Positions 1 to 64,000 of a stretch of DNA of 64,000 nucleotides are shown piece by piece (positions within the stretch are counted from its first letter, which is position 1; every line of letters starts with the position of its first letter). The DNA lies in contig CAUSLL010000002.1 of NCBI GenBank assembly GCA_963532835.1, positions 95-64,094 on the forward strand. The letters run 5' to 3'. This DNA is from an uncultured Candidatus Saccharibacteria bacterium (GTDB lineage: Bacteria > Patescibacteriota > Saccharimonadia > Saccharimonadales > Saccharimonadaceae). The translations under genes and the position numbers were made by a program. The notes beneath the pieces were generated by a model that did no database searches, was not told the origin of the DNA, and worked only from the letters and a program-made list of their open reading frames with translations.

Positions 1-729
1 GGCAAATTCCTGTGTTTGCAGTTCTGGGTTTTCGTCCAAAATGGTGAGTAGCAAGTTGATACCAAAGGTCAAGTGCAAATTCTCATCCTTAGTGATCCAG
101 TCTAGCAATGTGCCGACATTACGCAGCAAGTTACGTTGGCGGAAGCTCATACCGACCATAAAGCCCGAGTAGAACCAGATACCCTCCAGCACAATGTTAT
201 ACGCCACCAGGGAGCGAACAAAGTTTTTCTTACCCTCCAAGGTGTAGATGTCCAGATTTGGATCGAGCATGACATCCAGGTGCTTGTTCTGGAAGTTCGC
301 CTTGTCGGCCAGCGATTTTTTGCCAAAGCCCGCTGCGTAAATCTCCTCACGATCAAACGGAAAGGTCTCGATGATGTATTCAAAGGTCATGAAGTGATTG
401 GCCTCTTCCCACATCTGTTTTGACAGATACAGTTGCGCTTCAGCGGCGTTAACATATGGATAAATACCAAAGGCTAGCGACTTGTTGATCAATAGCTCGT
501 TCGGATTGAGGTAGCTAATGACGGTTTTGAGCGCGTGCTTTTCTTCGTCACTAAGTTTTTCAAAATCCATCAAGTCCTGTGCTAGCTGAACTTCATTAGG
601 AAACCAAGTGTTAGCCACCGCTTGGTTGTATAGATCGTATGCCCATGGGTAACGAATTGGGTGTAAACTCAGCCCGTCGCGCAGCCCCGAGCCTAAAATT
701 CCACCTTTTGGATGTGTATAGTCTGACAT
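1..729 (-). CDS. nrdB: class I ribonucleotide reductase beta subunit, C-terminus cut by window edge
   Basis: Not in the ORF track because it runs off the window. Manual translation from ATG (729-727) is stop-free to position 1: MSDYTHPKGGILGSGLRDGLSLHPIRYPWAYDLYNQAVANTWFPNEV...EGIWFYSGF...KDENLHLTFG. AAGGGGG SD lies upstream. Starts 11 nt after the nrdA stop. Confidence 0.85.
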   Translation of the reverse strand, partial: MSDYTHPKGGILGSGLRDGLSLHPIRYPWAYDLYNQAVANTWFPNEVQLAQDLMDFEKLSDEEKHALKTVISYLNPNELLINKSLAFGIYPYVNAAEAQLYLSKQMWEEANHFMTFEYIIETFPFDREEIYAAGFGKKSLADKANFQNKHLDVMLDPNLDIYTLEGKKNFVRSLVAYNIVLEGIWFYSGFMVGMSFRQRNLLRNVGTLLDWITKDENLHLTFGINLLLTILDENPELQTQEFA

Positions 730-740
730 GATAACCCCCT

Positions 741-3146
741 TTATTTATTAATTTTTGCAAAGCCAAAGCCACGCGCCTTGCCTGCACCTGTTCTAATCTT
801 TTGCTCAGCAATTTTTTCCACCGACACCGTGGTCTGCTCTGACTGATGACGCGGCTTAACGTGTAGGTAATAGGTTGTTTTCAAACCACGCCGCCAGGCT
901 TCCGAATAAATCTCTACATATTCATCGATATCGCGAGTTTCCAGGTACATGTTGCGGCTAATCGCCTGGTCGACCCATTTTTGAGCCCGGGCCGCTACTT
1001 CAATGAACGCATATGGGCTTAATTGGAAACTGGTTTTATAGACATCTTTTAGCTTCTGCGGAATAGCATCAATGTGTTGAATATCACCTTGGTTGGCAAA
1101 TACCTCTTCCTTGATGTCATCCCACAAGTTCAGCGCCTTGAGGTCGCGCACCAGGTTATTATTTACCTCCAAAAACTTACCATTCAGAGTCGAGCGGCTA
1201 AAGATTTGTGCAAACTGCGGATCGATACCTGGCGTGGTACCAGCAATGTGGCCGATGTTCGCCGTTGGCGCGATAGCCATCAGTGTCGCGTTGCGCATAC
1301 CCTTTTTAACCTTCACCCGCAGCGCATCCCAGTCGAGGCTCGACTTGTGATCGATTTTCACCTTAACTTTGCGGTCAGTAGACAGCGTCTCCAGGGTGTC
1401 GATTGGCAAAATTCCCTTACTCCAACCACTACCCTTGTAGGTAGGATAGCTGCCCAGCTCCTGTGCCAAGTCTGCTGATTGGTCGATAGCGTGATAGCTG
1501 ATAAATTCGGTCAGTGTATCAATCAGATTGTATGATTCCTTGGACTCATAGCAATAGCCAAGTTTTTCGAGCACGTCAGTAAAGCCCATTATTCCCAAAC
1601 CAATTGCCCGCGTTTGGTTGTTTGAGTGCATAGCTTCCGGAATCGGCGTCTGGGTGATATCTACCAAGTTGTCCAATTGGCGTACCGCTGCTCGCGACGC
1701 TTCTTTGAGTCGATCCCAATCCCACGTCTTATCTTCGTTCAAAAACGCTGACAAATTGATACTCACCAGGTTACAGGTAGCGATGTTGTCTTTGTCCTGC
1801 GGCAAGGTAATTTCCGTACAGAGATTGGACAGGTGAATCGTACCTGTGTTATTGTTCAATGCTCGCACATTGATGGTGTCTTTCCAGGTGAGCCACGGGT
1901 GGCTGGTAGCCTGTAAGCTGGTCAAAATCTGTTTGAATTGCTGGCGAGCTGATGTCTTTTCAAAGACGCGCATTTTACCAGCCTCGGCTAGTTTAATGTA
2001 CTCTTTGTAGCGCGCGGAGAATTCTTCACCGTACAGTTCTGGTAGATCTGGTGTATCTGCTGGGTCAAACAAGTACCAATCTTGGTCTTTTTGCACCCGC
2101 TTCATAAATTCATCAGAGATAAACACCGCAGTGTTAGCAAAACGCGTTCGCATGTATGGGTCACCGGAGTTAGAGCGTAGGTCGATGAACTCCCTAAAAT
2201 CAATATGCCAGTTTTCCATATATACTGCTGCTGCACCCATCTTTTTACCCTTACGGGAGACGGCAAATAGCGCCGTATCGATCATCTTGATAAATGGGAT
2301 TGGTCCAGTACTCACCGTATTGGTTGTCTTGACTGGACTGCCAGATGCCCGCAATTTAGTAAAGCCGATACCGATACCACCAGTACCTTTGGCAATCCAC
2401 ATCGTGTCACGCACCGCCTTAGCAATTGATTCCATGTCATCATCAACATTCAGCAAGAAACAGTTACTGAGCTGCGGGAATGAACCACCAGCATTGACGC
2501 GGGTTGAACCACCTGGCACATACTCCAGACTACTCATGTGATTGTAAAAATCGATGGCTGCAGCTGTCGGATCTTTTTCATTGTAGCTCAGCCCCATAGC
2601 GATGCGCATGTGAGTAAATTGTGGTGGTTCAATTGGCTCACTACCATGTTTACGCAAAGCATAGCGGTTACGGTTAGTGATGACACCGAGGTACTTACTG
2701 AGGTCATCTTTAGCAGGATCAAGCGCTTCACCAAGCTTTTTCAAATCAAACCTACCGTCAGTCATCCGCTGGTCCAGTAGCCCAACCTTTACTGCATCCT
2801 TCACGAACTGAGGAAATTTCTTTGCGTGCAGTTTCTTTAGCTCATCAGCAGTTTCATAATCATCTAGGGTATTTTTATAAATATTTTTTAACAACAGCCG
2901 TGCCGCGATCTTGTCATAATCTGGATCGTCTTTAACATTCTGCAAGGTTGTCTGGATGACCGCTTGGTCGAGTTGCTCAGTTGTAATGCCGTCAAACAAT
3001 GTCAGCTGTAGTTCAGTAGCCACCTGCACGACCTTGGATACTTGATCAGGCAACCCCTCTGCTGCCTTCAGTAACGCGATGTTGATTTTATTTGCATCAA
3101 ACGGCTCTTTCGTCCCGTCTCGTTTGACGACATGAATGACACTCAT
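741..3146 (-). CDS. nrdA: class I ribonucleotide reductase alpha subunit with N-terminal ATP-cone
   Basis: 801-aa ORF. ATP-cone-like N-terminus (VVKRDGTKEPFDANKINIALLKAAEG). Active-site loop SNLCTEITLP. Followed directly by nrdB. Confidence 0.95.
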   Translation of the reverse strand: MSVIHVVKRDGTKEPFDANKINIALLKAAEGLPDQVSKVVQVATELQLTLFDGITTEQLDQAVIQTTLQNVKDDPDYDKIAARLLLKNIYKNTLDDYETADELKKLHAKKFPQFVKDAVKVGLLDQRMTDGRFDLKKLGEALDPAKDDLSKYLGVITNRNRYALRKHGSEPIEPPQFTHMRIAMGLSYNEKDPTAAAIDFYNHMSSLEYVPGGSTRVNAGGSFPQLSNCFLLNVDDDMESIAKAVRDTMWIAKGTGGIGIGFTKLRASGSPVKTTNTVSTGPIPFIKMIDTALFAVSRKGKKMGAAAVYMENWHIDFREFIDLRSNSGDPYMRTRFANTAVFISDEFMKRVQKDQDWYLFDPADTPDLPELYGEEFSARYKEYIKLAEAGKMRVFEKTSARQQFKQILTSLQATSHPWLTWKDTINVRALNNNTGTIHLSNLCTEITLPQDKDNIATCNLVSINLSAFLNEDKTWDWDRLKEASRAAVRQLDNLVDITQTPIPEAMHSNNQTRAIGLGIMGFTDVLEKLGYCYESKESYNLIDTLTEFISYHAIDQSADLAQELGSYPTYKGSGWSKGILPIDTLETLSTDRKVKVKIDHKSSLDWDALRVKVKKGMRNATLMAIAPTANIGHIAGTTPGIDPQFAQIFSRSTLNGKFLEVNNNLVRDLKALNLWDDIKEEVFANQGDIQHIDAIPQKLKDVYKTSFQLSPYAFIEVAARAQKWVDQAISRNMYLETRDIDEYVEIYSEAWRRGLKTTYYLHVKPRHQSEQTTVSVEKIAEQKIRTGAGKARGFGFAKINK

Positions 3147-3183
3147 TATACCTCCCTTAAACTATATTGGTCACAGAGATACA

Positions 3184-3219
3184 AGAAAAATACCAACAGC
3201 ACCTCCCCTGTGGTATCAG
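3184..3219 (-). terminator. hairpin plus U-tract inside the nrdA 5' leader (attenuator candidate, or terminator for tRNA-Ser read-through)
   Basis: Minus-strand RNA AUACCACAG-GGGAGGUG-CUGUUGGUAU forms 9 bp with one bulged U. It is followed by UUUUCUUGU, about 40 nt upstream of the nrdA ATG. Confidence 0.35.
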
Positions 3220-3253
3220 CTTTTCTCACCTCTTGGTTTTTGTTTGTCTACCC

Positions 3254-3279
3254 GCTATAGATATAGCGTATATATACCA
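3254..3279 (-). promoter_or_regulatory. nrdAB promoter candidate (TGGTATATA extended -10, 3271-3279) with palindrome GCTATA-GA-TATAGC (3254-3267) at the predicted start site; NrdR-box-like operator candidate
   Basis: Perfect 6-bp inverted arms with a 2-nt spacer, read directly. The AT-rich CTATA/TATAG core resembles NrdR boxes, but the length does not match the 16-bp consensus exactly. Confidence 0.3.
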
Positions 3280-3357
3280 TGATAAGCACTAAATGTAGGG
3301 TTTGCAATAGGTTTTGTTAATTTTACAATGACGATCGAAGATAACCCTATTTGCACT

Positions 3358-3449
3358 TGGCGGAAGGACGGGGATTCGAACCCCGGAGACCCCGTGAAGA
3401 GTCTACACACTTTCCAGGCGTGCCAGTTCAACCACTCCTGCATCCTTCC
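3358..3449 (-). tRNA. tRNA-Ser (anticodon GGA), long variable arm, CCA encoded
   Basis: Reverse complement GGAAGGATGCAGGAGTGGTTGAACTGGCACGC-CTGGAAA-GTGTG...GGTTCGAATCCCCGTCCTTCCGCCA. The 7-bp acceptor, T-loop GGTTCGAATCC and anticodon loop CU-GGA-AA were folded by hand. Confidence 0.9.
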
Positions 3450-3548
3450 GTCTTGATTTAGTATACAAAACTTTACGGGAAATAACCAACTACCGCAGTA
3501 ACAATATAAAAATGGGCTGATGATGTACATTTTACATAACTATTATGG

Positions 3549-3576
3549 TTGCATATCCTCCCGTACTGCATATAAT
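3549..3576 (+). promoter_or_regulatory. sigma70-type promoter TTGCAT-16-TATAAT, 9 nt upstream of the ABC ATPase ATG
   Basis: TTGCAT 3549-3554 and TATAAT 3571-3576. ATG at 3586 with no SD in between. Confidence 0.45.
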
Positions 3577-3585
3577 AAATATAGT

Positions 3586-4560
3586 ATGGATACACCAGTT
3601 GCACCGTGTATAAGACTCACAAACATTACAAAGTGTTTTGGTATCGGCGATGCGGAACACTATGCTCTTGACGACGTAAATTTGACCGTCGAGAAGGGCG
3701 AATTCATCGCCATTATGGGGCCAAGTGGTTGTGGTAAGACCACCCTCTTAAACATCATCGGTCTGTTAGATCAGGCAACAGATGGTGATTATTTTCTCAA
3801 TGGTGATTCAGTAGATAATCTTAGCTCAAAGAGGCTGGCTCGGATTCGTTCAGATGACATCGGTTTTGTGTTTCAGAATTTTAATCTGATTCCTCGCTTG
3901 AGCGTCCTAGAAAACGTGTCTCTCCCGCTAACATACAAAGGCATGAGTAAGATTAAACGCCTACAGGAAGCCAGCCGAATCTTAAAGAACTTTCACTTAG
4001 GCGAGCGCGAATATTACATGCCGCACCAATTGTCAGGTGGACAGGTTCAGCGTGTAGCGATTGCTCGTGCGCTCGTTAACAGCCCGTCAATCATCCTGGC
4101 GGACGAGCCGACTGGTAACCTAGACAGTAAGGCCAGCCATATCATCATGGAAGAGTTGGCCGACATTCACCGCCGTGGCAATACCATCATCATGGTAACC
4201 CACAACCCTGAGTTGACCTCGTACGCCAGCCGCGTCATCACCATGCTTGACGGCAGGATCGATACAGATGAACAGCTACAGAAATCAGCACCATTTAGGA
4301 AAAACCTGGAAATTATTGACGAAGAAAAAGAAGCAAAACCATCAGATAAGCCCAAGAAATCTGAGAAAAAAGCTACTGAACCTACCGAAAAGCCTAACAA
4401 AGAGGAAGTAAAGCCAGCCAAACATCCTGAAAAAGAAGAGGCTAAGCTTGCCGAGAAACCAAAAAAAGAAGATGATAAACTCGCTGAAAAGTCTGACAAA
4501 AAATCTTCAACCAAATCCACAAAGAAGACACAAACTTCCAAAAAGGAGACGACCAAGTGA
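3586..4560 (+). CDS. MacB/LolD-type ABC transporter ATP-binding protein with K/E/P-rich C-terminal tail
   Basis: Walker A GPSGCGKTT, signature LSGGQ, Walker B ILADEPT, H-loop VTHN. Start moved from the track's 3520 to ATG 3586 because the extension covers the promoter. The last ~80 aa are low-complexity Lys/Glu/Pro. Confidence 0.9.
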   Translation: MDTPVAPCIRLTNITKCFGIGDAEHYALDDVNLTVEKGEFIAIMGPSGCGKTTLLNIIGLLDQATDGDYFLNGDSVDNLSSKRLARIRSDDIGFVFQNFNLIPRLSVLENVSLPLTYKGMSKIKRLQEASRILKNFHLGEREYYMPHQLSGGQVQRVAIARALVNSPSIILADEPTGNLDSKASHIIMEELADIHRRGNTIIMVTHNPELTSYASRVITMLDGRIDTDEQLQKSAPFRKNLEIIDEEKEAKPSDKPKKSEKKATEPTEKPNKEEVKPAKHPEKEEAKLAEKPKKEDDKLAEKSDKKSSTKSTKKTQTSKKETTK

Positions 4561-5765
4561 GGTTTTTATTCAAAAATCACATAGAAAACGCCATGCAATC
4601 CCTCCGCGCTAGTCGCGGTCGGACAACATTGACGGTTACCGGCATTACTATTGGTATCATGGGCATCACTATGATCATGTCCCTGTCTGTTAGTGTCAAT
4701 AAATTGATCAACCAACAGTTCTCAACAACCAAAGACAGTGTGGCATTGATACGGTCTGGTTTGGGTGGCAATGTCGAACGGTCATTGTCTCAAGCGCAAA
4801 ACATCACACCCCTGCCAACCCTAACTGAATATGATGTGCAGGATATTGCTCGCATCACTCCAAACAGCGCTCCGATGTCAGTTATTCACAACTCCATCAC
4901 TACTACCAACTCACACATCGATGCGCACAAAACCGCCATCATTGGTACCACTGAAAAAATCAAAGATCTGGCAGAGCTAGAACTACGCGATGGTCAATTT
5001 GTTGGGCAAGCCAACGGTGTGGTGATTGGTCATCAATTGTCAATTGATCTGTTTGGTACCGAATATTCACTTGGTAATGTCCTGCGTATTCAAGATAAGC
5101 CGCTTACGGTCATGGGCGTCTTAAAACCAGTCAAGCAGCCTCTCACCTATCTAGGCGTTAACTTCAACAACTCAGCCATCGTCTCACTCGATGTCAGTAA
5201 GAAGCTGACCCAAAATGTCGCGCAAATTCAACAAATTGCCATCAAAACTGACGGCGACTCATCGCTTGAAAAAGCAATTTCTGATATTACAGCAAAGCTC
5301 AATCAAAATCACCACGATGCTAATGACTACCACATCATCACTGGTAAAGATATTACTGCAACTAGTGACGCTATGTTGTTGTCACTGTCCGCAATCATGA
5401 TCGCTGTGTCAATTATCTCCCTGTTTGTCGGCGGAATCAGCATCATGAATATTATGTTAGTAAATGTTGCCGAACGACAGCGTGAAGTCGGTATCCGTAA
5501 AGCAATTGGTGCCACTAACCGACATATCATCCATCAATTCTTGATCGAATCAGTCATCATTGGTTTAGCTGGTGGTGTTATGGGGTATATCTTTGGCTTA
5601 ATTGGTGCGTACACGGTCAGTACGTTCCTGCCGGTTTCACCAATCTTGAGCTGGCAACCTGCCGTCGTCAGCATCGGTGCCGCAATGTTAGTCGGTGTCG
5701 TCTTTGGTATTTATCCAGCCGTACGCGCTGCCAACCGCAACACTATCGAAGCAATGCGAAACTAA
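4557..5765 (+). CDS. MacB/FtsX-type ABC transporter permease
   Basis: 402 aa with an N-terminal TM, a ~220-aa extracytoplasmic domain and a C-terminal FtsX-like TM bundle. The GTG start overlaps the upstream stop (GTGA). Confidence 0.88.
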   Translation: MRFLFKNHIENAMQSLRASRGRTTLTVTGITIGIMGITMIMSLSVSVNKLINQQFSTTKDSVALIRSGLGGNVERSLSQAQNITPLPTLTEYDVQDIARITPNSAPMSVIHNSITTTNSHIDAHKTAIIGTTEKIKDLAELELRDGQFVGQANGVVIGHQLSIDLFGTEYSLGNVLRIQDKPLTVMGVLKPVKQPLTYLGVNFNNSAIVSLDVSKKLTQNVAQIQQIAIKTDGDSSLEKAISDITAKLNQNHHDANDYHIITGKDITATSDAMLLSLSAIMIAVSIISLFVGGISIMNIMLVNVAERQREVGIRKAIGATNRHIIHQFLIESVIIGLAGGVMGYIFGLIGAYTVSTFLPVSPILSWQPAVVSIGAAMLVGVVFGIYPAVRAANRNTIEAMRN

Positions 5766-5782
5766 ATAAACCGCGTTTTGCT

Positions 5783-6823
5783 TTAACTTAATTCTTGTTT
5801 TAGACGCTCTACCAGTTTTACTGGCGCTGGATCAACGCCATTTAGAATTGCTGTGTAAATACTTGCGGCATCACCAAGCGCCAAGCCCCACAACAACTGC
5901 TTGAGCAAGGTCTCGCCTTGCAGTTCCACTGACACAGCGTGTGGACGCATACCGCTCAATAATCGATCACTGAGTTCCATGCGCTCACGAATGCGCGGAT
6001 GTTCCAAGTGACTCATCAAATCAACAATCACAAATGGCTTTTCGACTGGATGAGATGACCAGCCGATGAACTCATTGTGGTTAAATTCCGGGTACTGATT
6101 ACAAAAAGCTATATTTTTTGCCGATTCATTCCAGCTGATTTTCCACTTATACGCCAACGGCCATGTTAATTCACCAGCATAAATCACCGGGGTTTTGCCA
6201 GCTGACTTGAGCGCCAACTGTTTGGCGATGTTCTGCTCAGTCGGTACTTCTGGTGCCCAAGTTTTTACCTGACCAGATAACCATTCACCGCTTTCTTCCA
6301 ATTTTTGATACAAATCACCATCGATGATCAAAAAATGCTGTAATATCTTCAACAACCCTCGCAGATGGTAGACTGTTGACATACGTGGTTGCGCACCGGC
6401 TGGTATTTTTATCCTCTTTACGCCATCAGCTGCTGCTTTTTCAAACAGGGCTCCGCCTGTCGTGATTGTCGCTAGCTGACAATTGTTGGCACGCGCCTGA
6501 TCATAGCAACTGAGAGTTTCTTCTGTATTACCGGAGTGACTGATGACAATAACTAGGGTATTATCGTTCACAAAACCCGGTAAATCATAGCCTTTCGTCA
6601 CCACCAGAGGAATATGCAACCAACCCCTCGTTAACGCAATTACCATTTCTGCTGCCAACGCTGAACCACCCATACCAGCAATCACCACCGCATTGATAGT
6701 GCCCGGGACATAATCATTTCCTTCGATAACTACTTCAAACGAAGTCTGCGTTGATAACTGCAACAAACCAGACAGGGTGTCGGCTGGATCTTTTCGCCGA
6801 ATCATCATAGGATCATCAAGCAT
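5783..6823 (-). CDS. bifunctional phosphoglucose/phosphomannose isomerase family (SIS domain)
   Basis: 346 aa with SIS motifs GMGGSALAA and SHSGNTEE. Layout is typical of the PGI/PMI family. Confidence 0.8.
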   Translation of the reverse strand: MLDDPMMIRRKDPADTLSGLLQLSTQTSFEVVIEGNDYVPGTINAVVIAGMGGSALAAEMVIALTRGWLHIPLVVTKGYDLPGFVNDNTLVIVISHSGNTEETLSCYDQARANNCQLATITTGGALFEKAAADGVKRIKIPAGAQPRMSTVYHLRGLLKILQHFLIIDGDLYQKLEESGEWLSGQVKTWAPEVPTEQNIAKQLALKSAGKTPVIYAGELTWPLAYKWKISWNESAKNIAFCNQYPEFNHNEFIGWSSHPVEKPFVIVDLMSHLEHPRIRERMELSDRLLSGMRPHAVSVELQGETLLKQLLWGLALGDAASIYTAILNGVDPAPVKLVERLKQELS

Positions 6824-6897
6824 CTTGTCATATCACCTTTCTTCATGCTAAAGTATAACATATATAAGCATAATCATTAATAATACGGGGTGGGGAC

Positions 6898-7386
6898 ATG
6901 CAAAACCAATCAGTTACCGATGATCAAGAGCTTGCCAAGGTTTTGGCAGGTGTAACACAACAAACAGATGATAATTTGAGCTTTGAAGAGACAGGGACAA
7001 CTCCGCAGTCAGACGACGCTCAGGTAGTCGCGCCACCGCCAGATAATTCAATCCCCGTAGCAACGGATGATTTAATGGTCGCACCGCCGCCAGCAGTGCC
7101 TATTTCCGTCGATACTGCGACCCCTGCAGCCCCGGTAAATGATTCAAATCTGGACTCCATCAAGCAACAAGCGCTATTGGAGCTTCGTCCCCTGGTTGAT
7201 AAGTTAAACATTTCCCCAGAAGAAAAGTTTGACACCTACCTACTGTTATTACGCTCAACAGATGACAGCGCTTTGATCGCTCCAGCACACGCAGCAGCTG
7301 GTGCCATCGCTGATGAATCTCGCCGCGCCCAAGCTCTGCTGGATGTAATCAAAGAGATAGATTATCTGTCAAATCCACAAAAATAA
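6898..7386 (+). CDS. hypothetical acidic Pro/Ala-rich protein
   Basis: 162-aa ORF with GGGGTGGGG SD upstream. The N-terminal half is low complexity. No recognisable domain. Confidence 0.5.
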   Translation: MQNQSVTDDQELAKVLAGVTQQTDDNLSFEETGTTPQSDDAQVVAPPPDNSIPVATDDLMVAPPPAVPISVDTATPAAPVNDSNLDSIKQQALLELRPLVDKLNISPEEKFDTYLLLLRSTDDSALIAPAHAAAGAIADESRRAQALLDVIKEIDYLSNPQK

Positions 7387-7401
7387 CCATTTCAATTCAT
7401 T

Positions 7402-7434
7402 AAAATAGGGCCTGCTACCGGCCCTATTTTGTTT
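7402..7434. terminator. bidirectional intrinsic terminator between the 6898 gene and groEL
   Basis: ATAGGGCC-7 nt-GGCCCTAT stem flanked by A-tract and T-tract. Confidence 0.6.
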
Positions 7435-7445
7435 GATGTAGCCTG

Positions 7446-9089
7446 CTACATCATCCCCATACCCGGCATACCGCCAGGCGCAGCTGGAGCTTCTGGCTCC
7501 GGTACGTCGACGACCAGTGCACCCATGGTTGCTGCGGTTGAGGCGATAGATACCGCATTCTGCACCGCTTCCTTGGTGACGCGTGCTGGGTCGATAACGC
7601 CAGCTTTTTTGACATCCACCAATTCGTTCGCAGGTTTCATGACATTAACGCCAAAGCCAGCTTTGCCTGCTTCGACTTGCGCTAGGAGCGCGTCGGCGTT
7701 CAAACCAGCATTACGCATAATCTGTAGGAATGGCTGCTTTAAGGCATCCTTTAGAATCTGCCGGCCAGCCGCGATGCTGTCTGCACCAGTTACCTTCAGG
7801 CCACCAGCCAAATTTACCAGCGTCACACCACCGCCAGCGACGACTCCCTCGGCCAAGGCTGCTTTAGTCGCTGCCACGGCGTCGTCTACGCGGAATTTCT
7901 TTTCGTCAATTTCTGTCTCGGTCGCGCCGCCGACTTTGATAACGGCCACCTTGCCGCTCAAGGCCGCTGCCCGCTTGTCGAATTGTTCTTTTTCGTACTC
8001 GCTGGAGGCGTTGTCAGATAACGCCTTAATCTGAGCAATCTGCTCCTTCACTGCTGACGGCTTGCCCGCGCCCTCAACGATGGTGGTTTCATCTTTGCCG
8101 ACAATCACCTTGCGCGCTGAACCCAACACTTCCAAGCCAGCATTCTCAAACGTCAAACCATGATCTTCAGAAATCACCGTTGCGCCGGTCAGCACCGCGA
8201 TGTCGCGTAAAATCTCCTTACGGCGGTCGCCAAAGCTTGGTGCCTTGACCGCGACAGTGTTAAATACGCCCTTGAGCTTGTTCAGCACCAAAATACTTAG
8301 CGCTTCACCCTCAACTTCATCAGCGATCAGCACCACGTCCTTTTTGCCAGATTGTGCCAATTTCTCCAACATTGGTAGGAATTCTTGCACGCTGGAAATC
8401 TTCTTATCAGTGATCAAAATCGCTGGCTTTTCATAAACCGCCTCTTGCCGACCAGTGTCGGTAACGAAGAACGGACTAACCCAGCCCTTATCTAGGCTAA
8501 AGCCCTCAACGACCTCAGCCTCCAGCTCCAAACCTTGGCCAGCTTCGACCGTTACTACGCCGTCTTTGCCAACTTTCTCGATGACACCAGCGATTAGTTT
8601 ACCAATTTCCGCGTCGCCCGCCGAAATAGTTGCCACTTCCGCCACGCGCTCAGACTTGCCCTCAATTGGCTCAGCTAATTTATTCAGCTCTTTGACAATT
8701 TCCGCGCCAGCCTGCTCGATGCCTTTGCGTAGCTCCATCGGGTTGTGACCCGCTGCGATCAGCCGGTTGGCCTCCTTCAAAATCGAATAGGTCAGCACCG
8801 TCACCGTCGTGGTACCGTCACCAGCCTGCTTGTTCAAGTTCTTGGCCGCCTGCTTGATCAGATCAGCACCAACCTTGTAGCCCAGCGTCTCATCATCATT
8901 CTCTGGCAGCTCGATGCCTTCTGCCACTGTTACGCCGTCGTGCGTCACGGTTGGCCCGCCAAAACCCTTGGCAATCACCACATTGCGGCCCTTTGGCCCG
9001 TAGGTTACCTTAACTGCGTTATACAGTGCCTCGGCACCGCCCAACACGCGAGCACGCGCATCATCATCGTAAAATACTTTTTTTGCCAT
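7446..9089 (-). CDS. groL: chaperonin GroEL
   Basis: 547 aa from MAKKVFYDDDARA. Motif AGDGTTTVTVL and C-terminal GGMPGMGMM tail. Start trimmed from the track's 9116 to the conserved MAKK. Confidence 0.97.
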   Translation of the reverse strand: MAKKVFYDDDARARVLGGAEALYNAVKVTYGPKGRNVVIAKGFGGPTVTHDGVTVAEGIELPENDDETLGYKVGADLIKQAAKNLNKQAGDGTTTVTVLTYSILKEANRLIAAGHNPMELRKGIEQAGAEIVKELNKLAEPIEGKSERVAEVATISAGDAEIGKLIAGVIEKVGKDGVVTVEAGQGLELEAEVVEGFSLDKGWVSPFFVTDTGRQEAVYEKPAILITDKKISSVQEFLPMLEKLAQSGKKDVVLIADEVEGEALSILVLNKLKGVFNTVAVKAPSFGDRRKEILRDIAVLTGATVISEDHGLTFENAGLEVLGSARKVIVGKDETTIVEGAGKPSAVKEQIAQIKALSDNASSEYEKEQFDKRAAALSGKVAVIKVGGATETEIDEKKFRVDDAVAATKAALAEGVVAGGGVTLVNLAGGLKVTGADSIAAGRQILKDALKQPFLQIMRNAGLNADALLAQVEAGKAGFGVNVMKPANELVDVKKAGVIDPARVTKEAVQNAVSIASTAATMGALVVDVPEPEAPAAPGGMPGMGMM

Positions 9090-9108
9090 AACGTAAACTC
9101 CCCTTTTC

Positions 9109-9375
9109 TCAAACAACCGTTGCTAAAATATCTTCCTCGCGGACGATCAAATATTCCGTACCGTCAATTTTCAAGTCCGTAGTCGAATATTCCTTATACA
9201 CAATTTTGTCGCCCACCTTCACATTCTTGACATCACCGCCAACTGCCTTGACCTCAGCAACCACTGGCTTCTCCTTCGAGCTGTCCGGCAAATACAGTCC
9301 GCTCGCCGTCTGCGTCTTTGCCTCCTCGCGCACCGCTACCACGCGGTCACCGAGAGGCTCAATAGGTACACTCAT
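9109..9375 (-). CDS. groS: co-chaperonin GroES
   Basis: 88 aa from MSVPIEPLGDRVVAVREE. GGAGGA SD upstream. The track start 9429 lies inside CIRCE, so it was trimmed. Confidence 0.95.
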   Translation of the reverse strand: MSVPIEPLGDRVVAVREEAKTQTASGLYLPDSSKEKPVVAEVKAVGGDVKNVKVGDKIVYKEYSTTDLKIDGTEYLIVREEDILATVV

Positions 9376-9406
9376 AACATCCTCCATTTCATTAACAATA
9401 CATCTT

Positions 9407-9449
9407 ATTGTATCGCACCACGTTAGCACTCGTCAAGGGTGAGTGCTAA
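9407..9449 (-). promoter_or_regulatory. groESL promoter (TTGACG-18-TACAAT) overlapped by a perfect CIRCE operator (9423-9449)
   Basis: TTAGCACTC-GTCAAGGGT-GAGTGCTAA is an exact match to the CIRCE consensus TTAGCACTC-N9-GAGTGCTAA. The -35 (9431-9436) lies in the CIRCE spacer and the -10 is at 9407-9412. Confidence 0.9.
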
Positions 9450-9494
9450 TTCACTCAATACCCTTCCCTAAAAATAGCCCTCCCGCCCCGATAT

Positions 9495-9503
9495 TGTTAT
9501 AAT
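9495..9503 (+). promoter_or_regulatory. extended -10 (TGTTATAAT) 6 nt upstream of the murF-like ATG
   Basis: TGT at 9495-9497 and TATAAT at 9498-9503. ATG at 9510 with no SD. Confidence 0.4.
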
Positions 9504-9509
9504 AATCAT

Positions 9510-10799
9510 ATGAAGCTATTCAAATCTCTCATCTCGTGTCTATTGGTGCGAATCATGCGTAAATTTTTCCACAACAATCCACATGTTCGCCTGGTCGCCG
9601 TTGTCGGAAGCGTCGGCAAAACAACTACCAAATCAACCATCGTCGACGTTCTCAAACACAACAAAAAAGTTCGAACCAGCAGGGGTAATTTCAATGCTGA
9701 ATTTAGTGCGCCACTGGAGATGCTTGGTATTGATGGTCCGAAAAATCCTCGATCCATCACTAATTGGCTATCAACCATCTACCGCGCCTACCGCTCAGCT
9801 CGCCAGCTTCACGATATCAATGTTATCGTCCAAGAATTTGGTATCGATCACCCCGGTGAAATGGCTGCCTTTGGTCGCTACGCCCACCCTGACGTTCTCG
9901 TTGTCACAGCCATATCCCCTGAGCACATGGAGTTTTTTGGCAATCTCAAAACAGTAGCCCAGGAGGAATTTGCCCTATCTAGCCACAGCATCGTTACCCT
10001 GTATAACCGTGATGATATCAACTCTGGATTCATCGCTTTTGCCAATTCTGAACGCAATCTTTCTTACAGTACTGAGCCAGATGCTGACTATTACATCACC
10101 GCTCATCAGTTCAATCACAGCCAAGGATACACCTGTACTCTCACACACGGCGAGCAAACCTCCCGTGAGTTCATCATGCCTGTTGTCGCCAAACATCAGC
10201 TACGCATTGCTGCTGGAGCCGCTGCGGTTGCGCTAGAATTCAACCTTGACGTTGAAAGCGTCATCACCGCCTTAGAGAACTTCACTCCCGTGCCAGGGCG
10301 AATGAACCTACTGAGCGGTATCAACGGTTCAATGCTCATCGATGATTCGTATAATTCCAGCCCACTCGCTGCCAAATCAGCCCTCGAAACACTCTATCAA
10401 TTACCCGCCAAAACCAAAATCGCCGTCTTGGGAGATATGAACGAGCTTGGCGACACAACAGCGTCTGAACACCGCACACTCGGTACCCTATGTAGCCCAG
10501 CGCAGCTATCGCACGTCATCACTGTCGGATCCAACGCAGCTACATTCTTGGCGCCAGCTGCCCAAGACAACGGCTGTACTGTCACCTCGTTTGATACAGC
10601 CATCGATGCTGTAGAATTATTACAATCTCTGGCGCGTCAAGACACCATCTTGCTGTTCAAGGGGTCACAAGGTGGTGTCTACCTTGAAGAAGCCATCAAA
10701 CCACTCCTCAAAAGTTCGAAAGATACCGAAAAACTTGTCCGCCAATCCAAAGAATGGCTTGAAAAGAAACAACAATTTTTCGAAAGCCATCACTCATAA
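9510..10799 (+). CDS. murF: MurF-like Mur ligase (UDP-MurNAc-tripeptide--D-Ala-D-Ala ligase family)
   Basis: 429 aa. P-loop GSVGKTTT at aa 33-40. GNFNAEFSAPLEML and DDSYNSSPLAAKSALETL resemble the MurF signatures (GNxNNxIGxP, DDSYNANP). The N-terminal domain appears to be missing. Confidence 0.75.
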   Translation: MKLFKSLISCLLVRIMRKFFHNNPHVRLVAVVGSVGKTTTKSTIVDVLKHNKKVRTSRGNFNAEFSAPLEMLGIDGPKNPRSITNWLSTIYRAYRSARQLHDINVIVQEFGIDHPGEMAAFGRYAHPDVLVVTAISPEHMEFFGNLKTVAQEEFALSSHSIVTLYNRDDINSGFIAFANSERNLSYSTEPDADYYITAHQFNHSQGYTCTLTHGEQTSREFIMPVVAKHQLRIAAGAAAVALEFNLDVESVITALENFTPVPGRMNLLSGINGSMLIDDSYNSSPLAAKSALETLYQLPAKTKIAVLGDMNELGDTTASEHRTLGTLCSPAQLSHVITVGSNAATFLAPAAQDNGCTVTSFDTAIDAVELLQSLARQDTILLFKGSQGGVYLEEAIKPLLKSSKDTEKLVRQSKEWLEKKQQFFESHHS

Positions 10800-10828
10800 C
10801 ATTTGTTAGTTTTATCAATCCGTGCGAC

Positions 10829-11177
10829 TTATAACCTCTTAACCTTGGATGATACCCCACGATAGGCAAATGTCTTGGCTAACGATTTACCCTGAATAAT
10901 TGAATACTCGTCAATGTTATGGCGATAATACCGATTACGAGTCCGCTCTTCGCCCAATTAGCAAAGCTCTCAAGGGTATCTCCCCAAACAAAGGTGTTTG
11001 TAACAACAAAAGCGACACAGGAATATCTAGCCACAAAATAGCCGCTAGATATGAAAGCAGGGGCGCCTTTTTCCTGTAATCCTATCGGATTATATCGCTT
11101 CGCTCTACGAGTGGCGGCATAGTCGTCATGACGGTCGTTAACAATATATTCTGTGCTATCCTTTTATTCTTTTTCAC
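10829..11177 (-). pseudogene. possible decayed small membrane-protein gene (one in-frame TAG plus one frameshift)
   Basis: Manual minus-strand reading: VKKNKRIAQNILLTTVMTTMPPLVERSDIIR*DYRKKAPLLSYLAAILWLDIPVSLLLLQTPLFGEIPLRALLIG, then a frame shift to EERTRNRYYRHNIDEYSIIQGKSLAKTFAYRGVSSKVKRL*. No intact ORF of 60 aa or more in this 420-nt gap. Confidence 0.25.
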
Positions 11178-11220
11178 AACTCACCCGTTCAATAATCTTA
11201 ACAGTAACATACTCCTCTAA

Positions 11221-11529
11221 CTAGGGGGTAAACTTCAAGTTACTAAGTTCATGAATCAACACTGCGATGATTATTACGGTTATAACACTAAGAATAATCC
11301 AGACATAACGCATTTTACCCCTAACTAATACAGATAGCATGATCGATCCGATGGCTAATACCACAATTCCGATAGCCATAAATTGTACAATCAAATCGGA
11401 TATGGAATCGACCATACGAATTCCACTAAATCCATACACTAAACAAATACATAATGATAATGCAAGCAACGCAAGTATCGCCTGTGGCACTACAAGTTTA
11501 TCTGATTTATTACCCTTCTTCACAACCAA
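11221..11529 (-). CDS. small 3-TM membrane protein, translationally coupled to the SGNH hydrolase gene
   Basis: 102 aa with three hydrophobic helices. The TTG/GTG start lies within the last 20 nt of the upstream gene. Confidence 0.55.
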   Translation of the reverse strand: MVVKKGNKSDKLVVPQAILALLALSLCICLVYGFSGIRMVDSISDLIVQFMAIGIVVLAIGSIMLSVLVRGKMRYVWIILSVITVIIIAVLIHELSNLKFTP

Positions 11530-14500
11530 CCCCCTTCGGTAATTTATTTAACTTTATCAATCCACGTGATTTGAAGCCCTTGCTTCCTGGTTTTAGTACT
11601 GGTGATAGGTAATCTTCTGGCTTCAGGGCATAGCACTTTTCATTAATATCTTTTACCAGGATTAGCGGCATATCTTTTGATATATTGTTTCCTTTGTATT
11701 CTTCCTTTGCGATGACGAGTTTATTGAACGCTAGTCCACGCGTTTCTTCGTTCAAAGTATACCCAACCAGCGCATCGGTATTATTCTGATCTCTTGACTT
11801 GTCAATATAGTCGTTTACAACACCAGTCAGGTTAGCTGCTCGTGTATTACGAAAGAGATAGATCCGATCTTCATCCTCGCCAAGCGATGATCTGCCATTG
11901 CGAGCAATGTAGAGGATCGGGTCGGTAATTTCAGGGTCGCAGGCATCGTCGATGCCGTCAAGGTCTTCGTCTTTATTAGCAGCTTGAGCAAAAGCTCCGC
12001 AGGGTTGAAGTTTATCTGGTGTGTCATTTTCGTCAATATCGTCCGGGTTTGAACCTTTGACAAGAATGGTTTGGTACAGTTCTTGTTTCTTGCCATCCGG
12101 TGCTTCGCCAGACACTACCAGTGTGTGATATCCAGCAGACAAGTCCTCGGGCAATGCTACGGATCCATTAATTTCACCATTCTCATCAGTCTCAATCTCG
12201 CCCAAGTTTTTTGGATCGGAATAAATCTTTACGTAAACAGTTTTGTACGGCTTAAATGGTCTTCGTGACGTCTTTATTGGGATAGTTGTTTCCTTCATTT
12301 TAGTAGCTACACCGTTAGTCAATTGGTAATACGTAAATTTAATATCTTCTTGTTCGTTAGACACCTTAAAATATGGCAGCTCTGGAATTTTATCTTTCGT
12401 TGCAGAATTATCAGGGCAAGTTATTGCACCATTTTTACAAATTTGATAGTCCGCAGGATTGGCACCGCCTAATTCTTTCTTAAAAGCGCGAGCTATATCA
12501 GCATGACCTTTGGCGTTTGGGTGAAAACTTTCCTGCAGCTCATTACCTCTCCAGCTACCAACACCAGTTATCGCTGTTGCGTGATTATCCTTATCTCCAC
12601 AAAGCCAATGGTTACCAAAAGCGCTCTCAATATCTACATATTTAACACCTGTCGCTTTTGCCGCCTGGCGTATAACACTATTATAGTAAGTAACCGAATT
12701 AGTTATCATCTCTCTTTCACGGGGATTTAAATTAAATGTATTTGAACATTTAGCATCTGGCGCACCATTAACAAATTGAGGGTAACCTAGTACATATATT
12801 TTCGCTTTACCGTTTGAAGCTATCTTCAATTCATCGTATAGTGACTTTAATTTACTAAACTGCTCCCTTAGCTCATTCCTCAATTTTCCACGCCACTCAG
12901 TTTTTGCCCAAGTACAGTCACCCGGAGAGGAAAAACCGACACAAGTCGCCAGTTTTCCTGCAAAATCCACATCATTTCCGCCTGCCGTCAGCGTGATTAC
13001 TTTCGGCTGATATTTCTTCACAAATTCGATTTGCTTGACGCGCCCCGGGATTGTTTCGTTAAGGGCTATCTTCTGTAATACCCCCTTGTCGGCATAACCA
13101 TGTAGACGCCCAAGCGGGCTATCCTGCCCCTCATAGCCACCCGAATTGTCCCAGTTCATGTCGTACACCGTCGCGCCGCTACACGCAACCGATGCCCACG
13201 CCGCCGACGGGCCGCTACCTAGTCCCATCCAATTCGCCAGCTTATACGGATACGAGCGCGTACTGACATGACACTTTTCCTTCGGTATACCTTTCATCTT
13301 ATCTTCCTTAGTGTCTGTTCTCTGGATATAATATTTCTGACCAGTTACTGGATTTTTATCAGTATCACCCTCACCACTAGAGAAAGAATCCCCCAACGCT
13401 AAATAATCAAACCTTGTCAGACTGCCAGGAACTTTCTTGCCACGATAACCTTCAGGATATTTGACATTAAAGGTAGATTTGTATATTTTCATTGGGTCAA
13501 TATACCTTGTATAGACCGGTTCTACTAACTGAAAAGGTGGTGTAGCTCCCCTTTCATAATTCCAATAATAATTACCCCATAAAAACTCTGGTTCACAAAT
13601 ACTATTACGCCCTTGTATTAACATGGGGCTTCCAATAAGCGCTGCGTGAAGCGTTCCATTTGTTCCTTTTGTGCGCACCGCGGCCAACTGTCTCTGAGGA
13701 GCTTCGTTCATAAAATCTAGATAGAAGTCCCCTTTCTTCTCTGACCAAAAAATCGCTAACATATATGGCTTCGTTTTATTGTCATAGGTGTTTCGCTGGA
13801 TGTATGTTATGGCGTAATCCCCGTGAGCCATAGCTTTTTCTAGACTATCTACCATAATGGGGTGATATGGTCGTTTATTGTTGTGTTTGGGATATTTAAA
13901 CAAATTAAACCACCTGTCTTTATAGTCTATATATGGTGAACCACAAGATTTACCATAATAATTTCGCACATAATTCACCAACTTTTCTTCAGTAAGACTC
14001 TCTATCAGATCATCATATGGAGAGGATGTAGGACTCCAACTTAACGCCTCTTTTCTGTCTGGCAACCGAGCCCCCTGATACCCCTCAGGATATTCTACAT
14101 TAAATGTGGAGGTAAATAGTTTTCTGTAAGTGTTTTCCGTTGCTTGTGGCCATGAATTATAGTCATAAGAAAAGCCCCCCAAAAATTCTGGTTCACAGTA
14201 TGAGTTACGCCCTTGTATCAGCATGGGGCTTGCCACAACCGCTGTATGGACTCTGTTATATGTATTAGGTTTCCTATTTAAGTATACCTCTCGATTACCG
14301 CCGTTACGACGAAATTTCATCGTTAAATTATCTCGACCATCTTCAGTCCATAGCACCGTTAGAAAGTATGGATTCGATGATTTATTATGCGCATTATACT
14401 GCTCGTACATAACCGCATAAGCTCCTTTTTCGGAAGTAATCGCCTTCATGAGACTCGCAACAGCTGCCGGATGATTTTTATGATCGTTATATTTCTGACG

Positions 14501-14707
14501 CTTAAACTGATGCAGCCATCTCTTTGCATAATCATCAGTCGGTGAACCACACGTCTTGTCATAGTAATTATCTATATGGTTAATTAGGGTTTTTGTCGTT
14601 ATTTTCTCAATCAGATCATCATACTCGGAGGCCGCTCTAACTGTTGCCGGTAACGCAATACAGGCTGCTAATATTACCCCAATAATACTAACACCAAATT
14701 TCCACAC
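11510..14707 (-). CDS. secreted multidomain SGNH/GDSL hydrolase (esterase/lipase family) with duplicated novel N-terminal domain
   Basis: 1065 aa, GTG start with AAAGGGG SD. Signal peptide ...ALPATVRA/AS. SGNH blocks LALGDSFSSG (aa 437), LTAGGNDV (aa 573) and HPNAKGH (aa 729). Ig-like segment (aa ~815-885). Asp-rich calcium-binding-like motifs DDIDENDTPD and DEDLDGIDDACD. Confidence 0.8.
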   Translation of the reverse strand: MWKFGVSIIGVILAACIALPATVRAASEYDDLIEKITTKTLINHIDNYYDKTCGSPTDDYAKRWLHQFKRQKYNDHKNHPAAVASLMKAITSEKGAYAVMYEQYNAHNKSSNPYFLTVLWTEDGRDNLTMKFRRNGGNREVYLNRKPNTYNRVHTAVVASPMLIQGRNSYCEPEFLGGFSYDYNSWPQATENTYRKLFTSTFNVEYPEGYQGARLPDRKEALSWSPTSSPYDDLIESLTEEKLVNYVRNYYGKSCGSPYIDYKDRWFNLFKYPKHNNKRPYHPIMVDSLEKAMAHGDYAITYIQRNTYDNKTKPYMLAIFWSEKKGDFYLDFMNEAPQRQLAAVRTKGTNGTLHAALIGSPMLIQGRNSICEPEFLWGNYYWNYERGATPPFQLVEPVYTRYIDPMKIYKSTFNVKYPEGYRGKKVPGSLTRFDYLALGDSFSSGEGDTDKNPVTGQKYYIQRTDTKEDKMKGIPKEKCHVSTRSYPYKLANWMGLGSGPSAAWASVACSGATVYDMNWDNSGGYEGQDSPLGRLHGYADKGVLQKIALNETIPGRVKQIEFVKKYQPKVITLTAGGNDVDFAGKLATCVGFSSPGDCTWAKTEWRGKLRNELREQFSKLKSLYDELKIASNGKAKIYVLGYPQFVNGAPDAKCSNTFNLNPREREMITNSVTYYNSVIRQAAKATGVKYVDIESAFGNHWLCGDKDNHATAITGVGSWRGNELQESFHPNAKGHADIARAFKKELGGANPADYQICKNGAITCPDNSATKDKIPELPYFKVSNEQEDIKFTYYQLTNGVATKMKETTIPIKTSRRPFKPYKTVYVKIYSDPKNLGEIETDENGEINGSVALPEDLSAGYHTLVVSGEAPDGKKQELYQTILVKGSNPDDIDENDTPDKLQPCGAFAQAANKDEDLDGIDDACDPEITDPILYIARNGRSSLGEDEDRIYLFRNTRAANLTGVVNDYIDKSRDQNNTDALVGYTLNEETRGLAFNKLVIAKEEYKGNNISKDMPLILVKDINEKCYALKPEDYLSPVLKPGSKGFKSRGLIKLNKLPKGVGCEEG
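13424..14626 (-). repeat. protein-level tandem duplication (~200 aa x2) in the N-terminus of the SGNH protein
   Basis: aa 28-218 versus 230-428: YDDLIEKITTKTLINHIDNYYDKTCGSP / YDDLIESLTEEKLVNYVRNYYGKSCGSP; SPMLIQGRNSYCEPEF / SPMLIQGRNSICEPEF; STFNVEYPEGYQG / STFNVKYPEGYRG. Confidence 0.85.
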
Positions 14708-14736
14708 AAGTACCCCTTTATTATGCTTATGTCAAG

Positions 14737-14745
14737 ATTGTATCA
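14737..14745 (-). promoter_or_regulatory. extended -10 (TGATACAAT) for the SGNH hydrolase gene
   Basis: Minus-strand TGA-TACAAT about 30 nt upstream of the GTG start, in the 74-nt murE-SGNH spacer. Confidence 0.4.
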
Positions 14746-14781
14746 AATCCCCTTGCAAACAACAAGGAATCAACCGCTCAC

Positions 14782-16071
14782 CTATTCCTGTCCCAAAATT
14801 TCACGTACCACCTGGCTATCATTCCACGGCAGCCGTTGTCCATTCACGATTCGATATTTCTCATGTCCCATTCCAGTGATCAGCACCATATCACCCTTTT
14901 GCGCAGAGCCAAGCGCCCGCTCAATCGCCTGTCGCCGGTCAGGAATTTCCGTCGTCTTGGCGTCACCATGCGCCCGTTCAATTCCTTCATAGATCATTCG
15001 CCTAATCTGATCAGGATCTTCATTATAGCTCTCCTCGTCGGTCAGGAATATCCTGTCGGTGTTTTTGGCAGCAATTTCGCCCATAATTGGCCGCTTGCTC
15101 TTGTCGCGATCCCCACAAGCCCCAAACACCAAAATCACTCGACCTTTTGCGATCTTACGAGCCGCCGTCAATAATTTATCCAATGCATCAGGGGTGTGTG
15201 CATAATCAACAATTACGTCATAACCAACACCCTCGACTGCTCGCTCAAACCTGCCAGGAACCGCCTCGACGTTAGCCACGCCTTCTTGGATATCTTGTAA
15301 TTTCACACCCAGCAGATACGCCAACGTCACTGCTGCTGTCATATTATGCACATTAAATTCACCTGGCAGCGCCGTCGCCAGCTCCAAATGAGTCTGATGA
15401 TCCAAAACCACATCGGCTTCAGTACCCTTGCGATACAGCTTGACTCGCTGAATCTGCGCCTCTGCTTCCGGATGCTTACCATAGGTCATTTTTTGTTCAC
15501 CAGCAACGAATTGATCAAAATAGTCATACCATTCATCATCGCGGTTCAAAATGATATATCGCGGTTCCAGTGCAAACAGCTTACCTTTAGCCGCTGCATA
15601 ATTCTCCATGGTCTTGTGATAGTCTAAATGATCCTGTGTCAAATTGGTCATCACTGCCGCCTCAATCGGCACTCCGTCAAGCTTGTGCTGGTCAAGCGCA
15701 TGCGACGTGATTTCCAACACGACATAGTCCACATCAGCCTTTTTTGCATCACGAAAGAACTGCTGCATCCTACCAGTCGAAGCCACTGTTGCATTCAAGT
15801 CATTCACTTGAGCCTTCCCTGCCACCTCGATCAATGCCGTCGTGAACATCGCTGTCTTAAATTTGGCCTCCTTCAAGATCTCATTGATATAGCAGGCGGT
15901 CGTTGTCTTCCCGTTGGTACCAGTTACTGCGATAACTCGCAAGTTTTTTGACGGGTTACCATACCGCGCGCTCAATAGTCGTACTCTAACTCGGCGATAT
16001 CCGTTTTCCACGCCATGCAAAGCACTAGCGGGCAAAATACTTCTGGCTGCTTTGACAAGAATCTGTTTCAT
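14782..16071 (-). CDS. murE: MurE-like Mur ligase (UDP-MurNAc-L-Ala-D-Glu--diamino acid ligase family)
   Basis: 429 aa. P-loop GTNGKTTT at aa 51-58. MurE-type motifs DYAHTPDAL, FGACGDRDKSKRP and GMGHEKY. The position of the DNPR specificity motif reads EESY. Confidence 0.78.
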   Translation of the reverse strand: MKQILVKAARSILPASALHGVENGYRRVRVRLLSARYGNPSKNLRVIAVTGTNGKTTTACYINEILKEAKFKTAMFTTALIEVAGKAQVNDLNATVASTGRMQQFFRDAKKADVDYVVLEITSHALDQHKLDGVPIEAAVMTNLTQDHLDYHKTMENYAAAKGKLFALEPRYIILNRDDEWYDYFDQFVAGEQKMTYGKHPEAEAQIQRVKLYRKGTEADVVLDHQTHLELATALPGEFNVHNMTAAVTLAYLLGVKLQDIQEGVANVEAVPGRFERAVEGVGYDVIVDYAHTPDALDKLLTAARKIAKGRVILVFGACGDRDKSKRPIMGEIAAKNTDRIFLTDEESYNEDPDQIRRMIYEGIERAHGDAKTTEIPDRRQAIERALGSAQKGDMVLITGMGHEKYRIVNGQRLPWNDSQVVREILGQE

Positions 16072-16151
16072 ATATCCATGATACCACTTTTGCGTGCCGA
16101 TTCACACTTCCAGACAACAGAGGCGAATATGTGTTATACTATGCCATAGTT

Positions 16152-17225
16152 ATGAGGATTTTGGGAATTGAATCAAGCTGTGATGAAACAGCTGCCGCTG
16201 TCGTCGAAGATGGTCATCTACTATTATCAAATGTTGTTAACTCACAAATCGATATCCATGCCGAATATGGTGGCGTCATTCCAGAAATTGCCGCCCGTTC
16301 ACATCTGGAGGTTATCAACCCGGTTGTCAAAAAGGCGTTATCTGAGGCCAACTGTACTTGGGATGATATCGACGCCATCGCCGTCACTTACGCTCCTGGC
16401 CTCATCGGTTCGCTCCTTGTTGGTACCCTCGCTGCCCGCACCCTCGCCATTATTCATCACAAACCGTTGTATAAAATACATCATGTAGAAGCTCATGTGT
16501 ATGCTAATTTCATCAACCAGCAGTCTGATAGCTTATCTTTAACACTGCCAAAAAACCAACCTACCTTCCCTCTCCTTGCCCTTATCGTCTCTGGTGGACA
16601 TTCACAGCTCGTCCTGTTCCGTAACCATGGCGACTACCAGCTCATCGGCCAAACCCAAGATGACGCCGTTGGTGAGGCGTTCGACAAAGTCGCTAAAATT
16701 ATCGGTCTACCCTACCCTGGTGGCCCTGCCATCGCCAAAGCAGCTGAGCTCGGTGATCCGCAGGCCTTTCATCTACCCATCGCCAAACTTGCTGGTGAGT
16801 ATGATTTCTCCTTTTCTGGCCTCAAAACAGCCGTTCTGAGAGCCGTACAGCACGAAGTCGGTAAAGATTTTACCTTCCCGTCACACGAGCTCCCCGCCCT
16901 GGTGACTAACGAATTACAGCACAACATGGCTGCCAGCTTCCAGTACACCGCCATCAAAACCCTGGTCGATAAGACTAAGAAAGCTTATGACAATTTTCAG
17001 CCTGCTTCCGTCGTCATCGCTGGTGGTGTCGCCGCCAATCAAGAACTGCGCCGCCAACTAAGCCTAGCCCTGCCTATCGACATTGAATACGCACCCATTC
17101 AGCTCTGCACCGACAATGCCGCCATGATCGCCGCACTCGGGTATTTCCGCGCCCACATCGACCAGCCCACCGACCCATACAATATGGAAGTCCAGCCAAG
17201 TCTATCTATGCTGGACGCAGCGTAA
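16152..17225 (+). CDS. tsaD: tRNA N6-adenosine threonylcarbamoyltransferase
   Basis: 357 aa from MRILGIESSCDETAAAVV, with GGVAANQELR. The track start 16131 lies inside the TGTTATACT -10 box (16132-16140), so it was trimmed. Confidence 0.93.
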   Translation: MRILGIESSCDETAAAVVEDGHLLLSNVVNSQIDIHAEYGGVIPEIAARSHLEVINPVVKKALSEANCTWDDIDAIAVTYAPGLIGSLLVGTLAARTLAIIHHKPLYKIHHVEAHVYANFINQQSDSLSLTLPKNQPTFPLLALIVSGGHSQLVLFRNHGDYQLIGQTQDDAVGEAFDKVAKIIGLPYPGGPAIAKAAELGDPQAFHLPIAKLAGEYDFSFSGLKTAVLRAVQHEVGKDFTFPSHELPALVTNELQHNMAASFQYTAIKTLVDKTKKAYDNFQPASVVIAGGVAANQELRRQLSLALPIDIEYAPIQLCTDNAAMIAALGYFRAHIDQPTDPYNMEVQPSLSMLDAA

Positions 17226-17251
17226 GCCATAACGCTAAAATCCCAGTTCTA

Positions 17252-17260
17252 TGGTATACT
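17252..17260 (+). promoter_or_regulatory. extended -10 (TGGTATACT) for valS
   Basis: TGG-TATACT read directly, 124 nt upstream of the valS ATG. Confidence 0.4.
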
Positions 17261-17275
17261 ATAACCAGAAATAAA

Positions 17276-17362
17276 CATGGGAGAATACACACATAAGCTC
17301 GCTCGAGGGTACTTTTTCGTGTGAAAAGTAGTCAGTGGTTTATGTGTGTCATTTTTCCCGTG
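17276..17362 (+). promoter_or_regulatory. structured 5' leader of valS (long bipartite stem with inner hairpin)
   Basis: ACACACATAA (17287-17296) pairs perfectly with TTATGTGTGT (17340-17349). An outer extension pairs CATGGGAGAA with TTTTTCCCGTG (10 bp including G-U pairs). Inner hairpin TACTTTT-7 nt-AAAAGTA (17310-17330). Confidence 0.4.
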
Positions 17363-17384
17363 AAATATATAGGAATCAGATCAT

Positions 17385-19940
17385 ATGCAATTAGCCAAAC
17401 AATACATTCCAAATGACTACGAACCAGATATTTATGCCCTGTGGGAGACGAGCAATTCTTTTGCGCCCACAGGTGAAGGTAAGCCGTACAGTATCGTCAT
17501 GCCGCCACCAAACGCCAACGGCAACCTACACATCGGACACGCGCTTGATATGAACCTGAAGGATATCTTGATCCGCTATCATAGGCTCAAGGGCGATGAT
17601 GCAGTGTTTATCCCCGGTGCCGACCATGCTGGCTTTGAAACATGGGTAGTCTACGAAAAAGAGCTGGCAAAGCAGGGTAAAAGTCGCTTTGATTTTTCGC
17701 GAGAACAATTGTACAGCCAAGTATGGAACTTTGTCCAAGAAAAGCGTGGCAATATGGAATTACAGCTACGCGCCTTGGGCACCAGCGCCTCCTGGAAGCA
17801 CCTTACATTCACTCTAGACGACAAGGTGATACAGACGGTGTACGACACCTTCAAACAGATGTGGGAAGATGATCTGATTTACCGTGGCGAACGAATCGTT
17901 AACTACTGTACTGTTCACCAAACTAGCTTCGCCGATATCGAGGTCGAGCACAAAACAGAGAAGGGGACGTTATGGAAAATAGCTTACCCAACCCTGGACA
18001 AAATTGGTGAAATCGTAGTTGCCACCACCCGTCCTGAGACCATGCTTGGTGACGTAGCGGTAGCTGTTCACCCTGATGACGAGCGCTACAAAAAGCTCAT
18101 CGGCACCCGCATTCTCCTGCCAATCATCGACCGAGAAATCCCCATCATCGCCGACGAATACGTTGACATGAGTTACGGTACCGGAGCCGTCAAAATAACT
18201 CCAGCGCATGATCCAAACGACTTTGAGATGGCAGAACGCCATGGTCTACCAGTCAAAAGCATCATCAGCCATGATGGCAAATTGATCAATGTGCCGCCAC
18301 AATTCTTAGGTCTAGATCCGCAAGAAGCAAGACGCCGCATCCTAGCAGCCCTAGAAGCCATGGAGCTACGCCGCGGTGAATCTAGTATTGAACACGCTGT
18401 CGGTCATTGTTACAAGTGCGGCACCGTCATCGAACCAATGGTGAAAGAGCAGTGGTTCATCAAGATGCAACCACTAGCCAAGCCAGCCATCGAGGCGCTA
18501 GAGAAGGGGGAGATTACCTTCCATCCAGCCTCAAAGCGCAAAGAGCTCATCGCCTACCTGGAGCAACTCAAGGATTGGAATATCTCTCGACAAATCCCAT
18601 GGGGCATCCCAATCCCAGCGTTTGTCAATGAGACCGACTCAAACGACTGGATCTTCGACACCCGGGTAACCGAAAAGCGTATTGTTGTAAATGGAACAAC
18701 ATATATCAGAGAAGAAGATACCTTTGACACCTGGTTCTCATCTGGGCAGTGGCCATACATCGTCACCGATTACCTCAATGGCGGAGAACTAGCCAAATAC
18801 TTCCCAACCAGCTTGATGGAGACCGGTATGGATATCATGCGAGCATGGGTGTCACGCATGATTATGCTCAGCCTGTACCGCACCGGCAAACTACCATTCA
18901 AGGACGTTTATCTGCACGGTATGGTCAACGACGAGCATAATCAAAAAATGTCCAAATCCAAGGGCAATGTCATCAACCCAATGGAACTAGTCTCAGAATT
19001 TGGTTCAGACGCCACCCGCATGGGTATCATCGCCGGCCGCGCACCAGCCCAACATCAAGCCTTCAATAGAGGTGCGGTCATCGCTGCTCGCAACTTCTGC
19101 AACAAGCTATGGAACATTGCTCGCTTTGTTGAATCGCAAATTGGCGACAACCACGTCATCGTACCACTACAGCCACAAACCCCAGCTGACCACTGGATTA
19201 TCCGCCAGCTGAATGACGCCGCCAACAACATCGCCGTTCGCTTGGAACAATACCGCTTTTCTGAGGCCGCCGAAACGGTCTACCACGCCATCTGGGACGA
19301 CGTCGCCGATTGGTATATCGAATCATCAAAAACCGCCATCAACCGCCCATTATTGTCGTGGGTGCTGGCAACCAGCCTGAGGATTACTCATCCATTCGCA
19401 CCATTCGTCACTGAGACAATTTGGCAGACGCTCAACTACACCGATGGTATTCTGATGCGTGACTCTTGGCCAACGCCAGAGAAATATGACGAGATTGAAG
19501 CTGAACAATTTGAACGAATCAAAGAATTAGTCTCCGAAGGTCGCTGGGTGATTACAGAGCTACCAGGCAATAAAAAATATCGCTTACTATACGGCAACGA
19601 CAGTTTAGTCAAAGAAAATGCCGACACCATCAAACATCTCATGCGCCTTGCCTCAATTGAACACACCGACCAACCACGTGGTCTCAGGCTAGCCGCAGCG
19701 AACAGGGAGGTATGGCTGGATATCGATGATGAAACACTTTACCAGCACCAAACTGAGCTGGAAATGCGCCTCGCAGAAGCCCGAAAACGCCTCGAGGGGC
19801 TTGAAGCGCGTATCAACAATCCGTCCTACGCTGAAAAAGCACCAGCCCACTTAGTGGAAGAGACTCGCCAACACATCACAGAGCAACAGGCGCTCATTAA
19901 GCGGCTAGTTACCGAGTTGGAAGTTATCAAATTTAACTAA
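17385..19940 (+). CDS. valS: valine--tRNA ligase
   Basis: 851 aa. HIGH motif PPPNANGNLHIGHAL, KMSKS motif KMSKSKGN, and a C-terminal coiled-coil typical of ValRS. Confidence 0.95.
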   Translation: MQLAKQYIPNDYEPDIYALWETSNSFAPTGEGKPYSIVMPPPNANGNLHIGHALDMNLKDILIRYHRLKGDDAVFIPGADHAGFETWVVYEKELAKQGKSRFDFSREQLYSQVWNFVQEKRGNMELQLRALGTSASWKHLTFTLDDKVIQTVYDTFKQMWEDDLIYRGERIVNYCTVHQTSFADIEVEHKTEKGTLWKIAYPTLDKIGEIVVATTRPETMLGDVAVAVHPDDERYKKLIGTRILLPIIDREIPIIADEYVDMSYGTGAVKITPAHDPNDFEMAERHGLPVKSIISHDGKLINVPPQFLGLDPQEARRRILAALEAMELRRGESSIEHAVGHCYKCGTVIEPMVKEQWFIKMQPLAKPAIEALEKGEITFHPASKRKELIAYLEQLKDWNISRQIPWGIPIPAFVNETDSNDWIFDTRVTEKRIVVNGTTYIREEDTFDTWFSSGQWPYIVTDYLNGGELAKYFPTSLMETGMDIMRAWVSRMIMLSLYRTGKLPFKDVYLHGMVNDEHNQKMSKSKGNVINPMELVSEFGSDATRMGIIAGRAPAQHQAFNRGAVIAARNFCNKLWNIARFVESQIGDNHVIVPLQPQTPADHWIIRQLNDAANNIAVRLEQYRFSEAAETVYHAIWDDVADWYIESSKTAINRPLLSWVLATSLRITHPFAPFVTETIWQTLNYTDGILMRDSWPTPEKYDEIEAEQFERIKELVSEGRWVITELPGNKKYRLLYGNDSLVKENADTIKHLMRLASIEHTDQPRGLRLAAANREVWLDIDDETLYQHQTELEMRLAEARKRLEGLEARINNPSYAEKAPAHLVEETRQHITEQQALIKRLVTELEVIKFN

Positions 19941-20293
19941 AAACAAATCTTACCGATACACAAGCGTTGCCCATCAAACTCAGGACCGCCATTGCCCTGG
20001 GCACGCTTAACTTTCATATATTTTCGGTCATCATTACGCGGTGTCGAACGTGGGTTTGCTGATCCATCATGAATGATACTACTCAGTGATGTATGTTCCG
20101 GGTGTGTATGCGCTGATGAGCCAATCCTCGTCGTTTTCATACCATCGTCACCCGTTGATCCCTGAAAATCAACTGTACTAAATACTGATACCACCGCCTT
20201 ATCCACGTGGGTGTCGTGCATCAGTACACCACAAGCAGTAGTCAGGCTCACAAATATGGTAAATTGTGTAATAATCTGTTGTAATATATTCAT
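19937..20293 (-). CDS. small hypothetical exported protein
   Basis: 118 aa with an N-terminal hydrophobic segment ending LTTAC. A near-consensus promoter lies upstream. Its stop overlaps the valS stop (convergent). Confidence 0.5.
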   Translation of the reverse strand: MNILQQIITQFTIFVSLTTACGVLMHDTHVDKAVVSVFSTVDFQGSTGDDGMKTTRIGSSAHTHPEHTSLSSIIHDGSANPRSTPRNDDRKYMKVKRAQGNGGPEFDGQRLCIGKICF

Positions 20294-20349
20294 TTATCTC
20301 TCTGTTTATGTTTTATTAACGCGCACCAAGCGCTGTTAAACTGATTATC

Positions 20350-20378
20350 ATATTAGCATAAGTTTTATTTTATGTCAA
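20350..20378 (-). promoter_or_regulatory. promoter TTGACA-17-TAATAT for the 118-aa gene
   Basis: Minus strand: TTGACA (20378-20373), 17-nt spacer, TAATAT (20355-20350). Confidence 0.5.
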
Positions 20379-20401
20379 GTATATTTCACGTCAATGGCAA
20401 A

Positions 20402-20425
20402 TAAAAAACACCCACTTGAGGTGTT
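20402..20425 (-). terminator. intrinsic terminator after tRNA-Ser(TGA)
   Basis: Minus-strand ACACC-7 nt-GGUGU followed by UUUUUUAUUU, 12 nt past the tRNA 3' end. Confidence 0.5.
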
Positions 20426-20437
20426 TACGTATCATTC

Positions 20438-20527
20438 TGGCGGAAGGGGAGGGATTCGAACCCTCGGTACGTTTTACCGCACGCCGGTTTTCAAGACCGG
20501 TACCTTCAACCACTCGGTCACCCTTCC
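20438..20527 (-). tRNA. tRNA-Ser (anticodon TGA), CCA encoded
   Basis: Reverse complement GGAAGGGTGACCGAGTGG...CCGGT-CTTGAAA-ACCGG...GGTTCGAATCCCTCCCCTTCCGCCA, with a long variable arm. Confidence 0.9.
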
Positions 20528-20609
20528 AGAAATCTGTTCACATTATACCACACTCCTGTTCACAAATAAAAATTCCCAACCCGTAAGTTGAGAATTTCAT
20601 ATCAGTTCC

Positions 20610-20702
20610 TGGCGGAGGAGGGGAGATTCGAACTCCCGCTACAGATCTCTCCGTACTAACGATTTAGCAAACCGTCCCCTTCAGCCACTTGGGTACTCCT
20701 CC
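20610..20702 (-). tRNA. tRNA-Ser (anticodon GCT), CCA encoded
   Basis: Reverse complement GGAGGAGTACCCAAGTGG...ACGGT-TTGCTAA-ATCGT...AGTTCGAATCTCCCCTCCTCCGCCA, with a long variable arm. Confidence 0.9.
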
Positions 20703-20761
20703 AAAATGTACACCATGAAACCTGGTTACATTGTACCACACCTGTACAAAATACCATAGCG

Positions 20762-20790
20762 TTGACTTTTTAATACCAAACAAGGATAAT
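20762..20790 (+). promoter_or_regulatory. promoter TTGACT-17-GATAAT, 9 nt upstream of the orphan pilin ATG
   Basis: TTGACT 20762-20767 and GATAAT 20785-20790. ATG at 20800 with no SD. Confidence 0.5.
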
Positions 20791-20799
20791 ATAACTATT

Positions 20800-21201
20800 A
20801 TGAAGAAGTTTCTAACTGTTGGCGCAAGCATCATCATAACAACCATGTTAGCATTGACCATCACTGGTCTACCAGCTCTGGCACTTGGTGAGGGTGGTTT
20901 TGCAGAAGGTGTAGAGGCAGCTCGTGGCAACGGTGTGCCAACCAACCTGTGGAATGGTGACAGCTCTCTGGTGCGTCGGGTTATCAACTTCATGCTGATC
21001 GGTATCGCTGTGGTCAGCGTGGTGATGCTTATCTTTGGTGGTTTTCGTTACGTCATATCTGGTGGACGGAAGGAATCAGTTACTGCCGCCAAAAACACCA
21101 TCTTGTATGCTGTGATTGGTCTATTGATTGCTCTTTTCGCCTATGCCATCATCAAGTTTGTCATCAACTTCGCCGTCAGCGGTGGCTCTACTGACGTCTA
21201 G
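20800..21201 (+). CDS. VirB2/TrbC-like T4SS pilin paralog P1 (orphan copy)
   Basis: 133 aa from MKKFLTVGASIIITTMLALTITGLPALALG (signal peptide). Two-TM hairpin with the loop GGFRYVISGGRKESVTAAKNTILYAVIGLLIALFAYAII shared with the 24.3-26.2 kb array. Confidence 0.7.
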   Translation: MKKFLTVGASIIITTMLALTITGLPALALGEGGFAEGVEAARGNGVPTNLWNGDSSLVRRVINFMLIGIAVVSVVMLIFGGFRYVISGGRKESVTAAKNTILYAVIGLLIALFAYAIIKFVINFAVSGGSTDV

Positions 21202-21233
21202 TCTACACATTATGCTCATGGTATACTAAAACC

Positions 21234-21731
21234 ATGGAAGCAGAACCAACCAAAACAACAACTCATGACCTGTCTGAACCATTTTCTTGGCACGCCCCAG
21301 AGACCAGAGGTCCAGCACGTGGTCTAGGCTGGTATCTATCATTTGCCGTGGTCATCATGGCACTCATGGCACTGTCTGTTTTTTGGATAAAAAGCTGGAC
21401 ATTCACGGTGTTAATACCCATCATGGCGGTAGCGTTACTATCTCTGTCTACCAAGACTCCTCGCATGATCAACTATGCCATTAGCCCCAAAGGTGTTTAT
21501 GTGGCGGACAAGTTATACGATTTTAGTGAATTCAAGGCTTTTGGTGTTATCGAATATCAAGGTCAATTCTCAGTATTACTACTTCCCGTTAAACGTTTCT
21601 CACCGGGGCTAACTATCTACTTTTCAGAGGCGGAAGGGGAAACCATTGTCGATATGTTAGGTACACGTCTCCCCATGCAAGAGATAAAACCAGACGCTTT
21701 GGAAAAACTCATCCGAATCATCAAGCTTTAG
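21234..21731 (+). CDS. hypothetical 2-TM membrane protein with C-terminal soluble domain
   Basis: 165-aa ORF with two adjacent hydrophobic helices (aa ~33-75) followed by a ~90-aa domain. Function unknown. Confidence 0.55.
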   Translation: MEAEPTKTTTHDLSEPFSWHAPETRGPARGLGWYLSFAVVIMALMALSVFWIKSWTFTVLIPIMAVALLSLSTKTPRMINYAISPKGVYVADKLYDFSEFKAFGVIEYQGQFSVLLLPVKRFSPGLTIYFSEAEGETIVDMLGTRLPMQEIKPDALEKLIRIIKL

Positions 21732-21846
21732 CTTGCTCTTAGCTTTTGATATGTGTTAGAATGTAAAAGTTCGATGTTCATGATGTGAGCAGAGAAGGTA
21801 CCTTATATTTTTGTTATGGCCAATCGGTTTTGCCGAAAGGCTGTAT

Positions 21847-21923
21847 GCACCCGTAGCTCAGCTGGATAGAGCGTTGGCTTGCGGAGCCAAAGGTCGTACG
21901 TTCGAATCGTGCCGGGTGTACCA
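21847..21923 (+). tRNA. tRNA-Arg with genomically encoded anticodon GCG, CCA encoded
   Basis: GCACCCG-TA-GCTC-AGCTGGATA-GAGC-G-TTGGC-TTGCGGA-GCCAA-AGGTC-GTACG-TTCGAAT-CGTGC-CGGGTGT-ACCA. Folded by hand; loop UU-GCG-GA. Confidence 0.85.
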
Positions 21924-21935
21924 ATTAGCATTATC

Positions 21936-21970
21936 AAAATAGCTCTTCGTCATGGAAGAGCTATTTTTAT
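21936..21970. terminator. bidirectional intrinsic terminator
   Basis: AAAATAGCTCTTC-GTCATG-GAAGAGCTATTTT forms a perfect 13-bp stem with flanking A and T tracts. Confidence 0.65.
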
Positions 21971-21989
21971 TCTGAACCACTCCCGTGGA

Positions 21990-22244
21990 TTATTCTTCTG
22001 TCGGCTCCTCTTTAAAAGACGGTTCAGACAACCTAACTGTGTTCTCAAAATGATCTACCTCAATGGAGTCTGCAGTATCAGCAGCAAGAAGTGCATCTGG
22101 CGCAGAAATACCGTATTCTTTTGCCATTACATCAAGAAATTGAACGGTATTAACCGCCGCCCCTCCTAAGCCCCTAATAACCTCCTTTGCAACTTCAATA
22201 TAGTGAGGTAACTTTTCATAGTCTAAACCATAGTTAAAACCCAT
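21990..22244 (-). CDS. hypothetical small acidic protein
   Basis: 84-aa ORF between a terminator and a tRNA. No recognisable motif. Confidence 0.4.
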   Translation of the reverse strand: MGFNYGLDYEKLPHYIEVAKEVIRGLGGAAVNTVQFLDVMAKEYGISAPDALLAADTADSIEVDHFENTVRLSEPSFKEEPTEE

Positions 22245-22303
22245 ATTATCATCTCCTTTTTACCATATTTCAACATTATTATATCATACTATTCATCTCT
22301 GGT

Positions 22304-22330
22304 AAAACAAAACCCTCACAGAGGTGAGGG
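22304..22330 (-). terminator. intrinsic terminator after tRNA-Ser(CGA)
   Basis: Minus-strand CCCUCAC-CUCU-GUGAGGG followed by UUUUGUUUU. Confidence 0.55.
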
Positions 22331-22346
22331 CTGACTAAACATTTCA

Positions 22347-22435
22347 TGGCGGAGAGAGAGGGATTCGAACCCTCGAAGCCTTGCCGGCTTACCGCTTTTC
22401 GAGAGCGGCCAGTTCAACCACTCCTGCACCTCTCC
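22347..22435 (-). tRNA. tRNA-Ser (anticodon CGA), CCA encoded
   Basis: Reverse complement GGAGAGGTGCAGGAGTGG...CCGCT-CTCGAAA-AGCGG...GGTTCGAATCCCTCTCTCTCCGCCA. Confidence 0.9.
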
Positions 22436-22485
22436 GTGATTGACTTTTTCATTATACCAGAGGTTGGGTTATACTTGCAGTAGTT

Positions 22486-22941
22486 ATGCTCAAAATTATC
22501 ACAATCGGCAAGAAAAATAATCCCTGGGTCATGGACGGCCTAGAATACTATCAGAAGCGCCTGAGAGCTCCGTGGAATGTTGAATGGGTATTGTTGGCTA
22601 ATTCTTCATTCGAAGGCTCCAGAGCGCGCCAGGAAGAGTCTGAGCGGATACTCAAGCAAATCAAACCAGACCATTTTGTCATTTTACTGGACGAAAGAGG
22701 TAATAATCTATCGTCTCCTGAACTGTCAGCTCTCCTAGAAGAGCAGTTCACCCACAGTCAGCCAGTGGTCATCATCATCGGCGGGGCATTTGGTGTTTCT
22801 TCAGAACTACGCGAGCGGGCTGATATCGTTTGGTCGCTGTCAAAGCTAGTATTTCCGCATCAACTTGTACGTCTAGTCCTGACAGAGCAACTCTATCGCG
22901 CCCAAGAAATCGCCAAAGGTAGCGGATATCACCACGTCTAA
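22486..22941 (+). CDS. rlmH: 23S rRNA (pseudouridine1915-N3)-methyltransferase (SPOUT)
   Basis: 151 aa. N-terminus MLKIITIGKK...YYQKRL and C-terminal SLSKLVFPHQLVRLVLTEQLYRA are typical of RlmH. Confidence 0.88.
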   Translation: MLKIITIGKKNNPWVMDGLEYYQKRLRAPWNVEWVLLANSSFEGSRARQEESERILKQIKPDHFVILLDERGNNLSSPELSALLEEQFTHSQPVVIIIGGAFGVSSELRERADIVWSLSKLVFPHQLVRLVLTEQLYRAQEIAKGSGYHHV

Positions 22942-22955
22942 TCAGCTGTGGTTTC

Positions 22956-23621
22956 TTATGAAGTCTGCCGCGTCAGGACTATGACCGTTACAGAGGTAGC
23001 GCCCGCTTGCCGCAAACAGTGAGCAGCCTCCCGCACTGTAGCACCAGTGGTGAAAATGTCATCCACCAGACAGTAATGTTTGGCTGGATCGATATCACCC
23101 ACCACCCGGAAAAACTCTTTTGCCTGCAATCTCCGCTGTTTGGCTGATATAGCAAAATGCTGCGTGACGTTATTGCATCGCTGAAGCACTTGCTCAACAG
23201 GGATTCTCCTGGCGCGCCCCAACTGGCGACAAATCAGCTTCATATGATCGTATCCTCTAATGCGCGTGTTTCGTGGTGTGGTCGGAATAGGAACTAGTAC
23301 GCTATTAGCTGGCAGCTGTGGCAGCAATGCATCAGTGATATCCACCAAATCGTTGATAACAGCTCGTTTGCGTTCAAACTTGAGCGCGTCAATTGCCCGC
23401 AATACCGCGCCTTTCCTACGTAACAAACAATAAATACGTCGAACAGGGAAGTGATGTCTACCACAATAATTACTATATTTAGGCCGCCGATCGCACAATA
23501 CACATGTGGTATAGTTCATCTGTATGATGTGTTTTTTACATTTTTGGCAAATAGTTTGACCAGTTTTTCCACACCCATAACAGTAGTGAGGAGCAATAAC
23601 TGACAATACCTTATCAAACAT
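22956..23621 (-). CDS. comF: ComF family protein (phosphoribosyltransferase-like, competence-associated)
   Basis: 221 aa. N-terminal Cys-rich zinc-finger-like CYGCG...CQKCKKH...CVLC. C-terminal PRTase motif LVDDIFTTGAT. Confidence 0.8.
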   Translation of the reverse strand: MFDKVLSVIAPHYCYGCGKTGQTICQKCKKHIIQMNYTTCVLCDRRPKYSNYCGRHHFPVRRIYCLLRRKGAVLRAIDALKFERKRAVINDLVDITDALLPQLPANSVLVPIPTTPRNTRIRGYDHMKLICRQLGRARRIPVEQVLQRCNNVTQHFAISAKQRRLQAKEFFRVVGDIDPAKHYCLVDDIFTTGATVREAAHCLRQAGATSVTVIVLTRQTS

Positions 23622-23651
23622 TGTATTTTTTACGTTTTTTACCTTTCACTG

Positions 23652-23680
23652 TTGATTATAACGCACATAACCGTTATACT
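23652..23680 (+). promoter_or_regulatory. hsp20 promoter TTGATT-17-TATACT containing inverted repeat TATAACG-N8-CGTTATA
   Basis: -35 at 23652-23657 and -10 at 23675-23680. The 7-bp inverted arms at 23657-23663 and 23672-23678 span the promoter spacer. Confidence 0.45.
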
Positions 23681-23726
23681 AATAGGGAACATTGTCAATT
23701 GAGCCAAATAGAGTGGAGGAACAACT

Positions 23727-24200
23727 ATGGCCCGGAAACAGGACGATAATTTATTTACAGATGACGATTTGACTGCTGCATTTTTGGATGAAGCTGATTT
23801 GTCAGCTCCAGCACCAGCAGCAGCACCAACCATAACTGCCGCTGAAGACAACTGGGAAGAGGACGCTGATGACCTGATGGGTCAGTTGGCGGTTGACGTT
23901 TTTGAGACCGAAGGAGAATTGGTCATCAAAGCGCGCACCGCCGGTGTTGACCGCAACGACCTGGATGTCAGCATCTCTGATGGCATCTTGACCATCTCTG
24001 GTACCTTGTCTAGTGGTGACGAGACTGAAGTTAACAACTGGCACATTCAAGAATGTTACTGGGGCGAATTTAGGCGCACCCTGGCTCTTCCAGTTGCAGT
24101 CAAGGAAGAGGGTGTGAAAGCAGAACTAAAAGACGGCGTATTGACAATCACCTTTGAAAAAGTAAAGCAAGAAAAAGCTAAGAAGATTCAAGTTCTGTAA
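23727..24200 (+). CDS. Hsp20/alpha-crystallin small heat-shock protein
   Basis: 157 aa with an alpha-crystallin domain (LAVDVFETEGELVIKARTAGV...GVLTITFEK). GGAGGA SD upstream. Confidence 0.9.
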   Translation: MARKQDDNLFTDDDLTAAFLDEADLSAPAPAAAPTITAAEDNWEEDADDLMGQLAVDVFETEGELVIKARTAGVDRNDLDVSISDGILTISGTLSSGDETEVNNWHIQECYWGEFRRTLALPVAVKEEGVKAELKDGVLTITFEKVKQEKAKKIQVL

Positions 24201-24220
24201 CCAGTCACTAATTTCTACTA

Positions 24221-24250
24221 AAAACACCAGCCGTAATGACTGGTGTTTTT
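24221..24250. terminator. bidirectional intrinsic terminator between hsp20 and pilin P2
   Basis: AAAACACCAG-9 nt-CTGGTGTTTT. Confidence 0.6.
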
Positions 24251-24268
24251 GAAATGTAACTGAGTGAA

Positions 24269-24649
24269 TTAGTTACCAGTAACCTTATTGACCACGAAGT
24301 TAACGATAGCGTAGGCAAAGATTGCAATCAACAAACCAATCAAGGAGTACATGATAGTGTTCTTAGCAGATGTCACCTTAGCGCTGTCACCATTGGATGT
24401 GGTGTACTTGAAACCACCAAGGATCAACATAAACACAGAGACAATCGCAATGGCCATCAATGCAAAGTTAATTGACTTTGAGATGATGTCGTCAACGTTA
24501 GCAGTAGCACCGGTGTTGGCGTTTTGAACCTTATTCAAACCTTCTCGAACCTGGGCAAATGCGTTATCACCAGAAGCCAAAAATACTACACCCATGACCA
24601 ACATAGGAAGGGCAAACGCGCCAGCTATTTTAATAATGGTTTTTTTCAT
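24269..24649 (-). CDS. VirB2/TrbC-like T4SS pilin paralog P2
   Basis: 126 aa with a signal peptide ...GDNAFA. Loop motif GGFKYTTSNGDSAKVTSAKNTIMYSLIGLLIAIFAYAIV. Own extended -10 (TGGTATAAT, 24695-24703 minus). Confidence 0.7.
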   Translation of the reverse strand: MKKTIIKIAGAFALPMLVMGVVFLASGDNAFAQVREGLNKVQNANTGATANVDDIISKSINFALMAIAIVSVFMLILGGFKYTTSNGDSAKVTSAKNTIMYSLIGLLIAIFAYAIVNFVVNKVTGN

Positions 24650-24735
24650 GAATTTCGTTTCCTTTCCTTGGGAAATTGATTGTTATTTTACTTCATTATA
24701 CCATATTTTACTATTTGTCTATACCATGTTGACCT

Positions 24736-25107
24736 CTATTGGACGATGCTGCGAAATACATAATCAACAATACCGTAAGCAAGGGCAGAGATGATCACGC
24801 CGATGATGGCATACAGAATGGTGTTTTTAGCAGAGCTCAGTTTGGCGCTGTCACCGTTGGATGTGCTGTATTTCAACCCACCAATAATAACCATCACGAC
24901 GGATACGATACCAGAGATAATCAGCAGATATCTGATGACTGTTTTGATGACAGGATCGACCGACTCGCTGCTATTGGCGCAAACAATGTTGTTTGGATCA
25001 GTACTACAAGCATCATAAATTCCAACCGCCAAAGCAGCTTGTGACAGTAAAAATCCACCGACCATGACAAAGGCCAGAGCAGTGGTAATAGTTACGATTT
25101 TTTTCAT
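24736..25107 (-). CDS. VirB2/TrbC-like T4SS pilin paralog P3
   Basis: 123 aa with a signal peptide ...SQAALA. Motif GGLKYSTSNGDSAKLSSAKNTILYAIIGVIISALAYGIV. Its start overlaps the P4 stop (TAATG). Confidence 0.7.
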   Translation of the reverse strand: MKKIVTITTALAFVMVGGFLLSQAALAVGIYDACSTDPNNIVCANSSESVDPVIKTVIRYLLIISGIVSVVMVIIGGLKYSTSNGDSAKLSSAKNTILYAIIGVIISALAYGIVDYVFRSIVQ

Positions 25108-25403
25108 TAGTTAAACCTCCCTGCGACATAGTTTGTAATAACAAAAGCACACCATACCACCAGCAGACCAACCACCGAATAGATGATACCGTTTTTAGCC
25201 TTGGAGACTTTGCCTGGATCACCAGCGGATACACTGTACATAATGCCATAGATGATGATGGAAATGATGGCCACCACTGCTGAAACTGCAAACACAAGGT
25301 TGGCTATATCACGCAGCGCTACACTATCATTTTTACGATCAGGAATCCCTACGTCACTCGGGGAACCTAATTGGCTAACAATTTGAACGATAAACTTTTC
25401 CAT
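25107..25403 (-). CDS. divergent pilin-like paralog P4 (no N-terminal signal peptide)
   Basis: 98 aa. The hydrophilic N-terminus is followed by the same two-TM hairpin: IIIYGIMYSVSAGDPGKVSKAKNGIIYSVVGLLVV. Confidence 0.6.
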   Translation of the reverse strand: MEKFIVQIVSQLGSPSDVGIPDRKNDSVALRDIANLVFAVSAVVAIISIIIYGIMYSVSAGDPGKVSKAKNGIIYSVVGLLVVWCAFVITNYVAGRFN

Positions 25404-25405
25404 AC

Positions 25406-25831
25406 TTATAACAATGCTCCTGATACCCAGTTTACTATACCCACTGAAGCAACGGCTATAACCAGTCCGATGATGGCATTAAAGACTGTTTTTCGTCCAC
25501 GAGCCGCCCGATCTGGCGATCCTGAGCTGGTGATGAACAGAAAACCACCGTATATGATGTATCCTGCTGCAATATAACCCGTGATTTGGAACAAGTCTTC
25601 AATGAGATTCAGGGCAATTCGCCAGATGTATGGGCCAAAACCGCCAACAGCGCTCGGGCTCTGTAGTTCACATGAATCACCTGACATCAAGTTATAGTAC
25701 CACGGTTTTAGTGTCATAATACGACCACGTTCATCACAAGCACCAGCTAAGGCAGGTTGTGTGCTGACAAATGCCATACCAAAGCTACCCATAAACACCA
25801 AAGTAACTGCTATAATTGCTCTTTTGATCAT
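25406..25831 (-). CDS. divergent pilin-like paralog P5
   Basis: 141 aa with a signal peptide ...TQPALA. Hairpin YIIYGGFLFITSSGSPDRAARGRKTVFNAIIGLVIAV. Its start overlaps the P6 stop (ATGA). Confidence 0.6.
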   Translation of the reverse strand: MIKRAIIAVTLVFMGSFGMAFVSTQPALAGACDERGRIMTLKPWYYNLMSGDSCELQSPSAVGGFGPYIWRIALNLIEDLFQITGYIAAGYIIYGGFLFITSSGSPDRAARGRKTVFNAIIGLVIAVASVGIVNWVSGALL

Positions 25832-26217
25832 GAGAATACTCCTCCTGGGATTAAGAATTGGGTGAGTGTAACGAAAAATGCATAGAGTAGCAAGCCTATC
25901 ACGACATTAATCCAAATCTCGCGAGCTTTTTTGATGTTTTCTGGCTTATCTCCAGATGATGAAAACAATATTCCACCATAGACTACCGCACCAACAGCTG
26001 TGACACCTACACCCATGGTCAAAATTTTTACCGCCTGTTTAACGATGTCAAATATAGCCTCTTTACCGCTCTTACCGCCACATTCTATGGTTGAAGTATC
26101 GACGCCAGCACATTTCTTCGCACTCTCCTCCTCAGCAAATACTGGAGTCGACACAGCAAAACCGACCAGTAAGACTACGGCAATGATGGTTTTTGTAAAG
26201 AAATTTCTGTTTACCAT
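25828..26217 (-). CDS. divergent pilin-like paralog P6
   Basis: 129 aa from MVNRNFFTKTIIAVVLLVGFAVSTPVFA. Hairpin VVYGGILFSSSGDKPENIKKAREIWINVVIGLLLYAFF. The track's TTG start at 26274 lies in the promoter, so it was trimmed. Confidence 0.6.
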   Translation of the reverse strand: MVNRNFFTKTIIAVVLLVGFAVSTPVFAEEESAKKCAGVDTSTIECGGKSGKEAIFDIVKQAVKILTMGVGVTAVGAVVYGGILFSSSGDKPENIKKAREIWINVVIGLLLYAFFVTLTQFLIPGGVFS

Positions 26218-26252
26218 GATTGTTCTACCAATATTAGGTTGATATGTGACTA

Positions 26253-26281
26253 ATTGTAAGATATTGTCGCTCAAAATGCAA
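26253..26281 (-). promoter_or_regulatory. promoter TTGCAT-17-TACAAT for the P6-P5-P4-P3 pilin operon
   Basis: Minus strand: TTGCAT (26281-26276), 17-nt spacer, TACAAT (26258-26253). Confidence 0.4.
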
Positions 26282-26346
26282 ACAACATTTCACCTGATGG
26301 CTCTTGAATATTAGGGAAGTCTTTGGTATTATGAGCTAGTTGACAT

Positions 26347-26424
26347 GCGCTCGTAGTGAAGTTGGTCCATCACGCCTCCCTGTCACGGAGGAGATCGCCG
26401 GTTCGAATCCGGTCGGGCGCGCCA
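26347..26424 (+). tRNA. tRNA-Asp (anticodon GTC), CCA encoded
   Basis: GCGCTCG...CCTCC-CTGTCAC-GGAGG...GGTTCGAATCCGGTCGGGCGCGCCA, folded by hand. Confidence 0.9.
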
Positions 26425-26427
26425 CAG

Positions 26428-26456
26428 ACACCCAGTTGACAGGGTGTTTTTATTTT
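26428..26456 (+). terminator. intrinsic terminator after tRNA-Asp
   Basis: ACACCC-8 nt-GGGTGT followed by TTTTTATTTT. Confidence 0.5.
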
Positions 26457-26572
26457 GCTGGTTTTCATACTTGTATTTTAGTATACTTTGTGTTATAATC
26501 ACGGCATATCGATTGTAGATATAATACATGTAACTAACCTGGTAGTAGACCAGAGAAAGAATCCCAAGCGTT

Positions 26573-27601
26573 ATGAACGAGCGTAACCCAAGCGATTCAA
26601 AAAATACATTAAACCGCCGAAGGTTCATGGAGCTTTTTACGGTCGGCGCTGGAACAATGGCTGTAGCAGCCTGTGGTAACAAGGAAAATCCTACACCGAA
26701 ACCAACATCAGGACAACTAGGTGAAAGAGTAGAGGACAGTCCTTCGCCGGAAGTATCTCCAACTCCTGAGGTGAGTTTTCAGAGTTTAGAATCTAGTGAA
26801 TTCAACTCAGAAGTTGAATTGTTCCAAAAATATTTTGAAAGCAATATACCAGACAAGGACAAGTTTAAAGCATCCTTATGTATACCAGAACGCATCTTTT
26901 CAGACCCTACAGAAATGTCAAAAGCCTTTAGTGCTGTTTTTGAGACGGTAACTAATGTGTTTACGTATGGAGAAGACGAGAAAGATAAAGGAATTGTTCC
27001 CGTATCTGAAGTTGAGAAAGTATGGAAGGCTAATGAGTTTGGCCGGGCTACCACAAATAAGCCTCGTCTCATAATGGCTGAAGAGTTGGTTGATTTCTTT
27101 TTGGAAGAGTATTGTGTTGACACGATACTCAAAAAACCAGGTGTATATCCAGACGGGAATCCAGAACCACTAAATTCTACCGATCTTCGTAGATGGTTAA
27201 CAGATGTCGTAAATGCACAACTTTCTCTCCAAAGAGAGTCTGAAGGAAAAGGGAGTGCATATTCTGTTGTTTCGCCAGCAAATCCAGATAGGGTTTTGAA
27301 AAATATTAAGGTCGAGGGGTTTACAGCTGAAAAGCAAAGTTACGCAGGCTCCAGCCTTTTTATGAAAAATGTCACCTTCCGCCCAGACACCAACTATAAT
27401 GAGTTAAGTTCATTCCTTGAAGAGGACAATGGTGTCAGCAAGGGCTATTTGGACCAGATTTTGGGTGAAGCTGTCAATGGTGTCAAATTTGAAAAAGTTT
27501 CCTTTACTAAATCTGAGACCAACCCTGGAACAGTGGTGCTATCTGACCTTACCTTTTACGCACCACGATCAGACACCTATACAAAACTACACCAAGACTA
27601 A
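26573..27601 (+). CDS. Tat-signal lipoprotein, function unknown (first gene of the T4SS-like block)
   Basis: 342 aa. Twin-arginine motif NRRRFMEL followed by lipobox AVAAC|GNK. No recognisable catalytic motif. Confidence 0.6.
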   Translation: MNERNPSDSKNTLNRRRFMELFTVGAGTMAVAACGNKENPTPKPTSGQLGERVEDSPSPEVSPTPEVSFQSLESSEFNSEVELFQKYFESNIPDKDKFKASLCIPERIFSDPTEMSKAFSAVFETVTNVFTYGEDEKDKGIVPVSEVEKVWKANEFGRATTNKPRLIMAEELVDFFLEEYCVDTILKKPGVYPDGNPEPLNSTDLRRWLTDVVNAQLSLQRESEGKGSAYSVVSPANPDRVLKNIKVEGFTAEKQSYAGSSLFMKNVTFRPDTNYNELSSFLEEDNGVSKGYLDQILGEAVNGVKFEKVSFTKSETNPGTVVLSDLTFYAPRSDTYTKLHQD

Positions 27602-27622
27602 TAAGCATTTGCGCTTTTGAGA

Positions 27623-27657
27623 CATATACACTACAATTTGTAGTGTATATGTTTTTT
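27623..27657 (+). terminator. strong hairpin plus T6 located 19 nt upstream of the VirB6-like gene start
   Basis: CATATACACTAC-AATTT-GTAGTGTATATG forms a perfect 12-bp stem, followed by TTTTTT. Confidence 0.6.
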
Positions 27658-27675
27658 CTGAAAGGGCATCAAAAC

Positions 27676-30600
27676 ATGGGTAAAAAGCGAGGGTTGATAG
27701 TACTCTCCGCGCTAGTAGTGGCACTTATATCAGCGGTGTTACTTGCTCCGCAGGCAGAGGCTGCGAAAAATTTGAAATTACGGCAAAAAGTTGAATCGGC
27801 GTTAATCTATGCCAACCTAACACATCGAGGTGAAGACACAGGAACAGGTGGTCGTGATGGCGCTACAGGAGCTGATTGGTCATGCATTAATGATCTTTCA
27901 GGGGCAAGATATAGAGATACTTCATCCACTGACGCCAACTGGCCCCCTTCAAATGGCGATAATGCAGAAAACCAAAATACCTTTGTAGGAAAGAAGGCAG
28001 CTAACGGCATACAAAACTTTAAAGGTGTTGATCCGATCACCACAACTGCAGCATCAGACCGCAGTTGCGCTGGGCTTATGAAAGCTGGCATTGACATATG
28101 GGAAGGATCTTCTAAATATGCTGATTTCTACCGACACATGGGAGGTAAATTCTTTACTCAGAGTTCTAAAAATCAGGCTGGGTGGTTATTCCGTGGAGTC
28201 AGGTATAGTGGTGATAAGGACGATATAGCAGATAGCTGCACTAGCTATCCTCATGAAAGCTGGGGACGTTTTTCAGCAGCCGTAAACAATCTAGATGGCA
28301 TAACTGGGAAATATATTAAAAATTACAGGGTTGGTCCAGATAGCTGGGCAGCCGACTCAGTACCATATGCATGCGTCCCAAGCAAGGGCGGAAAAACTAT
28401 TAGGGATGCATTAGATAACGGTATTAAAAATGCAACTGGTAGCTTGCCATCGATAACATCTGGTAGTGCGGAGCATTGGTATATGCACTCAACAATATTT
28501 ACCGGTGGCTGTGATGCAAAAAGAGAAGGGTCTCTGAAAGAAGTTCCCGGGGCTAACCCGGACAGTTCTGGTTATTATTACTACAAGATTCCTTTCACTA
28601 GCAAAGACGGTAAAAATGGCGATATTATATATAAAACTTCCGGAGGAAACAAAACCTTCTGGGTGATTCAACCTGGTGATAGTACTGGTAAAATGACAAA
28701 GGTAGCATGTAAAGATATAGGGTCTTGGCTACAGACCAACAAAGCTGCTTTTGACAAATTTGCAAAATATGCGTCTGAGCATAAAGACGAGCATAAAGAT
28801 CTTGCCATAGGAGACTCTCCAGAAAAAAGTGCCGACTCCTCAGCACAGTCTACAGAAGATGCCGGGGAGCAAAAAGAGGAAAAAACATGTACTAGTGAGT
28901 TAACGGGTATCGGGTGGTTTATCTGCCCAGTCATTGACAAACTGGCTGACTTTGCCGACTCAGTCTGGGGAATGTTAGAAGAATATTTAGTTACAAGCCC
29001 CTTGCAGGCTTCAAATGATGGTCCATACAAATCATGGAAAGTCATGCGAGACCTTGCTAATGTCCTGTTGGCGCTGGTATTTATACTAATCATCATCTCA
29101 CAGGTGTCAAATGTCGGTATATCCAATTACGGCATCAAAAAAATGTTGCCTCGTTTCATCATTGCTGCGGTTGCGGTAAACATATCCTACTTTGTCATCC
29201 AGGTCATCGTTGATATTGCAAACATTCTCGGCAGTACGCTTTTGGCAATTATCACTGAACCAATTAGTACTGTAGATGTTAAAAATGTCGGCTGGGGCAA
29301 CCTCTTAACCCTGATTTTAGGAGCGACGACGACCACAGCTGCGACGCTAGCCGGCGGGGTTGTTGCTGCATCTGTTTTTGGAATTGGAACTATGTTTATG
29401 TTCGTGCTCATGGCGATCGTTCCGGGTGTTATCGGAGTGGTCGGGGGGCTTATCGCATTAGTATTTCGATCAGCACTGATACCAGTCCTCGCCATCTTGG
29501 CTCCGCTGGCTTTTGCGGCCTGGATTTTACCAAATACCCAAGGCGTCTTTGACAAATGGAAAAAAGTCTTCACTGGTATGGTCTTCCTATACCCTCTAGC
29601 AGCAATATACTATGGCGGGCTTAAGCTATTGTCTTTCACTATCCTGGATAATCCTGACAGTGACACAATGCAACGGCTGATGGCGCTATTTCTGATGTTT
29701 GCTGGTACTTTCGTCATCCTCGGTATGGCACTGAAGTCCAATGCTATCATCGGCAGCCTGATGGGGCGAGCCAGTGGACTGTTAAACAAAGCGTCGGCAC
29801 CGGCACTTAATGCAGGAAATAAATTCGCCAAACGTAGAGCAAGCATGAAGCGCAGTGAATTTATGGCTAGAGATTTTAGTAAGAATCCAGTAAGGGGACG
29901 CTTGCAAGGAGGTCTAAGAAAATTACGTCAACGCTCACTTGACCGAGAAACTCGAGCATCGCTGGCAGAACAGAGCGAGCAACAGCGTTACCGAGCAGGG
30001 TTGGCTGAGGCTTCTGGAGGTGAACTGGACAAGCGCCTTGGGTTTGCAGCAGCTACTACTGGTGGTCAGGAATACATCCATAAATTATCCCAAGAGGCTG
30101 CAGCTAAAAAATTGCGGTTCGAATACAACAGTAATGCAGTTGAGGCTCTACGGTCAGATGACAAATACGTTCAAGCAGCAGCAGCAGAAAAACTGTCTCA
30201 ACAAGGCGCTTGGGGAACAGGACAGTTGCGTAAATATCTGGAAGAAGGTGGTAAAATTACCAGTATCGAGATGGGGGATGCCCTTACTAGCGTGAAGAAG
30301 TACGATGCCGGAGTGGCTGCTGCCGGAGTGGCTGGTTTTGATGCAATAGGCAAAGGACAGCAGGCTTATGGCGTCAGTCGAGAAGAGTTAGCCCAAATGA
30401 CAAGTAAAGCATTTGAAAACCTTTCTGTAGATAATTTATCTACGCAGAGTGCAGAGGCACTTGTTAATGCTTACGACAAGGGAGGCTTGGCAAACAGTAG
30501 GGCTGCTGAAGTGTCCGATAGTTCACGATACATGGGTCAAGCCAATGGTAAGACCGCACCAGTATTTGAAGCCCTGGGTCAAAAAGGAGAAAAAGGTCAG

Positions 30601-30993
30601 ACCAATCTTAAGGCAGCAATTGACACAATAAAGTCCAATATGGCTAGTTCGCAGCCAGCAACACCATCTGTACCACCATTGCAGCAAAATCAAGCTCCGC
30701 AGGGTGTGGCGCAGCCAACACCTTCTCAGGCACCAAGCATGACTCCTGATCGTTACTACCCCATCAAAGAGCAGGCGCGGGGACCAGAAGCTCCAAAACC
30801 AGATTCACTGTCTTCAGGTGGTCAAACACAAGCTCCGGCTCCACAGGTTAACGTTACCGTACAAGTGGATAGATCTTCTAATCCGACGGATGCTACCAGT
30901 ATCCCACCGAGCTATATTGACCAGGGTGGCACCAGTGGCACTGGACGGTCACAGCACCGACGCAACCGACCGCCTACTGCGTTTGGCCGATAG
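27676..30993 (+). CDS. giant VirB6/TrbL-like polytopic membrane protein A (Cys-rich ectodomain + TM core + long C-terminal domain)
   Basis: 1105 aa from MGKKRGLIVLSALVV. Signal peptide ...APQAEA, a ~400-aa Cys-containing ectodomain, at least 6 TM helices (aa ~470-720), a ~300-aa charged domain and a P/Q-rich tail. Assignment rests on topology and context, not on a search. Confidence 0.6.
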   Translation: MGKKRGLIVLSALVVALISAVLLAPQAEAAKNLKLRQKVESALIYANLTHRGEDTGTGGRDGATGADWSCINDLSGARYRDTSSTDANWPPSNGDNAENQNTFVGKKAANGIQNFKGVDPITTTAASDRSCAGLMKAGIDIWEGSSKYADFYRHMGGKFFTQSSKNQAGWLFRGVRYSGDKDDIADSCTSYPHESWGRFSAAVNNLDGITGKYIKNYRVGPDSWAADSVPYACVPSKGGKTIRDALDNGIKNATGSLPSITSGSAEHWYMHSTIFTGGCDAKREGSLKEVPGANPDSSGYYYYKIPFTSKDGKNGDIIYKTSGGNKTFWVIQPGDSTGKMTKVACKDIGSWLQTNKAAFDKFAKYASEHKDEHKDLAIGDSPEKSADSSAQSTEDAGEQKEEKTCTSELTGIGWFICPVIDKLADFADSVWGMLEEYLVTSPLQASNDGPYKSWKVMRDLANVLLALVFILIIISQVSNVGISNYGIKKMLPRFIIAAVAVNISYFVIQVIVDIANILGSTLLAIITEPISTVDVKNVGWGNLLTLILGATTTTAATLAGGVVAASVFGIGTMFMFVLMAIVPGVIGVVGGLIALVFRSALIPVLAILAPLAFAAWILPNTQGVFDKWKKVFTGMVFLYPLAAIYYGGLKLLSFTILDNPDSDTMQRLMALFLMFAGTFVILGMALKSNAIIGSLMGRASGLLNKASAPALNAGNKFAKRRASMKRSEFMARDFSKNPVRGRLQGGLRKLRQRSLDRETRASLAEQSEQQRYRAGLAEASGGELDKRLGFAAATTGGQEYIHKLSQEAAAKKLRFEYNSNAVEALRSDDKYVQAAAAEKLSQQGAWGTGQLRKYLEEGGKITSIEMGDALTSVKKYDAGVAAAGVAGFDAIGKGQQAYGVSREELAQMTSKAFENLSVDNLSTQSAEALVNAYDKGGLANSRAAEVSDSSRYMGQANGKTAPVFEALGQKGEKGQTNLKAAIDTIKSNMASSQPATPSVPPLQQNQAPQGVAQPTPSQAPSMTPDRYYPIKEQARGPEAPKPDSLSSGGQTQAPAPQVNVTVQVDRSSNPTDATSIPPSYIDQGGTSGTGRSQHRRNRPPTAFGR

Positions 30994-31003
30994 ATTCATA
31001 TAG

Positions 31004-31032
31004 TTGACTTTTGCGCGAAAAAATGCTACCAT
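31004..31032 (+). promoter_or_regulatory. internal promoter candidate TTGACT-17-TACCAT (with TGC extended -10)
   Basis: Lies in the 62-nt spacer between the two VirB6-like genes. Confidence 0.3.
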
Positions 31033-31055
31033 TTACAGTAATGGAGTGGTTGAAA

Positions 31056-33554
31056 ATGCGAGTGCGTCCGCAAATACGTCGGTCGCAGTGGTTTGCCATA
31101 CTGACTATTGGTATTTTTGTCGGGTTTTTTAGTGGTATACTCATCAACTCTACTTCGGTTTATGCCGCTGAAGCTCAGTGGAAAAGCGACTCACTAGTCG
31201 TTGATGGCAAAACCCTCAAACCAGTTAACGACACGGCTCGTAAAAAACTGCTTGGTCGCGACAGTAAGGACTGGGTCTATGAGGCGGTTGAAGGCAATCA
31301 ATCAACCGTGGTCTTTTTCGCTGGAAATAGCAATCCACGAACCGCTACTACTGCTAAATACGTCAAATACACCCTGAACGGCAGCACACCAACACCGACA
31401 GGCGAGCCAGAGGACATTGAAGTTAAACAGGACAGCAACCCCAGCGAGGCAGAGTGTGATGTGAGAGGGGGAACCGGTTGGTTTATTTGCCCAATCTCTA
31501 ACGGAATCGCCTCAGGAATTGACGAAGTTTATACATGGATTTCCGACCTGATGACCACACCGGCGATAGACAGCTCCAACAATAGCTCTGGGGTAAAGGT
31601 GGCTTGGGACATCATGCGAAATATTGCCAATGCAGCGTTTATTGTCGCTTTTTTGATCGTTATTTATTCACAACTCACCTCAGTTGGCATCAGTAATTAT
31701 GGCATTAAAAAACTAGTTCCACGAGTGGTTATTGCCGCAATCTTAGTCAACCTGTCTTTCATCATTTGTGCCTTAATGATTGATTTATCAAACATCTTCG
31801 GTGTTGCCTTACAAGATATGTTCAACGAAATCCGTTCTCAAGTGTCAGCAAACGGCGCGTTCAATGGTGCTCCACTACCAACTTGGAGCGACTTGGTAGC
31901 CATGGTCCTGTCTGGTGGTGCAGCGACAGCGGGGGTGTATGGCGCACTAGCGGTAACCGGTGGATCATTAGCTTCAGCTGCTTACTGGCTACTGCCTATC
32001 ATCGCTAGTATTTTACTAACTCTAACGGTCGTCTTTATCATCTTGGCAGCACGACAAGCATTATTAATCATCCTGACCGTCATATCACCACTAGCTTTCG
32101 TGTGCTATCTGTTACCAGGCACCGAGAAATTCTTTGAAAAATGGCGAAACTTAATGTTCACCTTGGTGATATTTTTCCCGGCATTTTCAGTGGTCTTTGG
32201 CGGAGCACAGCTGGCAGGAATGATCATTTTACAAAACGCCAACTCATGGATTATGGTAATTTTAGGGCTGGCAGTGCAAGTTTCAGCCCTAGCTATCGCA
32301 CCTCTGGTGTTCAAGTTGAGTGGCGGTGTACTGGGTCGAGTGGCTGGTATCGTCAATAACAAGAACCGCGGCGTTATTGACCGCACCAAAAACTGGTCTC
32401 GTGACCGTAGCCAATTGGCAGCACACAAGAATTCATTAGGTAAATCAGATGATGAATTGAAGAAAATCAGTGGCCTCCGTAAAATGGGGCGCTGGGCTAA
32501 TTACCGCTCACGTAAGTTCAAAACCCGTTCAGAAGCCTACCAAAAGCGTGCTGATGCAGCATACAAACTTTCCCGCGCCAATCAGATTGCTGACATTGAG
32601 TCACGGGCTGCCGCTGACCAATTGTCACTAGCCGATGTTACAACCGCAAACGCTTATGAGGAGATGAAAGTTGAAGGTACACCGACACCAGCCAACCTGA
32701 GAAAGAGAGCTGCCCGCCGCTATGAAACACTACAGGAAGAAACTCAACGAGAAGCGCGTAGTATTGCAATTCAAGGGCTGCGAAAAAACAGTATTCAGCG
32801 CGTTAATGACTACATCTTAGCAAACGACTTAGCTAACCAAGAGGATTTGCGAGCCCAAGCAGGTTCTGTGGAAAATATGTACTTTGGTAACGACCGTGGT
32901 TCACAGCGTGTGTGGTCAACGGCACGTAGCACCATCACTAAGGCTAATAAGGAATCGATTGAGAACGCTATGACTATTCTCAATGCCATGAACGTCAGCA
33001 ATGATGATATGGTGGAATTGGCTAATGGTGTTAGTCGACGCGGCTTGACGGTCACTGATGATATCCGCTACGCAGCGATTCACCACGTGTTAGGTGGTAA
33101 AGATGCCGTGGCCATCCAAAGCTTACTACAAAAAACCGACTTCGGTGCGCTTAATGACGACTTCGCGCAAGAATATGGTGACGCATTGCTATCCAACTCT
33201 GCTAAGCCAGCTTGGTTGGGTGGTGCAGCTGCCGCGGCCATTAAGGCAAATAAGGTTGACATGAACGGTCCAGACTACATGAGGAAGCTTATGCTTGATA
33301 ACCTTAATATCGGTGGTTTGTCGACCGAAGCAATTGTTGGTTCAGACCTGGCTTACTTGAAGCCGCTCAAGGAAGCCCTGAGCGACCAAAGCTTTGTCTC
33401 ACAAATCAATGAAACTGGACTGGACACACTGCGCAAGAACCTTGTTTTGGCACAAACTGATCCTCGATTTAGTAGTCGAATTGGTAAGACCGGTGGTACA
33501 ATTCGAGAAATCTCTCTTTCTCTGGGGATTAAGCCCGAAGATTTAACTAGTTAA
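31056..33554 (+). CDS. giant VirB6/TrbL-like polytopic membrane protein B (paralog of A)
   Basis: 832 aa from ATG 31056, with GGAGTGG SD 7 nt upstream. Shares GTGWFICP and W-x-[VI]MR-x-[LI]AN...SQ[VL][ST][NS]VGISNYGIKK[ML][LV]PR with protein A. Has a TM core and a ~400-aa C-terminal domain. Confidence 0.6.
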   Translation: MRVRPQIRRSQWFAILTIGIFVGFFSGILINSTSVYAAEAQWKSDSLVVDGKTLKPVNDTARKKLLGRDSKDWVYEAVEGNQSTVVFFAGNSNPRTATTAKYVKYTLNGSTPTPTGEPEDIEVKQDSNPSEAECDVRGGTGWFICPISNGIASGIDEVYTWISDLMTTPAIDSSNNSSGVKVAWDIMRNIANAAFIVAFLIVIYSQLTSVGISNYGIKKLVPRVVIAAILVNLSFIICALMIDLSNIFGVALQDMFNEIRSQVSANGAFNGAPLPTWSDLVAMVLSGGAATAGVYGALAVTGGSLASAAYWLLPIIASILLTLTVVFIILAARQALLIILTVISPLAFVCYLLPGTEKFFEKWRNLMFTLVIFFPAFSVVFGGAQLAGMIILQNANSWIMVILGLAVQVSALAIAPLVFKLSGGVLGRVAGIVNNKNRGVIDRTKNWSRDRSQLAAHKNSLGKSDDELKKISGLRKMGRWANYRSRKFKTRSEAYQKRADAAYKLSRANQIADIESRAAADQLSLADVTTANAYEEMKVEGTPTPANLRKRAARRYETLQEETQREARSIAIQGLRKNSIQRVNDYILANDLANQEDLRAQAGSVENMYFGNDRGSQRVWSTARSTITKANKESIENAMTILNAMNVSNDDMVELANGVSRRGLTVTDDIRYAAIHHVLGGKDAVAIQSLLQKTDFGALNDDFAQEYGDALLSNSAKPAWLGGAAAAAIKANKVDMNGPDYMRKLMLDNLNIGGLSTEAIVGSDLAYLKPLKEALSDQSFVSQINETGLDTLRKNLVLAQTDPRFSSRIGKTGGTIREISLSLGIKPEDLTS

Positions 33555-33562
33555 GCTATCTT

Positions 33563-33571
33563 TGCTATACT
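33563..33571 (+). promoter_or_regulatory. extended -10 (TGCTATACT) 8 nt upstream of the PrgI-like ATG
   Basis: TGC at 33563-33565 and TATACT at 33566-33571. ATG at 33580 with no SD. Confidence 0.35.
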
Positions 33572-33579
33572 AGTAGCAT

Positions 33580-34506
33580 ATGGCTGTGTATAGAGTGCCC
33601 CAGGATGTGGAAGCAGAAGACAAGCTGCTTGGGCCATTCAGTTTTAAGCAATTTGTGTTTCTCATCATCGCGGTGGGCTTTTTTGGTATAGCGTGGGCGC
33701 TAGGAGTCGCCTTGTTACCATTAGCAATCATTCCTTTGCCATTTGGGGTGTTTTTCACCGTATTAGCGTTGCCACTACGTAAGGAACAGCCGATGGAAAT
33801 ATATATTGCGGCAGTGATATCATTTTTCTTAAAACCGCGCGTGCGGCTCTGGGAGCCAGACGGAGTAGAGACGCTGATAGAAGTGGTGGCACCAAAAACT
33901 AAGGAAGAGAACCTGAGTAAGAACTATGATCAACGAGAGATCCAGCGACGATTATCATATCTGGCAAACATCGTTGACACGCATGGTTGGTCGGTCCGCG
34001 GCGTCGGCAACCCAGAAGCAACGGGTAATTTAGATACCGCCAGTTCACTACAGGCTGATTTTTATAATACCGCTGTCCAGGCAGAGGAAGACATTTTAGA
34101 TCGGGATAACACTACTTCACGACAAATTGCTGATATGATCGCCGAGACAGACCAACAGCGGCGAGAACAACTGATGCAGCGCATGCAAAAACCTCAAACA
34201 CCAACGGCACAACAGCCGACTCAGCCAGCAGTTTTCATGGCAGCTCAAGAAGACACACCAAAACTAACCGTTAACCCGTACCCCCACATGCGTCAAGGTG
34301 TCCTGTCTCCGGCCGGGGAACGATCTACCGTCACGCCACCAACCGACCAAAATCAACCTATACAACAACCTGTTGACCCTGGTATAATAGATTTGGCAAA
34401 TAATCATTCCGATCTTTCCATAGCGACCCTACAAAAAGAAGCAGATCGGATACATAAACGCTCAGAGGAAACAGCTGAGGAGGAAGTGGTGATTTCACTA
34501 CGTTAG
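33580..34506 (+). CDS. PrgI/VirB3-like small membrane T4SS component with long P/Q-rich C-terminal extension
   Basis: 308 aa. N-terminus MAVYRVPQDVEAEDKLLGPFSFKQFVFLIIAVGFFGIAW plus a second TM matches the PrgI-family pattern (motif recalled from memory). It sits immediately upstream of the VirB4 genes. Confidence 0.6.
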   Translation: MAVYRVPQDVEAEDKLLGPFSFKQFVFLIIAVGFFGIAWALGVALLPLAIIPLPFGVFFTVLALPLRKEQPMEIYIAAVISFFLKPRVRLWEPDGVETLIEVVAPKTKEENLSKNYDQREIQRRLSYLANIVDTHGWSVRGVGNPEATGNLDTASSLQADFYNTAVQAEEDILDRDNTTSRQIADMIAETDQQRREQLMQRMQKPQTPTAQQPTQPAVFMAAQEDTPKLTVNPYPHMRQGVLSPAGERSTVTPPTDQNQPIQQPVDPGIIDLANNHSDLSIATLQKEADRIHKRSEETAEEEVVISLR

Positions 34507-34513
34507 GTGGGAA

Positions 34514-35428
34514 ATGCAACCAGATAATCAACAACCATATCAGTTACCACCCAACCCGACGACACCGCCGGTTGTTTCTGGGCAGCCTAGTCAACCATTA
34601 CCGCCACAGCAGCCACAACCTGGTCAGCCAGCGTTGCCAATGCAGCCTGGTATAACTCAGCCAGGTCAGCCAGCTCCAAATCCACAGAATCCACCAGCTC
34701 CGAAAGACAAAAAGAGCGCCATCAGCACACAAAATACGTTATTGTTTTCAGAAATGCGTGAAAACATGATCATCATGAGTGATGGTAGTTTTCGTGCGGT
34801 GATAGAATGTCAGTCTATCAACTTTGATTTGATGAGTACTCGTGAGCGAGAAGCTATCGAATTTAGCTATCAAAACCTACTCAACTCGCTCTATTTTCCA
34901 GTTCAGATCCTAGTACGATCACAGCGTGTCGATATCGGTCCATACCTTGATCGATTGTCGCGCATTCGCCGCTCTCAAGATAATATGTTACTGAATGTGC
35001 TGATGGATGACTATATGAACTTCATCGAGGTGCTGTCACAAGAAGCGAACATTATGGATAAGCGATTTTTCATCGTGGTGCCATATTTCCCCGGCGGCGA
35101 TGTTAATGCCATGAAACAACAAGCAAAAGGTCTGTTTGATAGCTTCTTTAGTGGTAAAAAGGAAACATTGATCACTAGAATCGATCAACCAATGTATGAA
35201 AAAGCAAAAGATGAGATCAAAAACCGCATCGATACGGTGATGAACGGTTTATTTGCCATGGGTGTGAAGAGTTTACAACTTAACACCAGGCAGCTTGGAG
35301 AATTGTTCTATATCTCGTACAATCCTGATACTGCAGCACGTCAGCCATTAGTACGCAACCCAAATGATCTGACGACGACTTATATCCGCAAGGGAAATGG
35401 TGAGTCACCATATGGAGGAGATTTCTAA
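34514..35428 (+). CDS. T4SS-associated protein; candidate detached N-terminal domain of VirB4, with P/Q-rich head
   Basis: 304 aa. After 65 aa of P/Q repeats comes IMSDGSFRAVIECQSINFDLMSTREREAIEFSYQNLLNSLYFPVQILVRS, which resembles the N-terminus of Gram-positive VirB4 ATPases (from memory). Its stop overlaps the VirB4 ATG (TAATG). Confidence 0.45.
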   Translation: MQPDNQQPYQLPPNPTTPPVVSGQPSQPLPPQQPQPGQPALPMQPGITQPGQPAPNPQNPPAPKDKKSAISTQNTLLFSEMRENMIIMSDGSFRAVIECQSINFDLMSTREREAIEFSYQNLLNSLYFPVQILVRSQRVDIGPYLDRLSRIRRSQDNMLLNVLMDDYMNFIEVLSQEANIMDKRFFIVVPYFPGGDVNAMKQQAKGLFDSFFSGKKETLITRIDQPMYEKAKDEIKNRIDTVMNGLFAMGVKSLQLNTRQLGELFYISYNPDTAARQPLVRNPNDLTTTYIRKGNGESPYGGDF

Positions 35429-37266
35429 TGGCTAAGAAAAAATTAGACGCCATCGATATCGCCGCTCAACAGCGTGCTCGCGAACAAGCCGAAGTCGAGC
35501 AAGCCTTCTTGACCGGCGTGAGAACTTTGCGCGATTTCATCGCCCCAAGTAGTGTGGAAATTCAAGCGAGCTATTTCCGACTGGGCGCCAAGTATGGCCG
35601 CACTATTTATGTCTATGGTTATCCTCGTGAAATTTACACTGGTTGGCTGAGTTCGGTGATTAATATCGACGAGGTGTTGGATATTAGTATGTTCATCTAC
35701 CCGGTTGATACTCAGGTGGTGCTGAACAATTTGCGTAAAAAAGTGACTCAGCTGGAAGCTAGTATGAACATCAACGCAGAGAAGGGACGTGTGCGTGACC
35801 CGGCCATGGAAGCTGCCTTGCAGGACGCCGAAGAGCTGCGTAATCAGCTGCAAATTGGGTCAGAAAAATTCTTCCGTTACGGATTATATGTGACGATTTA
35901 TGCCGACAGCCTTGATGAGCTGAATTTTATTCAGCATAAAATTGAAACTATCTTTGGTCAGCAGCTTATCTTTAGTAAAGTAGCGTCAAACCAGCAAGAA
36001 CAGGGACTAAACAGCACCATTCCTCAGTTGATGGATCAATTACAGATTCGCCGCAACATGAACACTGGTGCCATCTCCACTAGCTTCCCATTCACATCTG
36101 CCGACCTAACTGATGGCAAAGGTGTGCTGTATGGCATCAATATGCACAACAATGGTTTGGTGATCTTTGACCGATTTTCTCTAGAAAACGCCAACATGGT
36201 GGTGTTTGCAAAGTCTGGTGCTGGTAAGTCATTTACCGTGAAGCTGGAAGCACTGCGTAGTATGATGATTGGTGCTGACATCGTTATCATTGACCCGGAA
36301 AATGAATACCAAAAGCTATGTGACGCCGTTGGCGGTAGTCATATACGCCTGAGTTTAAACAGTGACACACGCATCAATCCGTTTGATTTGCCACGAGTGA
36401 TCGACACCGAAGAAGCCGACGACGCATTACGCGCCAACTTGGTTACACTGCACGGTTTACTGCGTCAAATGTTGGGTGGTTCAGTGGCTGGTTCTATCGG
36501 ACTAACCGCAGCAGAGGAAGCAGATATCGACCAGGCATTGATCGACACCTACGCTCGTGTTGGTATCACATCAGATCCATTGACCCACAATTCAACACCG
36601 CCAACCATTCATGATTTGTATGATACATTGCTGCACATGGGTGGCACTGGTCCACAGTTAGCACAGCGTCTGCGTAAATTTACCTCAGGTACCTTTGCTG
36701 GTATTTTCAGTCAGCAGAGTAATATCGATATCAATAACGCCATGGTGGTCTTTAATATCCGAGACCTAGAAGACGAACTGCGCCCAACGGCTATGTATAT
36801 TGTACTAAATCACATCTGGAACATCACTCGAACTGATCAAAGAAAGCGTATGTTGATCGTTGATGAGGCGTGGCAGTTGATGAAATATGAAGACTCAGCT
36901 AGCTTCTTATTTAGCCTGGCGAAGCGAGCCCGAAAATATCAACTAGGACTTACCACCATCACCCAGGACGTCGAGGACTTTGTCGGTAGTAAAATGGGTC
37001 GCGCCATCGTCGCCAACTCATCCATGCAGCTACTCCTTAAACAATCCTCAAGTGCCGTTGATGTGCTTTCCAGTGTGTTTAAATTAACTGAGGAAGAACA
37101 AAAACGCCTGGCGAATTTCCCAGTTGGGCAGGGTTTGTTCTTTGCTGGACAAAACCACGTACACATCCAAATTCAAGCCAGCGACACCGAGTACGATCTG
37201 ATCAATACCTCACCGACGAAGCAACTTCCATCTGAAACACCAATTGGTGGGTATGGAGCAGTATAA
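35428..37266 (+). CDS. virB4: VirB4-family T4SS ATPase
   Basis: 612 aa. Walker A FAKSGAGKSFT and Walker B MLIVDEAWQL. N-terminal IAPSSVEIQASYFRLGAKYGRTIYVYGYPREIYTGWL is typical of Gram-positive VirB4 (PrgJ/TcpF-like). Confidence 0.85.
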   Translation: MAKKKLDAIDIAAQQRAREQAEVEQAFLTGVRTLRDFIAPSSVEIQASYFRLGAKYGRTIYVYGYPREIYTGWLSSVINIDEVLDISMFIYPVDTQVVLNNLRKKVTQLEASMNINAEKGRVRDPAMEAALQDAEELRNQLQIGSEKFFRYGLYVTIYADSLDELNFIQHKIETIFGQQLIFSKVASNQQEQGLNSTIPQLMDQLQIRRNMNTGAISTSFPFTSADLTDGKGVLYGINMHNNGLVIFDRFSLENANMVVFAKSGAGKSFTVKLEALRSMMIGADIVIIDPENEYQKLCDAVGGSHIRLSLNSDTRINPFDLPRVIDTEEADDALRANLVTLHGLLRQMLGGSVAGSIGLTAAEEADIDQALIDTYARVGITSDPLTHNSTPPTIHDLYDTLLHMGGTGPQLAQRLRKFTSGTFAGIFSQQSNIDINNAMVVFNIRDLEDELRPTAMYIVLNHIWNITRTDQRKRMLIVDEAWQLMKYEDSASFLFSLAKRARKYQLGLTTITQDVEDFVGSKMGRAIVANSSMQLLLKQSSSAVDVLSSVFKLTEEEQKRLANFPVGQGLFFAGQNHVHIQIQASDTEYDLINTSPTKQLPSETPIGGYGAV

Positions 37267-37268
37267 TC

Positions 37269-40200
37269 ATGGCGCGGATTGATTATACGACCGATCCAGA
37301 TGTTGATGAACGGCTCAATCCAGCCTCTGAACAAACGTCTAAATATCTAAATTCTATGGAAAATAATGCCGCCAATGATAATTTTTATGATGGCGACAAA
37401 AAAGACGATGGACTCAACGCCGCGAACAGTGTTAACAATCAAGAGCAGCTATATTCTCGGTCTCCTTTGGGTAAGGCTGGCGGTAAAAAGCGCGGCAACC
37501 TCTTGGCGAATATGACTCGCAAAAAATGGGGTGCCACAGCCGGCATCGGTGGAGGATTATTTGGCTTAATGATGTTATTTTTCACAATTTTGCCATATAA
37601 GCTTGATGCCATGGTCTCCACCATCACCGACCAGCTCAGCTCTGTGCCACAACACGCCATTAACCAACGGCTAGAATATATTACCACACGCTGGGTTGCC
37701 ATGAAAATGATGCAAACCGCATATCCTGGTGACGCAAACATCGTATTTTGTGCTGGCGGTGGTGTGTTGTGTCACTTAGGAGCCACAAAGTACAGTACCT
37801 GGTTTGAGGAACAGCTTGACGCTAAGTTTGAACAAGAAGGAAGAAAGGTTAAAGTTGTGTTTAATGCCAGTGGGCGAAATACCTTGGGCGGTAAGGCAAC
37901 ATCATTTTCTATGCATCTTGAGTCAAAAGATATGGACTCTGTTTTAAAGGGGGTAGAGAAAGAACTATCTCACAAAGATATGCGTCGTCATATAAAAAAG
38001 ATGACACGTAAGGTTCACGGACGTAACTATTTCATGCGCTATCTATCTAAACGTGTATTGTACCGAAAATACGGGGTGAAAAAGTTTAACATCATACCAG
38101 AAAAAGCTGGTCAGAAATATGCTGACTTTAAGGCTAAGATCAAGCTAAATATGAATACCCGCATCACTGCCAAAATGTCGCCTCGCTTTGCGGCATATTT
38201 GGGATGTTTAGACGGTACTGATGCCAAAAAATGCCAGGACACGTTGGATAAACTAAATAATGACCTTGACAGTAAGATTAGTGAGGCAGAGAAAGAGGCT
38301 GAAAAAGCGACAGGCGACAATAAGACAAAAGCTGATGAAAAGGTGAAGAAAGTTAAAGGCCAAAAAGAAGCTCTTAATAATATCGACTCTCTATCCAAAG
38401 CAGCACCGGACACACCACTAGGTAAAATTATCAGTAAACAACTGTTTAAGAAAATAGCAGCTGCCAATGCCATCATTGGAGCCATTGACCTTGTTGCAAA
38501 AATCGTGGGAGCGGTTGACCAAAAAATTATTGAGATTGTTGGGGCTGACCAAAAGAAGCAATTATACACCGCTTTCACTTACGACGAAGAGGCTAGCCCA
38601 GTCTTAACCCGAGACCAAATCCGTGCCGGAACAATCGACAATATTCAACATGTTGAGTTAGCAACCTCACTGTTTGACGGCGCCGAATCAGCACCAATAT
38701 TTCAAGCGACGTTTGGCGGTAACAACACCGCAGTGTCACTACTATATCCAACCGCTTACGCCGAGGATGGTGGTATTCGCACCAAATGTGACGTTGGTGG
38801 TGAACAAAAGGTTGTTGCTTTGGATCCTGGTGAACTTGTCTGTCCAGAGAAAAAAATCGTCAAAGACTACACTACCTTTACGAAATATCCTGTTTGGCGA
38901 GTGCTAGCAGGAATTGCCGAAGCCTGGAATAGCACCTTTGGTGCAATCATCGACTTTGTTGGCGACACAGTCGGCAAGGTATTCAGTTGGTTCTTTAGTT
39001 ATCTACAGGAGTTGCCAGGTTTGAAGCAGCTTGTTGAACTTTCGGAAGGTTTGATTGAAAAAGCCATGGGCTGGGCAGTAAGTCTACTCTTTGGTATACC
39101 AGAGGTAGGAGTTGATGCTCCAGGTAATAATAACTTTGAGGCTCTCCATGGTGGACTCACAACAACCATGCAAAGCAGCACTGAAGCTGGGCAGGCTGGG
39201 GCTGATTCAGGCTCCAAACAGCCAGATGGAATTGGAGGAGCGCGATTAACCAACCAGCAGGTTAGTGTACTGGCAAAACAAATTGAGCAGGAGCGCGACG
39301 AAGAATTCCGTGAACAACCATTGATGGCAAAATTGTTCGACCCAACGCTCAAACGCTCAGTGGCTGGACAATTACTCGCCGTCATGCCAACGTCTGGATT
39401 TTCGACCGCGCGACTACTTGCACGGGCACCAATTGCCCTAGCATATGCTGTCACGCCAACCAACACGCATGCCGCCAAATATGACCAAGCAGCCGTCATG
39501 CGAGCTTTCGGTGTAACTTGGCATGGTTTTACTGACGAAGCAGTCTATAAAGCCGACCCAAGTCAATACACCGACAACGTCTGTTCAGCCAAAGCCAAGG
39601 CGCGTGAAGAAAGCTACGGAATTCACGAAGGTGACTTAGTTCCAACATATAGTGTAGCTGACCCATGCGCACTGGAATTAACAGTGGCTGGTAACCTGGC
39701 GCTAATGGCCGACGACAAGGAAGGTAAATATTATCCAAAGGAAATTGATGACCCATCAGCTAACACCGGGGCGCAACAGCCAAGTAGCGGACCAGTTGGA
39801 GACGCCATTGGCCCACCAGAACTTGAAGAAGCACAAACCTTTGGCGCTGAGCCCGCATCATGGGGTGGACATAGAAATGGTGAGATTCCGCTGTCAGCCA
39901 TGAGTGAGCTAAAAACCGCGCCAGGTCACTATATGCATCCAAAGGCCGCTCAAGCCTTTGACGCGATGAATGAAGCGTACGCCCAGGAACACGGTGGTCA
40001 ACATATGACCATTACTGAATCATACCGAACTCTAGCGACTCAACAGGATTACTTTTCAAGTGGTATAACACAAGCAACTCCAGGAACCTCAAAACATGGT
40101 CATGGACTAGCCTTGGATATTAATGTTGGTGGCTCTAGTTTTAATACACCAATCTACCTATGGCTAGCCGCCAATGCTTCAAAATACGGCTTCGTCAACC

Positions 40201-40283
40201 CACCATGGGCAAGGGATCGCAATAATCCTGGTTGGTATAAAGATGAACCATGGCACTGGGACTACGCAAGGAGAGTACAATGA
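37269..40283 (+). CDS. membrane-anchored T4SS-associated protein with C-terminal M15 (VanY/D-Ala-D-Ala carboxypeptidase-type) peptidoglycan peptidase domain
   Basis: 1004 aa with a single TM (aa ~88-110) and a large extracytoplasmic region with a K/E-rich, probably helical segment. C-terminal LAS-type zinc motifs SKHGHGLALDI and DEPWHWDY. Confidence 0.7.
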   Translation: MARIDYTTDPDVDERLNPASEQTSKYLNSMENNAANDNFYDGDKKDDGLNAANSVNNQEQLYSRSPLGKAGGKKRGNLLANMTRKKWGATAGIGGGLFGLMMLFFTILPYKLDAMVSTITDQLSSVPQHAINQRLEYITTRWVAMKMMQTAYPGDANIVFCAGGGVLCHLGATKYSTWFEEQLDAKFEQEGRKVKVVFNASGRNTLGGKATSFSMHLESKDMDSVLKGVEKELSHKDMRRHIKKMTRKVHGRNYFMRYLSKRVLYRKYGVKKFNIIPEKAGQKYADFKAKIKLNMNTRITAKMSPRFAAYLGCLDGTDAKKCQDTLDKLNNDLDSKISEAEKEAEKATGDNKTKADEKVKKVKGQKEALNNIDSLSKAAPDTPLGKIISKQLFKKIAAANAIIGAIDLVAKIVGAVDQKIIEIVGADQKKQLYTAFTYDEEASPVLTRDQIRAGTIDNIQHVELATSLFDGAESAPIFQATFGGNNTAVSLLYPTAYAEDGGIRTKCDVGGEQKVVALDPGELVCPEKKIVKDYTTFTKYPVWRVLAGIAEAWNSTFGAIIDFVGDTVGKVFSWFFSYLQELPGLKQLVELSEGLIEKAMGWAVSLLFGIPEVGVDAPGNNNFEALHGGLTTTMQSSTEAGQAGADSGSKQPDGIGGARLTNQQVSVLAKQIEQERDEEFREQPLMAKLFDPTLKRSVAGQLLAVMPTSGFSTARLLARAPIALAYAVTPTNTHAAKYDQAAVMRAFGVTWHGFTDEAVYKADPSQYTDNVCSAKAKAREESYGIHEGDLVPTYSVADPCALELTVAGNLALMADDKEGKYYPKEIDDPSANTGAQQPSSGPVGDAIGPPELEEAQTFGAEPASWGGHRNGEIPLSAMSELKTAPGHYMHPKAAQAFDAMNEAYAQEHGGQHMTITESYRTLATQQDYFSSGITQATPGTSKHGHGLALDINVGGSSFNTPIYLWLAANASKYGFVNPPWARDRNNPGWYKDEPWHWDYARRVQ

Positions 40284-41515
40284 AACGAGTAAGTATCGGT
40301 CTACTGTTGGCTTTGGCGGGCTGTATCATATTTTTGACCGCAAATTCTTCAGCAGCACCAGAAAAAGATAAAAAAGAAGAAAAGAAGAATCAGCCAGCTG
40401 GCATCCCTTACCAAGATTATATTAAAAACGACATTAATATTACCAATCCAAATAGCCAAATCTGCTCAACCCAAAACACCGCAACTGGTGAACTTTCTGG
40501 CGAAAATGTAGAAAAGGTTCTTAAATTCTTTACCGGTAAGGGCCTAACTTTAGTACAAGCAGCAGCTGTGGCTGGTAACCTCCAACAGGAGTCTCGCATT
40601 GATCCAAGTGCACTCAACAGCATCGGTGCGTATGGTATTGCTCAGTGGTTAGGTGGACGCCGCACCAACCTAGAGAAGAAGCCAAATTACAGTACCATCG
40701 AGGGGCAGCTAGAATACCTCTGGGAGGAGCTAAACGGAGCAGAGAATGCTGGTCTAAAGGTGCTACTGAAACACACTGACAAATCAGGTAGTGGTGTCAG
40801 CGCTTTGGCGGTTGAGTTTGGTGAAACATTTGAGCGCTATGGCCCAAATGAAGAAGGTAACCGTGCCCAGTATGCTTCTGAAATTTTCAACAGTTATAAG
40901 GGTAAAATCCAAGACGGTGATCCATCAAAAATTACGCCAAGTGCTGGTGGTGATTCGGGCGGTGCACAGGTTAGTTCAGCATCAGCAACTGGTTGTAGTG
41001 GTGATGGGTCAAGCGTCGCCGGACAAAGTATTGTCGACACAGTTAAACAATTAGCATGGAATCCAAACACTGATAAAGGAGCTAATAACCACACGGCTAA
41101 AGCTGAATATATCGATGCAGTCAAAAAAAATAACCCGAGTGTTGTCGGTAGTTCAGACACTGACTGCGGTCGATTTGTAGCGACGGTGATGCGTACTTCT
41201 GGTGCAGATAAAGATTATGAACCGATTGGCACTACAGCACAATATTCTTATGTAAAATCTCATCCAGAAAAATTCAAAATCATTGAGCGTCCATCTGCCT
41301 CAGACTTGCAGCCGGGTGATATCCTCTTACACCCAAGTAACGGTGGCTATGGTCACACGTTGATTTACACTGGCGACGTCGGCGGAGGGTATGTCGCTGC
41401 TAACGCCTCGCTTGATGATACGGTACCGATATTCATCAAGCAAGGGTCAGTTGATTACCAACTCAGCCAGGCAGGCAACATCTTAGTTCGCGTCATTCAA
41501 TCAAACAAAACCTAG
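40280..41515 (+). CDS. secreted bifunctional cell-wall hydrolase: phage-tail-lysozyme-like domain + NlpC/P60- or CHAP-like cysteine peptidase
   Basis: 411 aa from MKRVSIGLLLALAGC; the ATGA start overlaps the upstream stop. Motif AAAVAGNLQQESRIDPSALNSIGAYGIAQWLGGRR (lysozyme-like). C-terminal Cys/His pair DCGRFVATVM ... GYGHTLIYTG. Confidence 0.7.
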   Translation: MKRVSIGLLLALAGCIIFLTANSSAAPEKDKKEEKKNQPAGIPYQDYIKNDINITNPNSQICSTQNTATGELSGENVEKVLKFFTGKGLTLVQAAAVAGNLQQESRIDPSALNSIGAYGIAQWLGGRRTNLEKKPNYSTIEGQLEYLWEELNGAENAGLKVLLKHTDKSGSGVSALAVEFGETFERYGPNEEGNRAQYASEIFNSYKGKIQDGDPSKITPSAGGDSGGAQVSSASATGCSGDGSSVAGQSIVDTVKQLAWNPNTDKGANNHTAKAEYIDAVKKNNPSVVGSSDTDCGRFVATVMRTSGADKDYEPIGTTAQYSYVKSHPEKFKIIERPSASDLQPGDILLHPSNGGYGHTLIYTGDVGGGYVAANASLDDTVPIFIKQGSVDYQLSQAGNILVRVIQSNKT

Positions 41516-41527
41516 AAAGGAAATATC

Positions 41528-42256
41528 ATGCAGCCAGTCATTACTAAACAAAAAATTATTGGCGGTGCAGTGATCATCGGCGCGCTGCTTGTTGCTTTCA
41601 TTTCATACTATGTATTCCAAACCGTCACCCGCGATACCACACTGCTAGCAACCTTTGCGCCAGAAACTGTCAAAATGTCTTATGATTCAGTGAAAAACCA
41701 GACCATCACCTCTGATAAACCCGTAACGGTTAAAAGCGGTAAACATACTTTCAGTTTCAGTGCTGATGGCTATGAAACATATACTATTGTACTTGATCTG
41801 GAGAAGGGAAAAGAACGAAAACTGTTGTTTGCCCTGACGCCGAAGAGTGATAAAGCAAAAAATGAACTGAAGCAGAAAAAATATGCCAAAGTCTTGGATG
41901 GACTAGGCAGTCGACAAGTAAACAGGGTCGGTAAGGAAATTAATGAGGCTAATCCAATATTACAGCATCTACCATTTGAAGACAGAGATTACCGAGTTTT
42001 CTCATGTCAGCCGTATCGCACTGACATTAAGAAATCACATAGAATCGGTATCTGCATCACCATGGTCGGGCGCAACGGTGACGCGCTCCTCAGTCAAATA
42101 TTAGAACGACTTGCTAAGCTTGGCGCGACGCCAGATAACTACGACATGAAGATTAATAACTACATCATACCAACCAAGAAAGAAAAAGATAGTCGAGCCG
42201 CTGTACCGTGTGGCAATGGACAGCCATCGTGGTGCTACAAATTCCGTGATCGTTAA
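41528..42256 (+). CDS. single-pass membrane protein with beta-rich (PEGA-like) ectodomain; last gene of the T4SS-like block
   Basis: 242 aa with an N-terminal TM (IIGGAVIIGALLVAFISYYVF). The segment VTVKSGKHTFSFSADGYETYTIVLDLEKGKERKLLFAL is PEGA-like. Its stop is 1 nt from the dnaN stop. Confidence 0.5.
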   Translation: MQPVITKQKIIGGAVIIGALLVAFISYYVFQTVTRDTTLLATFAPETVKMSYDSVKNQTITSDKPVTVKSGKHTFSFSADGYETYTIVLDLEKGKERKLLFALTPKSDKAKNELKQKKYAKVLDGLGSRQVNRVGKEINEANPILQHLPFEDRDYRVFSCQPYRTDIKKSHRIGICITMVGRNGDALLSQILERLAKLGATPDNYDMKINNYIIPTKKEKDSRAAVPCGNGQPSWCYKFRDR

Positions 42257-42257
42257 G

Positions 42258-43358
42258 CTAACTTTTTAGCGGCATAATGATGTGAATATAGTCACGCTTC
42301 TTAGCTGTGGACTGAATGATACAAGGGGAGAGCTTACCACTGAAGGCAAATGACACTTCCTCTCCGTCTGTAACATTCAAAGCTTCAGTCAAATACCGAG
42401 AGTTGAGCGTAATTTGACCGTCAGCGGAAATCTTAGCAGTTGCTTCTGAGGTGTTTTCACCAAGTTCTGAGGCGATGGAGTGGATGGAAATGATATTGTC
42501 TTCAGCTGAAGCATTGATAGTAACGCCGCCGCCTGACTCTCGAGCAAACAAGCTAGCAACTTTGGTGATGCGGCTGAGGTCGGCGCGTGAGACAATGATT
42601 TCCGTCTGTGACTGCTGAGGAATCAACTGGCGATAATCTGGGAATTTTCCATCGATTAACCGGCTAATAATCTCCAATTCTGGCGTCTGGAAACAAACTT
42701 GGTCGTCGCCAAACAATATCACAATGGCTTCTGTGGCGTCGCTCAAACTACGAATTACTTCTTGCAAGGCAGATGTTGGGATGATGGCTGAAACTTCGCC
42801 GTCCGCTTTCATCAGTTTTCGCTCAGCCAGTCGGTAGCCGTCGGTTGCCGCCAAATATAACTCGTCTTCAAAAGTATGCCAATACACTCCAGTCAGCACT
42901 GCTCGGGCCATGTCAGAACTGGCCGCCAAAATGGTTTGTGACACTGCCTTTTTCAGATCATCAGTGGCGATTTCGTAGCGCACTGCCGTATCTTCGTTGA
43001 TGGTCGGTAGCTCTGGAAACTCATCAGCAATAACCCCGTTAATGACTGATTTGAATTTACCAGAAGTGATGTGTAAGTGGTCATCTTTAGTCTCCAGGTC
43101 GATGGTGCCGCTCGGCAGGGTTGAGATAAATTCTGAGATCAGCCGGGCAGGAATAGTGATTGAACCTGGCGATTGTATTTTAGCACCAATGTACTGAGTG
43201 GAAGCAATTTCCAAATTAGTAGCAGCAATTAATAATCTTCCTCCGTCCGTACGAAGTAAAATATTGTTCAAAATGGGAAGTTCAACGCGACCAGAAGCCA
43301 CCCGCCCAATGTTACTGAGTGCTTTTGCAAAATTTTCTTGTGTGACTGAAAGCTTCAT
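42258..43358 (-). CDS. dnaN: DNA polymerase III beta sliding clamp
   Basis: 366 aa. N-terminus MKLSVTQENFAKALSNIGRVASGRVELPILNNILL is typical of DnaN. Lies downstream of dnaA. Confidence 0.93.
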   Translation of the reverse strand: MKLSVTQENFAKALSNIGRVASGRVELPILNNILLRTDGGRLLIAATNLEIASTQYIGAKIQSPGSITIPARLISEFISTLPSGTIDLETKDDHLHITSGKFKSVINGVIADEFPELPTINEDTAVRYEIATDDLKKAVSQTILAASSDMARAVLTGVYWHTFEDELYLAATDGYRLAERKLMKADGEVSAIIPTSALQEVIRSLSDATEAIVILFGDDQVCFQTPELEIISRLIDGKFPDYRQLIPQQSQTEIIVSRADLSRITKVASLFARESGGGVTINASAEDNIISIHSIASELGENTSEATAKISADGQITLNSRYLTEALNVTDGEEVSFAFSGKLSPCIIQSTAKKRDYIHIIMPLKS

Positions 43359-43414
43359 AGTTACTATTATATAACCTTTCTTATTTTTTATCTGGTGTTA
43401 GTAATAATAGGTGC

Positions 43415-43560
43415 TGTGGAAACTGAGTAAAACAATTATTCAAACAGAGGTGAGTAGGTAAAAATAGCTGTGGATAGCGGTGTGGATGAATGTGGTATGT
43501 AGTAGTGGATAAAATGGTAATAACCCACAGCTGTGCGAAGCCTACTAAACTTTGCCACAA
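43415..43560. other. DnaA-box cluster in the dnaA-dnaN spacer (oriC candidate, part 1)
   Basis: One-mismatch boxes against TGTGGATAA: TGTGGATAG 43469-43477, TGTGGATGA 43481-43489, AGTGGATAA 43504-43512. Two-mismatch boxes at 43415, 43491, 43521 and 43551. Confidence 0.6.
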
Positions 43561-43612
43561 GGTTAGTCGCAGGCTGTAGGCAGAATTCCATAGGTTTTGC
43601 ACAGGTTTTCCA

Positions 43613-44965
43613 CTAATTTTGCACATAGAGTTTATCCTTGACGTCATTAATTTGTTCACGTACTAGTTGGTTGGTTAAACTTTCTTTGGTAATTTTTTCG
43701 ACAGAGTGCATGGCTGTGGTGTGGTCTTTACGACCAAGTTCTTGAGCGATTTTTGGAAAACTCATTTTTAATTCACTACGCAGCAAATACATGGCAATCT
43801 GTCGTGGCTGGACGATGAACTTGTCGCGCCTGGCTGAACACATATCTTTTGGATCCAGATTAAAATAGCGTGCTGTACGATCAATGATTTGTTTGGCGGT
43901 GATGTGTTGTGGGCGAACGCGTTTCATGTCTCCCAGGACACTTTCGGCTGCTGCTACGTCTGGTACGAAACCTTGCATGTCAGCATAGGCTAACAGACGG
44001 TTAAGCGCGCCCTCTAACTCTCGGATATTGGTTTTAAAATTAGCTGCCAAATATTCAACAACACCTGATTCTAGTTCAGTGCCACTGAGGCTAGCTTTTG
44101 CTTTGACGATGGCACACCGTGTTTCATAGTCAGGCATTTGAATATCAATCGCCATACCCCATTCAAAACGGCTGCGCAGTCGGTCGGTGAGGGTAGGGAT
44201 GCTCTTCGGTGGTTTATCAGAGCTGATGATAATTTGTTTATTGTTTTGGTGGAGGTCGTTAAACGTGTGAAAAAATTCATCTTGAGTTTTTTCTTTACCA
44301 GCAATAAACTGCATATCATCAACGATCAGCACATCAACATTGCGATATTTATCAGAAAAACCTTTTTTCTTGAAACGGATATAGTCAAGAAATTCATTCA
44401 CGAAAGCCTCAGTTGTTGTGTATAGCACTCGAGCTGACGGCTGCTGTTTGATGATCTCATTGCCAACAGCTTGCATGAGGTGAGTTTTACCAAGACCCGA
44501 ACCACCGTATAGATACAGTGGATTATATTTAAGACCAGGGTGCGACGCGACCGCTTGGCATGCAGCGTAAGCCAGGTCGTTGCTCGATCCAACGATGAAA
44601 TTGTCAAAGGTATAGCGCGGATTGAGATTACTATTGTTCTTTTGAGTTGGGGCGATGATGCGACGTTCCTTTGGGTGAGTAGTCTCTTCTGGCTGATCCC
44701 GGTTGATGGTCTTTTTTCGTGAACCAGAACCGATCCTATATCGCACCACACCTTCAAAACCATTTGATTTTAAAGCTGCTTGAATATCGGTATGAAATTT
44801 TTTCTCCAACTGAGCTTCTACGAAAATATTTGGCACGATGATAACTGCTTCTTTATCAGAAACTAGTTCTAATTTTGTTTTTGTAAACCATGCAGAAAAC
44901 GAAGAAGACGGAATGGTCAATTCTAATTGACCCAACACTCCCTGCCAGATTGCTTGTTCTTTCAT
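43613..44965 (-). CDS. dnaA: chromosomal replication initiator protein
   Basis: 450 aa from MKEQAIWQGVLGQLEL. AAA+ Walker A GGSGLGKTHL. C-terminal DNA-binding domain ...DHTTAMHSVEKI. Confidence 0.95.
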   Translation of the reverse strand: MKEQAIWQGVLGQLELTIPSSSFSAWFTKTKLELVSDKEAVIIVPNIFVEAQLEKKFHTDIQAALKSNGFEGVVRYRIGSGSRKKTINRDQPEETTHPKERRIIAPTQKNNSNLNPRYTFDNFIVGSSNDLAYAACQAVASHPGLKYNPLYLYGGSGLGKTHLMQAVGNEIIKQQPSARVLYTTTEAFVNEFLDYIRFKKKGFSDKYRNVDVLIVDDMQFIAGKEKTQDEFFHTFNDLHQNNKQIIISSDKPPKSIPTLTDRLRSRFEWGMAIDIQMPDYETRCAIVKAKASLSGTELESGVVEYLAANFKTNIRELEGALNRLLAYADMQGFVPDVAAAESVLGDMKRVRPQHITAKQIIDRTARYFNLDPKDMCSARRDKFIVQPRQIAMYLLRSELKMSFPKIAQELGRKDHTTAMHSVEKITKESLTNQLVREQINDVKDKLYVQN

Positions 44966-45016
44966 GTTATAAACCCTCACACATAATCTACTCTGTACTA
45001 TAGCAAATAGACGGAG

Positions 45017-45132
45017 TTTTCCACAAGCATAGACATCTCATGGAGGAAAAACTGAAAATAGAGGTGAACTTTTCCACAGGCGTACACCACCTCTGTTATA
45101 ATTGTGGATAAAACAGACCGAGCGGTGGAAAA
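45017..45132. other. DnaA-box cluster in the dnaA-rpmH spacer (oriC candidate, part 2) overlapping divergent promoters
   Basis: Perfect TGTGGATAA at 45103-45111. TTTTCCACA at 45017-45025 and 45070-45078. GGTGGAAAA at 45124-45132. The rpmH extended -10 TGTTATAAT (45094-45102) abuts the perfect box. The dnaA -10 is TGCTATAGT (minus, 44997-45005). Confidence 0.6.
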
Positions 45133-45184
45133 CTACAATTAATACTTGCAAAAAAACCAAAAAAACGCTAAACTATCACCCAGT

Positions 45185-45322
45185 ATGCCAAAGCGAACAT
45201 TTCAACCACATAAACGTCATCGTGCCCGCACGCACGGTTTTCGAGCACGTGTTTCTACAAAGGCTGGTCGCGCTGTTTTGAAGCGACGCCGCCTAAAAGG
45301 TCGTGCACGGATTGCACTGTAA
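45185..45322 (+). CDS. rpmH: 50S ribosomal protein L34
   Basis: Below the ORF-track size cutoff. Manual translation: [45 protein letters not shown]. Confidence 0.95.
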
Positions 45323-45396
45323 ATAATACTTAGTGCGCTCGATGATCTGATACCACTCCTGATGTATATCGGAGTGGTATTTGGTATACTAAGAGA

Positions 45397-45744
45397 ATGT
45401 TAACGCATCGTCACAGATTTCACGGTCACGGCAGTTTACGGTATTTGTACCAAAATGGTGATGCTGTACGGTCTCGTTTGATGACGGTAAAATACATTGC
45501 CAATCCGCGCCGGAAACACAGTCGATTTGCTGTGGTGATCAGTAAAAAAGTCCTCAAATCAGCCGTTCGCCGTAATAGGGTACGTCGACGGGTGTACGAG
45601 GTGATTCGAGCTGAGTTGCCGATGCTTAAAGATAATCATGATATAGCGCTGATCATTGTTACGGCTGATTTTTTACACATGGAATATAAGAGTATTCAAA
45701 ACGAAGTTAAACGACTATTCTCTCAGGCTAATCTGTATAAATGA
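45397..45744 (+). CDS. rnpA: ribonuclease P protein component
   Basis: 115 aa, basic, with the RNR-like motif AVRRNRVRRRVYE. Canonical position after rpmH. TGGTATACT -10 lies 6 nt upstream of the ATG. Confidence 0.88.
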   Translation: MLTHRHRFHGHGSLRYLYQNGDAVRSRLMTVKYIANPRRKHSRFAVVISKKVLKSAVRRNRVRRRVYEVIRAELPMLKDNHDIALIIVTADFLHMEYKSIQNEVKRLFSQANLYK

Positions 45745-45769
45745 CACATTTTTTGATATAATGTGAGGC

Positions 45770-46702
45770 ATGAGTTTTTTTGATGTTCTGATTGTACAGC
45801 CAATTTTTAATATTTTAATGGCCATTTACGGCTTAATTCCAGACTTTGGTGTCAGTATTATCCTCTTTACTATCATCATCCGTCTTCTGTTGTGGCCAAT
45901 GGTCAAAAAGCAGCTACACCAGACAAAGGCGATGCGTAAAATGCAGCCTCAACTGGCGAAGATTAATGCCAAATACAAGAATGATCGCCAGGCGCGAGCG
46001 CTTGCGATGATGGAATTATACAAAGAGCACAACATTAGCATGTTTGGTTCAATTGGCGTGCTTTTGATTCAGCTGCCGGTGTTGATCGGTATTTACCGAG
46101 TGGTACAAATCTTTGTATCTAGCCGGGTTCATACCGGCGACCTTGCTAAATACGCATATGATTTTATCGAACAATTACCAGTAGTATCCAATTTAGTAAC
46201 TCATCCAGATCAACTCAATCAGAACTTTTTGGGGATGGTTGACCTCACACAGCACGCAGTTAGTAACAGTAGTGTTACCTGGAGTTTATTGATTTTGGCT
46301 GTATTGGCGGCGGTGATGCAGTTTTTGACCACTAAACAAATTTCTCCAGCGAGCGACAGTAAGAAGCGACTGCGCGATATCATACAAGAAGCTGCTGAAG
46401 GCAAAGAGGCAGATCAGTCAGAGATTAATGCTATCGTGATGCGCAAGATGATGAAATTTATGCCAATCTTTATGTTTTTCGTGATCATCAACCTACCGGG
46501 TGCCCTAGCACTGTATCTAACCGTCTCAAACGTTGCGGCATATGCGCAAAATGCCATCATCCTAAAAGGCGATAGTGATGAGATGGAGACTATTTTTAAA
46601 ACACCGAACAAGTCAAAGAAAAACTCCAAAAAACCTCAAGCAAGTAGGCGTGCAGCGACAGCGACTGAGGCGAAAATAACCCGGATCAAGGCCAAGGAAT
46701 AA
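45770..46702 (+). CDS. yidC: membrane protein insertase YidC (short Gram-positive-like form)
   Basis: 310 aa, multi-TM, with conserved ...IIIRLLLWPMVKKQ...MQPQL..I..KYK. Basic C-terminal tail. Canonical position. Confidence 0.9.
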   Translation: MSFFDVLIVQPIFNILMAIYGLIPDFGVSIILFTIIIRLLLWPMVKKQLHQTKAMRKMQPQLAKINAKYKNDRQARALAMMELYKEHNISMFGSIGVLLIQLPVLIGIYRVVQIFVSSRVHTGDLAKYAYDFIEQLPVVSNLVTHPDQLNQNFLGMVDLTQHAVSNSSVTWSLLILAVLAAVMQFLTTKQISPASDSKKRLRDIIQEAAEGKEADQSEINAIVMRKMMKFMPIFMFFVIINLPGALALYLTVSNVAAYAQNAIILKGDSDEMETIFKTPNKSKKNSKKPQASRRAATATEAKITRIKAKE

Positions 46703-46714
46703 GGAGGAATAATC

Positions 46715-47173
46715 ATGGATCATCAGCAAACAATCGATTACATCAAGAAATATGTTGAGGATTTGATGGCCTTTTTCGACCTAAATATAACGGCTGAAGT
46801 GTCCATCGAAGACGATATTTTGATCGTAAAAATTCCATCAACGCAATACAATAGCCTACTGATTGGTCGCGGCGCTGAGACGTTGCGCAGTATCCAACAC
46901 TTACTCTCAGCACTGCTTCGCAACAGCAATGCCGCAGTGGAGAGAGTTAATCTAGATATTGCTGACTACAAGCAGCAGCACGCTGAAAAACTTGCTGAGA
47001 AAGCTCGCGCTTGGTTTCAGGAAGTCCGAGACACTGGCGAGCCTAAGAGGTTGGATCTTAACGCGGCTGACCGCTGGACGGTACACCACACCGCACATGA
47101 TTTCGATGATATAGAAACTCACTCAGAGGGCGAAGGTCGCGATCGACGACTTGTGATTAGCCTAAAAGATTAA
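46715..47173 (+). CDS. jag: Jag-like KH/R3H RNA-binding protein
   Basis: 152 aa. KH-like LIGRGAETLRSIQHL and R3H-like DRWTVHHTAHDFDDIETHSEGEGRDRRLVI. AAGGAGG SD upstream. Confidence 0.8.
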   Translation: MDHQQTIDYIKKYVEDLMAFFDLNITAEVSIEDDILIVKIPSTQYNSLLIGRGAETLRSIQHLLSALLRNSNAAVERVNLDIADYKQQHAEKLAEKARAWFQEVRDTGEPKRLDLNAADRWTVHHTAHDFDDIETHSEGEGRDRRLVISLKD

Positions 47174-47198
47174 AAAGCGGTATAATCGGACTTGGTAT

Positions 47199-48008
47199 AT
47201 GCAGGAGTTGTTTAATAAACGAAACAGAGTAATTTTACTCGAATTAGTAAAAACTGATTTTAAATTGCGCTATCAAGGTTCATTTTTAGGAATCTTATGG
47301 TCAGTACTGAAGCCACTGTTACTGTTTTTGGTGATGTATTTGGTGTTTGTGAAATTTTTGAAGTTTACCGACGGCACAAAAACCTATCCAATTGTCTTAC
47401 TCTTAGGTATTGCTCTTTGGGGATTTTTTACCGAAGCTACCTCAGTCGGTATGAACGCCATCGTTAGTAGGGGTGACTTACTGCGTAAAATTAATTTTCC
47501 AAAATACATTATCATCATCTCGTCAATGTCCAGCGCGCTCATCAGTCTGTCGATCAACTTGATTGTGGTGCTAATCTTTGGACTTATCTCTGGAGTAGAC
47601 TTTACTTGGAGAGCTCTTTTGGCGCCATTGAGCATTATTCAGTTGTTTATCTTGGCACTTGGTGTATCACTAATATTATCAACACTATACGTAAAATTCC
47701 GTGATATTAGCCATATCTGGGATGTGATTTTACAGATATGTTTTTACAGCATCCCAATCATTTATCCACTTAGCCTGGTGTCTAATTTTCACCCAGAAGT
47801 CGCAAAAGTTATGATGCTCAATCCTATTGCACAAAGTATTCAAGATGTCCGATATAGCCTTATCGCTCCACAGACGACGCCGACCACTTGGAGTACAATA
47901 AATAACATCTGGATTAGTCTAATACCTGTTGTACTAACGGTGGTTGTTGTCATTATTGGTATTATGTATTTCAGAAAAAGCAGCAAAACCTTTGCGGAGA
48001 ATATGTGA
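47199..48008 (+). CDS. ABC-2 type polysaccharide/teichoic-acid export permease (Wzm/TagG-like)
   Basis: 269 aa with 6 TM segments. N-terminal DFKLRYQGSFLGILWSVLKPL is typical of the ABC-2 family. Confidence 0.85.
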   Translation: MQELFNKRNRVILLELVKTDFKLRYQGSFLGILWSVLKPLLLFLVMYLVFVKFLKFTDGTKTYPIVLLLGIALWGFFTEATSVGMNAIVSRGDLLRKINFPKYIIIISSMSSALISLSINLIVVLIFGLISGVDFTWRALLAPLSIIQLFILALGVSLILSTLYVKFRDISHIWDVILQICFYSIPIIYPLSLVSNFHPEVAKVMMLNPIAQSIQDVRYSLIAPQTTPTTWSTINNIWISLIPVVLTVVVVIIGIMYFRKSSKTFAENM

Positions 48009-49225
48009 TGAGTAAATATGCGCTAGAAGTAAAGAATCTATACAAGAGCTTTAATTTACCAACCGAGCAGGCAAACGGTATCAAGCAGGCATTTTTGAAC
48101 TGGACTAAGGGTGTTAAGGGTTATAAAAAACAAGAAGTTCTAAAAGACATCTCGTTTACGGTGGAAAAAGGTGACTTTTTTGGCATCGTTGGACGAAACG
48201 GTTGTGGAAAATCTACATTGTTAAAGCTGATTTCTGATATTTATTCGCCGGACTCTGGAGAGGTGATTGTTAATGGTAAATTGATTCCGTTCATTGAACT
48301 TGGTGTTGGTTTTAACCCAGAATTGACTGGTCGGGAGAACGTCTATTTAAATGGGGCACTGCTTGGCTTTTCACACGATGAAGTAGAAGACATGTATGAT
48401 GAAATCGTTGATTTTGCGGAGCTGGAACAGTTCATGGATCAGAAACTGAAAAACTATTCGAGCGGTATGCAGGTGCGGTTGGCATTTTCAATCGCTATTC
48501 GTGCCAATACCGACATCCTTGTCCTGGACGAGGTGTTGGCTGTTGGCGACGAAGCCTTTCAACGTAAGTGCTTTGAATATTTCAAACAGATCAAAAAACA
48601 GAAAAAGACGGTTATTTTGGTGACTCACGACATGGCGTCGGTGCGACGTTTTTGCAATAAAGCGATTATGTTGGAATCTGGCAAAATCGTCGCTTCAGGC
48701 GATCCAAATGAAGTTGCTAACCTGTATTCTATTGAAAATATAGAGTCAACAACAAAAACTGATAAGAAATCAAAGAAGAATACTGCTTATATCCAAACAA
48801 AGATAGAAAACAAGGTGCTAACACCAAAAGACACGTTGGAGGTTGAAGTAAAATATTTTGTTCCAGAAGATAGGCAGGTGTCATTTGGTATTTCAATTTT
48901 GGACGAAGCTTCAAATCGCATCACTTCTGTGATTGATGACGGATTCTTTATCGATGATAATAATGTGGAAATAACCTCCAGTAAAAAAGGCACGCATATT
49001 TATAAGTATACTCTGCCATTGGATCTGTTTAACAACCGTGATTTTGAAATTACGGCTACCCTGTTTGCTTATGATAAGAAAAAGGACTCGTATGAGCCAA
49101 TTGCTTACACGACAGAAGAGGGTATCAGCCAGTTTTATGTGAGAGAAAATAAGCCGAGGGGTGGTTTACTGAAGACACGTGGTTCATGGATGAGTGTGAA
49201 AAGTAAGAAGGAGAAAAAGTCATGA
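48005..49225 (+). CDS. polysaccharide export ABC ATP-binding protein (Wzt/TagH-like) with C-terminal extra domain
   Basis: 406 aa. Walker A GRNGCGKST, signature YSSGMQ, Walker B ILVLDEV. A ~160-aa C-terminal beta-rich domain. ATGA overlap with the permease gene. Confidence 0.88.
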   Translation: MMSKYALEVKNLYKSFNLPTEQANGIKQAFLNWTKGVKGYKKQEVLKDISFTVEKGDFFGIVGRNGCGKSTLLKLISDIYSPDSGEVIVNGKLIPFIELGVGFNPELTGRENVYLNGALLGFSHDEVEDMYDEIVDFAELEQFMDQKLKNYSSGMQVRLAFSIAIRANTDILVLDEVLAVGDEAFQRKCFEYFKQIKKQKKTVILVTHDMASVRRFCNKAIMLESGKIVASGDPNEVANLYSIENIESTTKTDKKSKKNTAYIQTKIENKVLTPKDTLEVEVKYFVPEDRQVSFGISILDEASNRITSVIDDGFFIDDNNVEITSSKKGTHIYKYTLPLDLFNNRDFEITATLFAYDKKKDSYEPIAYTTEEGISQFYVRENKPRGGLLKTRGSWMSVKSKKEKKS

Positions 49226-50436
49226 GTAAACTGTACAAATTCTACACCTACACTAGGCAAAATGGGCTAGGCCAAGCTGTCAGAAAAACTCAAATATATC
49301 TGTCGAAGAAGACTGCGCCAGCTATCAAGCAGCCAATTGAGGTTATGGCTTCAATCGAAGATATCATGGACGCGGACTACATCAACCATCCTTACAAAAC
49401 ACCAAAGAAAAAGTCAAAAAAGAAGTCTCTGAAGATTGGCTGGGTGTTGTCTCCTATCTCAAAAGGAAGTGGTGGACAAAATACCATCACTCGATTTGCT
49501 CGATTCTTACAAGAGCAGGGTCACGACGTTACGTTTTACATCTATGAAGGAATCCACCCGCAATCACCAGCCGAAGCCAAGGCGATTTTGTCAGAAAGTT
49601 TCAATTTTGACGTTAATGTGAAAAAAGTGTCGCAATACACTGAATCTGACGCGTTGATCGCTACTGGATGGGAGACGGCCTACCCGGTATTTAACATCAA
49701 CACTAAGGCACACAAGTTTTATTTCGTGCAGGATTTTGAGCCGTACTTTTATGGACTAGGTTCAAAGGCAGTGTTGGCTGAAAACACCTATAAAATGAAT
49801 TTTTATGGCATCACAGCTGGTCGTTGGCTGACTAAAAAAGTGAGCGAATATGGCATGAAGGCGGATTATTTCGATTTTGGTGCTGATATGAACATCTACC
49901 GTTTGGCAGATAAAGCTGATAAACAAAAGAAGATTTGTTTCTATGCCCGCCCAGTGACTGAGCGCCGCGCTTTTGAGTTGGGCGTGATTGCACTAGATAA
50001 ATTCCACAAAAAACATCCAGAATACACTATTGAGTTCTTTGGTTGGGATGTGTCGAATTATCAAATACCATTTCCATATGTCAACCGCGGTATCTTGTCT
50101 CACCAAGACGTGGCTGATCTATACAAAGAGTCTGAAGCGTGCTTAGTGTTGTCACTTACTAATGTGTCGCTCCTGCCACTCGAGTTGTTGGCGGCTGGCT
50201 GTATCCCAGTGATGAACGAAGGCGAAAACAACAGCTTGGTCTTGGGTGAAAATAAATACATCCACTACGCCGCGGCTTCACCGATTGAACTGGCTAATGA
50301 GTTGTGTAAGGTTGTTGAGATCAAAAATATCAACACCTATGCCAAAAAAGCTTCAGAAAGCGTTAAAGACTTGTCATGGGATGAATCGTATAAGAAGGTT
50401 GAGCGCATTCTGATTCGTGAGGTGATAGGTGGTTAA
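49222..50436 (+). CDS. glycosyltransferase (GT-B fold, WsaF/rhamnosyltransferase-like)
   Basis: 404 aa. IGWVLSPISKGSGGQNTITRFARFLQEQGHDV resembles WsaF-family N-termini (from memory). C-terminal EACLVLSLTNVSLLPLELLAAGC has the GT-B E-x7-E region. Confidence 0.7.
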   Translation: MSKLYKFYTYTRQNGLGQAVRKTQIYLSKKTAPAIKQPIEVMASIEDIMDADYINHPYKTPKKKSKKKSLKIGWVLSPISKGSGGQNTITRFARFLQEQGHDVTFYIYEGIHPQSPAEAKAILSESFNFDVNVKKVSQYTESDALIATGWETAYPVFNINTKAHKFYFVQDFEPYFYGLGSKAVLAENTYKMNFYGITAGRWLTKKVSEYGMKADYFDFGADMNIYRLADKADKQKKICFYARPVTERRAFELGVIALDKFHKKHPEYTIEFFGWDVSNYQIPFPYVNRGILSHQDVADLYKESEACLVLSLTNVSLLPLELLAAGCIPVMNEGENNSLVLGENKYIHYAAASPIELANELCKVVEIKNINTYAKKASESVKDLSWDESYKKVERILIREVIGG

Positions 50437-51433
50437 CAACACGAACAAAATCGACATCACTGTTTTTATCCCAACGTATTTTGGTGAGGACTATTTGGAT
50501 GATCTGCTAAAAATGGTGTTCAAACAAAAAATCGACAAAACCTATGAAGTTTTGATTTACGACACAAGCTCCACCGACAAAACACCAAAAATCATCAAAA
50601 AATATGCTAAAAAACACCCAAACTTACGGTATAAAACCATCACAAAAGAGGAATACGGCCACGGTAAGACGCGGGCTGCCGCCGCTCATGATGCAAAAGG
50701 CGACATCGTGGTTTACCTGTCACAAGACGCTACGCCCGCTCATAAATATTGGCTATATGAGATGACGAAACCGTTTGAATTGTCAGACCGTATCATTGGT
50801 GTTATGGGAAAACAAGACCCACGGCCAACCACTTTTCCGCTGCTAAAACGCGAAATCATGGGTGTGTTCAATGGGTTTGGTCCTGATTTTGGAACAACAT
50901 TGTTCTATAAAGATTCTTTTATCAAAAAGCAGGAAACTTATGATAAAGTAGCGTTTTACTCTGATGTTAACTCGGCTGCTCGCCGTAGTTATCTGACTGG
51001 CGAGTTGCCATACCAAGACGTTCCATATGCTGAAGACCAATTATTTGGGCGCGATGTCATCAACGCGGGCTACATGAAAGCTTATGCCTCTAGGGGTAAT
51101 GTGCTACATTCTAATGAATTTAAGCTGCGTGAATATAAGATGCGGATGTTTGACGAGACGATGGGGCTTCGTCGTGTGGGTATTGATGTGCCACTACCGA
51201 CTATTTCTCAGATAACCAAAATGGTCATCATCGGTTGGATTCGTGACACGTTATTTACGCTGCGTGATAAACAGTATTCACGGAAAAGAAAGCTATTCTA
51301 CTTGGTGTTGAATATTTTTTATAATATAGAAAAATGGCGCGGCGTACGTCGGGCAGTGTTGACGAAATTGGACGACCACACGGCGATTGATAAATATTCG
51401 TTAGAACACGTTGAAGCAAAATCAAAAAGCTAG
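50429..51433 (+). CDS. glycosyltransferase family 2
   Basis: 334 aa. The N-terminal VFIPTYFGEDYLDDLLKMVFKQ and DxD-like SQDATP are typical of the GT-A fold. Confidence 0.75.
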   Translation: MVNNTNKIDITVFIPTYFGEDYLDDLLKMVFKQKIDKTYEVLIYDTSSTDKTPKIIKKYAKKHPNLRYKTITKEEYGHGKTRAAAAHDAKGDIVVYLSQDATPAHKYWLYEMTKPFELSDRIIGVMGKQDPRPTTFPLLKREIMGVFNGFGPDFGTTLFYKDSFIKKQETYDKVAFYSDVNSAARRSYLTGELPYQDVPYAEDQLFGRDVINAGYMKAYASRGNVLHSNEFKLREYKMRMFDETMGLRRVGIDVPLPTISQITKMVIIGWIRDTLFTLRDKQYSRKRKLFYLVLNIFYNIEKWRGVRRAVLTKLDDHTAIDKYSLEHVEAKSKS

Positions 51434-51482
51434 CGGTTAGTTTGAAAAATTGGTTTTTTTACTGTATCATTATCCTAGGGTA

Positions 51483-52088
51483 ATGACTATGAAACAGAAA
51501 AAACTTTCTAAACTATCACGCAAGAAAATCATCAGTATATCACTACTGGCGGCAATTGTTGTTGCTGGCTCGTACGTGGCGGCAGCTTACTATAATAAAT
51601 GGTTGCCATTTTCAGATCAAGACAAGGCCTTTACGGTTGACGATCAGGGTCGTGGAGTAAATCCAAACAAAACTAAAACTGAGAAAAAAGATACCAAAAA
51701 TGTCGAGGATAATCCAGATAATAAATCAGCTCGACCAAACACTGATGTGACACCGCAGCCAAAGACCGACCCTCAAACAAAAAAACAATCAGTCTATGTA
51801 CTGATGACCAGTGTTGAGCAGTCAGTTGACAAGCATACTATCACCGCTAGCGGATTTGTAACGAACGCTGTCGAGCAGGATGGTACATGTACCTATGTAT
51901 TTACACTGGGCAATCGAGTCGTCAAAAAGACGGCCGGAGTAATTCCTGGTCCAAGCTCAACCTCATGTCAAACGATGCGGGTGAGTAGAGATGAGTTAGG
52001 GGCTGCTGGTAAGTGGACAGTGTCAATCGAGTATAATTCAGGCAGGTCTCACGGTGTAGCTGACGGCATGACGGTGGTGGTTGAGTAA
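51483..52088 (+). CDS. membrane-anchored hypothetical protein
   Basis: About 201 aa from ATG 51483 (the track's TTG 51450 was trimmed). One TM (ISISLLAAIVVAGSYVAAAYY), a K/T/P-rich linker and a ~95-aa beta-rich domain. Confidence 0.5.
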   Translation: MTMKQKKLSKLSRKKIISISLLAAIVVAGSYVAAAYYNKWLPFSDQDKAFTVDDQGRGVNPNKTKTEKKDTKNVEDNPDNKSARPNTDVTPQPKTDPQTKKQSVYVLMTSVEQSVDKHTITASGFVTNAVEQDGTCTYVFTLGNRVVKKTAGVIPGPSSTSCQTMRVSRDELGAAGKWTVSIEYNSGRSHGVADGMTVVVE

Positions 52089-54413
52089 ATGAAGAAGATA
52101 GTAGGATTGTTACTAAGCTTAACCTTTGCGGTCATTCTCTCTCAAGGGGCTGGAGCTTCAGGCTTTAATCCTGGTAGGATTATTGATGATGAAATCTTTT
52201 ATGATTCACGGGCTATGGGTTCTGCGGCGGCAGTGCAACGATTTATCGAGCAACACACACCAGCGTGTGATACTTGGGGTACCGGGCCTTCTGGTCACGG
52301 CAATACCAAAGCCCAGTACGCAGCACAGCGTGGCTGGCATGGTCCACCATATGTTTGTTTACAAAATTATCACGAAAATCCAAACAACGGCGAGACTTCC
52401 TTTGATCGTGGTGGCGGTGCCTTTCCTGGTGGCATCAATGCTGGTCAAATCATCTGGGATGCTGCGCAACGATATCAAATTAACCCACAAGTATTGCTGG
52501 TAACATTAAGAAAAGAATCGGCTGGTCCGTTGTTTGCCGACTCTTGGCCACTGCGGTCACAATACAAATATGCCATGGGTTATGGCTGTCCTGACAGTGG
52601 TCCAGGCTATTCTGCAAACTGTGATAATGAGAAAGCTGGCTTTTATAAGCAAGTAAATAAAGCCGCCTGGCAATTACGAAAATATCGCAACGAAATTCAA
52701 AACTATAATTATCAGCCGGGTCGAGTCAATAGAATTTTGTATAACCCAAACCCTGCTTGTGGCTACCGAGATGTATATATTGAAAATTACGCAACTGCCA
52801 GCCTGTATATCTATACACCATATGTACCAAATGATGCAGCACTGGCGGCTTATCCTGGCACGGCACACTGTGGAGCATATGGCAACCGCAACTTCTTCTA
52901 TATGTTTAGGGAGTGGTTTGGTAGTACCCACGTCAACAGTACCTTGCTGAGGTCTCATGATAACGCAACAGTTTACCTGGTGTCGGATAATGTTAAATAT
53001 CCGGTGCCAAACTATGACATTTTGGCAGCTTTGTCTCCTCTGGGTGGTGTTGGTTTTGTGTCTCAAGCGTATCTAGATAAAATTCCGACAGGTCAGGTGG
53101 CAAACCGATTGATGCGATCACCTGATGGTACAGTGTATTTCTATGATTCTGGTATTAGGCTGGCGTTTACAACCTGTGCCATGGTGGCACAATACGGTAT
53201 GGATTGTGGCAATAGTATGTTACTAACTGAGGCACAAGTGAATAAATTCTATCATGGTCCGCGCATGGGACACGGCTATAAGACAACTAGTGGTAAGCGA
53301 TTCTATATCCAAAATGGTACGCGCCGTGAGGTCTTGGATGATAAATCATTAGCTTTGCAACAATACGACCAGGGATATAATGTGCTGGGCGAATCAGCTA
53401 TTCAATATCTGCCATATGGCACGCCAATCGTCAGAGAGGCAGCGGTCGTGAGAAATAGGGATACTGGTCATCAAAAGCTGATTAGCAACGGAACACTACA
53501 CAACATTAGACACTCTGAATATGTCGATCAAACTCTGCAATCGCTCGGTGGCGGCGTATTGCAACAAGAAAGCATCAACAAATTACCGCAAACCAGCCAA
53601 ACAGTCGATGATTATGTTAAAAACCCAGCCGGGGAAACCTTCCTTATCACCAATCAAGGTAAAAAGAAAGTCACCAAGCCACAAGATATACCAGTCAGTC
53701 CGCTGTCACTATCAGACGAAACAGTCCGCTCGTTGCCTGGAACTGGGGCGCTGGACGATGTTGTAACCCTGAAATCGTCAGATAATGGCACGGTATATGT
53801 CATGGAATCACGCCAGAAACGACCGATAGTTGCTATGGAAGATGTGTTTGCCATCACTAAGACTGAGCGACCAGCCATCGCCTGGTTGTCTGGTGAGACT
53901 ATTCGAAAGATTCCTTCAGGCAACGTGGTCTTTGCACCCGGTAAAATGGTAAAAGCACCCTCTAATGGTACGGTATATGTTTCTGATGGATACGACACAC
54001 TCATCCCGCTGTCACACTTTGATCAAGCTGCTGATTTGGGTGTCAATGGCGCCATCCGCCAAGTTGATGACAGGGTGGTTGAAAAATACAAAGTCAGCAA
54101 CCGAGTCTTGTCTCCATATGTTAGTTGCGAGGGCCGCAGTTACTTAGGAATGGGCGGTACATTATATGAATTACACCTACCGTCACAAAACCCATATCCA
54201 CTACAAAGCAAAACATGCGCCATGCTGACCAAAGAAGCAAAACTGCCGCAGTTTGTGGGCGATCCAGGTGGTACAATCTATCATCTAAGGAACGGAACTT
54301 TGCACCCGATTCGTAGCTGGCAAAAATTTGTTGAGCTGAATAAAGAAAAACTGCCTATCGTTAAGATTTCCTATATCACAGTTAGCCTACTAGCTAAGGG
54401 TGAACTCATATAG
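52089..54413 (+). CDS. secreted 774-aa protein: conserved N-terminal domain + ~9 degenerate GTxY repeat modules
   Basis: Signal peptide ...SQGAGA. N-domain with INPQVLLVTLRKESAGPL, AMGYGCPDSG and YTPYVPNDAALAAYPG...YGNRNFFYMFREWFGSTH. This is followed by modules such as DNATVYLVSDNVKYPV, PDGTVYFYDSGIRLAF, DNGTVYVMESRQKRPI and SNGTVYVSDGYDTLIP. Confidence 0.6.
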   Translation: MKKIVGLLLSLTFAVILSQGAGASGFNPGRIIDDEIFYDSRAMGSAAAVQRFIEQHTPACDTWGTGPSGHGNTKAQYAAQRGWHGPPYVCLQNYHENPNNGETSFDRGGGAFPGGINAGQIIWDAAQRYQINPQVLLVTLRKESAGPLFADSWPLRSQYKYAMGYGCPDSGPGYSANCDNEKAGFYKQVNKAAWQLRKYRNEIQNYNYQPGRVNRILYNPNPACGYRDVYIENYATASLYIYTPYVPNDAALAAYPGTAHCGAYGNRNFFYMFREWFGSTHVNSTLLRSHDNATVYLVSDNVKYPVPNYDILAALSPLGGVGFVSQAYLDKIPTGQVANRLMRSPDGTVYFYDSGIRLAFTTCAMVAQYGMDCGNSMLLTEAQVNKFYHGPRMGHGYKTTSGKRFYIQNGTRREVLDDKSLALQQYDQGYNVLGESAIQYLPYGTPIVREAAVVRNRDTGHQKLISNGTLHNIRHSEYVDQTLQSLGGGVLQQESINKLPQTSQTVDDYVKNPAGETFLITNQGKKKVTKPQDIPVSPLSLSDETVRSLPGTGALDDVVTLKSSDNGTVYVMESRQKRPIVAMEDVFAITKTERPAIAWLSGETIRKIPSGNVVFAPGKMVKAPSNGTVYVSDGYDTLIPLSHFDQAADLGVNGAIRQVDDRVVEKYKVSNRVLSPYVSCEGRSYLGMGGTLYELHLPSQNPYPLQSKTCAMLTKEAKLPQFVGDPGGTIYHLRNGTLHPIRSWQKFVELNKEKLPIVKISYITVSLLAKGELI

Positions 54414-54448
54414 CAAAACAGCGAACATGAGTGTATAATTAGTGCTAT

Positions 54449-55879
54449 ATGAAGACGGTGCGAGAGAAGCTTGATAGTGTCAAGAAAAAGTTAGTATTGC
54501 TGTGTAGTCAGCCGCATAAAATCTACCTTATAGTTGGGTTAATTGGTGCATTAGGCTTTGCGATCATCACCCCTCCATTTCAAGGTCCTGATGAGCCAGA
54601 GCATTATATTCGTGTGCAGTATATCGCACACGGATATGTTATACCAGTCAACCCAAAAAGCACTGGTGCTAGTTTGCCAAAATCTATTGGTGAGACGCTG
54701 AGACTAACGTTCTATGATGATGAGATTCGCGGTTTTTCAGCTAAAAAATATGATTTTAATCGCACTAAGCAAGCTGTTAAGAAATCGTTGAACCCAAGTG
54801 AGCGGTATCAACCGCCTATGGTTTCATACAATTTTCTAACCTATTTACCAGCTGTTCCAGGGGTATTTTTGGCTAACGTCTTTAATCTCAGCCCGGTTAT
54901 CTCTCTCTATATTGCACGAATACTATTAGCTTTAGCGTCAGTGGTAATAGTTTATTTTGCTATTAAACTATTACCAGGTAAAAAATATTTATTTACGTTT
55001 GTTGCGTTGTTGCCAATGATGTTATTCCAGCAGTCTATGGTAGGAACTGATGGAGTATCATACGCTTTACTGTTGTTATTCCTTGCATATGTACTACGCT
55101 TATATACACAATCAACCGACATCCAGCGTAATCAATGGATTAAATTAGCTATGCTGTGCGGTGCGATCGTTTGGTCTAAACCGCTACTATATCTGTTTTT
55201 GCCATTGATCATTATTTTGGTAAAAAAGAAGCATTTTTGGCGTTGGTCGATTACCGCTGCAGTTATCAGTGTATTGCTGCTTGGAGCTAATATAGTGATG
55301 GCGAACAATGCAGGAGAATATGAATACAGAAGTGATTCATTGCCTCAAAATATACAATCAGATAAACAATTACAGAATCTCAAAGAACATCCAAGACGAG
55401 GACCTCGTGTTTTGTGGAATTCATATATGACATCATTTGGTGATGATGAGGCTCGAGGTGTAATTGGTACTTTTGGTGCGGCCGATACATTATATCCATT
55501 ATGGATGGGTTATATATATATCTTTGTGTTAGGAATGACAGCAACGGTATCGTTAGGAAAGGACAAGAGTAAGCTTACTATCCCGAACTCTTGGCGTTGG
55601 TTAGCTGTAGGTTTGGCCGCGGTACACTTTGTTGCAGTTAATGTAGCTATCTATCTAACGTATACACCATATAACTTTGACATCATCTACGGGGTCCAGG
55701 GTCGCTATTTCTTGCCAACACTTATCATAATTTTCATGGCGATATTTTTGGGTCGAGGAGCTGAGCTAAAACCTCAAGATAAGAAAAATATCATCATGAT
55801 TTCATCGCTAATCATTTTGTTATTGGTGATAATGGCGCTATTGATAACGTTTCAGCGGTATTTCATGTATACCCCGTAA
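54449..55879 (+). CDS. DUF2142-type polytopic membrane protein (GT-C-like, polysaccharide assembly)
   Basis: 476 aa with about 11 TM segments. N-terminal loop PPFQGPDEPEHYIRVQYIAHG matches the DUF2142 signature (from memory). Confidence 0.65.
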   Translation: MKTVREKLDSVKKKLVLLCSQPHKIYLIVGLIGALGFAIITPPFQGPDEPEHYIRVQYIAHGYVIPVNPKSTGASLPKSIGETLRLTFYDDEIRGFSAKKYDFNRTKQAVKKSLNPSERYQPPMVSYNFLTYLPAVPGVFLANVFNLSPVISLYIARILLALASVVIVYFAIKLLPGKKYLFTFVALLPMMLFQQSMVGTDGVSYALLLLFLAYVLRLYTQSTDIQRNQWIKLAMLCGAIVWSKPLLYLFLPLIIILVKKKHFWRWSITAAVISVLLLGANIVMANNAGEYEYRSDSLPQNIQSDKQLQNLKEHPRRGPRVLWNSYMTSFGDDEARGVIGTFGAADTLYPLWMGYIYIFVLGMTATVSLGKDKSKLTIPNSWRWLAVGLAAVHFVAVNVAIYLTYTPYNFDIIYGVQGRYFLPTLIIIFMAIFLGRGAELKPQDKKNIIMISSLIILLLVIMALLITFQRYFMYTP

Positions 55880-55893
55880 CGTGAGGCGACTGT

Positions 55894-57150
55894 ATGCAAA
55901 ATATCAAAAAAGATTATCTCTGGAACTCGCTGGGTTCATTGCTACAGAGTGCGATCTCTCCGGTATTACTCATTGTCATCACTCGACTAAATGGCATTGA
56001 CGATTCTGGACTGTTTTCGTTTGCGTTGTCACTTTCAGTGGTGTTTTGGGCGGTTTCTTTATGGGGTGGTCGGACCTATCAAGTGTCTGATGTTAAGCGG
56101 GAGTTTTCGAGTGGTGGATACGTCGCCGTACGCTTCATCGCATCACTTATTGTGGCGATTTCCGCAGTAGTATTCTGTGTGCTGAACGGCTATAACGCTA
56201 CAAAAACAGGCTTAATTATGATTTTGGTAACCTTTAAAATTCTAGAATCAATTGCCGACTCGCTGTATGGTATCTTGCAGATTCACCACAAGTTGTATAT
56301 CGCTGGTATATCACTAACCATGAAAGCGATGCTTGGTTTTGCGGCGTTCATGGCGGTTGATATTGTCACCAAAAATGTCATATATGGCGCGTTGGCAATA
56401 TTATTAATTAATATGCTTATTATATTCTTCTACGATATACTTTGGGTGCGGCGCGTTGACGCTATTAGTATAAGTAAAAAACTATGTAAAGAATATATCA
56501 CCCAGGCTGTTGCCATCATGAAACACACGTCAGCAGTGTTTGTTGTAATGTTTTTGACGATGTTTTCACTCAATATCCCGCGGTATTTTTTGGATAAGTC
56601 ACACCCTGACCAGATTGGTTACTTTGGTATTATGGCAATGCCGATTACGCTCCTTGGTCTTTTTATATCATTTATCATTCAGCCAAATGTGGTGAATCTA
56701 TCTGAATTGTTAGCAAAAGGAAAGCTGAAGGAATTTGCACGAATTGTTAGTAAAATTAATCACATAACTTTTGGCATAGGCGTGCTTTCGGTTGTTCTAA
56801 GCTATCTGATTGGTGTTTGGGTACTTAACGTTATTTTTGGCATCAATATTAATAATTTCCAACTCGATTTAACAATTATGGTGATTGGTGCGGCGGCGAA
56901 CGCTTTTGTGTCGATTTATGTTAACCTACTAATCATCATGCGTCGGTTTAAGGGACAATTTTATACATTGTTACTCACAGATATTTTGGCGGTAGTGGTG
57001 TCTATGTGTTTGATTGAGCGATTAGCGATGTTGGGTAGTGTGTTGGTTTTTATGATGATTAGCTTGTTGCAACTAGCACTTTTGTTAGTTATCTACAAGC
57101 GGTCGCTAAAAGATGCTATAATAATTGACAAAGATAAAGGGGAGTTATGA
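55894..57150 (+). CDS. Wzx-like oligosaccharide flippase (MOP superfamily)
   Basis: 418 aa with about 12 TM segments. The N-terminus KDYLWNSLGSLLQSAISPVLLIVITRL is typical of polysaccharide flippases. Confidence 0.7.
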   Translation: MQNIKKDYLWNSLGSLLQSAISPVLLIVITRLNGIDDSGLFSFALSLSVVFWAVSLWGGRTYQVSDVKREFSSGGYVAVRFIASLIVAISAVVFCVLNGYNATKTGLIMILVTFKILESIADSLYGILQIHHKLYIAGISLTMKAMLGFAAFMAVDIVTKNVIYGALAILLINMLIIFFYDILWVRRVDAISISKKLCKEYITQAVAIMKHTSAVFVVMFLTMFSLNIPRYFLDKSHPDQIGYFGIMAMPITLLGLFISFIIQPNVVNLSELLAKGKLKEFARIVSKINHITFGIGVLSVVLSYLIGVWVLNVIFGININNFQLDLTIMVIGAAANAFVSIYVNLLIIMRRFKGQFYTLLLTDILAVVVSMCLIERLAMLGSVLVFMMISLLQLALLLVIYKRSLKDAIIIDKDKGEL

Positions 57151-58004
57151 GTAAGAAATACGTAATTTTAGGAGCAGGCGGACAACTAGGTAAGGCGTTG
57201 TGTGCCATGTTTCCAGACGCTAAAGCATTATCACGAGAAGAGTTGGATATAGCCGATGAGGAACAAGTAAAGGCGTTTGACTGGTCAAAATACGACGTTA
57301 TCATCAATGCAGCAGCTTTGGTTAACGCCGATGGTTCTGAGACAGACGAGCTGCGTGCTAAGACGTGGCTGGCTAATGCTTATGGTCCACGTAACCTCGC
57401 TAAAATTGCGATTGAGCAAAACAAAACCCTTGTTCACTATTCGTCAGATTATGTTTGGGATGGTCGTGAAAAGAACCATCAAGATGATGAAGTTGTTGCA
57501 CCGCTACTGGTCTATGGAGAAAGTAAAGCGGCGGGTGATTTGGTGGTTAGTTTGGTACCAAAACACTACATCATGCGAGTGTCATGGGTTGTTGGCGATG
57601 GACATAATATGCCAAAAACTATGAAAAACTTGGCAGATATGCGCATCAATCCAAAAGTTGTCAATGATCAATTTGGTCGGCTGACGTTTGCGTCAGAGAT
57701 CGCTCGAGCTACCAAATATTTCTTGGACAATAACGTGGCGTACGGACTGTATAATGTATCCAATGATGGTCCAGTAAAGTCATGGCATGAAATTGCTACC
57801 GACGTTTTCGAATATACTGGACATGACCGTAACCGTGTGCAGCCGATTTCCACCGAGGAATATGCAGCCAGTAAACCAGGCTTTGCACCGCGACCACTCA
57901 ACAGCGACATGGATTTGTCAAAATTGCGTCAAACGGGTTTTACGCCAAGTGACTACACAGGCCTGTTGGAAGATTATGTTAATCAGTTACCGGCGAATGA
58001 GTAG
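57147..58004 (+). CDS. rfbD: dTDP-4-dehydrorhamnose reductase
   Basis: 285 aa. Rossmann GAGGQLG, catalytic YGESKAAGD, and C-terminal FAPRPLNSDMDLSKL typical of RmlD. Confidence 0.85.
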   Translation: MSKKYVILGAGGQLGKALCAMFPDAKALSREELDIADEEQVKAFDWSKYDVIINAAALVNADGSETDELRAKTWLANAYGPRNLAKIAIEQNKTLVHYSSDYVWDGREKNHQDDEVVAPLLVYGESKAAGDLVVSLVPKHYIMRVSWVVGDGHNMPKTMKNLADMRINPKVVNDQFGRLTFASEIARATKYFLDNNVAYGLYNVSNDGPVKSWHEIATDVFEYTGHDRNRVQPISTEEYAASKPGFAPRPLNSDMDLSKLRQTGFTPSDYTGLLEDYVNQLPANE

Positions 58005-58010
58005 GAGGTT

Positions 58011-59000
58011 GTGACCGTGAATAAAGGAATTCTAAACGTTATATACCAGAGCGACGACAATTATGCGGTAGTGAGTGCAATTTCTATTGTGTCACTTTTG
58101 GAAAACAACAAACACTTGAAAGAGATTAATATTTTTTATCTCGGACACCAGCTCAAAAAAGCTAGCATCAATAAGTTTAATAAAATGGTTGGTAACTACC
58201 AAAATGCCACAATCACGTTTGTTGATGTCTCAAGCTACCCCGATGAACTGAAAGAGATCGGCGTCAAGGCGTGGAAGGGGCTGTATATCACATGGTATAA
58301 AATGCTGGCGTTTGCTAAGCTTGATATCAAAACAGACCGAATTTTGTACATTAACCCGCACACGGTTATCAGCGGTGCGCTCGATGGTCTTTTGGAACTT
58401 GATTTTGAAGATAATGTAATGGCATTGTCATATGACGCTACCATGGTGAATGCACATAAAGACGTTATCGGCTTGAAACCAACCGACGGCTATTTTAACT
58501 GTGGAATTATGCTGATTAATCACAAAAAATGGATGAAAGACAAGATTGACGCCAAGATGCGCGAGCATTTGCGACACAATCACTATGAGGTGGCCGACCA
58601 AGATCTATGTAATGTATTTTTCAAAGGCAAGATCAAGAAGGTTGGTGTGGAGTATAATTTCTCGACTGTGTTCTATGGCTATGATATTAAAAAATACATT
58701 AAAGCCAACGGCTTTTTACCTGAAAGTTTTTATAGTTATGATGAGATCATGGAGAGTTACTATACGCCGAAGATTATTCACTCACAGTTTGGTATGAATG
58801 GTCGGCCATGGCAGCAAGGTAACGAAAACCCAGTTGGTATTTTGTGGCGTAAGTATCTAAATCTGACGCCGTGGAAAAATACTACGATGCCAGTAGCCAA
58901 GAAGGATATGAACTGGCGACTATATGACTTATTGCCACAATCAATAATTGTTAAACTATACGCCTGGGCGGTTAATCGCAAATTTGCGAGGAAGAAATGA
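58011..59000 (+). CDS. glycosyltransferase family 8
   Basis: 329 aa. GT8 motifs ...ILYINPHTVI..., ADQDLCN and HSQFGMNGRPW. The true start may be GTG 58017, which is 8 nt after the AGGAGG SD. Confidence 0.75.
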   Translation: MTVNKGILNVIYQSDDNYAVVSAISIVSLLENNKHLKEINIFYLGHQLKKASINKFNKMVGNYQNATITFVDVSSYPDELKEIGVKAWKGLYITWYKMLAFAKLDIKTDRILYINPHTVISGALDGLLELDFEDNVMALSYDATMVNAHKDVIGLKPTDGYFNCGIMLINHKKWMKDKIDAKMREHLRHNHYEVADQDLCNVFFKGKIKKVGVEYNFSTVFYGYDIKKYIKANGFLPESFYSYDEIMESYYTPKIIHSQFGMNGRPWQQGNENPVGILWRKYLNLTPWKNTTMPVAKKDMNWRLYDLLPQSIIVKLYAWAVNRKFARKK

Positions 59001-59794
59001 TGAGTAGTAAATCGCAGCACACTTTTGTCGTTTTAGCCTATAAAGAATCGCCATTTTTGGAAGACTGTATTAAGTCTGTGATGAATCAGCAGTATAACAG
59101 TACTGTTGTGATTGCCACATCAACACCAAATGATTTCATTGATGCTATCGCTAAAAAGTATGGCTTAAAAGTAATTGCTCGACCAGAAAAAGACAGGGGT
59201 AAAGGTGCAGCAAGTGATTTTGATTTTGGGCTGTCAGTTTCTAAGACGACGCTCACCACCGTCGCTAACCACGATGAAATATATGACTATAATTATTCTT
59301 CAGAGGTGGTTGCGTATTATGAAAAACACCAGGATAGTTGCATTATCTTTACCAGGGCATATGATATCAAAGGTAACTTTGCGATTACTAAGTCCTTGAA
59401 TTTAGTTATTAAAAACATGCTCTGCTGGCCGCTGGCGATTTCCAAGAAAAGTCGATTTACTAAGAGATTGCTTCTGTCTTTTGGTGATCCAATTTGCTGT
59501 CCAGCTGTGACTTTTGTAAAAAGTCACTACAAGCTCCCGGTTTTTGAATCTGATTTGATAGCAACGTTTGATTATTGGGCATGGGAAAAATTGTCGAAAA
59601 ATACCTATGGCTTTGGGTATATCAAAAAATCGCTAATGGGTCATCGTATTCACGAAGGTTCAATTACCACCAAAGCGATCGGCGACAATGCCCGTGCCAG
59701 AGAAGAGTATATGATCTTGTCAAAGTTTTGGCCTAAACCAATAGCTAAAATCATCTCATCAGTATATCGACTTAGTGAGCGGAGTAACGGGTGA
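58997..59794 (+). CDS. glycosyltransferase family 2
   Basis: 265 aa. N-terminal FVVLAYKESPFLEDCIKSVMNQ has the GT-A pattern. ATGA overlap with the upstream gene. Confidence 0.7.
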   Translation: MMSSKSQHTFVVLAYKESPFLEDCIKSVMNQQYNSTVVIATSTPNDFIDAIAKKYGLKVIARPEKDRGKGAASDFDFGLSVSKTTLTTVANHDEIYDYNYSSEVVAYYEKHQDSCIIFTRAYDIKGNFAITKSLNLVIKNMLCWPLAISKKSRFTKRLLLSFGDPICCPAVTFVKSHYKLPVFESDLIATFDYWAWEKLSKNTYGFGYIKKSLMGHRIHEGSITTKAIGDNARAREEYMILSKFWPKPIAKIISSVYRLSERSNG

Positions 59795-60585
59795 AAATTG
59801 CCATCACTGGAGCAAGTGGATATATTGGGCGTCACATTGCTGCGCTAGCTAAAAAGAATGACCACGAGGTAATAGCTATTGATAGATCGAGTGATATCGA
59901 TATTTTTGCTCAACACGACAATATATTTGAAGCGTTACAGAAACCTGATGTTTTACTGCATTTAGCCTGGCGAGATGGCTTTCAGCATAATTCACCAGAA
60001 CATATGAAAAATCTCTCTCATCACTACGAGTTCTTGCGGTCATATATCAACGGTGGCGGCAAGAATGTGGCGGTGATGGGTAGTATGCATGAGGTTGGGT
60101 ACTGGGAAGGCGCAATCAATGAACAGACGCCGTGTGATCCGCTGTCCCAATACGGCGTTGCCAAAAATGCCTTGCGGCAAAGTATGATGCTGCTCGCAAA
60201 AGATAGCGACATTACCTTATATTGGCTGCGTGGTTTTTATATCTATGGCAATGATATTGGCGGCCACTCGATATTTTCCAAAATCGCACAAGCTGCTGCT
60301 GACAGTAAAACCGAATTTCCTTTCACGACAGGCAAAAATAAATATGATTTTTTGCATATTGATGAATTTTCGGATCAAGTGTTAGCAACTATCACTCAAG
60401 ATAAGGTAACGGGAATAATCAATATTTGTTCTGGTAAACCAGTTAGTCTAGCTGAGCGGGTTGAACAATACATACAAGACAATCACTATCATATCAAATT
60501 GCAGTATGGAGCGTTTCCTGACAGACCATATGATTCACCGGCGGTTTGGGGTGATGACTCAAAGATAAGAATGATCACAGGCTAG
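59791..60585 (+). CDS. NAD-dependent epimerase/dehydratase family protein (short-chain)
   Basis: 264 aa. Rossmann GASGYIG and catalytic YGVAKNALR. Confidence 0.75.
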   Translation: MKIAITGASGYIGRHIAALAKKNDHEVIAIDRSSDIDIFAQHDNIFEALQKPDVLLHLAWRDGFQHNSPEHMKNLSHHYEFLRSYINGGGKNVAVMGSMHEVGYWEGAINEQTPCDPLSQYGVAKNALRQSMMLLAKDSDITLYWLRGFYIYGNDIGGHSIFSKIAQAAADSKTEFPFTTGKNKYDFLHIDEFSDQVLATITQDKVTGIINICSGKPVSLAERVEQYIQDNHYHIKLQYGAFPDRPYDSPAVWGDDSKIRMITG

Positions 60586-60594
60586 ATAGTACAC

Positions 60595-60945
60595 CTATTT
60601 TTTAGACAATCTGATCGATAATTCTTGATGTAAATCGCGCAGTCTACGCTCATTTTGGTCGATACGTTGGCGCTGCGTGTTAGCGATGTAGAACAGGAGG
60701 ATGATAGCGGTAGTTTGCAGGATATCAAATAGGCTAAGTTCCGATGAATCAAGTGGCGGATGTCCAAGTGAGATGTTATACATCGGGAATGAGCCCACTA
60801 AAACAACCATGATAACCAACCAGATAATGAGCTGATGACGAAAGCGTGCCGTGCTGACCTTGCGTAGTTTGTATTGAGTGATGATATTAATCAGCGCTGT
60901 CAGAATAATGGGCACGTTAAGTAGTACAAGGATAAGATATCTCAT
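60595..60945 (-). CDS. small membrane protein, DUF2304-like partner of the GT2 upstream
   Basis: 116 aa with 3-4 TM segments and a charged C-terminal helix. Its ATG overlaps the stop of the GT2 gene. The GT2 + DUF2304 pairing is a known arrangement; assignment is by context. Confidence 0.5.
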   Translation of the reverse strand: MRYLILVLLNVPIILTALINIITQYKLRKVSTARFRHQLIIWLVIMVVLVGSFPMYNISLGHPPLDSSELSLFDILQTTAIILLFYIANTQRQRIDQNERRLRDLHQELSIRLSKK

Positions 60946-61646
60946 TCGAATAGCTCCGTTAGTCGTTGCTTAAATAGTCGTTTGACGATGTTAATAGCGT
61001 TCCAGTTGTTTTGACCTTTGGCACGGGAGTAGTCAGTATAGATTGCTTTAATCGGGTATTCGGAAATAATCATACCTGCTTGTTTAGCACGCCAAATCAT
61101 TTCTGAACAGAACTCATAGCCAGTTGATTTCCAGTCAAGGTTGTCAATTGCCTTTCGCGAGTAAACTCGTAGACCGGACTGTGAATCAGTGACATTGATA
61201 CCAAACAGAGCATAGGTGATGAAGCTGAGACCTTTATTTCCTAAAACCTTAGTCCTAGACATACCCTCACTGTTGATGAGTCGGCTGCCAATGAGTAAGT
61301 CGGTATTAGAGGTGTCGCTCTGCCTGATTCCCACTAGAACATCCTCTGGGTCGTGTTGCCCATCAGCATCCATGGTGGCAGCGATATCGTAGCCGTATTG
61401 TCGTGCGTAGGCAAGCCCAGTCAGGGTAGCGCCGCCAGCACCAGAGTTTAAGATGTGATCAATGACGATCGCACCACCTTTTTGTGCTTGCTTAAGTGTG
61501 TCGTCTTTTGATCCATCATTGACAAGCACAATATCAATAGCGTAGGATTTGTGTGCCTTTGAGAAAACCTTCTTGGATCTCTTAATAACGTCCTGAATGA
61601 CCGCGCCTTCATTGTAGGCAGGTATGATGACACAAACTCGTTTCAT
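60942..61646 (-). CDS. glycosyltransferase family 2 (polyprenyl-phosphate sugar transferase, GtrB/DPM1-like)
   Basis: 234 aa from MKRVCVIIPAYNEG. Motifs VNDGSKDDT and MDADGQHDPED. The track extension to 61823 overlaps rmlA, so it was trimmed. Confidence 0.8.
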   Translation of the reverse strand: MKRVCVIIPAYNEGAVIQDVIKRSKKVFSKAHKSYAIDIVLVNDGSKDDTLKQAQKGGAIVIDHILNSGAGGATLTGLAYARQYGYDIAATMDADGQHDPEDVLVGIRQSDTSNTDLLIGSRLINSEGMSRTKVLGNKGLSFITYALFGINVTDSQSGLRVYSRKAIDNLDWKSTGYEFCSEMIWRAKQAGMIISEYPIKAIYTDYSRAKGQNNWNAINIVKRLFKQRLTELFE

Positions 61647-61656
61647 GTTAGTTATA

Positions 61657-62514
61657 TTATAACAACCTTGTGAAATAGTTACTATATCCAGACTTTTTGA
61701 GTGGTTCAGCGAGTGTATCAAGCTGCTCTCGGCTGATCCAGCCATTTTTAAAGGCAGTTTTTTCCGGACTACCAATGATGCGACCAGTCCGTTTTTGGAT
61801 GACACGAACAAAATCAGAGGCATCGGTCAGGCTGTCAATCGTTCCGGTGTCTAGCCAAACATCACCGTTGTCTAGGGTTTGAACTTGTAATTTGCCGCGG
61901 CGGAGATATTCAGCATTGATGGAGGTAATTTCTAACTCACCGCGGTCAGACGGCTCAACATTTTTGGCGATTTCAACCACGTCATTATCGTAGAAATACA
62001 GGCCAACAACAGCAAAGTTTGACTTTGGCTCGGCTGGTTTTTCTTCGATGGAGATAGCTTGGTTTTGCTCATCAAACTCGACAACGCCGTATCGTTCTGG
62101 GTCAGACACTTTGTAAGCAAAAACCGTACCCCCGTCAGGATTGGTGCATTCTTGCAGCGATTCGTCCAGTCGCTCACCGTGGAAGATATTATCTCCTAGG
62201 ACTAACGCCACCTTGTCGTTACCGATGAATTCTTCACCGATAATGAAAGCTTGTGCGAGGCCATCTGGTTTAGGCTGAACGGCATATTCGAGGTTAATGC
62301 CCCATTGTGAGCCATCGCCAAGCAGTCGTTGAAATCCAGCCTGGTCGTCTGGTGTGGTGATTATCAAAATGTCGCGAATTCCTGCCTGCATGAGTGTGGT
62401 AAGCGGATAATAAATCATCGGCTTATCATAAATTGGCATTAATTGCTTGCTAATCGCCTGGGTGATTGGCCAAAGGCGCGTCCCAGATCCACCTGCTAAA
62501 ATTATTCCTTTCAT
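61657..62514 (-). CDS. rfbA: glucose-1-phosphate thymidylyltransferase
   Basis: 285 aa from [18 protein letters not shown], with ...LGDNIF... . GGAGG SD upstream. Confidence 0.93.
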
Positions 62515-62560
62515 AAACCTCCTACTTTCTAATAATAAGTATAACAAATAGATTAGCTAA

Positions 62561-62589
62561 TTGACAAAAATACAAAAATCAGCTATAAT
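62561..62589 (+). promoter_or_regulatory. consensus promoter TTGACA-17-TATAAT, 10 nt upstream of the ATG at 62600
   Basis: TTGACA 62561-62566 and TATAAT 62584-62589. The ORF-track TTG start is the -35 box itself. Confidence 0.6.
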
Positions 62590-62599
62590 GCGATTAATT

Positions 62600-63895
62600 A
62601 TGAGCATAGAAAGAACATCTAGTAGCCATGAATCCTTTGAGCAGTATCGGGAGAGCTATCTTACTAAGGTAGCCGAGAAGTTATATCAAGACCCGGATCA
62701 TCCTGAAAAAGAACCAAGAAACCGTTCAATTATTTATGTGCCGTATCATGGTGTTTCTGAGCATTTGCAACAGGATTGTCCGGACATTCTCTTTACTGAT
62801 AGTGGTGATCAAAAGGTTGCTAAAGTGCTTTCTGAGACTGACGTCATCATCAACATTGCTCGTGGTGAAGAGGTTGTTGAAGCAGAGATTGGTCATCCCG
62901 ATAGGAATGTCAAACTACCACCAGAGTCGGTGGCAAATACCGATATGGTGAGTGATCTGTATATACAGGCGATTGAGGCGGGTAATACTGATATACAAGT
63001 TGTTCACACCGGTAGAATGAATAATAAGACGATTGCTATGGCAACGGCGATGCCAATTTTAGCTGAGAGCGCAGGGCTTAATTATGAAGATGTGATTCAT
63101 ACGTCTGATGCCGAAATACGTCAGTTAGTAGAGGAAAAACAAGTCGACCTGAACGATTTGATACATGAAGTTGATACTGATCCAACAATGCAAGATATGC
63201 AGGTTTGTACGCGGGCGCTCCGGCGAATATACGAGGCACGCCATATTGATCCAGACACTGCCAGCTCATCTGAGTTGACTGATGCGCTATTGGATGAATA
63301 TAAGAATTATCCACGCATTAGTACTTCAACACTGATGAAAGAGCAGATGTTGCAGAACGTTGCTGAAAAGTTACGAGGTGAAGGTAAGAGTGAAAAAGAA
63401 ATTAATGAAGTAGTTGAAAAACTGGATGAGTTCACAGATGAGGAACCTGACTCGGTTGATACGGTTACGAACTTTACGAACAGTATCCCGATGATTTTGT
63501 CTGATAAACTGATCAAAAATGGCTACAATGCCGATGAGGTTGGTGCTATGAGTACCGAACAAAAGATGGAATTGTTGGCTGACACTGAAATGACAGCGGT
63601 TATTGTAGCTGATATTGCACATATGCCACGGGTGATGTGGTTGGCTGATTATCTGATGCCAGACAACTTTAAGCTGGTATTTGTTGAGAGTAGGACGGAT
63701 CTGGATGAGGAAACGCTACAAAAATCGATGGAACGTGAAGAGCGATCATTTGGGCTTGGAAATAACTGGTTGTCAAATCAAATGGGAACTCGGAATCCAG
63801 CCAAGGTCGGTGAATTGGCGGACAACGCTTACTGGGGTAAGGACAGTATAAGTAATAAAGAAATTAACGACAAGCTTAAAATACAACTAACTTAA
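62600..63895 (+). CDS. hypothetical acidic cytoplasmic protein (orphan)
   Basis: 431 aa from MSIERTSSSHESF. No TM segment, no signal peptide and no motif I recognise. Confidence 0.55.
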   Translation: MSIERTSSSHESFEQYRESYLTKVAEKLYQDPDHPEKEPRNRSIIYVPYHGVSEHLQQDCPDILFTDSGDQKVAKVLSETDVIINIARGEEVVEAEIGHPDRNVKLPPESVANTDMVSDLYIQAIEAGNTDIQVVHTGRMNNKTIAMATAMPILAESAGLNYEDVIHTSDAEIRQLVEEKQVDLNDLIHEVDTDPTMQDMQVCTRALRRIYEARHIDPDTASSSELTDALLDEYKNYPRISTSTLMKEQMLQNVAEKLRGEGKSEKEINEVVEKLDEFTDEEPDSVDTVTNFTNSIPMILSDKLIKNGYNADEVGAMSTEQKMELLADTEMTAVIVADIAHMPRVMWLADYLMPDNFKLVFVESRTDLDEETLQKSMEREERSFGLGNNWLSNQMGTRNPAKVGELADNAYWGKDSISNKEINDKLKIQLT

Positions 63896-64000
63896 CCAAA
63901 TAGGTTGTTTAGCTTATCGTGCCAGTTTTCTGGTATGAATCCGGTTCTTTCAATTTTCGCTAAATTCAAGGTACTTTGTTGTGGTCGCTGAGCGGCGCTT
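63892..64000 (-). CDS. C-terminal fragment of an RmlD-like sugar-nucleotide reductase (N-terminus outside the window)
   Basis: Manual minus-strand translation ...AAQRPQQSTLNLAKIERTGFIPENWHDKLNNLFG* parallels the C-terminus of the rfbD product at 57147 (APRPLNSDMDLSKLRQTGFTPSDYTGLLEDYVNQL). Confidence 0.4.
   Translation of the reverse strand, partial: SAAQRPQQSTLNLAKIERTGFIPENWHDKLNNLFG

Follow-up and report, generated by a model that had tools for sequence, protein, structure and literature searches.

Relaxase-less type IV secretion systems (T4SSs) located close to dnaA are known from the Patescibacteria, where they were surveyed in 2025 and reviewed in the same year. One representative, from a cultured relative, is that of Candidatus Southlakia epibionticum ML1 (SEML1_0005-0019), in which every counterpart of the genes described here, except that of the Tat protein, was found to be essential by Tn-seq (Wang 2023, PMC10633639). 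We analyzed a 64-kb stretch of DNA from an uncultured Candidatus Saccharibacteria bacterium, referred to below as the window, to which all positions refer. It is practically certain that the locus at positions 24269 to 42256 is the conserved chromosomal T4SS of Saccharibacteria, orthologous to SEML1_0005-0019 and a member of the clade already described as "Patescibacteria T4SS", whose origin lies in conjugation machinery of monoderms (MPF-FATA, CD1110-type). The window copy is real, yet it is not new: the initial annotation had presented a non-mobile T4SS as a novelty, a claim that does not stand because the idea has already been published (PMC10633639, PMC12102498, PMC12857230).

The locus matches that of S. 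epibionticum ML1 near gene-for-gene, and neither gene order nor orientation with respect to dnaA-dnaN differs overall (PMC10633639). Common to both are a TM-PEGA protein, a lysozyme/cysteine peptidase, a DD-peptidase of ~1000-1100 aa, a 612-aa VirB4, a ~300-aa protein, a ~300-aa PrgI protein, two VirB6-like giants, a Tat-signal protein, and a pilin array, followed in both genomes by hsp20, comF, and tRNA-Ser. The differences concern the Tat gene, which lies upstream of both VirB6-like genes in the window but between them in S. epibionticum; the pilins, which in the window form an array of five with a sixth 3.5 kb away; and the lysozyme protein, which harbors one lysozyme domain instead of two. 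In addition, recF and SEML1_0004 are missing here, and the T4SS block therefore abuts dnaN. No substantive difference was seen with respect to the Patescibacteria T4SS clade (Quinonero-Coronel et al. 2025, PMC12102498), which likewise combines an MPF-FATA-like VirB4, an adjacent TrsD homologue, PrgI/VirB3, VirB6, VirB2 arrays, and nearby dnaA/dnaN with the absence of a relaxase, and to which the window adds minor details only.

As initially annotated, the open reading frames (ORFs) form a minus-strand and a plus-strand block that diverge around tRNA-Asp (26347-26424, ARAGORN). Together with a terminator-like hairpin (26426-26449), this tRNA occupies the divergent intergenic region (26347-26449, plus strand; ARAGORN, Rfam) and is given as context only. 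Its candidacy as an att site was rejected, as the tRNA end is not repeated elsewhere. The TAATG and ATGA overlaps and the 1-nt distance between the end of the plus block and the dnaN stop codon were verified at the junctions. The dnaN and dnaA genes (42258-44980, minus strand; Pfam; context) are convergent with the T4SS block, and the two DnaA-box clusters flanking dnaA (43469-43512 and 45017-45111, together an unstranded feature at 43469-45111) probably represent oriC; the minimum of the cumulative GC skew, computed from four-fold degenerate sites, falls at ~42.2 kb. The statement that the locus sits directly against oriC is to be read as a distance of 1.2 kb between the T4SS block and the nearest DnaA-box cluster. 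Transcription of the T4SS operon runs head-on to replication.

All five minus-strand ORFs (24269-26274), described initially as pilin-like, scored above the cut-off of Pfam T4SS_pilin (PF18895), and all five genes encode VirB2-type pilins. Pilin 1 (126 aa, 24269-24649; PF18895, 7e-11; NCBIfam Mbov_0395 pilin-like family, 3.3e-8) displays a signal peptide and two TM helices by hydropathy. It is preceded in the array by pilin 2 (123 aa, 24736-25107; PF18895, 4.6e-10; NF045849, 5.5e-7) and by pilin 3 (98 aa, 25107-25403; PF18895, 2.1e-12), whose gene overlaps that of pilin 2 through TAATG, and then by pilin 4 (141 aa, 25406-25831; PF18895, 1.6e-9) and pilin 5 (148 aa, 25828-26274; PF18895, 7e-8), whose gene runs onto that of pilin 4 through ATGA; both junctions were checked. 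While the count of five was correct for the array, a sixth VirB2-like pilin had been missed on the plus strand at 20731-21201, beyond 24269-42256 (PF18895, 5e-7; 30.1 bits, cut-off 26.6). Its true start is probably an internal MKKF, and its sequence can be aligned to those of pilins 1 and 2, with which it has a GGF(K/R)Y...S.G...AKNTI motif in common.

On the plus strand, the two giant polytopic proteins, A (1116 aa, 27643-30993) and B (847 aa, 31011-33554), both with TM segments, turned out to be paralogues (8e-50), and each was found in 42 of 42 related loci. They are extended VirB6/TrbL-like proteins at the family level only, since TrbL/VirB6 was matched by 9 of 25 relatives (best, 5.8e-5) and the two window proteins themselves fell below threshold. 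Protein A consists of a large N-terminal ectodomain, a TM bundle, and a long C-terminal tail. The assignment of the next membrane protein as PrgI/VirB3-like (308 aa, 33580-34506) was borne out by Pfam PrgI (PF12666, 6.6e-10; 39.8 bits, cut-off 27), and this protein has a long cytoplasmic tail. VirB4 (612 aa, 35428-37266, plus strand) harbors TraG P-loop, AAA_10, and DUF87 matches and the Walker A and B motifs AKSGAGKS and MLIVDE, in agreement with its initial description, but lacks the canonical N-terminal region: its best family, conju_CD1110 (383 bits, cut-off 325), is covered from position 162 to 751 of 752. Its best solved relative is a Gram-positive-type VirB4 (PDB 4AG5, 2.4e-52), and CedB was matched weakly (3.2e-12).

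The 304-aa protein encoded immediately upstream of VirB4 (34514-35428, plus strand; 1-nt overlap with virB4) gave no match in the Pfam search, and its NCBIfam matches were weak, namely, VirB4_plasma (1.1e-4, positions 97-250 of 894), TrsD (7e-4), and VirB4_CagE (2.7e-3, positions 19-133 of 792). Neither BLASTP nor hhalign found anything in favor of the TrsD/VirB4 N-domain link. In Pontibacillus, the gene preceding virB4 encodes a homologue (7e-26) of this protein, whose median identity across species is 60%. The profile matches complement each other, in that the 304-aa protein covers N-terminal positions of VirB4 while positions 162-751 are covered by the 612-aa protein; judged from its sequence, this TrsD-like protein reads as a split-off VirB4 N-terminal domain.

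The Tat lipoprotein (342 aa, 26573-27601, plus strand) combines, as annotated, an RRRF twin-arginine motif with an AVAAC lipobox, although its TIGR01409 Tat-signal match is below threshold. Iterative HMM searching recovered relatives with both features in 36 related loci, and in profile alignment this family lines up with the Tat signals of NosZ and hydrogenase. SEML1_0012, for which an NTF2/VirB8-like fold has been predicted (Wang 2023, PMC10633639), probably corresponds to it in S. epibionticum. The membrane-anchored M15 peptidase protein (1004 aa, 37269-40283, plus strand) carries its VanY-type peptidoglycan peptidase domain at the C terminus (PF02557, 2.8e-14, residues 887-1000), as expected from the initial annotation, and wherever a match was found in related loci the same slot is occupied by a ~1000-aa gene. 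The next protein, a lipoprotein (421 aa, 40280-41515, plus strand; lipobox LALAGC) whose start is probably at 40280, had been read as lysozyme plus NlpC/P60. The lysozyme part is clear (Phage_lysozyme2, 2e-24), but the second domain resembles NlpC/P60 or CHAP only weakly (0.04-0.13, below threshold) and is recognizable as a papain-like cysteine peptidase across the family, in which 24 of 25 members have the lysozyme and the second domain is NlpC_P60, C39, or CHAP, or a swapped peptidase. This lipoprotein is a functional VirB1 analogue. The block ends with a membrane protein (242 aa, 41528-42256, plus strand) that does have a single TM helix, together with a PEGA/CarboxypepD_reg-like beta-sandwich; its own PEGA match is below threshold, while its relatives match PEGA in 16 of 27 cases and CarboxypepD_reg in all 27. 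It is the counterpart of the essential SEML1_0005. Overall, the Pfam and NCBIfam searches supported T4SS homology, with relatives carrying the VirB6-like, NlpC/P60, and PEGA assignments. Two structure predictions were unsuccessful (pLDDT, 46 and 43).

We have high confidence that this identity and the mechanism outlined here, taken as a whole, constitute the best explanation of the locus. Its general scheme, a pilus or tube built by VirB4 and reaching to the host, is likely. The VirB4 ATPase would act in two pieces, the TrsD-like N-domain protein and the 612-aa core, and would dock on the membrane via the PrgI/VirB3-like protein and the two extended VirB6-like proteins. Sec-inserted VirB2-like pilins, with six paralogues, would then be pulled from the membrane by VirB4 and polymerized into a pilus or tube, while the M15 peptidase and the lysozyme/cysteine-peptidase lipoprotein would cut the peptidoglycan of the cell itself and/or of its actinobacterial host, thus allowing the structure to pass. 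The Tat lipoprotein and the TM-PEGA protein may serve as wall-zone accessories. Since there is neither a coupling protein nor a relaxase at the locus, it is not a conjugative DNA exporter.

With regard to the direction of transport, we lean, tentatively and with limited confidence, towards a tube through which host macromolecules would be imported or extracted, with Ced/ComB polarity, rather than effector export. The parts list (pilus, VirB6-like, and VirB4-like proteins, without T4CP or relaxase) equals that of the Ced DNA importer. Competence genes are dispensable in S. epibionticum (comEC deletion is viable, and comFC is non-essential in Tn-seq) while the T4SS is essential, which favors import and weakens the link to DNA uptake that had been drawn from the nearby comF. 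Moreover, nucleotide acquisition was proposed in a 2024 perspective, and a 2026 preprint on another patescibacterium describes host-RNA uptake and T4SS-pilus-like tubes. Rather doubtful is an export function, in which proteins such as toxins or factors manipulating the host would be injected into the actinobacterial host or onto its surface, with the pilus as delivery tube or adhesin. This was the default guess raised by Wang 2023 and the 2024 perspective, Ptl and Brucella VirB do export proteins without a T4CP, and the host wall could be a target of the two peptidoglycan hydrolases themselves. However, the window encodes no coupling protein to recruit cytoplasmic substrates, candidate effector/immunity pairs are absent from the locus, and the VirD4-like T4CP homologue present in S. 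epibionticum is non-essential despite the essential T4SS. An organelle for adhesion or anchoring only, in which the VirB2-type pilus and ectodomains would hold the epibiont on its host with no passage, is improbable: Saccharibacteria already have type IV pili for essential adhesion and motility, and a VirB4 at 82-92% identity within a conserved channel core exceeds the needs of an adhesin, even though attachment is the main role of conjugative pili and both the six sequence-divergent pilins and the rapidly evolving ectodomains and accessory proteins (median identity, 24-44%) resemble surface-recognition parts under diversifying pressure.

Conservation and context agree with the chromosome-fixed, Gram-positive-type T4SS proposed initially. 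Among 42 full-length Saccharibacteria species loci, the T4SS core is conserved in all, with dnaN downstream in 40 and dnaA in 39, so that the position is kept in ~40 of 42. Median identity is 85% for VirB4 against 69% for DnaA, and in all of the 54 genomes compared VirB4 shows higher conservation than both DnaA and DnaN; the closest plasmid VirB4s, all from monoderms, are at most 38% identical. Neither T4CP, relaxase, nor integrase domains were detected in any scanned ORF of the 64-kb window, Walker A motifs were absent from ORFs left unannotated or unscanned, and no flanking direct or att repeats were found around the locus, so that the reported absence of these parts holds within the window. 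A coupling protein may be encoded outside it, and many Patescibacteria genomes have been reported to contain VirD4-like genes at other sites. An ordinary integrative conjugative element (ICE) with relaxase, coupling protein, and integrase beyond the window, as the CD1110 VirB4 family, the PrgI, VirB4, hydrolase order of Firmicutes conjugative elements, and the tRNA gene within the locus could suggest, is hardly credible given the dnaN/dnaA-adjacent position shared by ~40 of 42 species, the native G+C content, the lack of att repeats or tRNA-end duplication, the housekeeping genes on both flanks, and a Patescibacteria survey with only 109 relaxases over 103 genomes, only 15 of them near virB4.

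Outside the Patescibacteria, the conserved Saccharibacteria T4SS resembles the CD1110/CTn2-type modules of Firmicutes and actinobacterial plasmids (e.g., the Brevibacillus plasmid NZ_CP144923 and the Embleya plasmid NZ_CP108778), in which PrgI is likewise followed by VirB4 (30-37% identical to that of the window) and a large NlpC/P60-type hydrolase. Unlike in the window, a VirD4-like coupling protein and a relaxase are also encoded in these canonical relatives, next to VirB4 in Embleya and upstream within the same module in Brevibacillus. Their VirB4 is a single ~800-aa gene in Brevibacillus and a 643-aa protein beside a PrgI-TrsD fusion in Embleya, whereas it is split in the window, which is also set apart by its six-gene pilin set. 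The layout of the window locus recurs on a Bacillaceae megaplasmid, where neither a coupling protein nor a relaxase is annotated in the vicinity. As for the Mycoplasma ICE T4SS, five of the six window pilins match the Mbov_0395 pilin-like family and the TrsD-like protein and VirB4 align with the N-terminal positions and the rest of the Mbov_0397 VirB4 model, respectively, all below curated cut-offs; the Mycoplasma elements are mobile, unlike the window locus. The crenarchaeal Ced system comprises a VirB4-type ATPase, a polytopic membrane protein, and small pilin-like proteins. The window shares this composition, and the absence of coupling protein and relaxase, with Ced and Helicobacter pylori ComB, without a close sequence relationship to either; ComB is a diderm system with VirB7/9/10, unlike the window, and both Ced and ComB import rather than export.

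The ORF map agreed with the gene layout described in the initial annotation, namely, two divergent blocks separated by a tRNA-Asp gene (26347-26424) with a terminator-like hairpin on its 3' side. The minus-strand block (24269-26274) is a tandem array of five genes, all of which exceeded the cut-off of the T4SS_pilin family PF18895 in a Pfam search, in line with their earlier designation as pilin-like. A sixth VirB2-like pilin, also above the PF18895 cut-off, is encoded apart from the array on the plus strand (20731-21201), among clustered genes for tRNA-Ser and tRNA-Arg, giving a total of six pilins, as in Southlakia epibionticum. Five tandem genes and one nearby make up a divergent VirB2-like pilin array of the type that characterizes Patescibacteria T4SSs. 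The plus-strand block (26573-42256) covers about 16 kb, and its TAATG and ATGA overlaps were verified in the sequence, as was the spacing at its end: at 42254-42260, the block and dnaN converge with their stop codons 1 nt apart, and no terminator-like site was found between them. An Rfam search returned tRNAs as the sole matches.

The 612-aa protein (35428-37266) scored 383 bits against the NCBIfam model conju_CD1110 (cut-off, 325), carries TraG P-loop and AAA_10 domains (Pfam), and displays the Walker A and B motifs noted in its initial assignment as a VirB4 ATPase. Its best solved relative is the Thermoanaerobacter VirB4 (PDB 4AG5; 2.4e-52), while the Gram-negative TrwK matched at just 2e-4. 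The protein covers positions 162 to 751 of the 752 positions of the CD1110 profile and positions 292 to 893 of the 894 positions of the Mycoplasma-ICE VirB4 model. The gene directly upstream, at 34514-35428 and overlapping virB4 by 1 nt, encodes a 304-aa protein that matched the N-terminal part of the same Mycoplasma-ICE model (positions 97 to 250 of 894; 1.1e-4), VirB4_CagE (positions 19 to 133; 2.7e-3), and the TrsD model NF041427 (7e-4), all of these NCBIfam scores lying under the curated cut-offs. These profiles alone connect the 304-aa family to VirB4, since neither BLASTP nor hhalign detected any similarity between the two; PF26593 is the precomputed Pfam family assigned to its database homologues. 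Because the N- and C-terminal profile coverage of the two proteins is complementary, VirB4 reads as split into two genes, a 304-aa TrsD-like part and a 612-aa part, and this reading agrees with the published TrsD assignment.

Among the other components, the 308-aa protein encoded close to VirB4 scored 39.8 bits for PrgI (PF12666; cut-off, 27), as anticipated for a PrgI/VirB3-like subunit. The 1116- and 847-aa polytopic proteins are paralogues of each other (8e-50). For three further assignments, to TrbL/VirB6, to PEGA, and to the second domain of the lysozyme protein, the domains were recovered across relatives, that is, proteins from the related loci, although the proteins of the window itself remained below threshold. 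Thus, the TrbL/VirB6 match had E values of 3 to 6 with the window proteins alone and was found in 9 of 25 relatives (best, 5.8e-5). PEGA in the 242-aa protein reached an E value of 0.042 alone and was detected in 16 of 27 relatives, all 27 of which contain CarboxypepD_reg; a word-based homologue search with this protein returned one cluster. The second domain of the 421-aa lysozyme protein gave 0.039 for CHAP and 0.13 for NlpC/P60 with the window protein alone, and in relatives it is a papain-like peptidase or is swapped for an M23, M15, or amidase domain. The first domain of the same protein, Phage_lysozyme2, and the C-terminal VanY/M15 domain of the 1004-aa protein were both above their Pfam cut-offs, the latter supporting the proposed M15 peptidase, and together they provide the VirB1-like peptidoglycan hydrolases; these, VirB4, and the PrgI/VirB3-like protein are parts belonging to a T4SS of the monoderm MPF-FATA type. 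The start of the lysozyme gene is most likely at 40280, a position that provides the ATGA overlap and a LALAGC lipobox.

The 342-aa protein was rightly called a Tat lipoprotein, as it has both a twin-arginine motif (RRRF) and a lipobox (AVAAC). Members of this Tat-plus-lipobox family are encoded in 36 related loci, either between the VirB6-like genes or upstream of them, and the window protein is the positional counterpart of SEML1_0012 of S. epibionticum, termed NTF2-like by Wang et al. (2023). Sequence searches gave no match to a VirB8-like (NTF2-fold) subunit. Profile searches of the PDB with the Tat-lipoprotein and 304-aa families returned only noise or signal-peptide matches, and so did those with the VirB6-like family, for which no structure was found. 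AlphaFold2 models of the 304-aa protein (47-sequence alignment; pLDDT, 46) and of the 242-aa protein (2 sequences; pLDDT, 43) were unusable.

Conservation of the locus across Saccharibacteria, a check proposed in the initial annotation, turned out to be extensive. More than 8000 database relatives of VirB4 were retrieved, the named ones all being Candidatus Saccharibacteria, and a scan in which each species was represented by one genome yielded 571, the best 80 of which are 82 to 100% identical to the window protein and derive nearly all from Saccharibacteria MAGs, Nanosynbacter among them. Full 10-kb flanks were available for 42 loci. In these, virB4, the 304-aa gene, PrgI, and both VirB6-like genes were each present in every case; downstream, on the opposite strand, dnaN was found in 40 and dnaA in 39, so that the position beside dnaN/dnaA is constant in about 40 of the 42 species. 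Median identity to the window protein was 85% for VirB4, 69% for DnaA, 63% for DnaN, 60% for the 304-aa protein, and 24 to 45% for the pilins, VirB6-like proteins, hydrolases, and PEGA protein, and VirB4 was more conserved than DnaA and DnaN (encoded at 42258-44980) in all 54 genomes compared. This pattern points to a motor under strong constraint and to surface parts that evolve fast.

The proximity to dnaA raises the matter of how the locus is oriented relative to replication. Clusters of DnaA boxes lie on either side of dnaA (43469-43512 and 45017-45111). The turning point of the bulk GC skew is near 26 kb, in the divergent pilin/T4SS region, and an origin at this bulk minimum was rejected on the basis of the DnaA boxes around dnaA and of the cumulative skew at four-fold degenerate sites, which has its minimum near these boxes, at about 42.2 kb, thus indicating that the bulk signal is an effect of coding composition. 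With oriC placed by these features at dnaN/dnaA, the 16-kb plus-strand block is transcribed toward the origin, head-on to replication, whose direction the pilin array shares. In about 40 of the 42 related loci and in S. epibionticum, dnaN/dnaA are likewise convergent with the T4SS block, and the head-on orientation probably holds there too, if oriC is at dnaA in those genomes.

We then considered whether the window contains the parts of a mobile element, each substantial ORF having been covered by a Pfam scan or by a Walker A motif check. No VirD4/TcpA-type coupling protein, MOB relaxase, or integrase domain was present in the scanned ORFs, no Walker A motif in those left unannotated or unscanned, and no flanking direct repeats or duplicated tRNA end around the locus; the earlier statement that a coupling ATPase, relaxase, integrase, and att repeat are missing from the window thus withstood domain and repeat searches. 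The tRNA-Asp gene was rejected as an integration site, its 3' end being without a repeat. The G+C content of the T4SS locus (0.42 to 0.48) is the same as that of its flanks, which encode, on the left, ribonucleotide reductase, ABC transporters, PGI, GroEL, Mur ligases, TsaD, ValRS, tRNAs, RlmH, ComF, and Hsp20 and, on the right, dnaN, dnaA, a probable rnpA (not scanned), yidC, a KH/R3H-domain protein, and a cell-surface polysaccharide cluster. Of the marks of a conjugative element, a coupling protein, a relaxase, an integrase, and att repeats were not found in the window, and the locus is neither foreign in composition nor variable in site; an oriT is recognizable only with a relaxase family as its anchor.

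Two other regions of the window were noted. The product of a minus-strand gene at 11510-14707, 1065 aa long, combines a signal-like segment at its N terminus with a GDSL lipase/acylhydrolase domain and could have a bearing on the scavenging of lipids by an organism without fatty-acid synthesis. The polysaccharide cluster (47199-63895) is long and mainly co-directional. Besides rhamnose-pathway genes, it encodes an ABC-2 exporter, DUF2142, and several glycosyltransferases, as well as proteins of 774, 444, and 418 aa that have no annotation; the 418-aa protein shows about 11 TM-like segments.

VirB4, VirB3, and VirB6 are enough for assembly of a VirB2 pilus, while coupling proteins and relaxases make a T4SS a DNA exporter. 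Since the pilus-building parts are present and a coupling protein and relaxase were not found in the window, we read the locus as a pilus or tube builder and not as a conjugation system; from established T4SS biology, it would best be understood as a machine directed at the host. As for the cargo, Saccharibacteria are, to our knowledge, unable to make nucleotides. In its list of parts, the locus equals the Ced DNA importer, and a bacterial precedent for import exists in ComB. In S. epibionticum, the T4SS is essential, but the competence genes are not, and a 2026 preprint describes tubes resembling pili and the uptake of host RNA in another patescibacterium. The Ced-like parts, the auxotrophy, the dispensable competence genes, and the RNA-uptake preprint lead us to lean, tentatively, toward import through the tube. 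Export of effectors is a possible but doubtful alternative, and a role in adhesion only seems improbable. That the locus is a mobile element is very unlikely.

Relatives were also found outside Patescibacteria. Among plasmid-borne VirB4s, even the closest do not exceed 38% identity, and all of these are from monoderms. A Brevibacillus plasmid has the canonical layout, with MobC, a relaxase, and a VirD4-like gene upstream, followed by PrgI, a VirB4 in one piece (804 aa), and an NlpC/P60 protein. An Embleya sp. plasmid (NZ_CP108778) encodes a VirB6-like protein, VirB4, a T4CP, a replication-relaxation protein, NlpC/P60, and a 350-aa "PrgI family protein" (10380-11432 of the compared stretch L082), the N terminus of which matches the window PrgI and the C-terminal half of which matches the TrsD-like protein, making it a PrgI-TrsD fusion within a canonical conjugative module. 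The 898-kb replicon of Pontibacillus sp. ALD_SL1 (NZ_CP062975; stretch L081, 7456-17009) harbors genes for two pilins, for a VirB6-like and a small PrgI-like protein, for a TrsD-like protein (matching that of the window at 7e-26), for VirB4 (37%), and for a 1050-aa M23 hydrolase, with no T4CP or relaxase annotation within 12 kb. The Priestia megaterium megaplasmid pFDU301A (stretch L083, 9871-14097) carries a degraded copy of this layout, with virB4 in two ORFs. Both clusters adjoin flagellar genes, and the pilin, TrsD-like, and truncated VirB4 genes occur in the two Bacillaceae megaplasmids in the same order as in the window locus, the Priestia stretch carrying no annotation.

Five of the six window pilins also matched, below its cut-off, the Mycoplasma-ICE model "pilin-like conjugal transfer protein," indicating that VirB2-like pilins are not foreign to monoderm systems, which is a small qualification of the published idea of co-option from diderm systems. 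Pilins, VirB6-like, PrgI, TrsD-like, truncated VirB4, and an approximately 1000-aa hydrolase, without coupling protein or relaxase, may be the module of a class that could extend, hitherto unrecognized, beyond Patescibacteria. The full proposal, of a wider non-conjugative, pilus-forming monoderm class with ancestral VirB2-like pilins and a Ced-like import tube as its Saccharibacteria version, is speculative and on balance unlikely; if true, that tube would feed the epibiont from its host.

The T4SS itself is real and had been described and interpreted correctly, but its supposed novelty did not hold, as the same locus, absent parts, and origin-proximal site have been published together with genetics: it is the already known chromosomal T4SS of Saccharibacteria. 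Wang et al. (2023; PMC10633639) reported an "apparent T4SS (SEML1_0006-0019)" in S. epibionticum that is closest to Gram-positive conjugative systems, has no recognizable coupling or relaxase proteins, and is essential, pilins included; its essentiality for epibiotic growth comes from Tn-seq in S. epibionticum only. It has been called the first T4SS on which the survival of its own carrier bacterium was shown to depend. In the clade survey of Quinonero-Coronel et al. (2025; PMC12102498), the systems have MPF-FATA ancestry, a TrsD adjoining VirB4, PrgI, VirB6, VirB2 arrays, and dnaA/dnaN close by, with relaxases nearly absent and T4CP homologues mostly distant from virB4, and a 2025 FEMS review (PMC12857230) calls the system a newcomer to the T4SS superfamily. 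The window locus shares the VirB4 identity, the upstream TrsD-like gene, the pilin array, the dnaN/dnaA site, and the SEML1_0001-0022 order. The system ranks among the most conserved proteins of Saccharibacteria, and its cargo is one of the main questions in how ultrasmall epibionts exploit hosts. The window adds a clean, complete further example and details that can guide experiments, namely, the split VirB4, the head-on operon, the Tat-lipoprotein family, and the Bacillaceae look-alike clusters. In Tables S1/S2 of PMC10633639, the order runs from dnaA, dnaN, recF, 0004, 0005 (PEGA), 0006 (lysozyme plus cysteine protease), 0007 (1113 aa, DD-peptidase), 0008 (VirB4, 612 aa), 0009 (293 aa), and 0010 (PrgI) through 0011 (998 aa), 0012 (Tat signal, NTF2-like, non-essential), and 0013 (TrbL/VirB6) to 0014-0019 (six pilins), hsp20, comFC, and tRNA-Ser. 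The window follows this order nearly gene for gene, except that recF and one more gene separate the T4SS block from dnaN in S. epibionticum, whereas in the window only 1 nt does.

Follow-up and report, generated by a model that had tools for sequence, protein, structure and literature searches.

A conserved five-gene array of VirB2-like pilin paralogs in the T4SS locus of an uncultured Saccharibacteria genome

We analyzed a 64,000-nucleotide stretch of DNA (the window) from an uncultured Saccharibacteria genome and found that its tandem array of five small genes (P6-P5-P4-P3-P2) is a Saccharibacteria T4SS pilin operon, orthologous to the six-gene array SEML1_0014-0019 of Southlakia epibionticum and to the TM7x array. 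The explanation that best accounts for the observations as a whole, to which we give a probability of roughly 0.6, is that the paralogs serve as non-redundant subunits of a single pilus or conduit associated with the T4SS. Since arrays of this type, with pilins in a Gram-positive-type system, have already been published (McLean 2018; Wang 2023; Quinonero-Coronel 2025), the window represents another instance and not a discovery. Such an array is the oddest feature of the Saccharibacteria T4SS, and the present data constrain the models for it: the paralogs are not a variation system but a fixed, ancient and co-required set.

Gene layout and family membership

The array and its neighbouring features are listed in Table 1. 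All five array genes and the orphan P1 matched the Pfam family PF18895 (T4SS_pilin) above its gathering score of 26.6 bits, far above chance. P4 had the top score of the five array genes (47.3 bits, E 2e-12), followed by P2 (42.5 bits, E 7e-11), P3 (39.9 bits, E 4.6e-10), P5 (38.1 bits, E 1.6e-9) and P6 (32.9 bits, E 7e-8), and P1 reached 30.1 bits (E 5e-7). The six paralogs could be aligned across their C-terminal hairpin, ~70 aa in length, in which a short basic loop connects two hydrophobic helices. As judged by hydrophobicity, a Sec-type signal peptide was present in P1, P2, P3, P5 and P6 (apolar runs of 10-18) and absent from P4. The heads of P6 and P5 contain a Cys pair (that of P5 being the longest head), the P3 head has a CSTDPN..C Cys loop, and the P2 head has no Cys.

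Table 1. Features of the pilin array and of the adjoining T4SS locus (positions within the window)
Feature	Position	Strand	Evidence or remark
Five-gene array P6-P5-P4-P3-P2	24269-26217	-	ORFs and PF18895
P2	24269-24649	-	126 aa, last gene
P3	24736-25107	-	123 aa, fourth gene
P4	25107-25403	-	98 aa, third gene
P5	25406-25831	-	141 aa, second gene
P6	25828-26217	-	129 aa, first gene
P1, orphan pilin of the P2/P3 class	20800-21201	+	133 aa, ~3 kb from array, opposite strand
Promoter-like TTGCAT-17-TACAAT	26253-26281	-	upstream of P6; sequence reading
Extended -10-like TGGTATAAT	24695-24703	-	P3-P2 spacer; sequence reading
13-bp hairpin flanked by A and U runs	24220-24250		between P2 and convergent Hsp20 gene
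Divergently transcribed T4SS genes	26573-41515	+	Pfam and NCBIfam matches
Tat-motif lipoprotein	26573-27601	+	
VirB6/TrbL_3-like proteins	27643-30993; 31050-33554	+	
PrgI/VirB3-like	33580-34506	+	
TraC-like/TrsD-like VirB4 N-domain protein	34514-35428	+	
VirB4 ATPase	35428-37266	+	P-loop_TraG/AAA_10
VanY-domain protein	37269-40283	+	
Lysozyme-domain protein	40250-41515	+	

Because of the PF18895 matches and the adjacent VirB6-like, PrgI/VirB3 and VirB4 genes, the paralogs can be assigned to the VirB2-like T4SS pilin family, as a sequence-only reading of this DNA had proposed. That reading was also borne out in its description of the array, of the junctions and boxes given below, of sequence groups with one member lacking a leader (P4), and of mutually unrelated heads (12-32% identity between paralogs). 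It had called the hairpins of P1, P2 and P3 near-identical, which they are not (P1/P2 58%, P2/P3 52% and P1/P3 45% identity), and the strict loop motif that it ascribed to all five array proteins is found in P2, P3 and P5 only, P4 matching 8/9 and P6 6/9 of the specified positions.

P6 and P5 overlap by ATGA (25828-25831), P5 and P4 are separated by 2 nt (25404-25405), P4 and P3 overlap by TAATG (25105-25109), and an 86-nt gap (24650-24735) separates P3 from P2. The TTGCAT-17-TACAAT box lies 5' of P6 and the TGGTATAAT box before P2, both exactly where they had been placed. The mechanical P6 ORF reaches a TTG at 26274, upstream of the promoter-like box; P6 orthologs are 127-129 aa long. A promoter scanner gave the P6 box in another register (TTTGCA-18-TACAAT, 9/12 matches). 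This box is kept in same-genus loci, with spacer variants, and the TGGTATAAT box is likewise conserved among same-genus genomes; a TGnTAnn[AT]T box was present in the P3-P2 spacer of 23/23 five-gene arrays and 11/43 six-gene arrays. Since the region contains 6 promoter-like sites vs 7.0 +/- 2.6 in shuffled sequence, that is, no enrichment, the boxes rest on position and conservation and not on statistics. It should also be mentioned that the hairpin downstream of P2, which had been missed before, is unusually stable as folded RNA (-17.7 kcal/mol, z -5.4; 0/200 shuffles as stable) and is likely a bidirectional terminator at the end of the pilin unit.

T4SS locus and related arrays

A monoderm-type T4SS adjoins the array. 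Its VirB6/TrbL_3-like, PrgI and VirB4 genes are located 1.4-11 kb from the array on the other strand, as they are in 66 related arrays, and dnaA/dnaN are ~16-17 kb away. Gene order was identical in 8 conspecific contigs, and no VirB5 homolog was detected in the locus. An 834-aa protein of the T4SS locus had 3572 homologs, those with a source name being from Saccharibacteria. The hypervariable gene of the locus is that of the Tat-motif lipoprotein (53% identity between strains) and not a pilin; it represents the strain-variable, possibly host-facing part of the T4SS locus.

A survey of 1,948 Patescibacteria assemblies, 1,135 of which had a pilin near virB4, reported 441 such arrays, which comprise 2-11 divergent pilin genes in the vicinity of virB4 and of dnaA and have a mean identity of about 25% between members; they were commonest in Saccharimonadia (Quinonero-Coronel 2025; PMC12102498). 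The window shares with these arrays and with that of TM7x the divergent pilin genes near virB4 and dnaA. The fixed orthogroup order, the leaderless third member and the strain-level purifying selection described below are unreported in Quinonero-Coronel 2025 and McLean 2018. According to McLean 2018, all members of the array of small proteins have signal peptides, a statement that fails for the third gene both here and in Nanosynbacter loci.

The closest comparison was possible with Southlakia (Tables S1 and S2 of PMC10633639), in which SEML1_0014-0019 are PF18895 genes of 132, 185, 103, 126, 127 and 138 aa. Both loci have PF18895 genes in tandem, the third of them short, and downstream of them an Hsp20 gene in convergent orientation; both also contain PrgI, TraC-like and VirB4 genes, a pair of VirB6-like genes, a Tat-signal lipoprotein and, nearby, a separate orphan pilin. 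The window, like all 23 arrays of its genus, has one P2/P3-class member fewer (five genes vs six), and the Tat-motif lipoprotein gene is beside the array in the window, whereas it is located between the two VirB6-like genes in Southlakia. Tn-seq of Southlakia scored each of the six array genes first as growth-defect and then as essential (GD/ES/ES), and the orphan pilin SEML1_0024 as non-essential (Wang 2023; PMC10633639). For the upstream genes, the essentiality may reflect polar effects of the transposon insertions. Essentiality is known only in Southlakia, and the purifying selection seen here, although compatible with essentiality, does not put it to the test. No T4SS other than that of Saccharibacteria has been reported as essential for the growth of its own carrier (PMC12857230).

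Conservation of the array

Selection was analyzed in 9-23 same-genus genomes (dS 0.2-0.8), with 23 same-genus arrays. Within the genus, dN/dS was 0.00-0.21 in every region of every pilin gene, and every array gene is under purifying selection in the 23 arrays. The hairpins of P2 and P6 were 99.8% and 99.3% identical (dN/dS 0.006 and 0.009, respectively), and P1 was 100% identical in both head and hairpin in 9 genomes. Head identity within the genus was 82-100%, including 99.6% for P3 and 95% for P2; the P5 head, the most variable of the set (82%, dN/dS 0.21), is still under purifying selection, and the P5 orthogroup is clear, with a margin of 88 bits over the next-best paralog class. Across genera, the identity of heads was 33-49% vs 51-72% for hairpins, the P2 hairpin being the most conserved (72% across the class). 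Head sequences are distinct among the ancient paralogs and diverge gradually from genus to genus, but they do not vary between strains.

The organization of the array was equally constant. The order P6-P5-P4-P3 followed by a P2-class gene was observed in the 44 distant arrays classified and is fixed in 66/66 arrays, in all of which the slot features and spacing were the same: Cys pairs at positions 1, 2 and 4 (the last being the P3 slot), a leaderless position 3, tightly coupled early genes and a gap of 51-212 nt before the last gene. P6 orthologs occupied position 1 in every one of these arrays, each with 2-3 head Cys. An orphan P1-like gene was present in 20 distant loci.

These results bear on the interpretation given by the sequence-only reading, of which the identification of T4SS pilin paralogs stands and the proposal of host-range or antigenic diversification through variable heads does not. 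In that proposal, the paralogs would be alternative pilins whose heads widen the host range or evade recognition, comparable to the VirB2 paralogs of Bartonella and Anaplasma, whose proposed role is in antigenic variation or host-surface range (as summarized in PMC12102498). The same speculation appears in that survey, and both the unrelated heads of the paralogs and the faster evolution of heads than of hairpins across genera would agree with it. However, the suggested comparison of head and hairpin variability across same-genus genomes revealed no strain-level variation even in the heads (dN/dS at most 0.21), the paralog set and its order are fixed, every paralog is individually required in Southlakia, and it is the lipoprotein and not a pilin that is hypervariable. 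The region also lacks long repeats of recombination grade through which cassettes could be exchanged: the longest repeat, between the P2 and P3 hairpins, is 144 nt at 71% identity, and the others are a few imperfect matches of 16-32 nt, so that cassette recombination or a shufflon was rejected. Nor is any of the paralogs decaying, as judged from the same dN/dS values and from the growth defects and essentiality in Southlakia. While the families of Bartonella, Anaplasma and related intracellular bacteria share with the window tandem virB2-like genes within one T4SS locus, the paralogs found here diverged long ago, keep a fixed order, are each conserved and do not vary among strains. Diversification is disfavoured by these results, and we regard it as very unlikely.

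The leaderless third gene

The orthologs in the P4 slot were 93-99 aa long and leaderless, and were found at position 3 in 66/66 arrays. P4 itself has no classical signal peptide or h-region, its longest apolar run being 3 residues vs 10-18 in the other paralogs, and its N-terminus is amphipathic, in agreement with the earlier claim that an N-terminal hydrophobic signal is absent. An N-terminal motif, LG-x-[AP]-x-x-[LV]-G-[IV]-P, is kept across the class. The AF2 model of P4 (pLDDT 81) has helices at 2-11, 24-58 and 63-96, the latter two being those of the hairpin (pLDDT about 90). The exact P4 sequence occurred in 156 blocks of public assemblies. A frameshifted or mis-started P4 was rejected, there being no in-frame upstream start and same-length leaderless orthologs in all 66 arrays, as was a decaying P4 (dN/dS 0.08-0.15).

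It is possible in principle that P4 has a very short signal or propeptide, cut near the conserved G-x-x-x-x-LG[IV]P, and is not truly leaderless. Some orthologs do have an apolar run of 7-10 residues (FFAGLLG, YLYFLAGLLG) followed by small residues, and the motif is conserved across the class; on the other hand, the segment is amphipathic in the window P4 and in a lineage of natural fusions (apolar run 3, muH 0.47-0.54), AF2 gives it as a short separate helix, and a positively charged n-region is not conserved. We consider such processing unlikely.

The natural fusions (P0132 and relatives) consist of a leaderless pilin and a second hairpin, without an intervening signal peptide. In the fusion protein P0210, the second module of which is 43% identical to P3, a P3-type Cys-loop head is located between TM2 and TM3; the C-terminus of P4 should therefore be outside the cell. 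The literature searched contained no mention of the leaderless P4 as a conserved third-gene slot, of its conserved N-terminal motif or of P4 fused to a second hairpin in other lineages.

Relation to canonical pilins

Canonical T4SSs broadly use one VirB2. The earlier statement to this effect holds as a general rule and has to be qualified by the multi-pilin arrays of Patescibacteria, Bartonella and Anaplasma (PMC12102498). The VirB2/TrbC family PF04956 (gathering score 27.9 bits) gave only sub-threshold matches in P4 (15.8 bits) and P5 (15.3 bits) and none in the other paralogs; weak precomputed PF04956 matches are carried by some relatives and by Southlakia SEML1_0018/0019. In hhalign comparisons with pTiC58 proteins, which were weak, being made with single-sequence templates, E values were 0.12 for VirB2, 0.049 for TrbC (in register) and 0.078 for the VirB3 control, which means that none was significant and that the control scored much like the pilins. 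A profile of 43 P4-like proteins found no pilin among all PDB sequences, only chance matches (E 2.3 and 4.5). A Foldseek search of the PDB with the P4 model, for which a two-helix hairpin is too simple a fold to discriminate, returned generic hairpins (SipB, ATP synthase c and CnrX; best E 0.84).

The best NCBIfam match for P1-P5, over the whole hairpin, was NF045849, the Mbov_0395 family of pilin-like conjugal transfer proteins (E 3e-8 to 1e-3). Since their scores (18.7-33.2 bits) are under the 40-bit cut-off, P1-P5 are relatives and not members of this family; P6 had no match. The Mbov_0395 family comes from a Mycoplasma ICE, a monoderm MPF-FATA-type element in which VirB4 is adjacent, as in the window, but which, by the name of the model, apparently has a single gene and no array; a literature search for Mbov_0395 found nothing useful. 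With VirB2/TrbC, the window proteins share their small size, a predicted leader (except in P4) and, after it, two hydrophobic helices that form a hairpin around a basic loop, as well as a T4SS locus with VirB3, VirB4 and VirB6 homologs. The differences are that the host here is a monoderm and that five to six co-required paralogs take the place of one pilin plus VirB5.

A proposed heteromeric pilus or conduit and its alternatives

In the explanation that we prefer, topology, polymerization, division of labour and any cargo are what we infer from the data above. The five genes would encode non-redundant, anciently diverged PF18895 (VirB2-like) members, each with a ~70-aa membrane hairpin and a short basic loop. 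P6, P5, P4 and P3 would be translationally coupled behind one promoter and P2 served by its own spacer and -10 box, an arrangement that would set the ratios of the subunits and provide extra P2. P6, P5, P3 and P2 would be inserted by Sec and cleaved, with their heads outward (those of P6, P5 and P3 with the conserved Cys pair), and P4 would enter the membrane with no leader to be cleaved, in the same N-out/C-out topology. The adjacent monoderm-type machine (VirB6-like, PrgI/VirB3, split VirB4 and wall hydrolases) might then assemble the subunits into one heteromeric structure, a pilus or short conduit, directed towards the host cell. Promoter layout and conservation make P2 a candidate for the major subunit, and it may form the bulk, with P6, P5, P4 and P3 as specialised minor or initiating subunits. 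Such a major-plus-minor pilin idea is plausible.

A more specific version can be offered tentatively, namely that the paralogs are obligate position-specific subunits of one heteromeric monoderm T4SS filament or conduit. The leaderless, uncleaved P4 would be the membrane-embedded initiator or base, next to the P3/P2-class subunit, as the natural fusions suggest, and the Cys-looped P6 and P5 could be distal or host-contact subunits. If this is true, a VirB2-type pilus would resemble type IV pili in being made of a major pilin together with dedicated minor pilins, an architecture that, to our knowledge, is known for no T4SS. The slot features of the set (Cys loops in the heads of the first, second and fourth members, no leader on the third, and a promoter-like box of its own before the last), together with the topology argument that the fusions yield, make experiments feasible in Southlakia and TM7x, which are genetically tractable or cultured.

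Gram-positive-type T4SSs are normally pilus-free (PMC10633639, PMC12857230), reviews treat a T4SS pilus of these proteins as a possibility, and Pam pili, the Ig-fold filaments so far obtained in purified form from a Saccharibacterium, are unrelated (the CPR 'Pam' pilus paper). The hairpins could be non-polymerising channel or stalk components that remain in the membrane or wall zone as fixed elements of the T4SS translocon, perhaps as a lining of the VirB6-like channel, with no extended pilus; the generic membrane-hairpin fold would fit, and a coupled fixed stoichiometry suits a complex as well as a filament. The relation to VirB2/TrbC seen in the PF04956 matches argues against this, six different subunits would be many for a channel lining, and the separately promoted, most conserved P2 suggests a bulk need for one subunit. 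This alternative appears improbable. Far less credible is the idea, taken from the TM7x literature, that the paralogs are small Sec-secreted effectors delivered by the T4SS. McLean 2018 described small proteins with signal peptides, and the TM7x transcriptome paper listed six 'putative effector genes' in the T4SS region, three of them up in stable symbiosis, which are presumably the pilin array. However, each paralog has a pair of long hydrophobic helices, as is typical of integral membrane hairpins, all match the pilin family model, one (P4) is leaderless, and their extreme sequence conservation is unlike that of host-facing effectors.

Expression traces

In eight runs guessed to be RNA, only short Logan contigs were found, covering parts of P2, P4, P5 and P6; for P3, a single contig touched the stop codon (24736-24739) and the body of the gene was uncovered. 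DNA carry-over in these runs is possible because one contig crosses the promoter and tRNA-Asp. The runs matching a Nanosynbacter locus were low-share wastewater metatranscriptomes.

A known type of pilin array beside a T4SS gene set

All five array proteins (P2-P6) and their orphan paralog P1 exceeded the gathering score of the Pfam family PF18895 (T4SS_pilin), showing that the array proposed by the sequence-only reading is real and was assigned to the right family. The gene junctions and promoter-like boxes described earlier were also exact: P6 and P5 share an ATGA overlap (25828-25831), P5 and P4 are separated by 2 nt (25404-25405), P4 and P3 share a TAATG overlap (25105-25109), and an 86-nt spacer (24650-24735) precedes P2. 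The mechanically called P6 ORF reaches a TTG at 26274, upstream of the promoter-like box; its orthologs have 127-129 aa. Promoter-like sites were not enriched relative to shuffled sequence, and the promoter calls are thus based on where the boxes lie and on how they are conserved among relatives.

The array itself was already known, so that its finding here is a correct rediscovery. An array of four to six small signal-peptide proteins related to VirB2 has been described in TM7x and other Saccharibacteria (McLean et al., bioRxiv 258137), and a later catalogue comprises 441 arrays with 2-11 pilin genes each from 383 Patescibacteria assemblies, with a mean identity of 25% (Quinonero-Coronel et al. 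2025, PMC12102498). In Southlakia epibionticum ML1, the array SEML1_0014-0019 (132, 185, 103, 126, 127 and 138 aa) was scored as growth-defect and then essential, and a non-essential score was given to both the orphan pilin (SEML1_0024) and a TAT-signal protein (SEML1_0012) (Wang et al. 2023, PMC10633639, Table S1); as in the window, an Hsp20 gene follows that array. A published TM7x transcriptome reported regulated expression of T4SS-region genes termed putative effectors, which are probably the orthologous pilin array.

On the opposite strand lies a monoderm-type T4SS gene set (see table), in which VirB4 appears, from domain matches, to be split into a TraC-like protein and a separate ATPase. 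Genes for a VanY-domain protein and then a lysozyme-domain protein lie 3' of the ATPase gene. Beyond them come dnaN and dnaA, some 16-17 kb away from the array; the T4SS cluster is therefore origin-proximal, as reported for many Patescibacteria (PMC12102498). Homologs of an 834-aa protein encoded here and the best genome matches belonged to uncultured Candidatus Saccharibacteria, the closest genome match being CAJPQK010000001.1 (99% identity). The orphan P1 is located amid three tRNA-Ser genes and one tRNA-Arg gene (20438-22435); a predicted two-TM protein of 165 aa without a Pfam match is encoded 3' of it (21234-21731, plus strand) and accompanied P1 in 8/8 conspecific contigs.

Pilin genes, putative signals and neighbouring genes of the locus
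Feature	Position	Strand	Remarks
Orphan pilin P1	20800-21201	plus	PF18895 match
13-bp hairpin	24220-24250		-17.7 kcal/mol, z -5.4; ends array unit before convergent Hsp20 gene
P2	24269-24649	minus	126 aa ORF
Extended -10-like box TGGTATAAT	24703-24695	minus	In P3-P2 spacer; read from sequence
P3	24736-25107	minus	123 aa ORF
P4	25107-25403	minus	98 aa ORF
P5	25406-25831	minus	141 aa ORF
P6	25828-26217	minus	129 aa ORF
Promoter-like TTGCAT-17-TACAAT	26281-26253	minus	Read from sequence
Tat-motif lipoprotein	26573-27601	plus	T4SS operon; 342 aa
First VirB6/TrbL_3-like protein	27643-30993	plus	T4SS operon; 1116 aa
Second VirB6/TrbL_3-like protein	31050-33554	plus	T4SS operon
PrgI/VirB3-like protein	33580-34506	plus	T4SS operon
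TraC-like/TrsD-like protein	34514-35428	plus	T4SS operon; 304 aa; TraC-like PF26593; weak match to N-terminal part of VirB4 and TrsD models
VirB4 ATPase	35428-37266	plus	T4SS operon; 612 aa; P-loop ATPase; abuts TraC-like protein
dnaN and dnaA	42258-44980	minus	Beyond VanY/lysozyme genes

Fixed slots and purifying selection

The C-terminal two-TM hairpins of P1, P2 and P3, previously taken to be near-identical, showed 45-58% identity. The P4 hairpin was 33-36% identical to these three, and those of P5 and P6 were 19-30% identical to the remaining paralogs. The loop motif G-G-x-x-[YF]-x-x-S-x-G-[DS]-x-x-[KR]-x-x-x-[AG]-[KR], ascribed to all five array proteins, was complete in P2, P3 and P5, with P4 and P6 matching 8/9 and 6/9 of its specified positions, respectively; P1 matched 7/9.

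We collected eight conspecific contigs encoding an identical P4 and 80 loci from species-representative genomes, in which an HMM built from the window hairpins detected 413 pilin ORFs. Slot features were scored over 66 arrays. Genes 1-4 (1-5 in six-gene arrays) followed one another closely (median gaps -4 to +8 nt), and a gap of 51-212 nt was always present 5' of the last gene; in the window's genus, 23/23 arrays had an extended -10-like box within this gap. The N-terminal heads at positions 1, 2 and 4 (P6, P5 and P3) always had two or three Cys, and those at position 3 (with one exception) and in the last gene had none. Five genes were found in the window's genus and six in most other genera, the extra one being of the P2/P3 class.

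It had been suggested that variable heads would allow antigenic or host-range diversification, and adaptation to different host strains had also been proposed for pilin arrays (PMC12102498). Our data disfavour this reading. Among 23 same-genus arrays (dS 0.2-0.8), each region of each gene was under purifying selection. Head identity and dN/dS were 100% and 0.00 for P1, 95% and 0.08 for P2, 99.6% and 0.002 for P3, 95% and 0.15 for P4, 82% and 0.21 for P5, and 90% and 0.14 for P6; hairpin dN/dS was 0.006-0.08. In more distant Saccharibacteria (including Nanosynbacter, oral taxon 488 and Minimicrobia), where the VirB6-like protein was only 34-47% identical, 44/44 arrays opened with P6-P5-P4 and position 4 was classed as P3 in 42/44, with P2-class genes after it; orthology of P5 and P6 was unambiguous (margins of 73-88 bits). 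Between genera, identity was 33-49% for heads and 51-72% for hairpins, so that heads are less constrained, yet each is still an orthologous entity. No repeats able to drive cassette exchange could be observed.

Instead, strain-level diversification of this locus lies outside the pilins. The Tat-motif lipoprotein, divergently transcribed next to the array and carrying a twin-arginine-like motif (NRRRFMELF) and a lipobox (VAAC), was hypervariable among 25 same-genus genomes (mean identity 52.7%, dN 0.37, dN/dS 0.49, 342-356 aa), whereas the pilins and other T4SS parts were 95-100% identical, except for the P5 and P6 heads and the first VirB6-like protein. The latter was 84.5% identical within the genus, compared with 96.4% for the second, and its length ranged from 1070 to 1119 aa, with 17 variants in 26 genomes. 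Identity was 96-98% for Hsp20, PrgI and the second VirB6-like protein. The Southlakia counterpart of the lipoprotein is SEML1_0012, a non-essential NTF2-like protein with a TAT signal (PMC10633639). The Tat-motif lipoprotein is a candidate host-facing or specificity factor.

An apparently leaderless pilin in the third slot

The earlier statement that P4 lacks an N-terminal hydrophobic signal was borne out: its longest apolar run had 3 residues, compared with 10-18 in the other paralogs, and no classical h-region could be identified. With an Eisenberg <H> of 0.51 and a helical moment of 0.47, the N-terminal segment is amphipathic. A longer P4 from an upstream start was ruled out, as the ORF cannot be extended. 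Position 3 was occupied in 66/66 arrays by a 93-99-aa protein of P4-like build, with a common N-terminal motif, hydrophobic-x-LG-x-[AP]-x-x-[LV]-G-[IV]-P. A P4 profile search returned 1,363 relatives, most of those listed having 91-107 aa, and the AF2 model of P4 (pLDDT 81) comprised a short helix (2-11), a linker and a hairpin (24-58/63-96). McLean et al. (bioRxiv 258137) claimed N-terminal signal peptides for every array protein; by hydrophobicity, in contrast, the third gene lacks one both here and in Nanosynbacter loci (for example, L070 4401-4685). In the literature searched, we found no mention of a leaderless third slot. It is possible that P4 carries a very short signal or propeptide instead, since an apolar run of 7-10 residues was present at the N-terminus of some orthologs.

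Natural fusions bear on the topology of P4. In other lineages, the third slot of otherwise syntenic arrays is filled by 166-177-aa proteins in which a leaderless pilin runs directly into a second hairpin, no signal peptide intervening (P0132, P0133, P0137, P0187, P0188, P0203, P0228 and P0210; L092 8001-8519 and L094 1584-2117). At least 16 contigs carry them, and their identity to each other was 47-63%. The fusion of locus L092 occupies array position 3, between P6-like and P5-like genes and two P3/P2-like genes, and the array is flanked by the same T4SS genes and Hsp20 as in the window. P0210, known from one contig of low coverage, has a P3-like second module (43% identity, E 8e-23) that includes the CSTDPN..C head, located between TM2 and TM3. 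Since the head of unfused P3 is secreted, the leaderless module would have its C-terminus outside the cell; its basic loop would then be cytoplasmic and its N-tail extracellular. The module would thus reach the topology of mature VirB2 with no leader cleavage. A further suggestion from the fusions is that a P3/P2-class subunit may be the physical neighbour of the leaderless one. Four long helices were modelled for the fusion by AF2 (pLDDT 74.5), which is compatible with this picture and says nothing further.

Relation to other pilins

The window proteins gave only sub-threshold matches to PF04956, to which some relatives and Southlakia SEML1_0018/0019 matched weakly. With the P4 type, neither a profile search of PDB sequences nor Foldseek against the PDB gave a significant match, and hhalign comparisons with VirB2 and TrbC of pTiC58 were likewise non-significant. 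On these comparisons, the proteins are filed under PF18895 and the Saccharibacteria pilin array, 'VirB2-like' denoting a remote relationship that is neither confirmed nor refuted. The best NCBIfam match of P1-P5 (20800-25831) was NF045849, the Mycoplasma ICE 'Mbov_0395 family pilin-like conjugal transfer protein' (E 3e-8 to 1e-3, below cut-off), which hints that a related pilin-like hairpin may exist in monoderm MPF-FATA-type elements or ICEs. This match bears on the origin of Patescibacteria pilins, a question posed previously (PMC12102498), including their arrival together with MPF-FATA-type machinery.

Proposed mechanism and expression

The most likely mechanism is that the pilins would be co-expressed, non-redundant subunits from which the adjacent T4SS builds one pilus or conduit, with P2 as the putative bulk subunit and P4 as a putative uncleaved, membrane-proximal subunit; polymerization, division of labour and cargo are parts of it that we infer. 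In runs presumed to be RNA, fragmentary contigs covered parts of P2, P4, P5 and P6 and, of P3, no more than the stop codon, which is a weak hint that the array is expressed. One of these contigs spans the promoter and the tRNA-Asp gene. The latter (26347-26424, plus strand) lies in the divergent region of 355 nt that separates the pilin-array promoter from the T4SS operon, and is followed by a terminator-like hairpin of its own (26426-26449).
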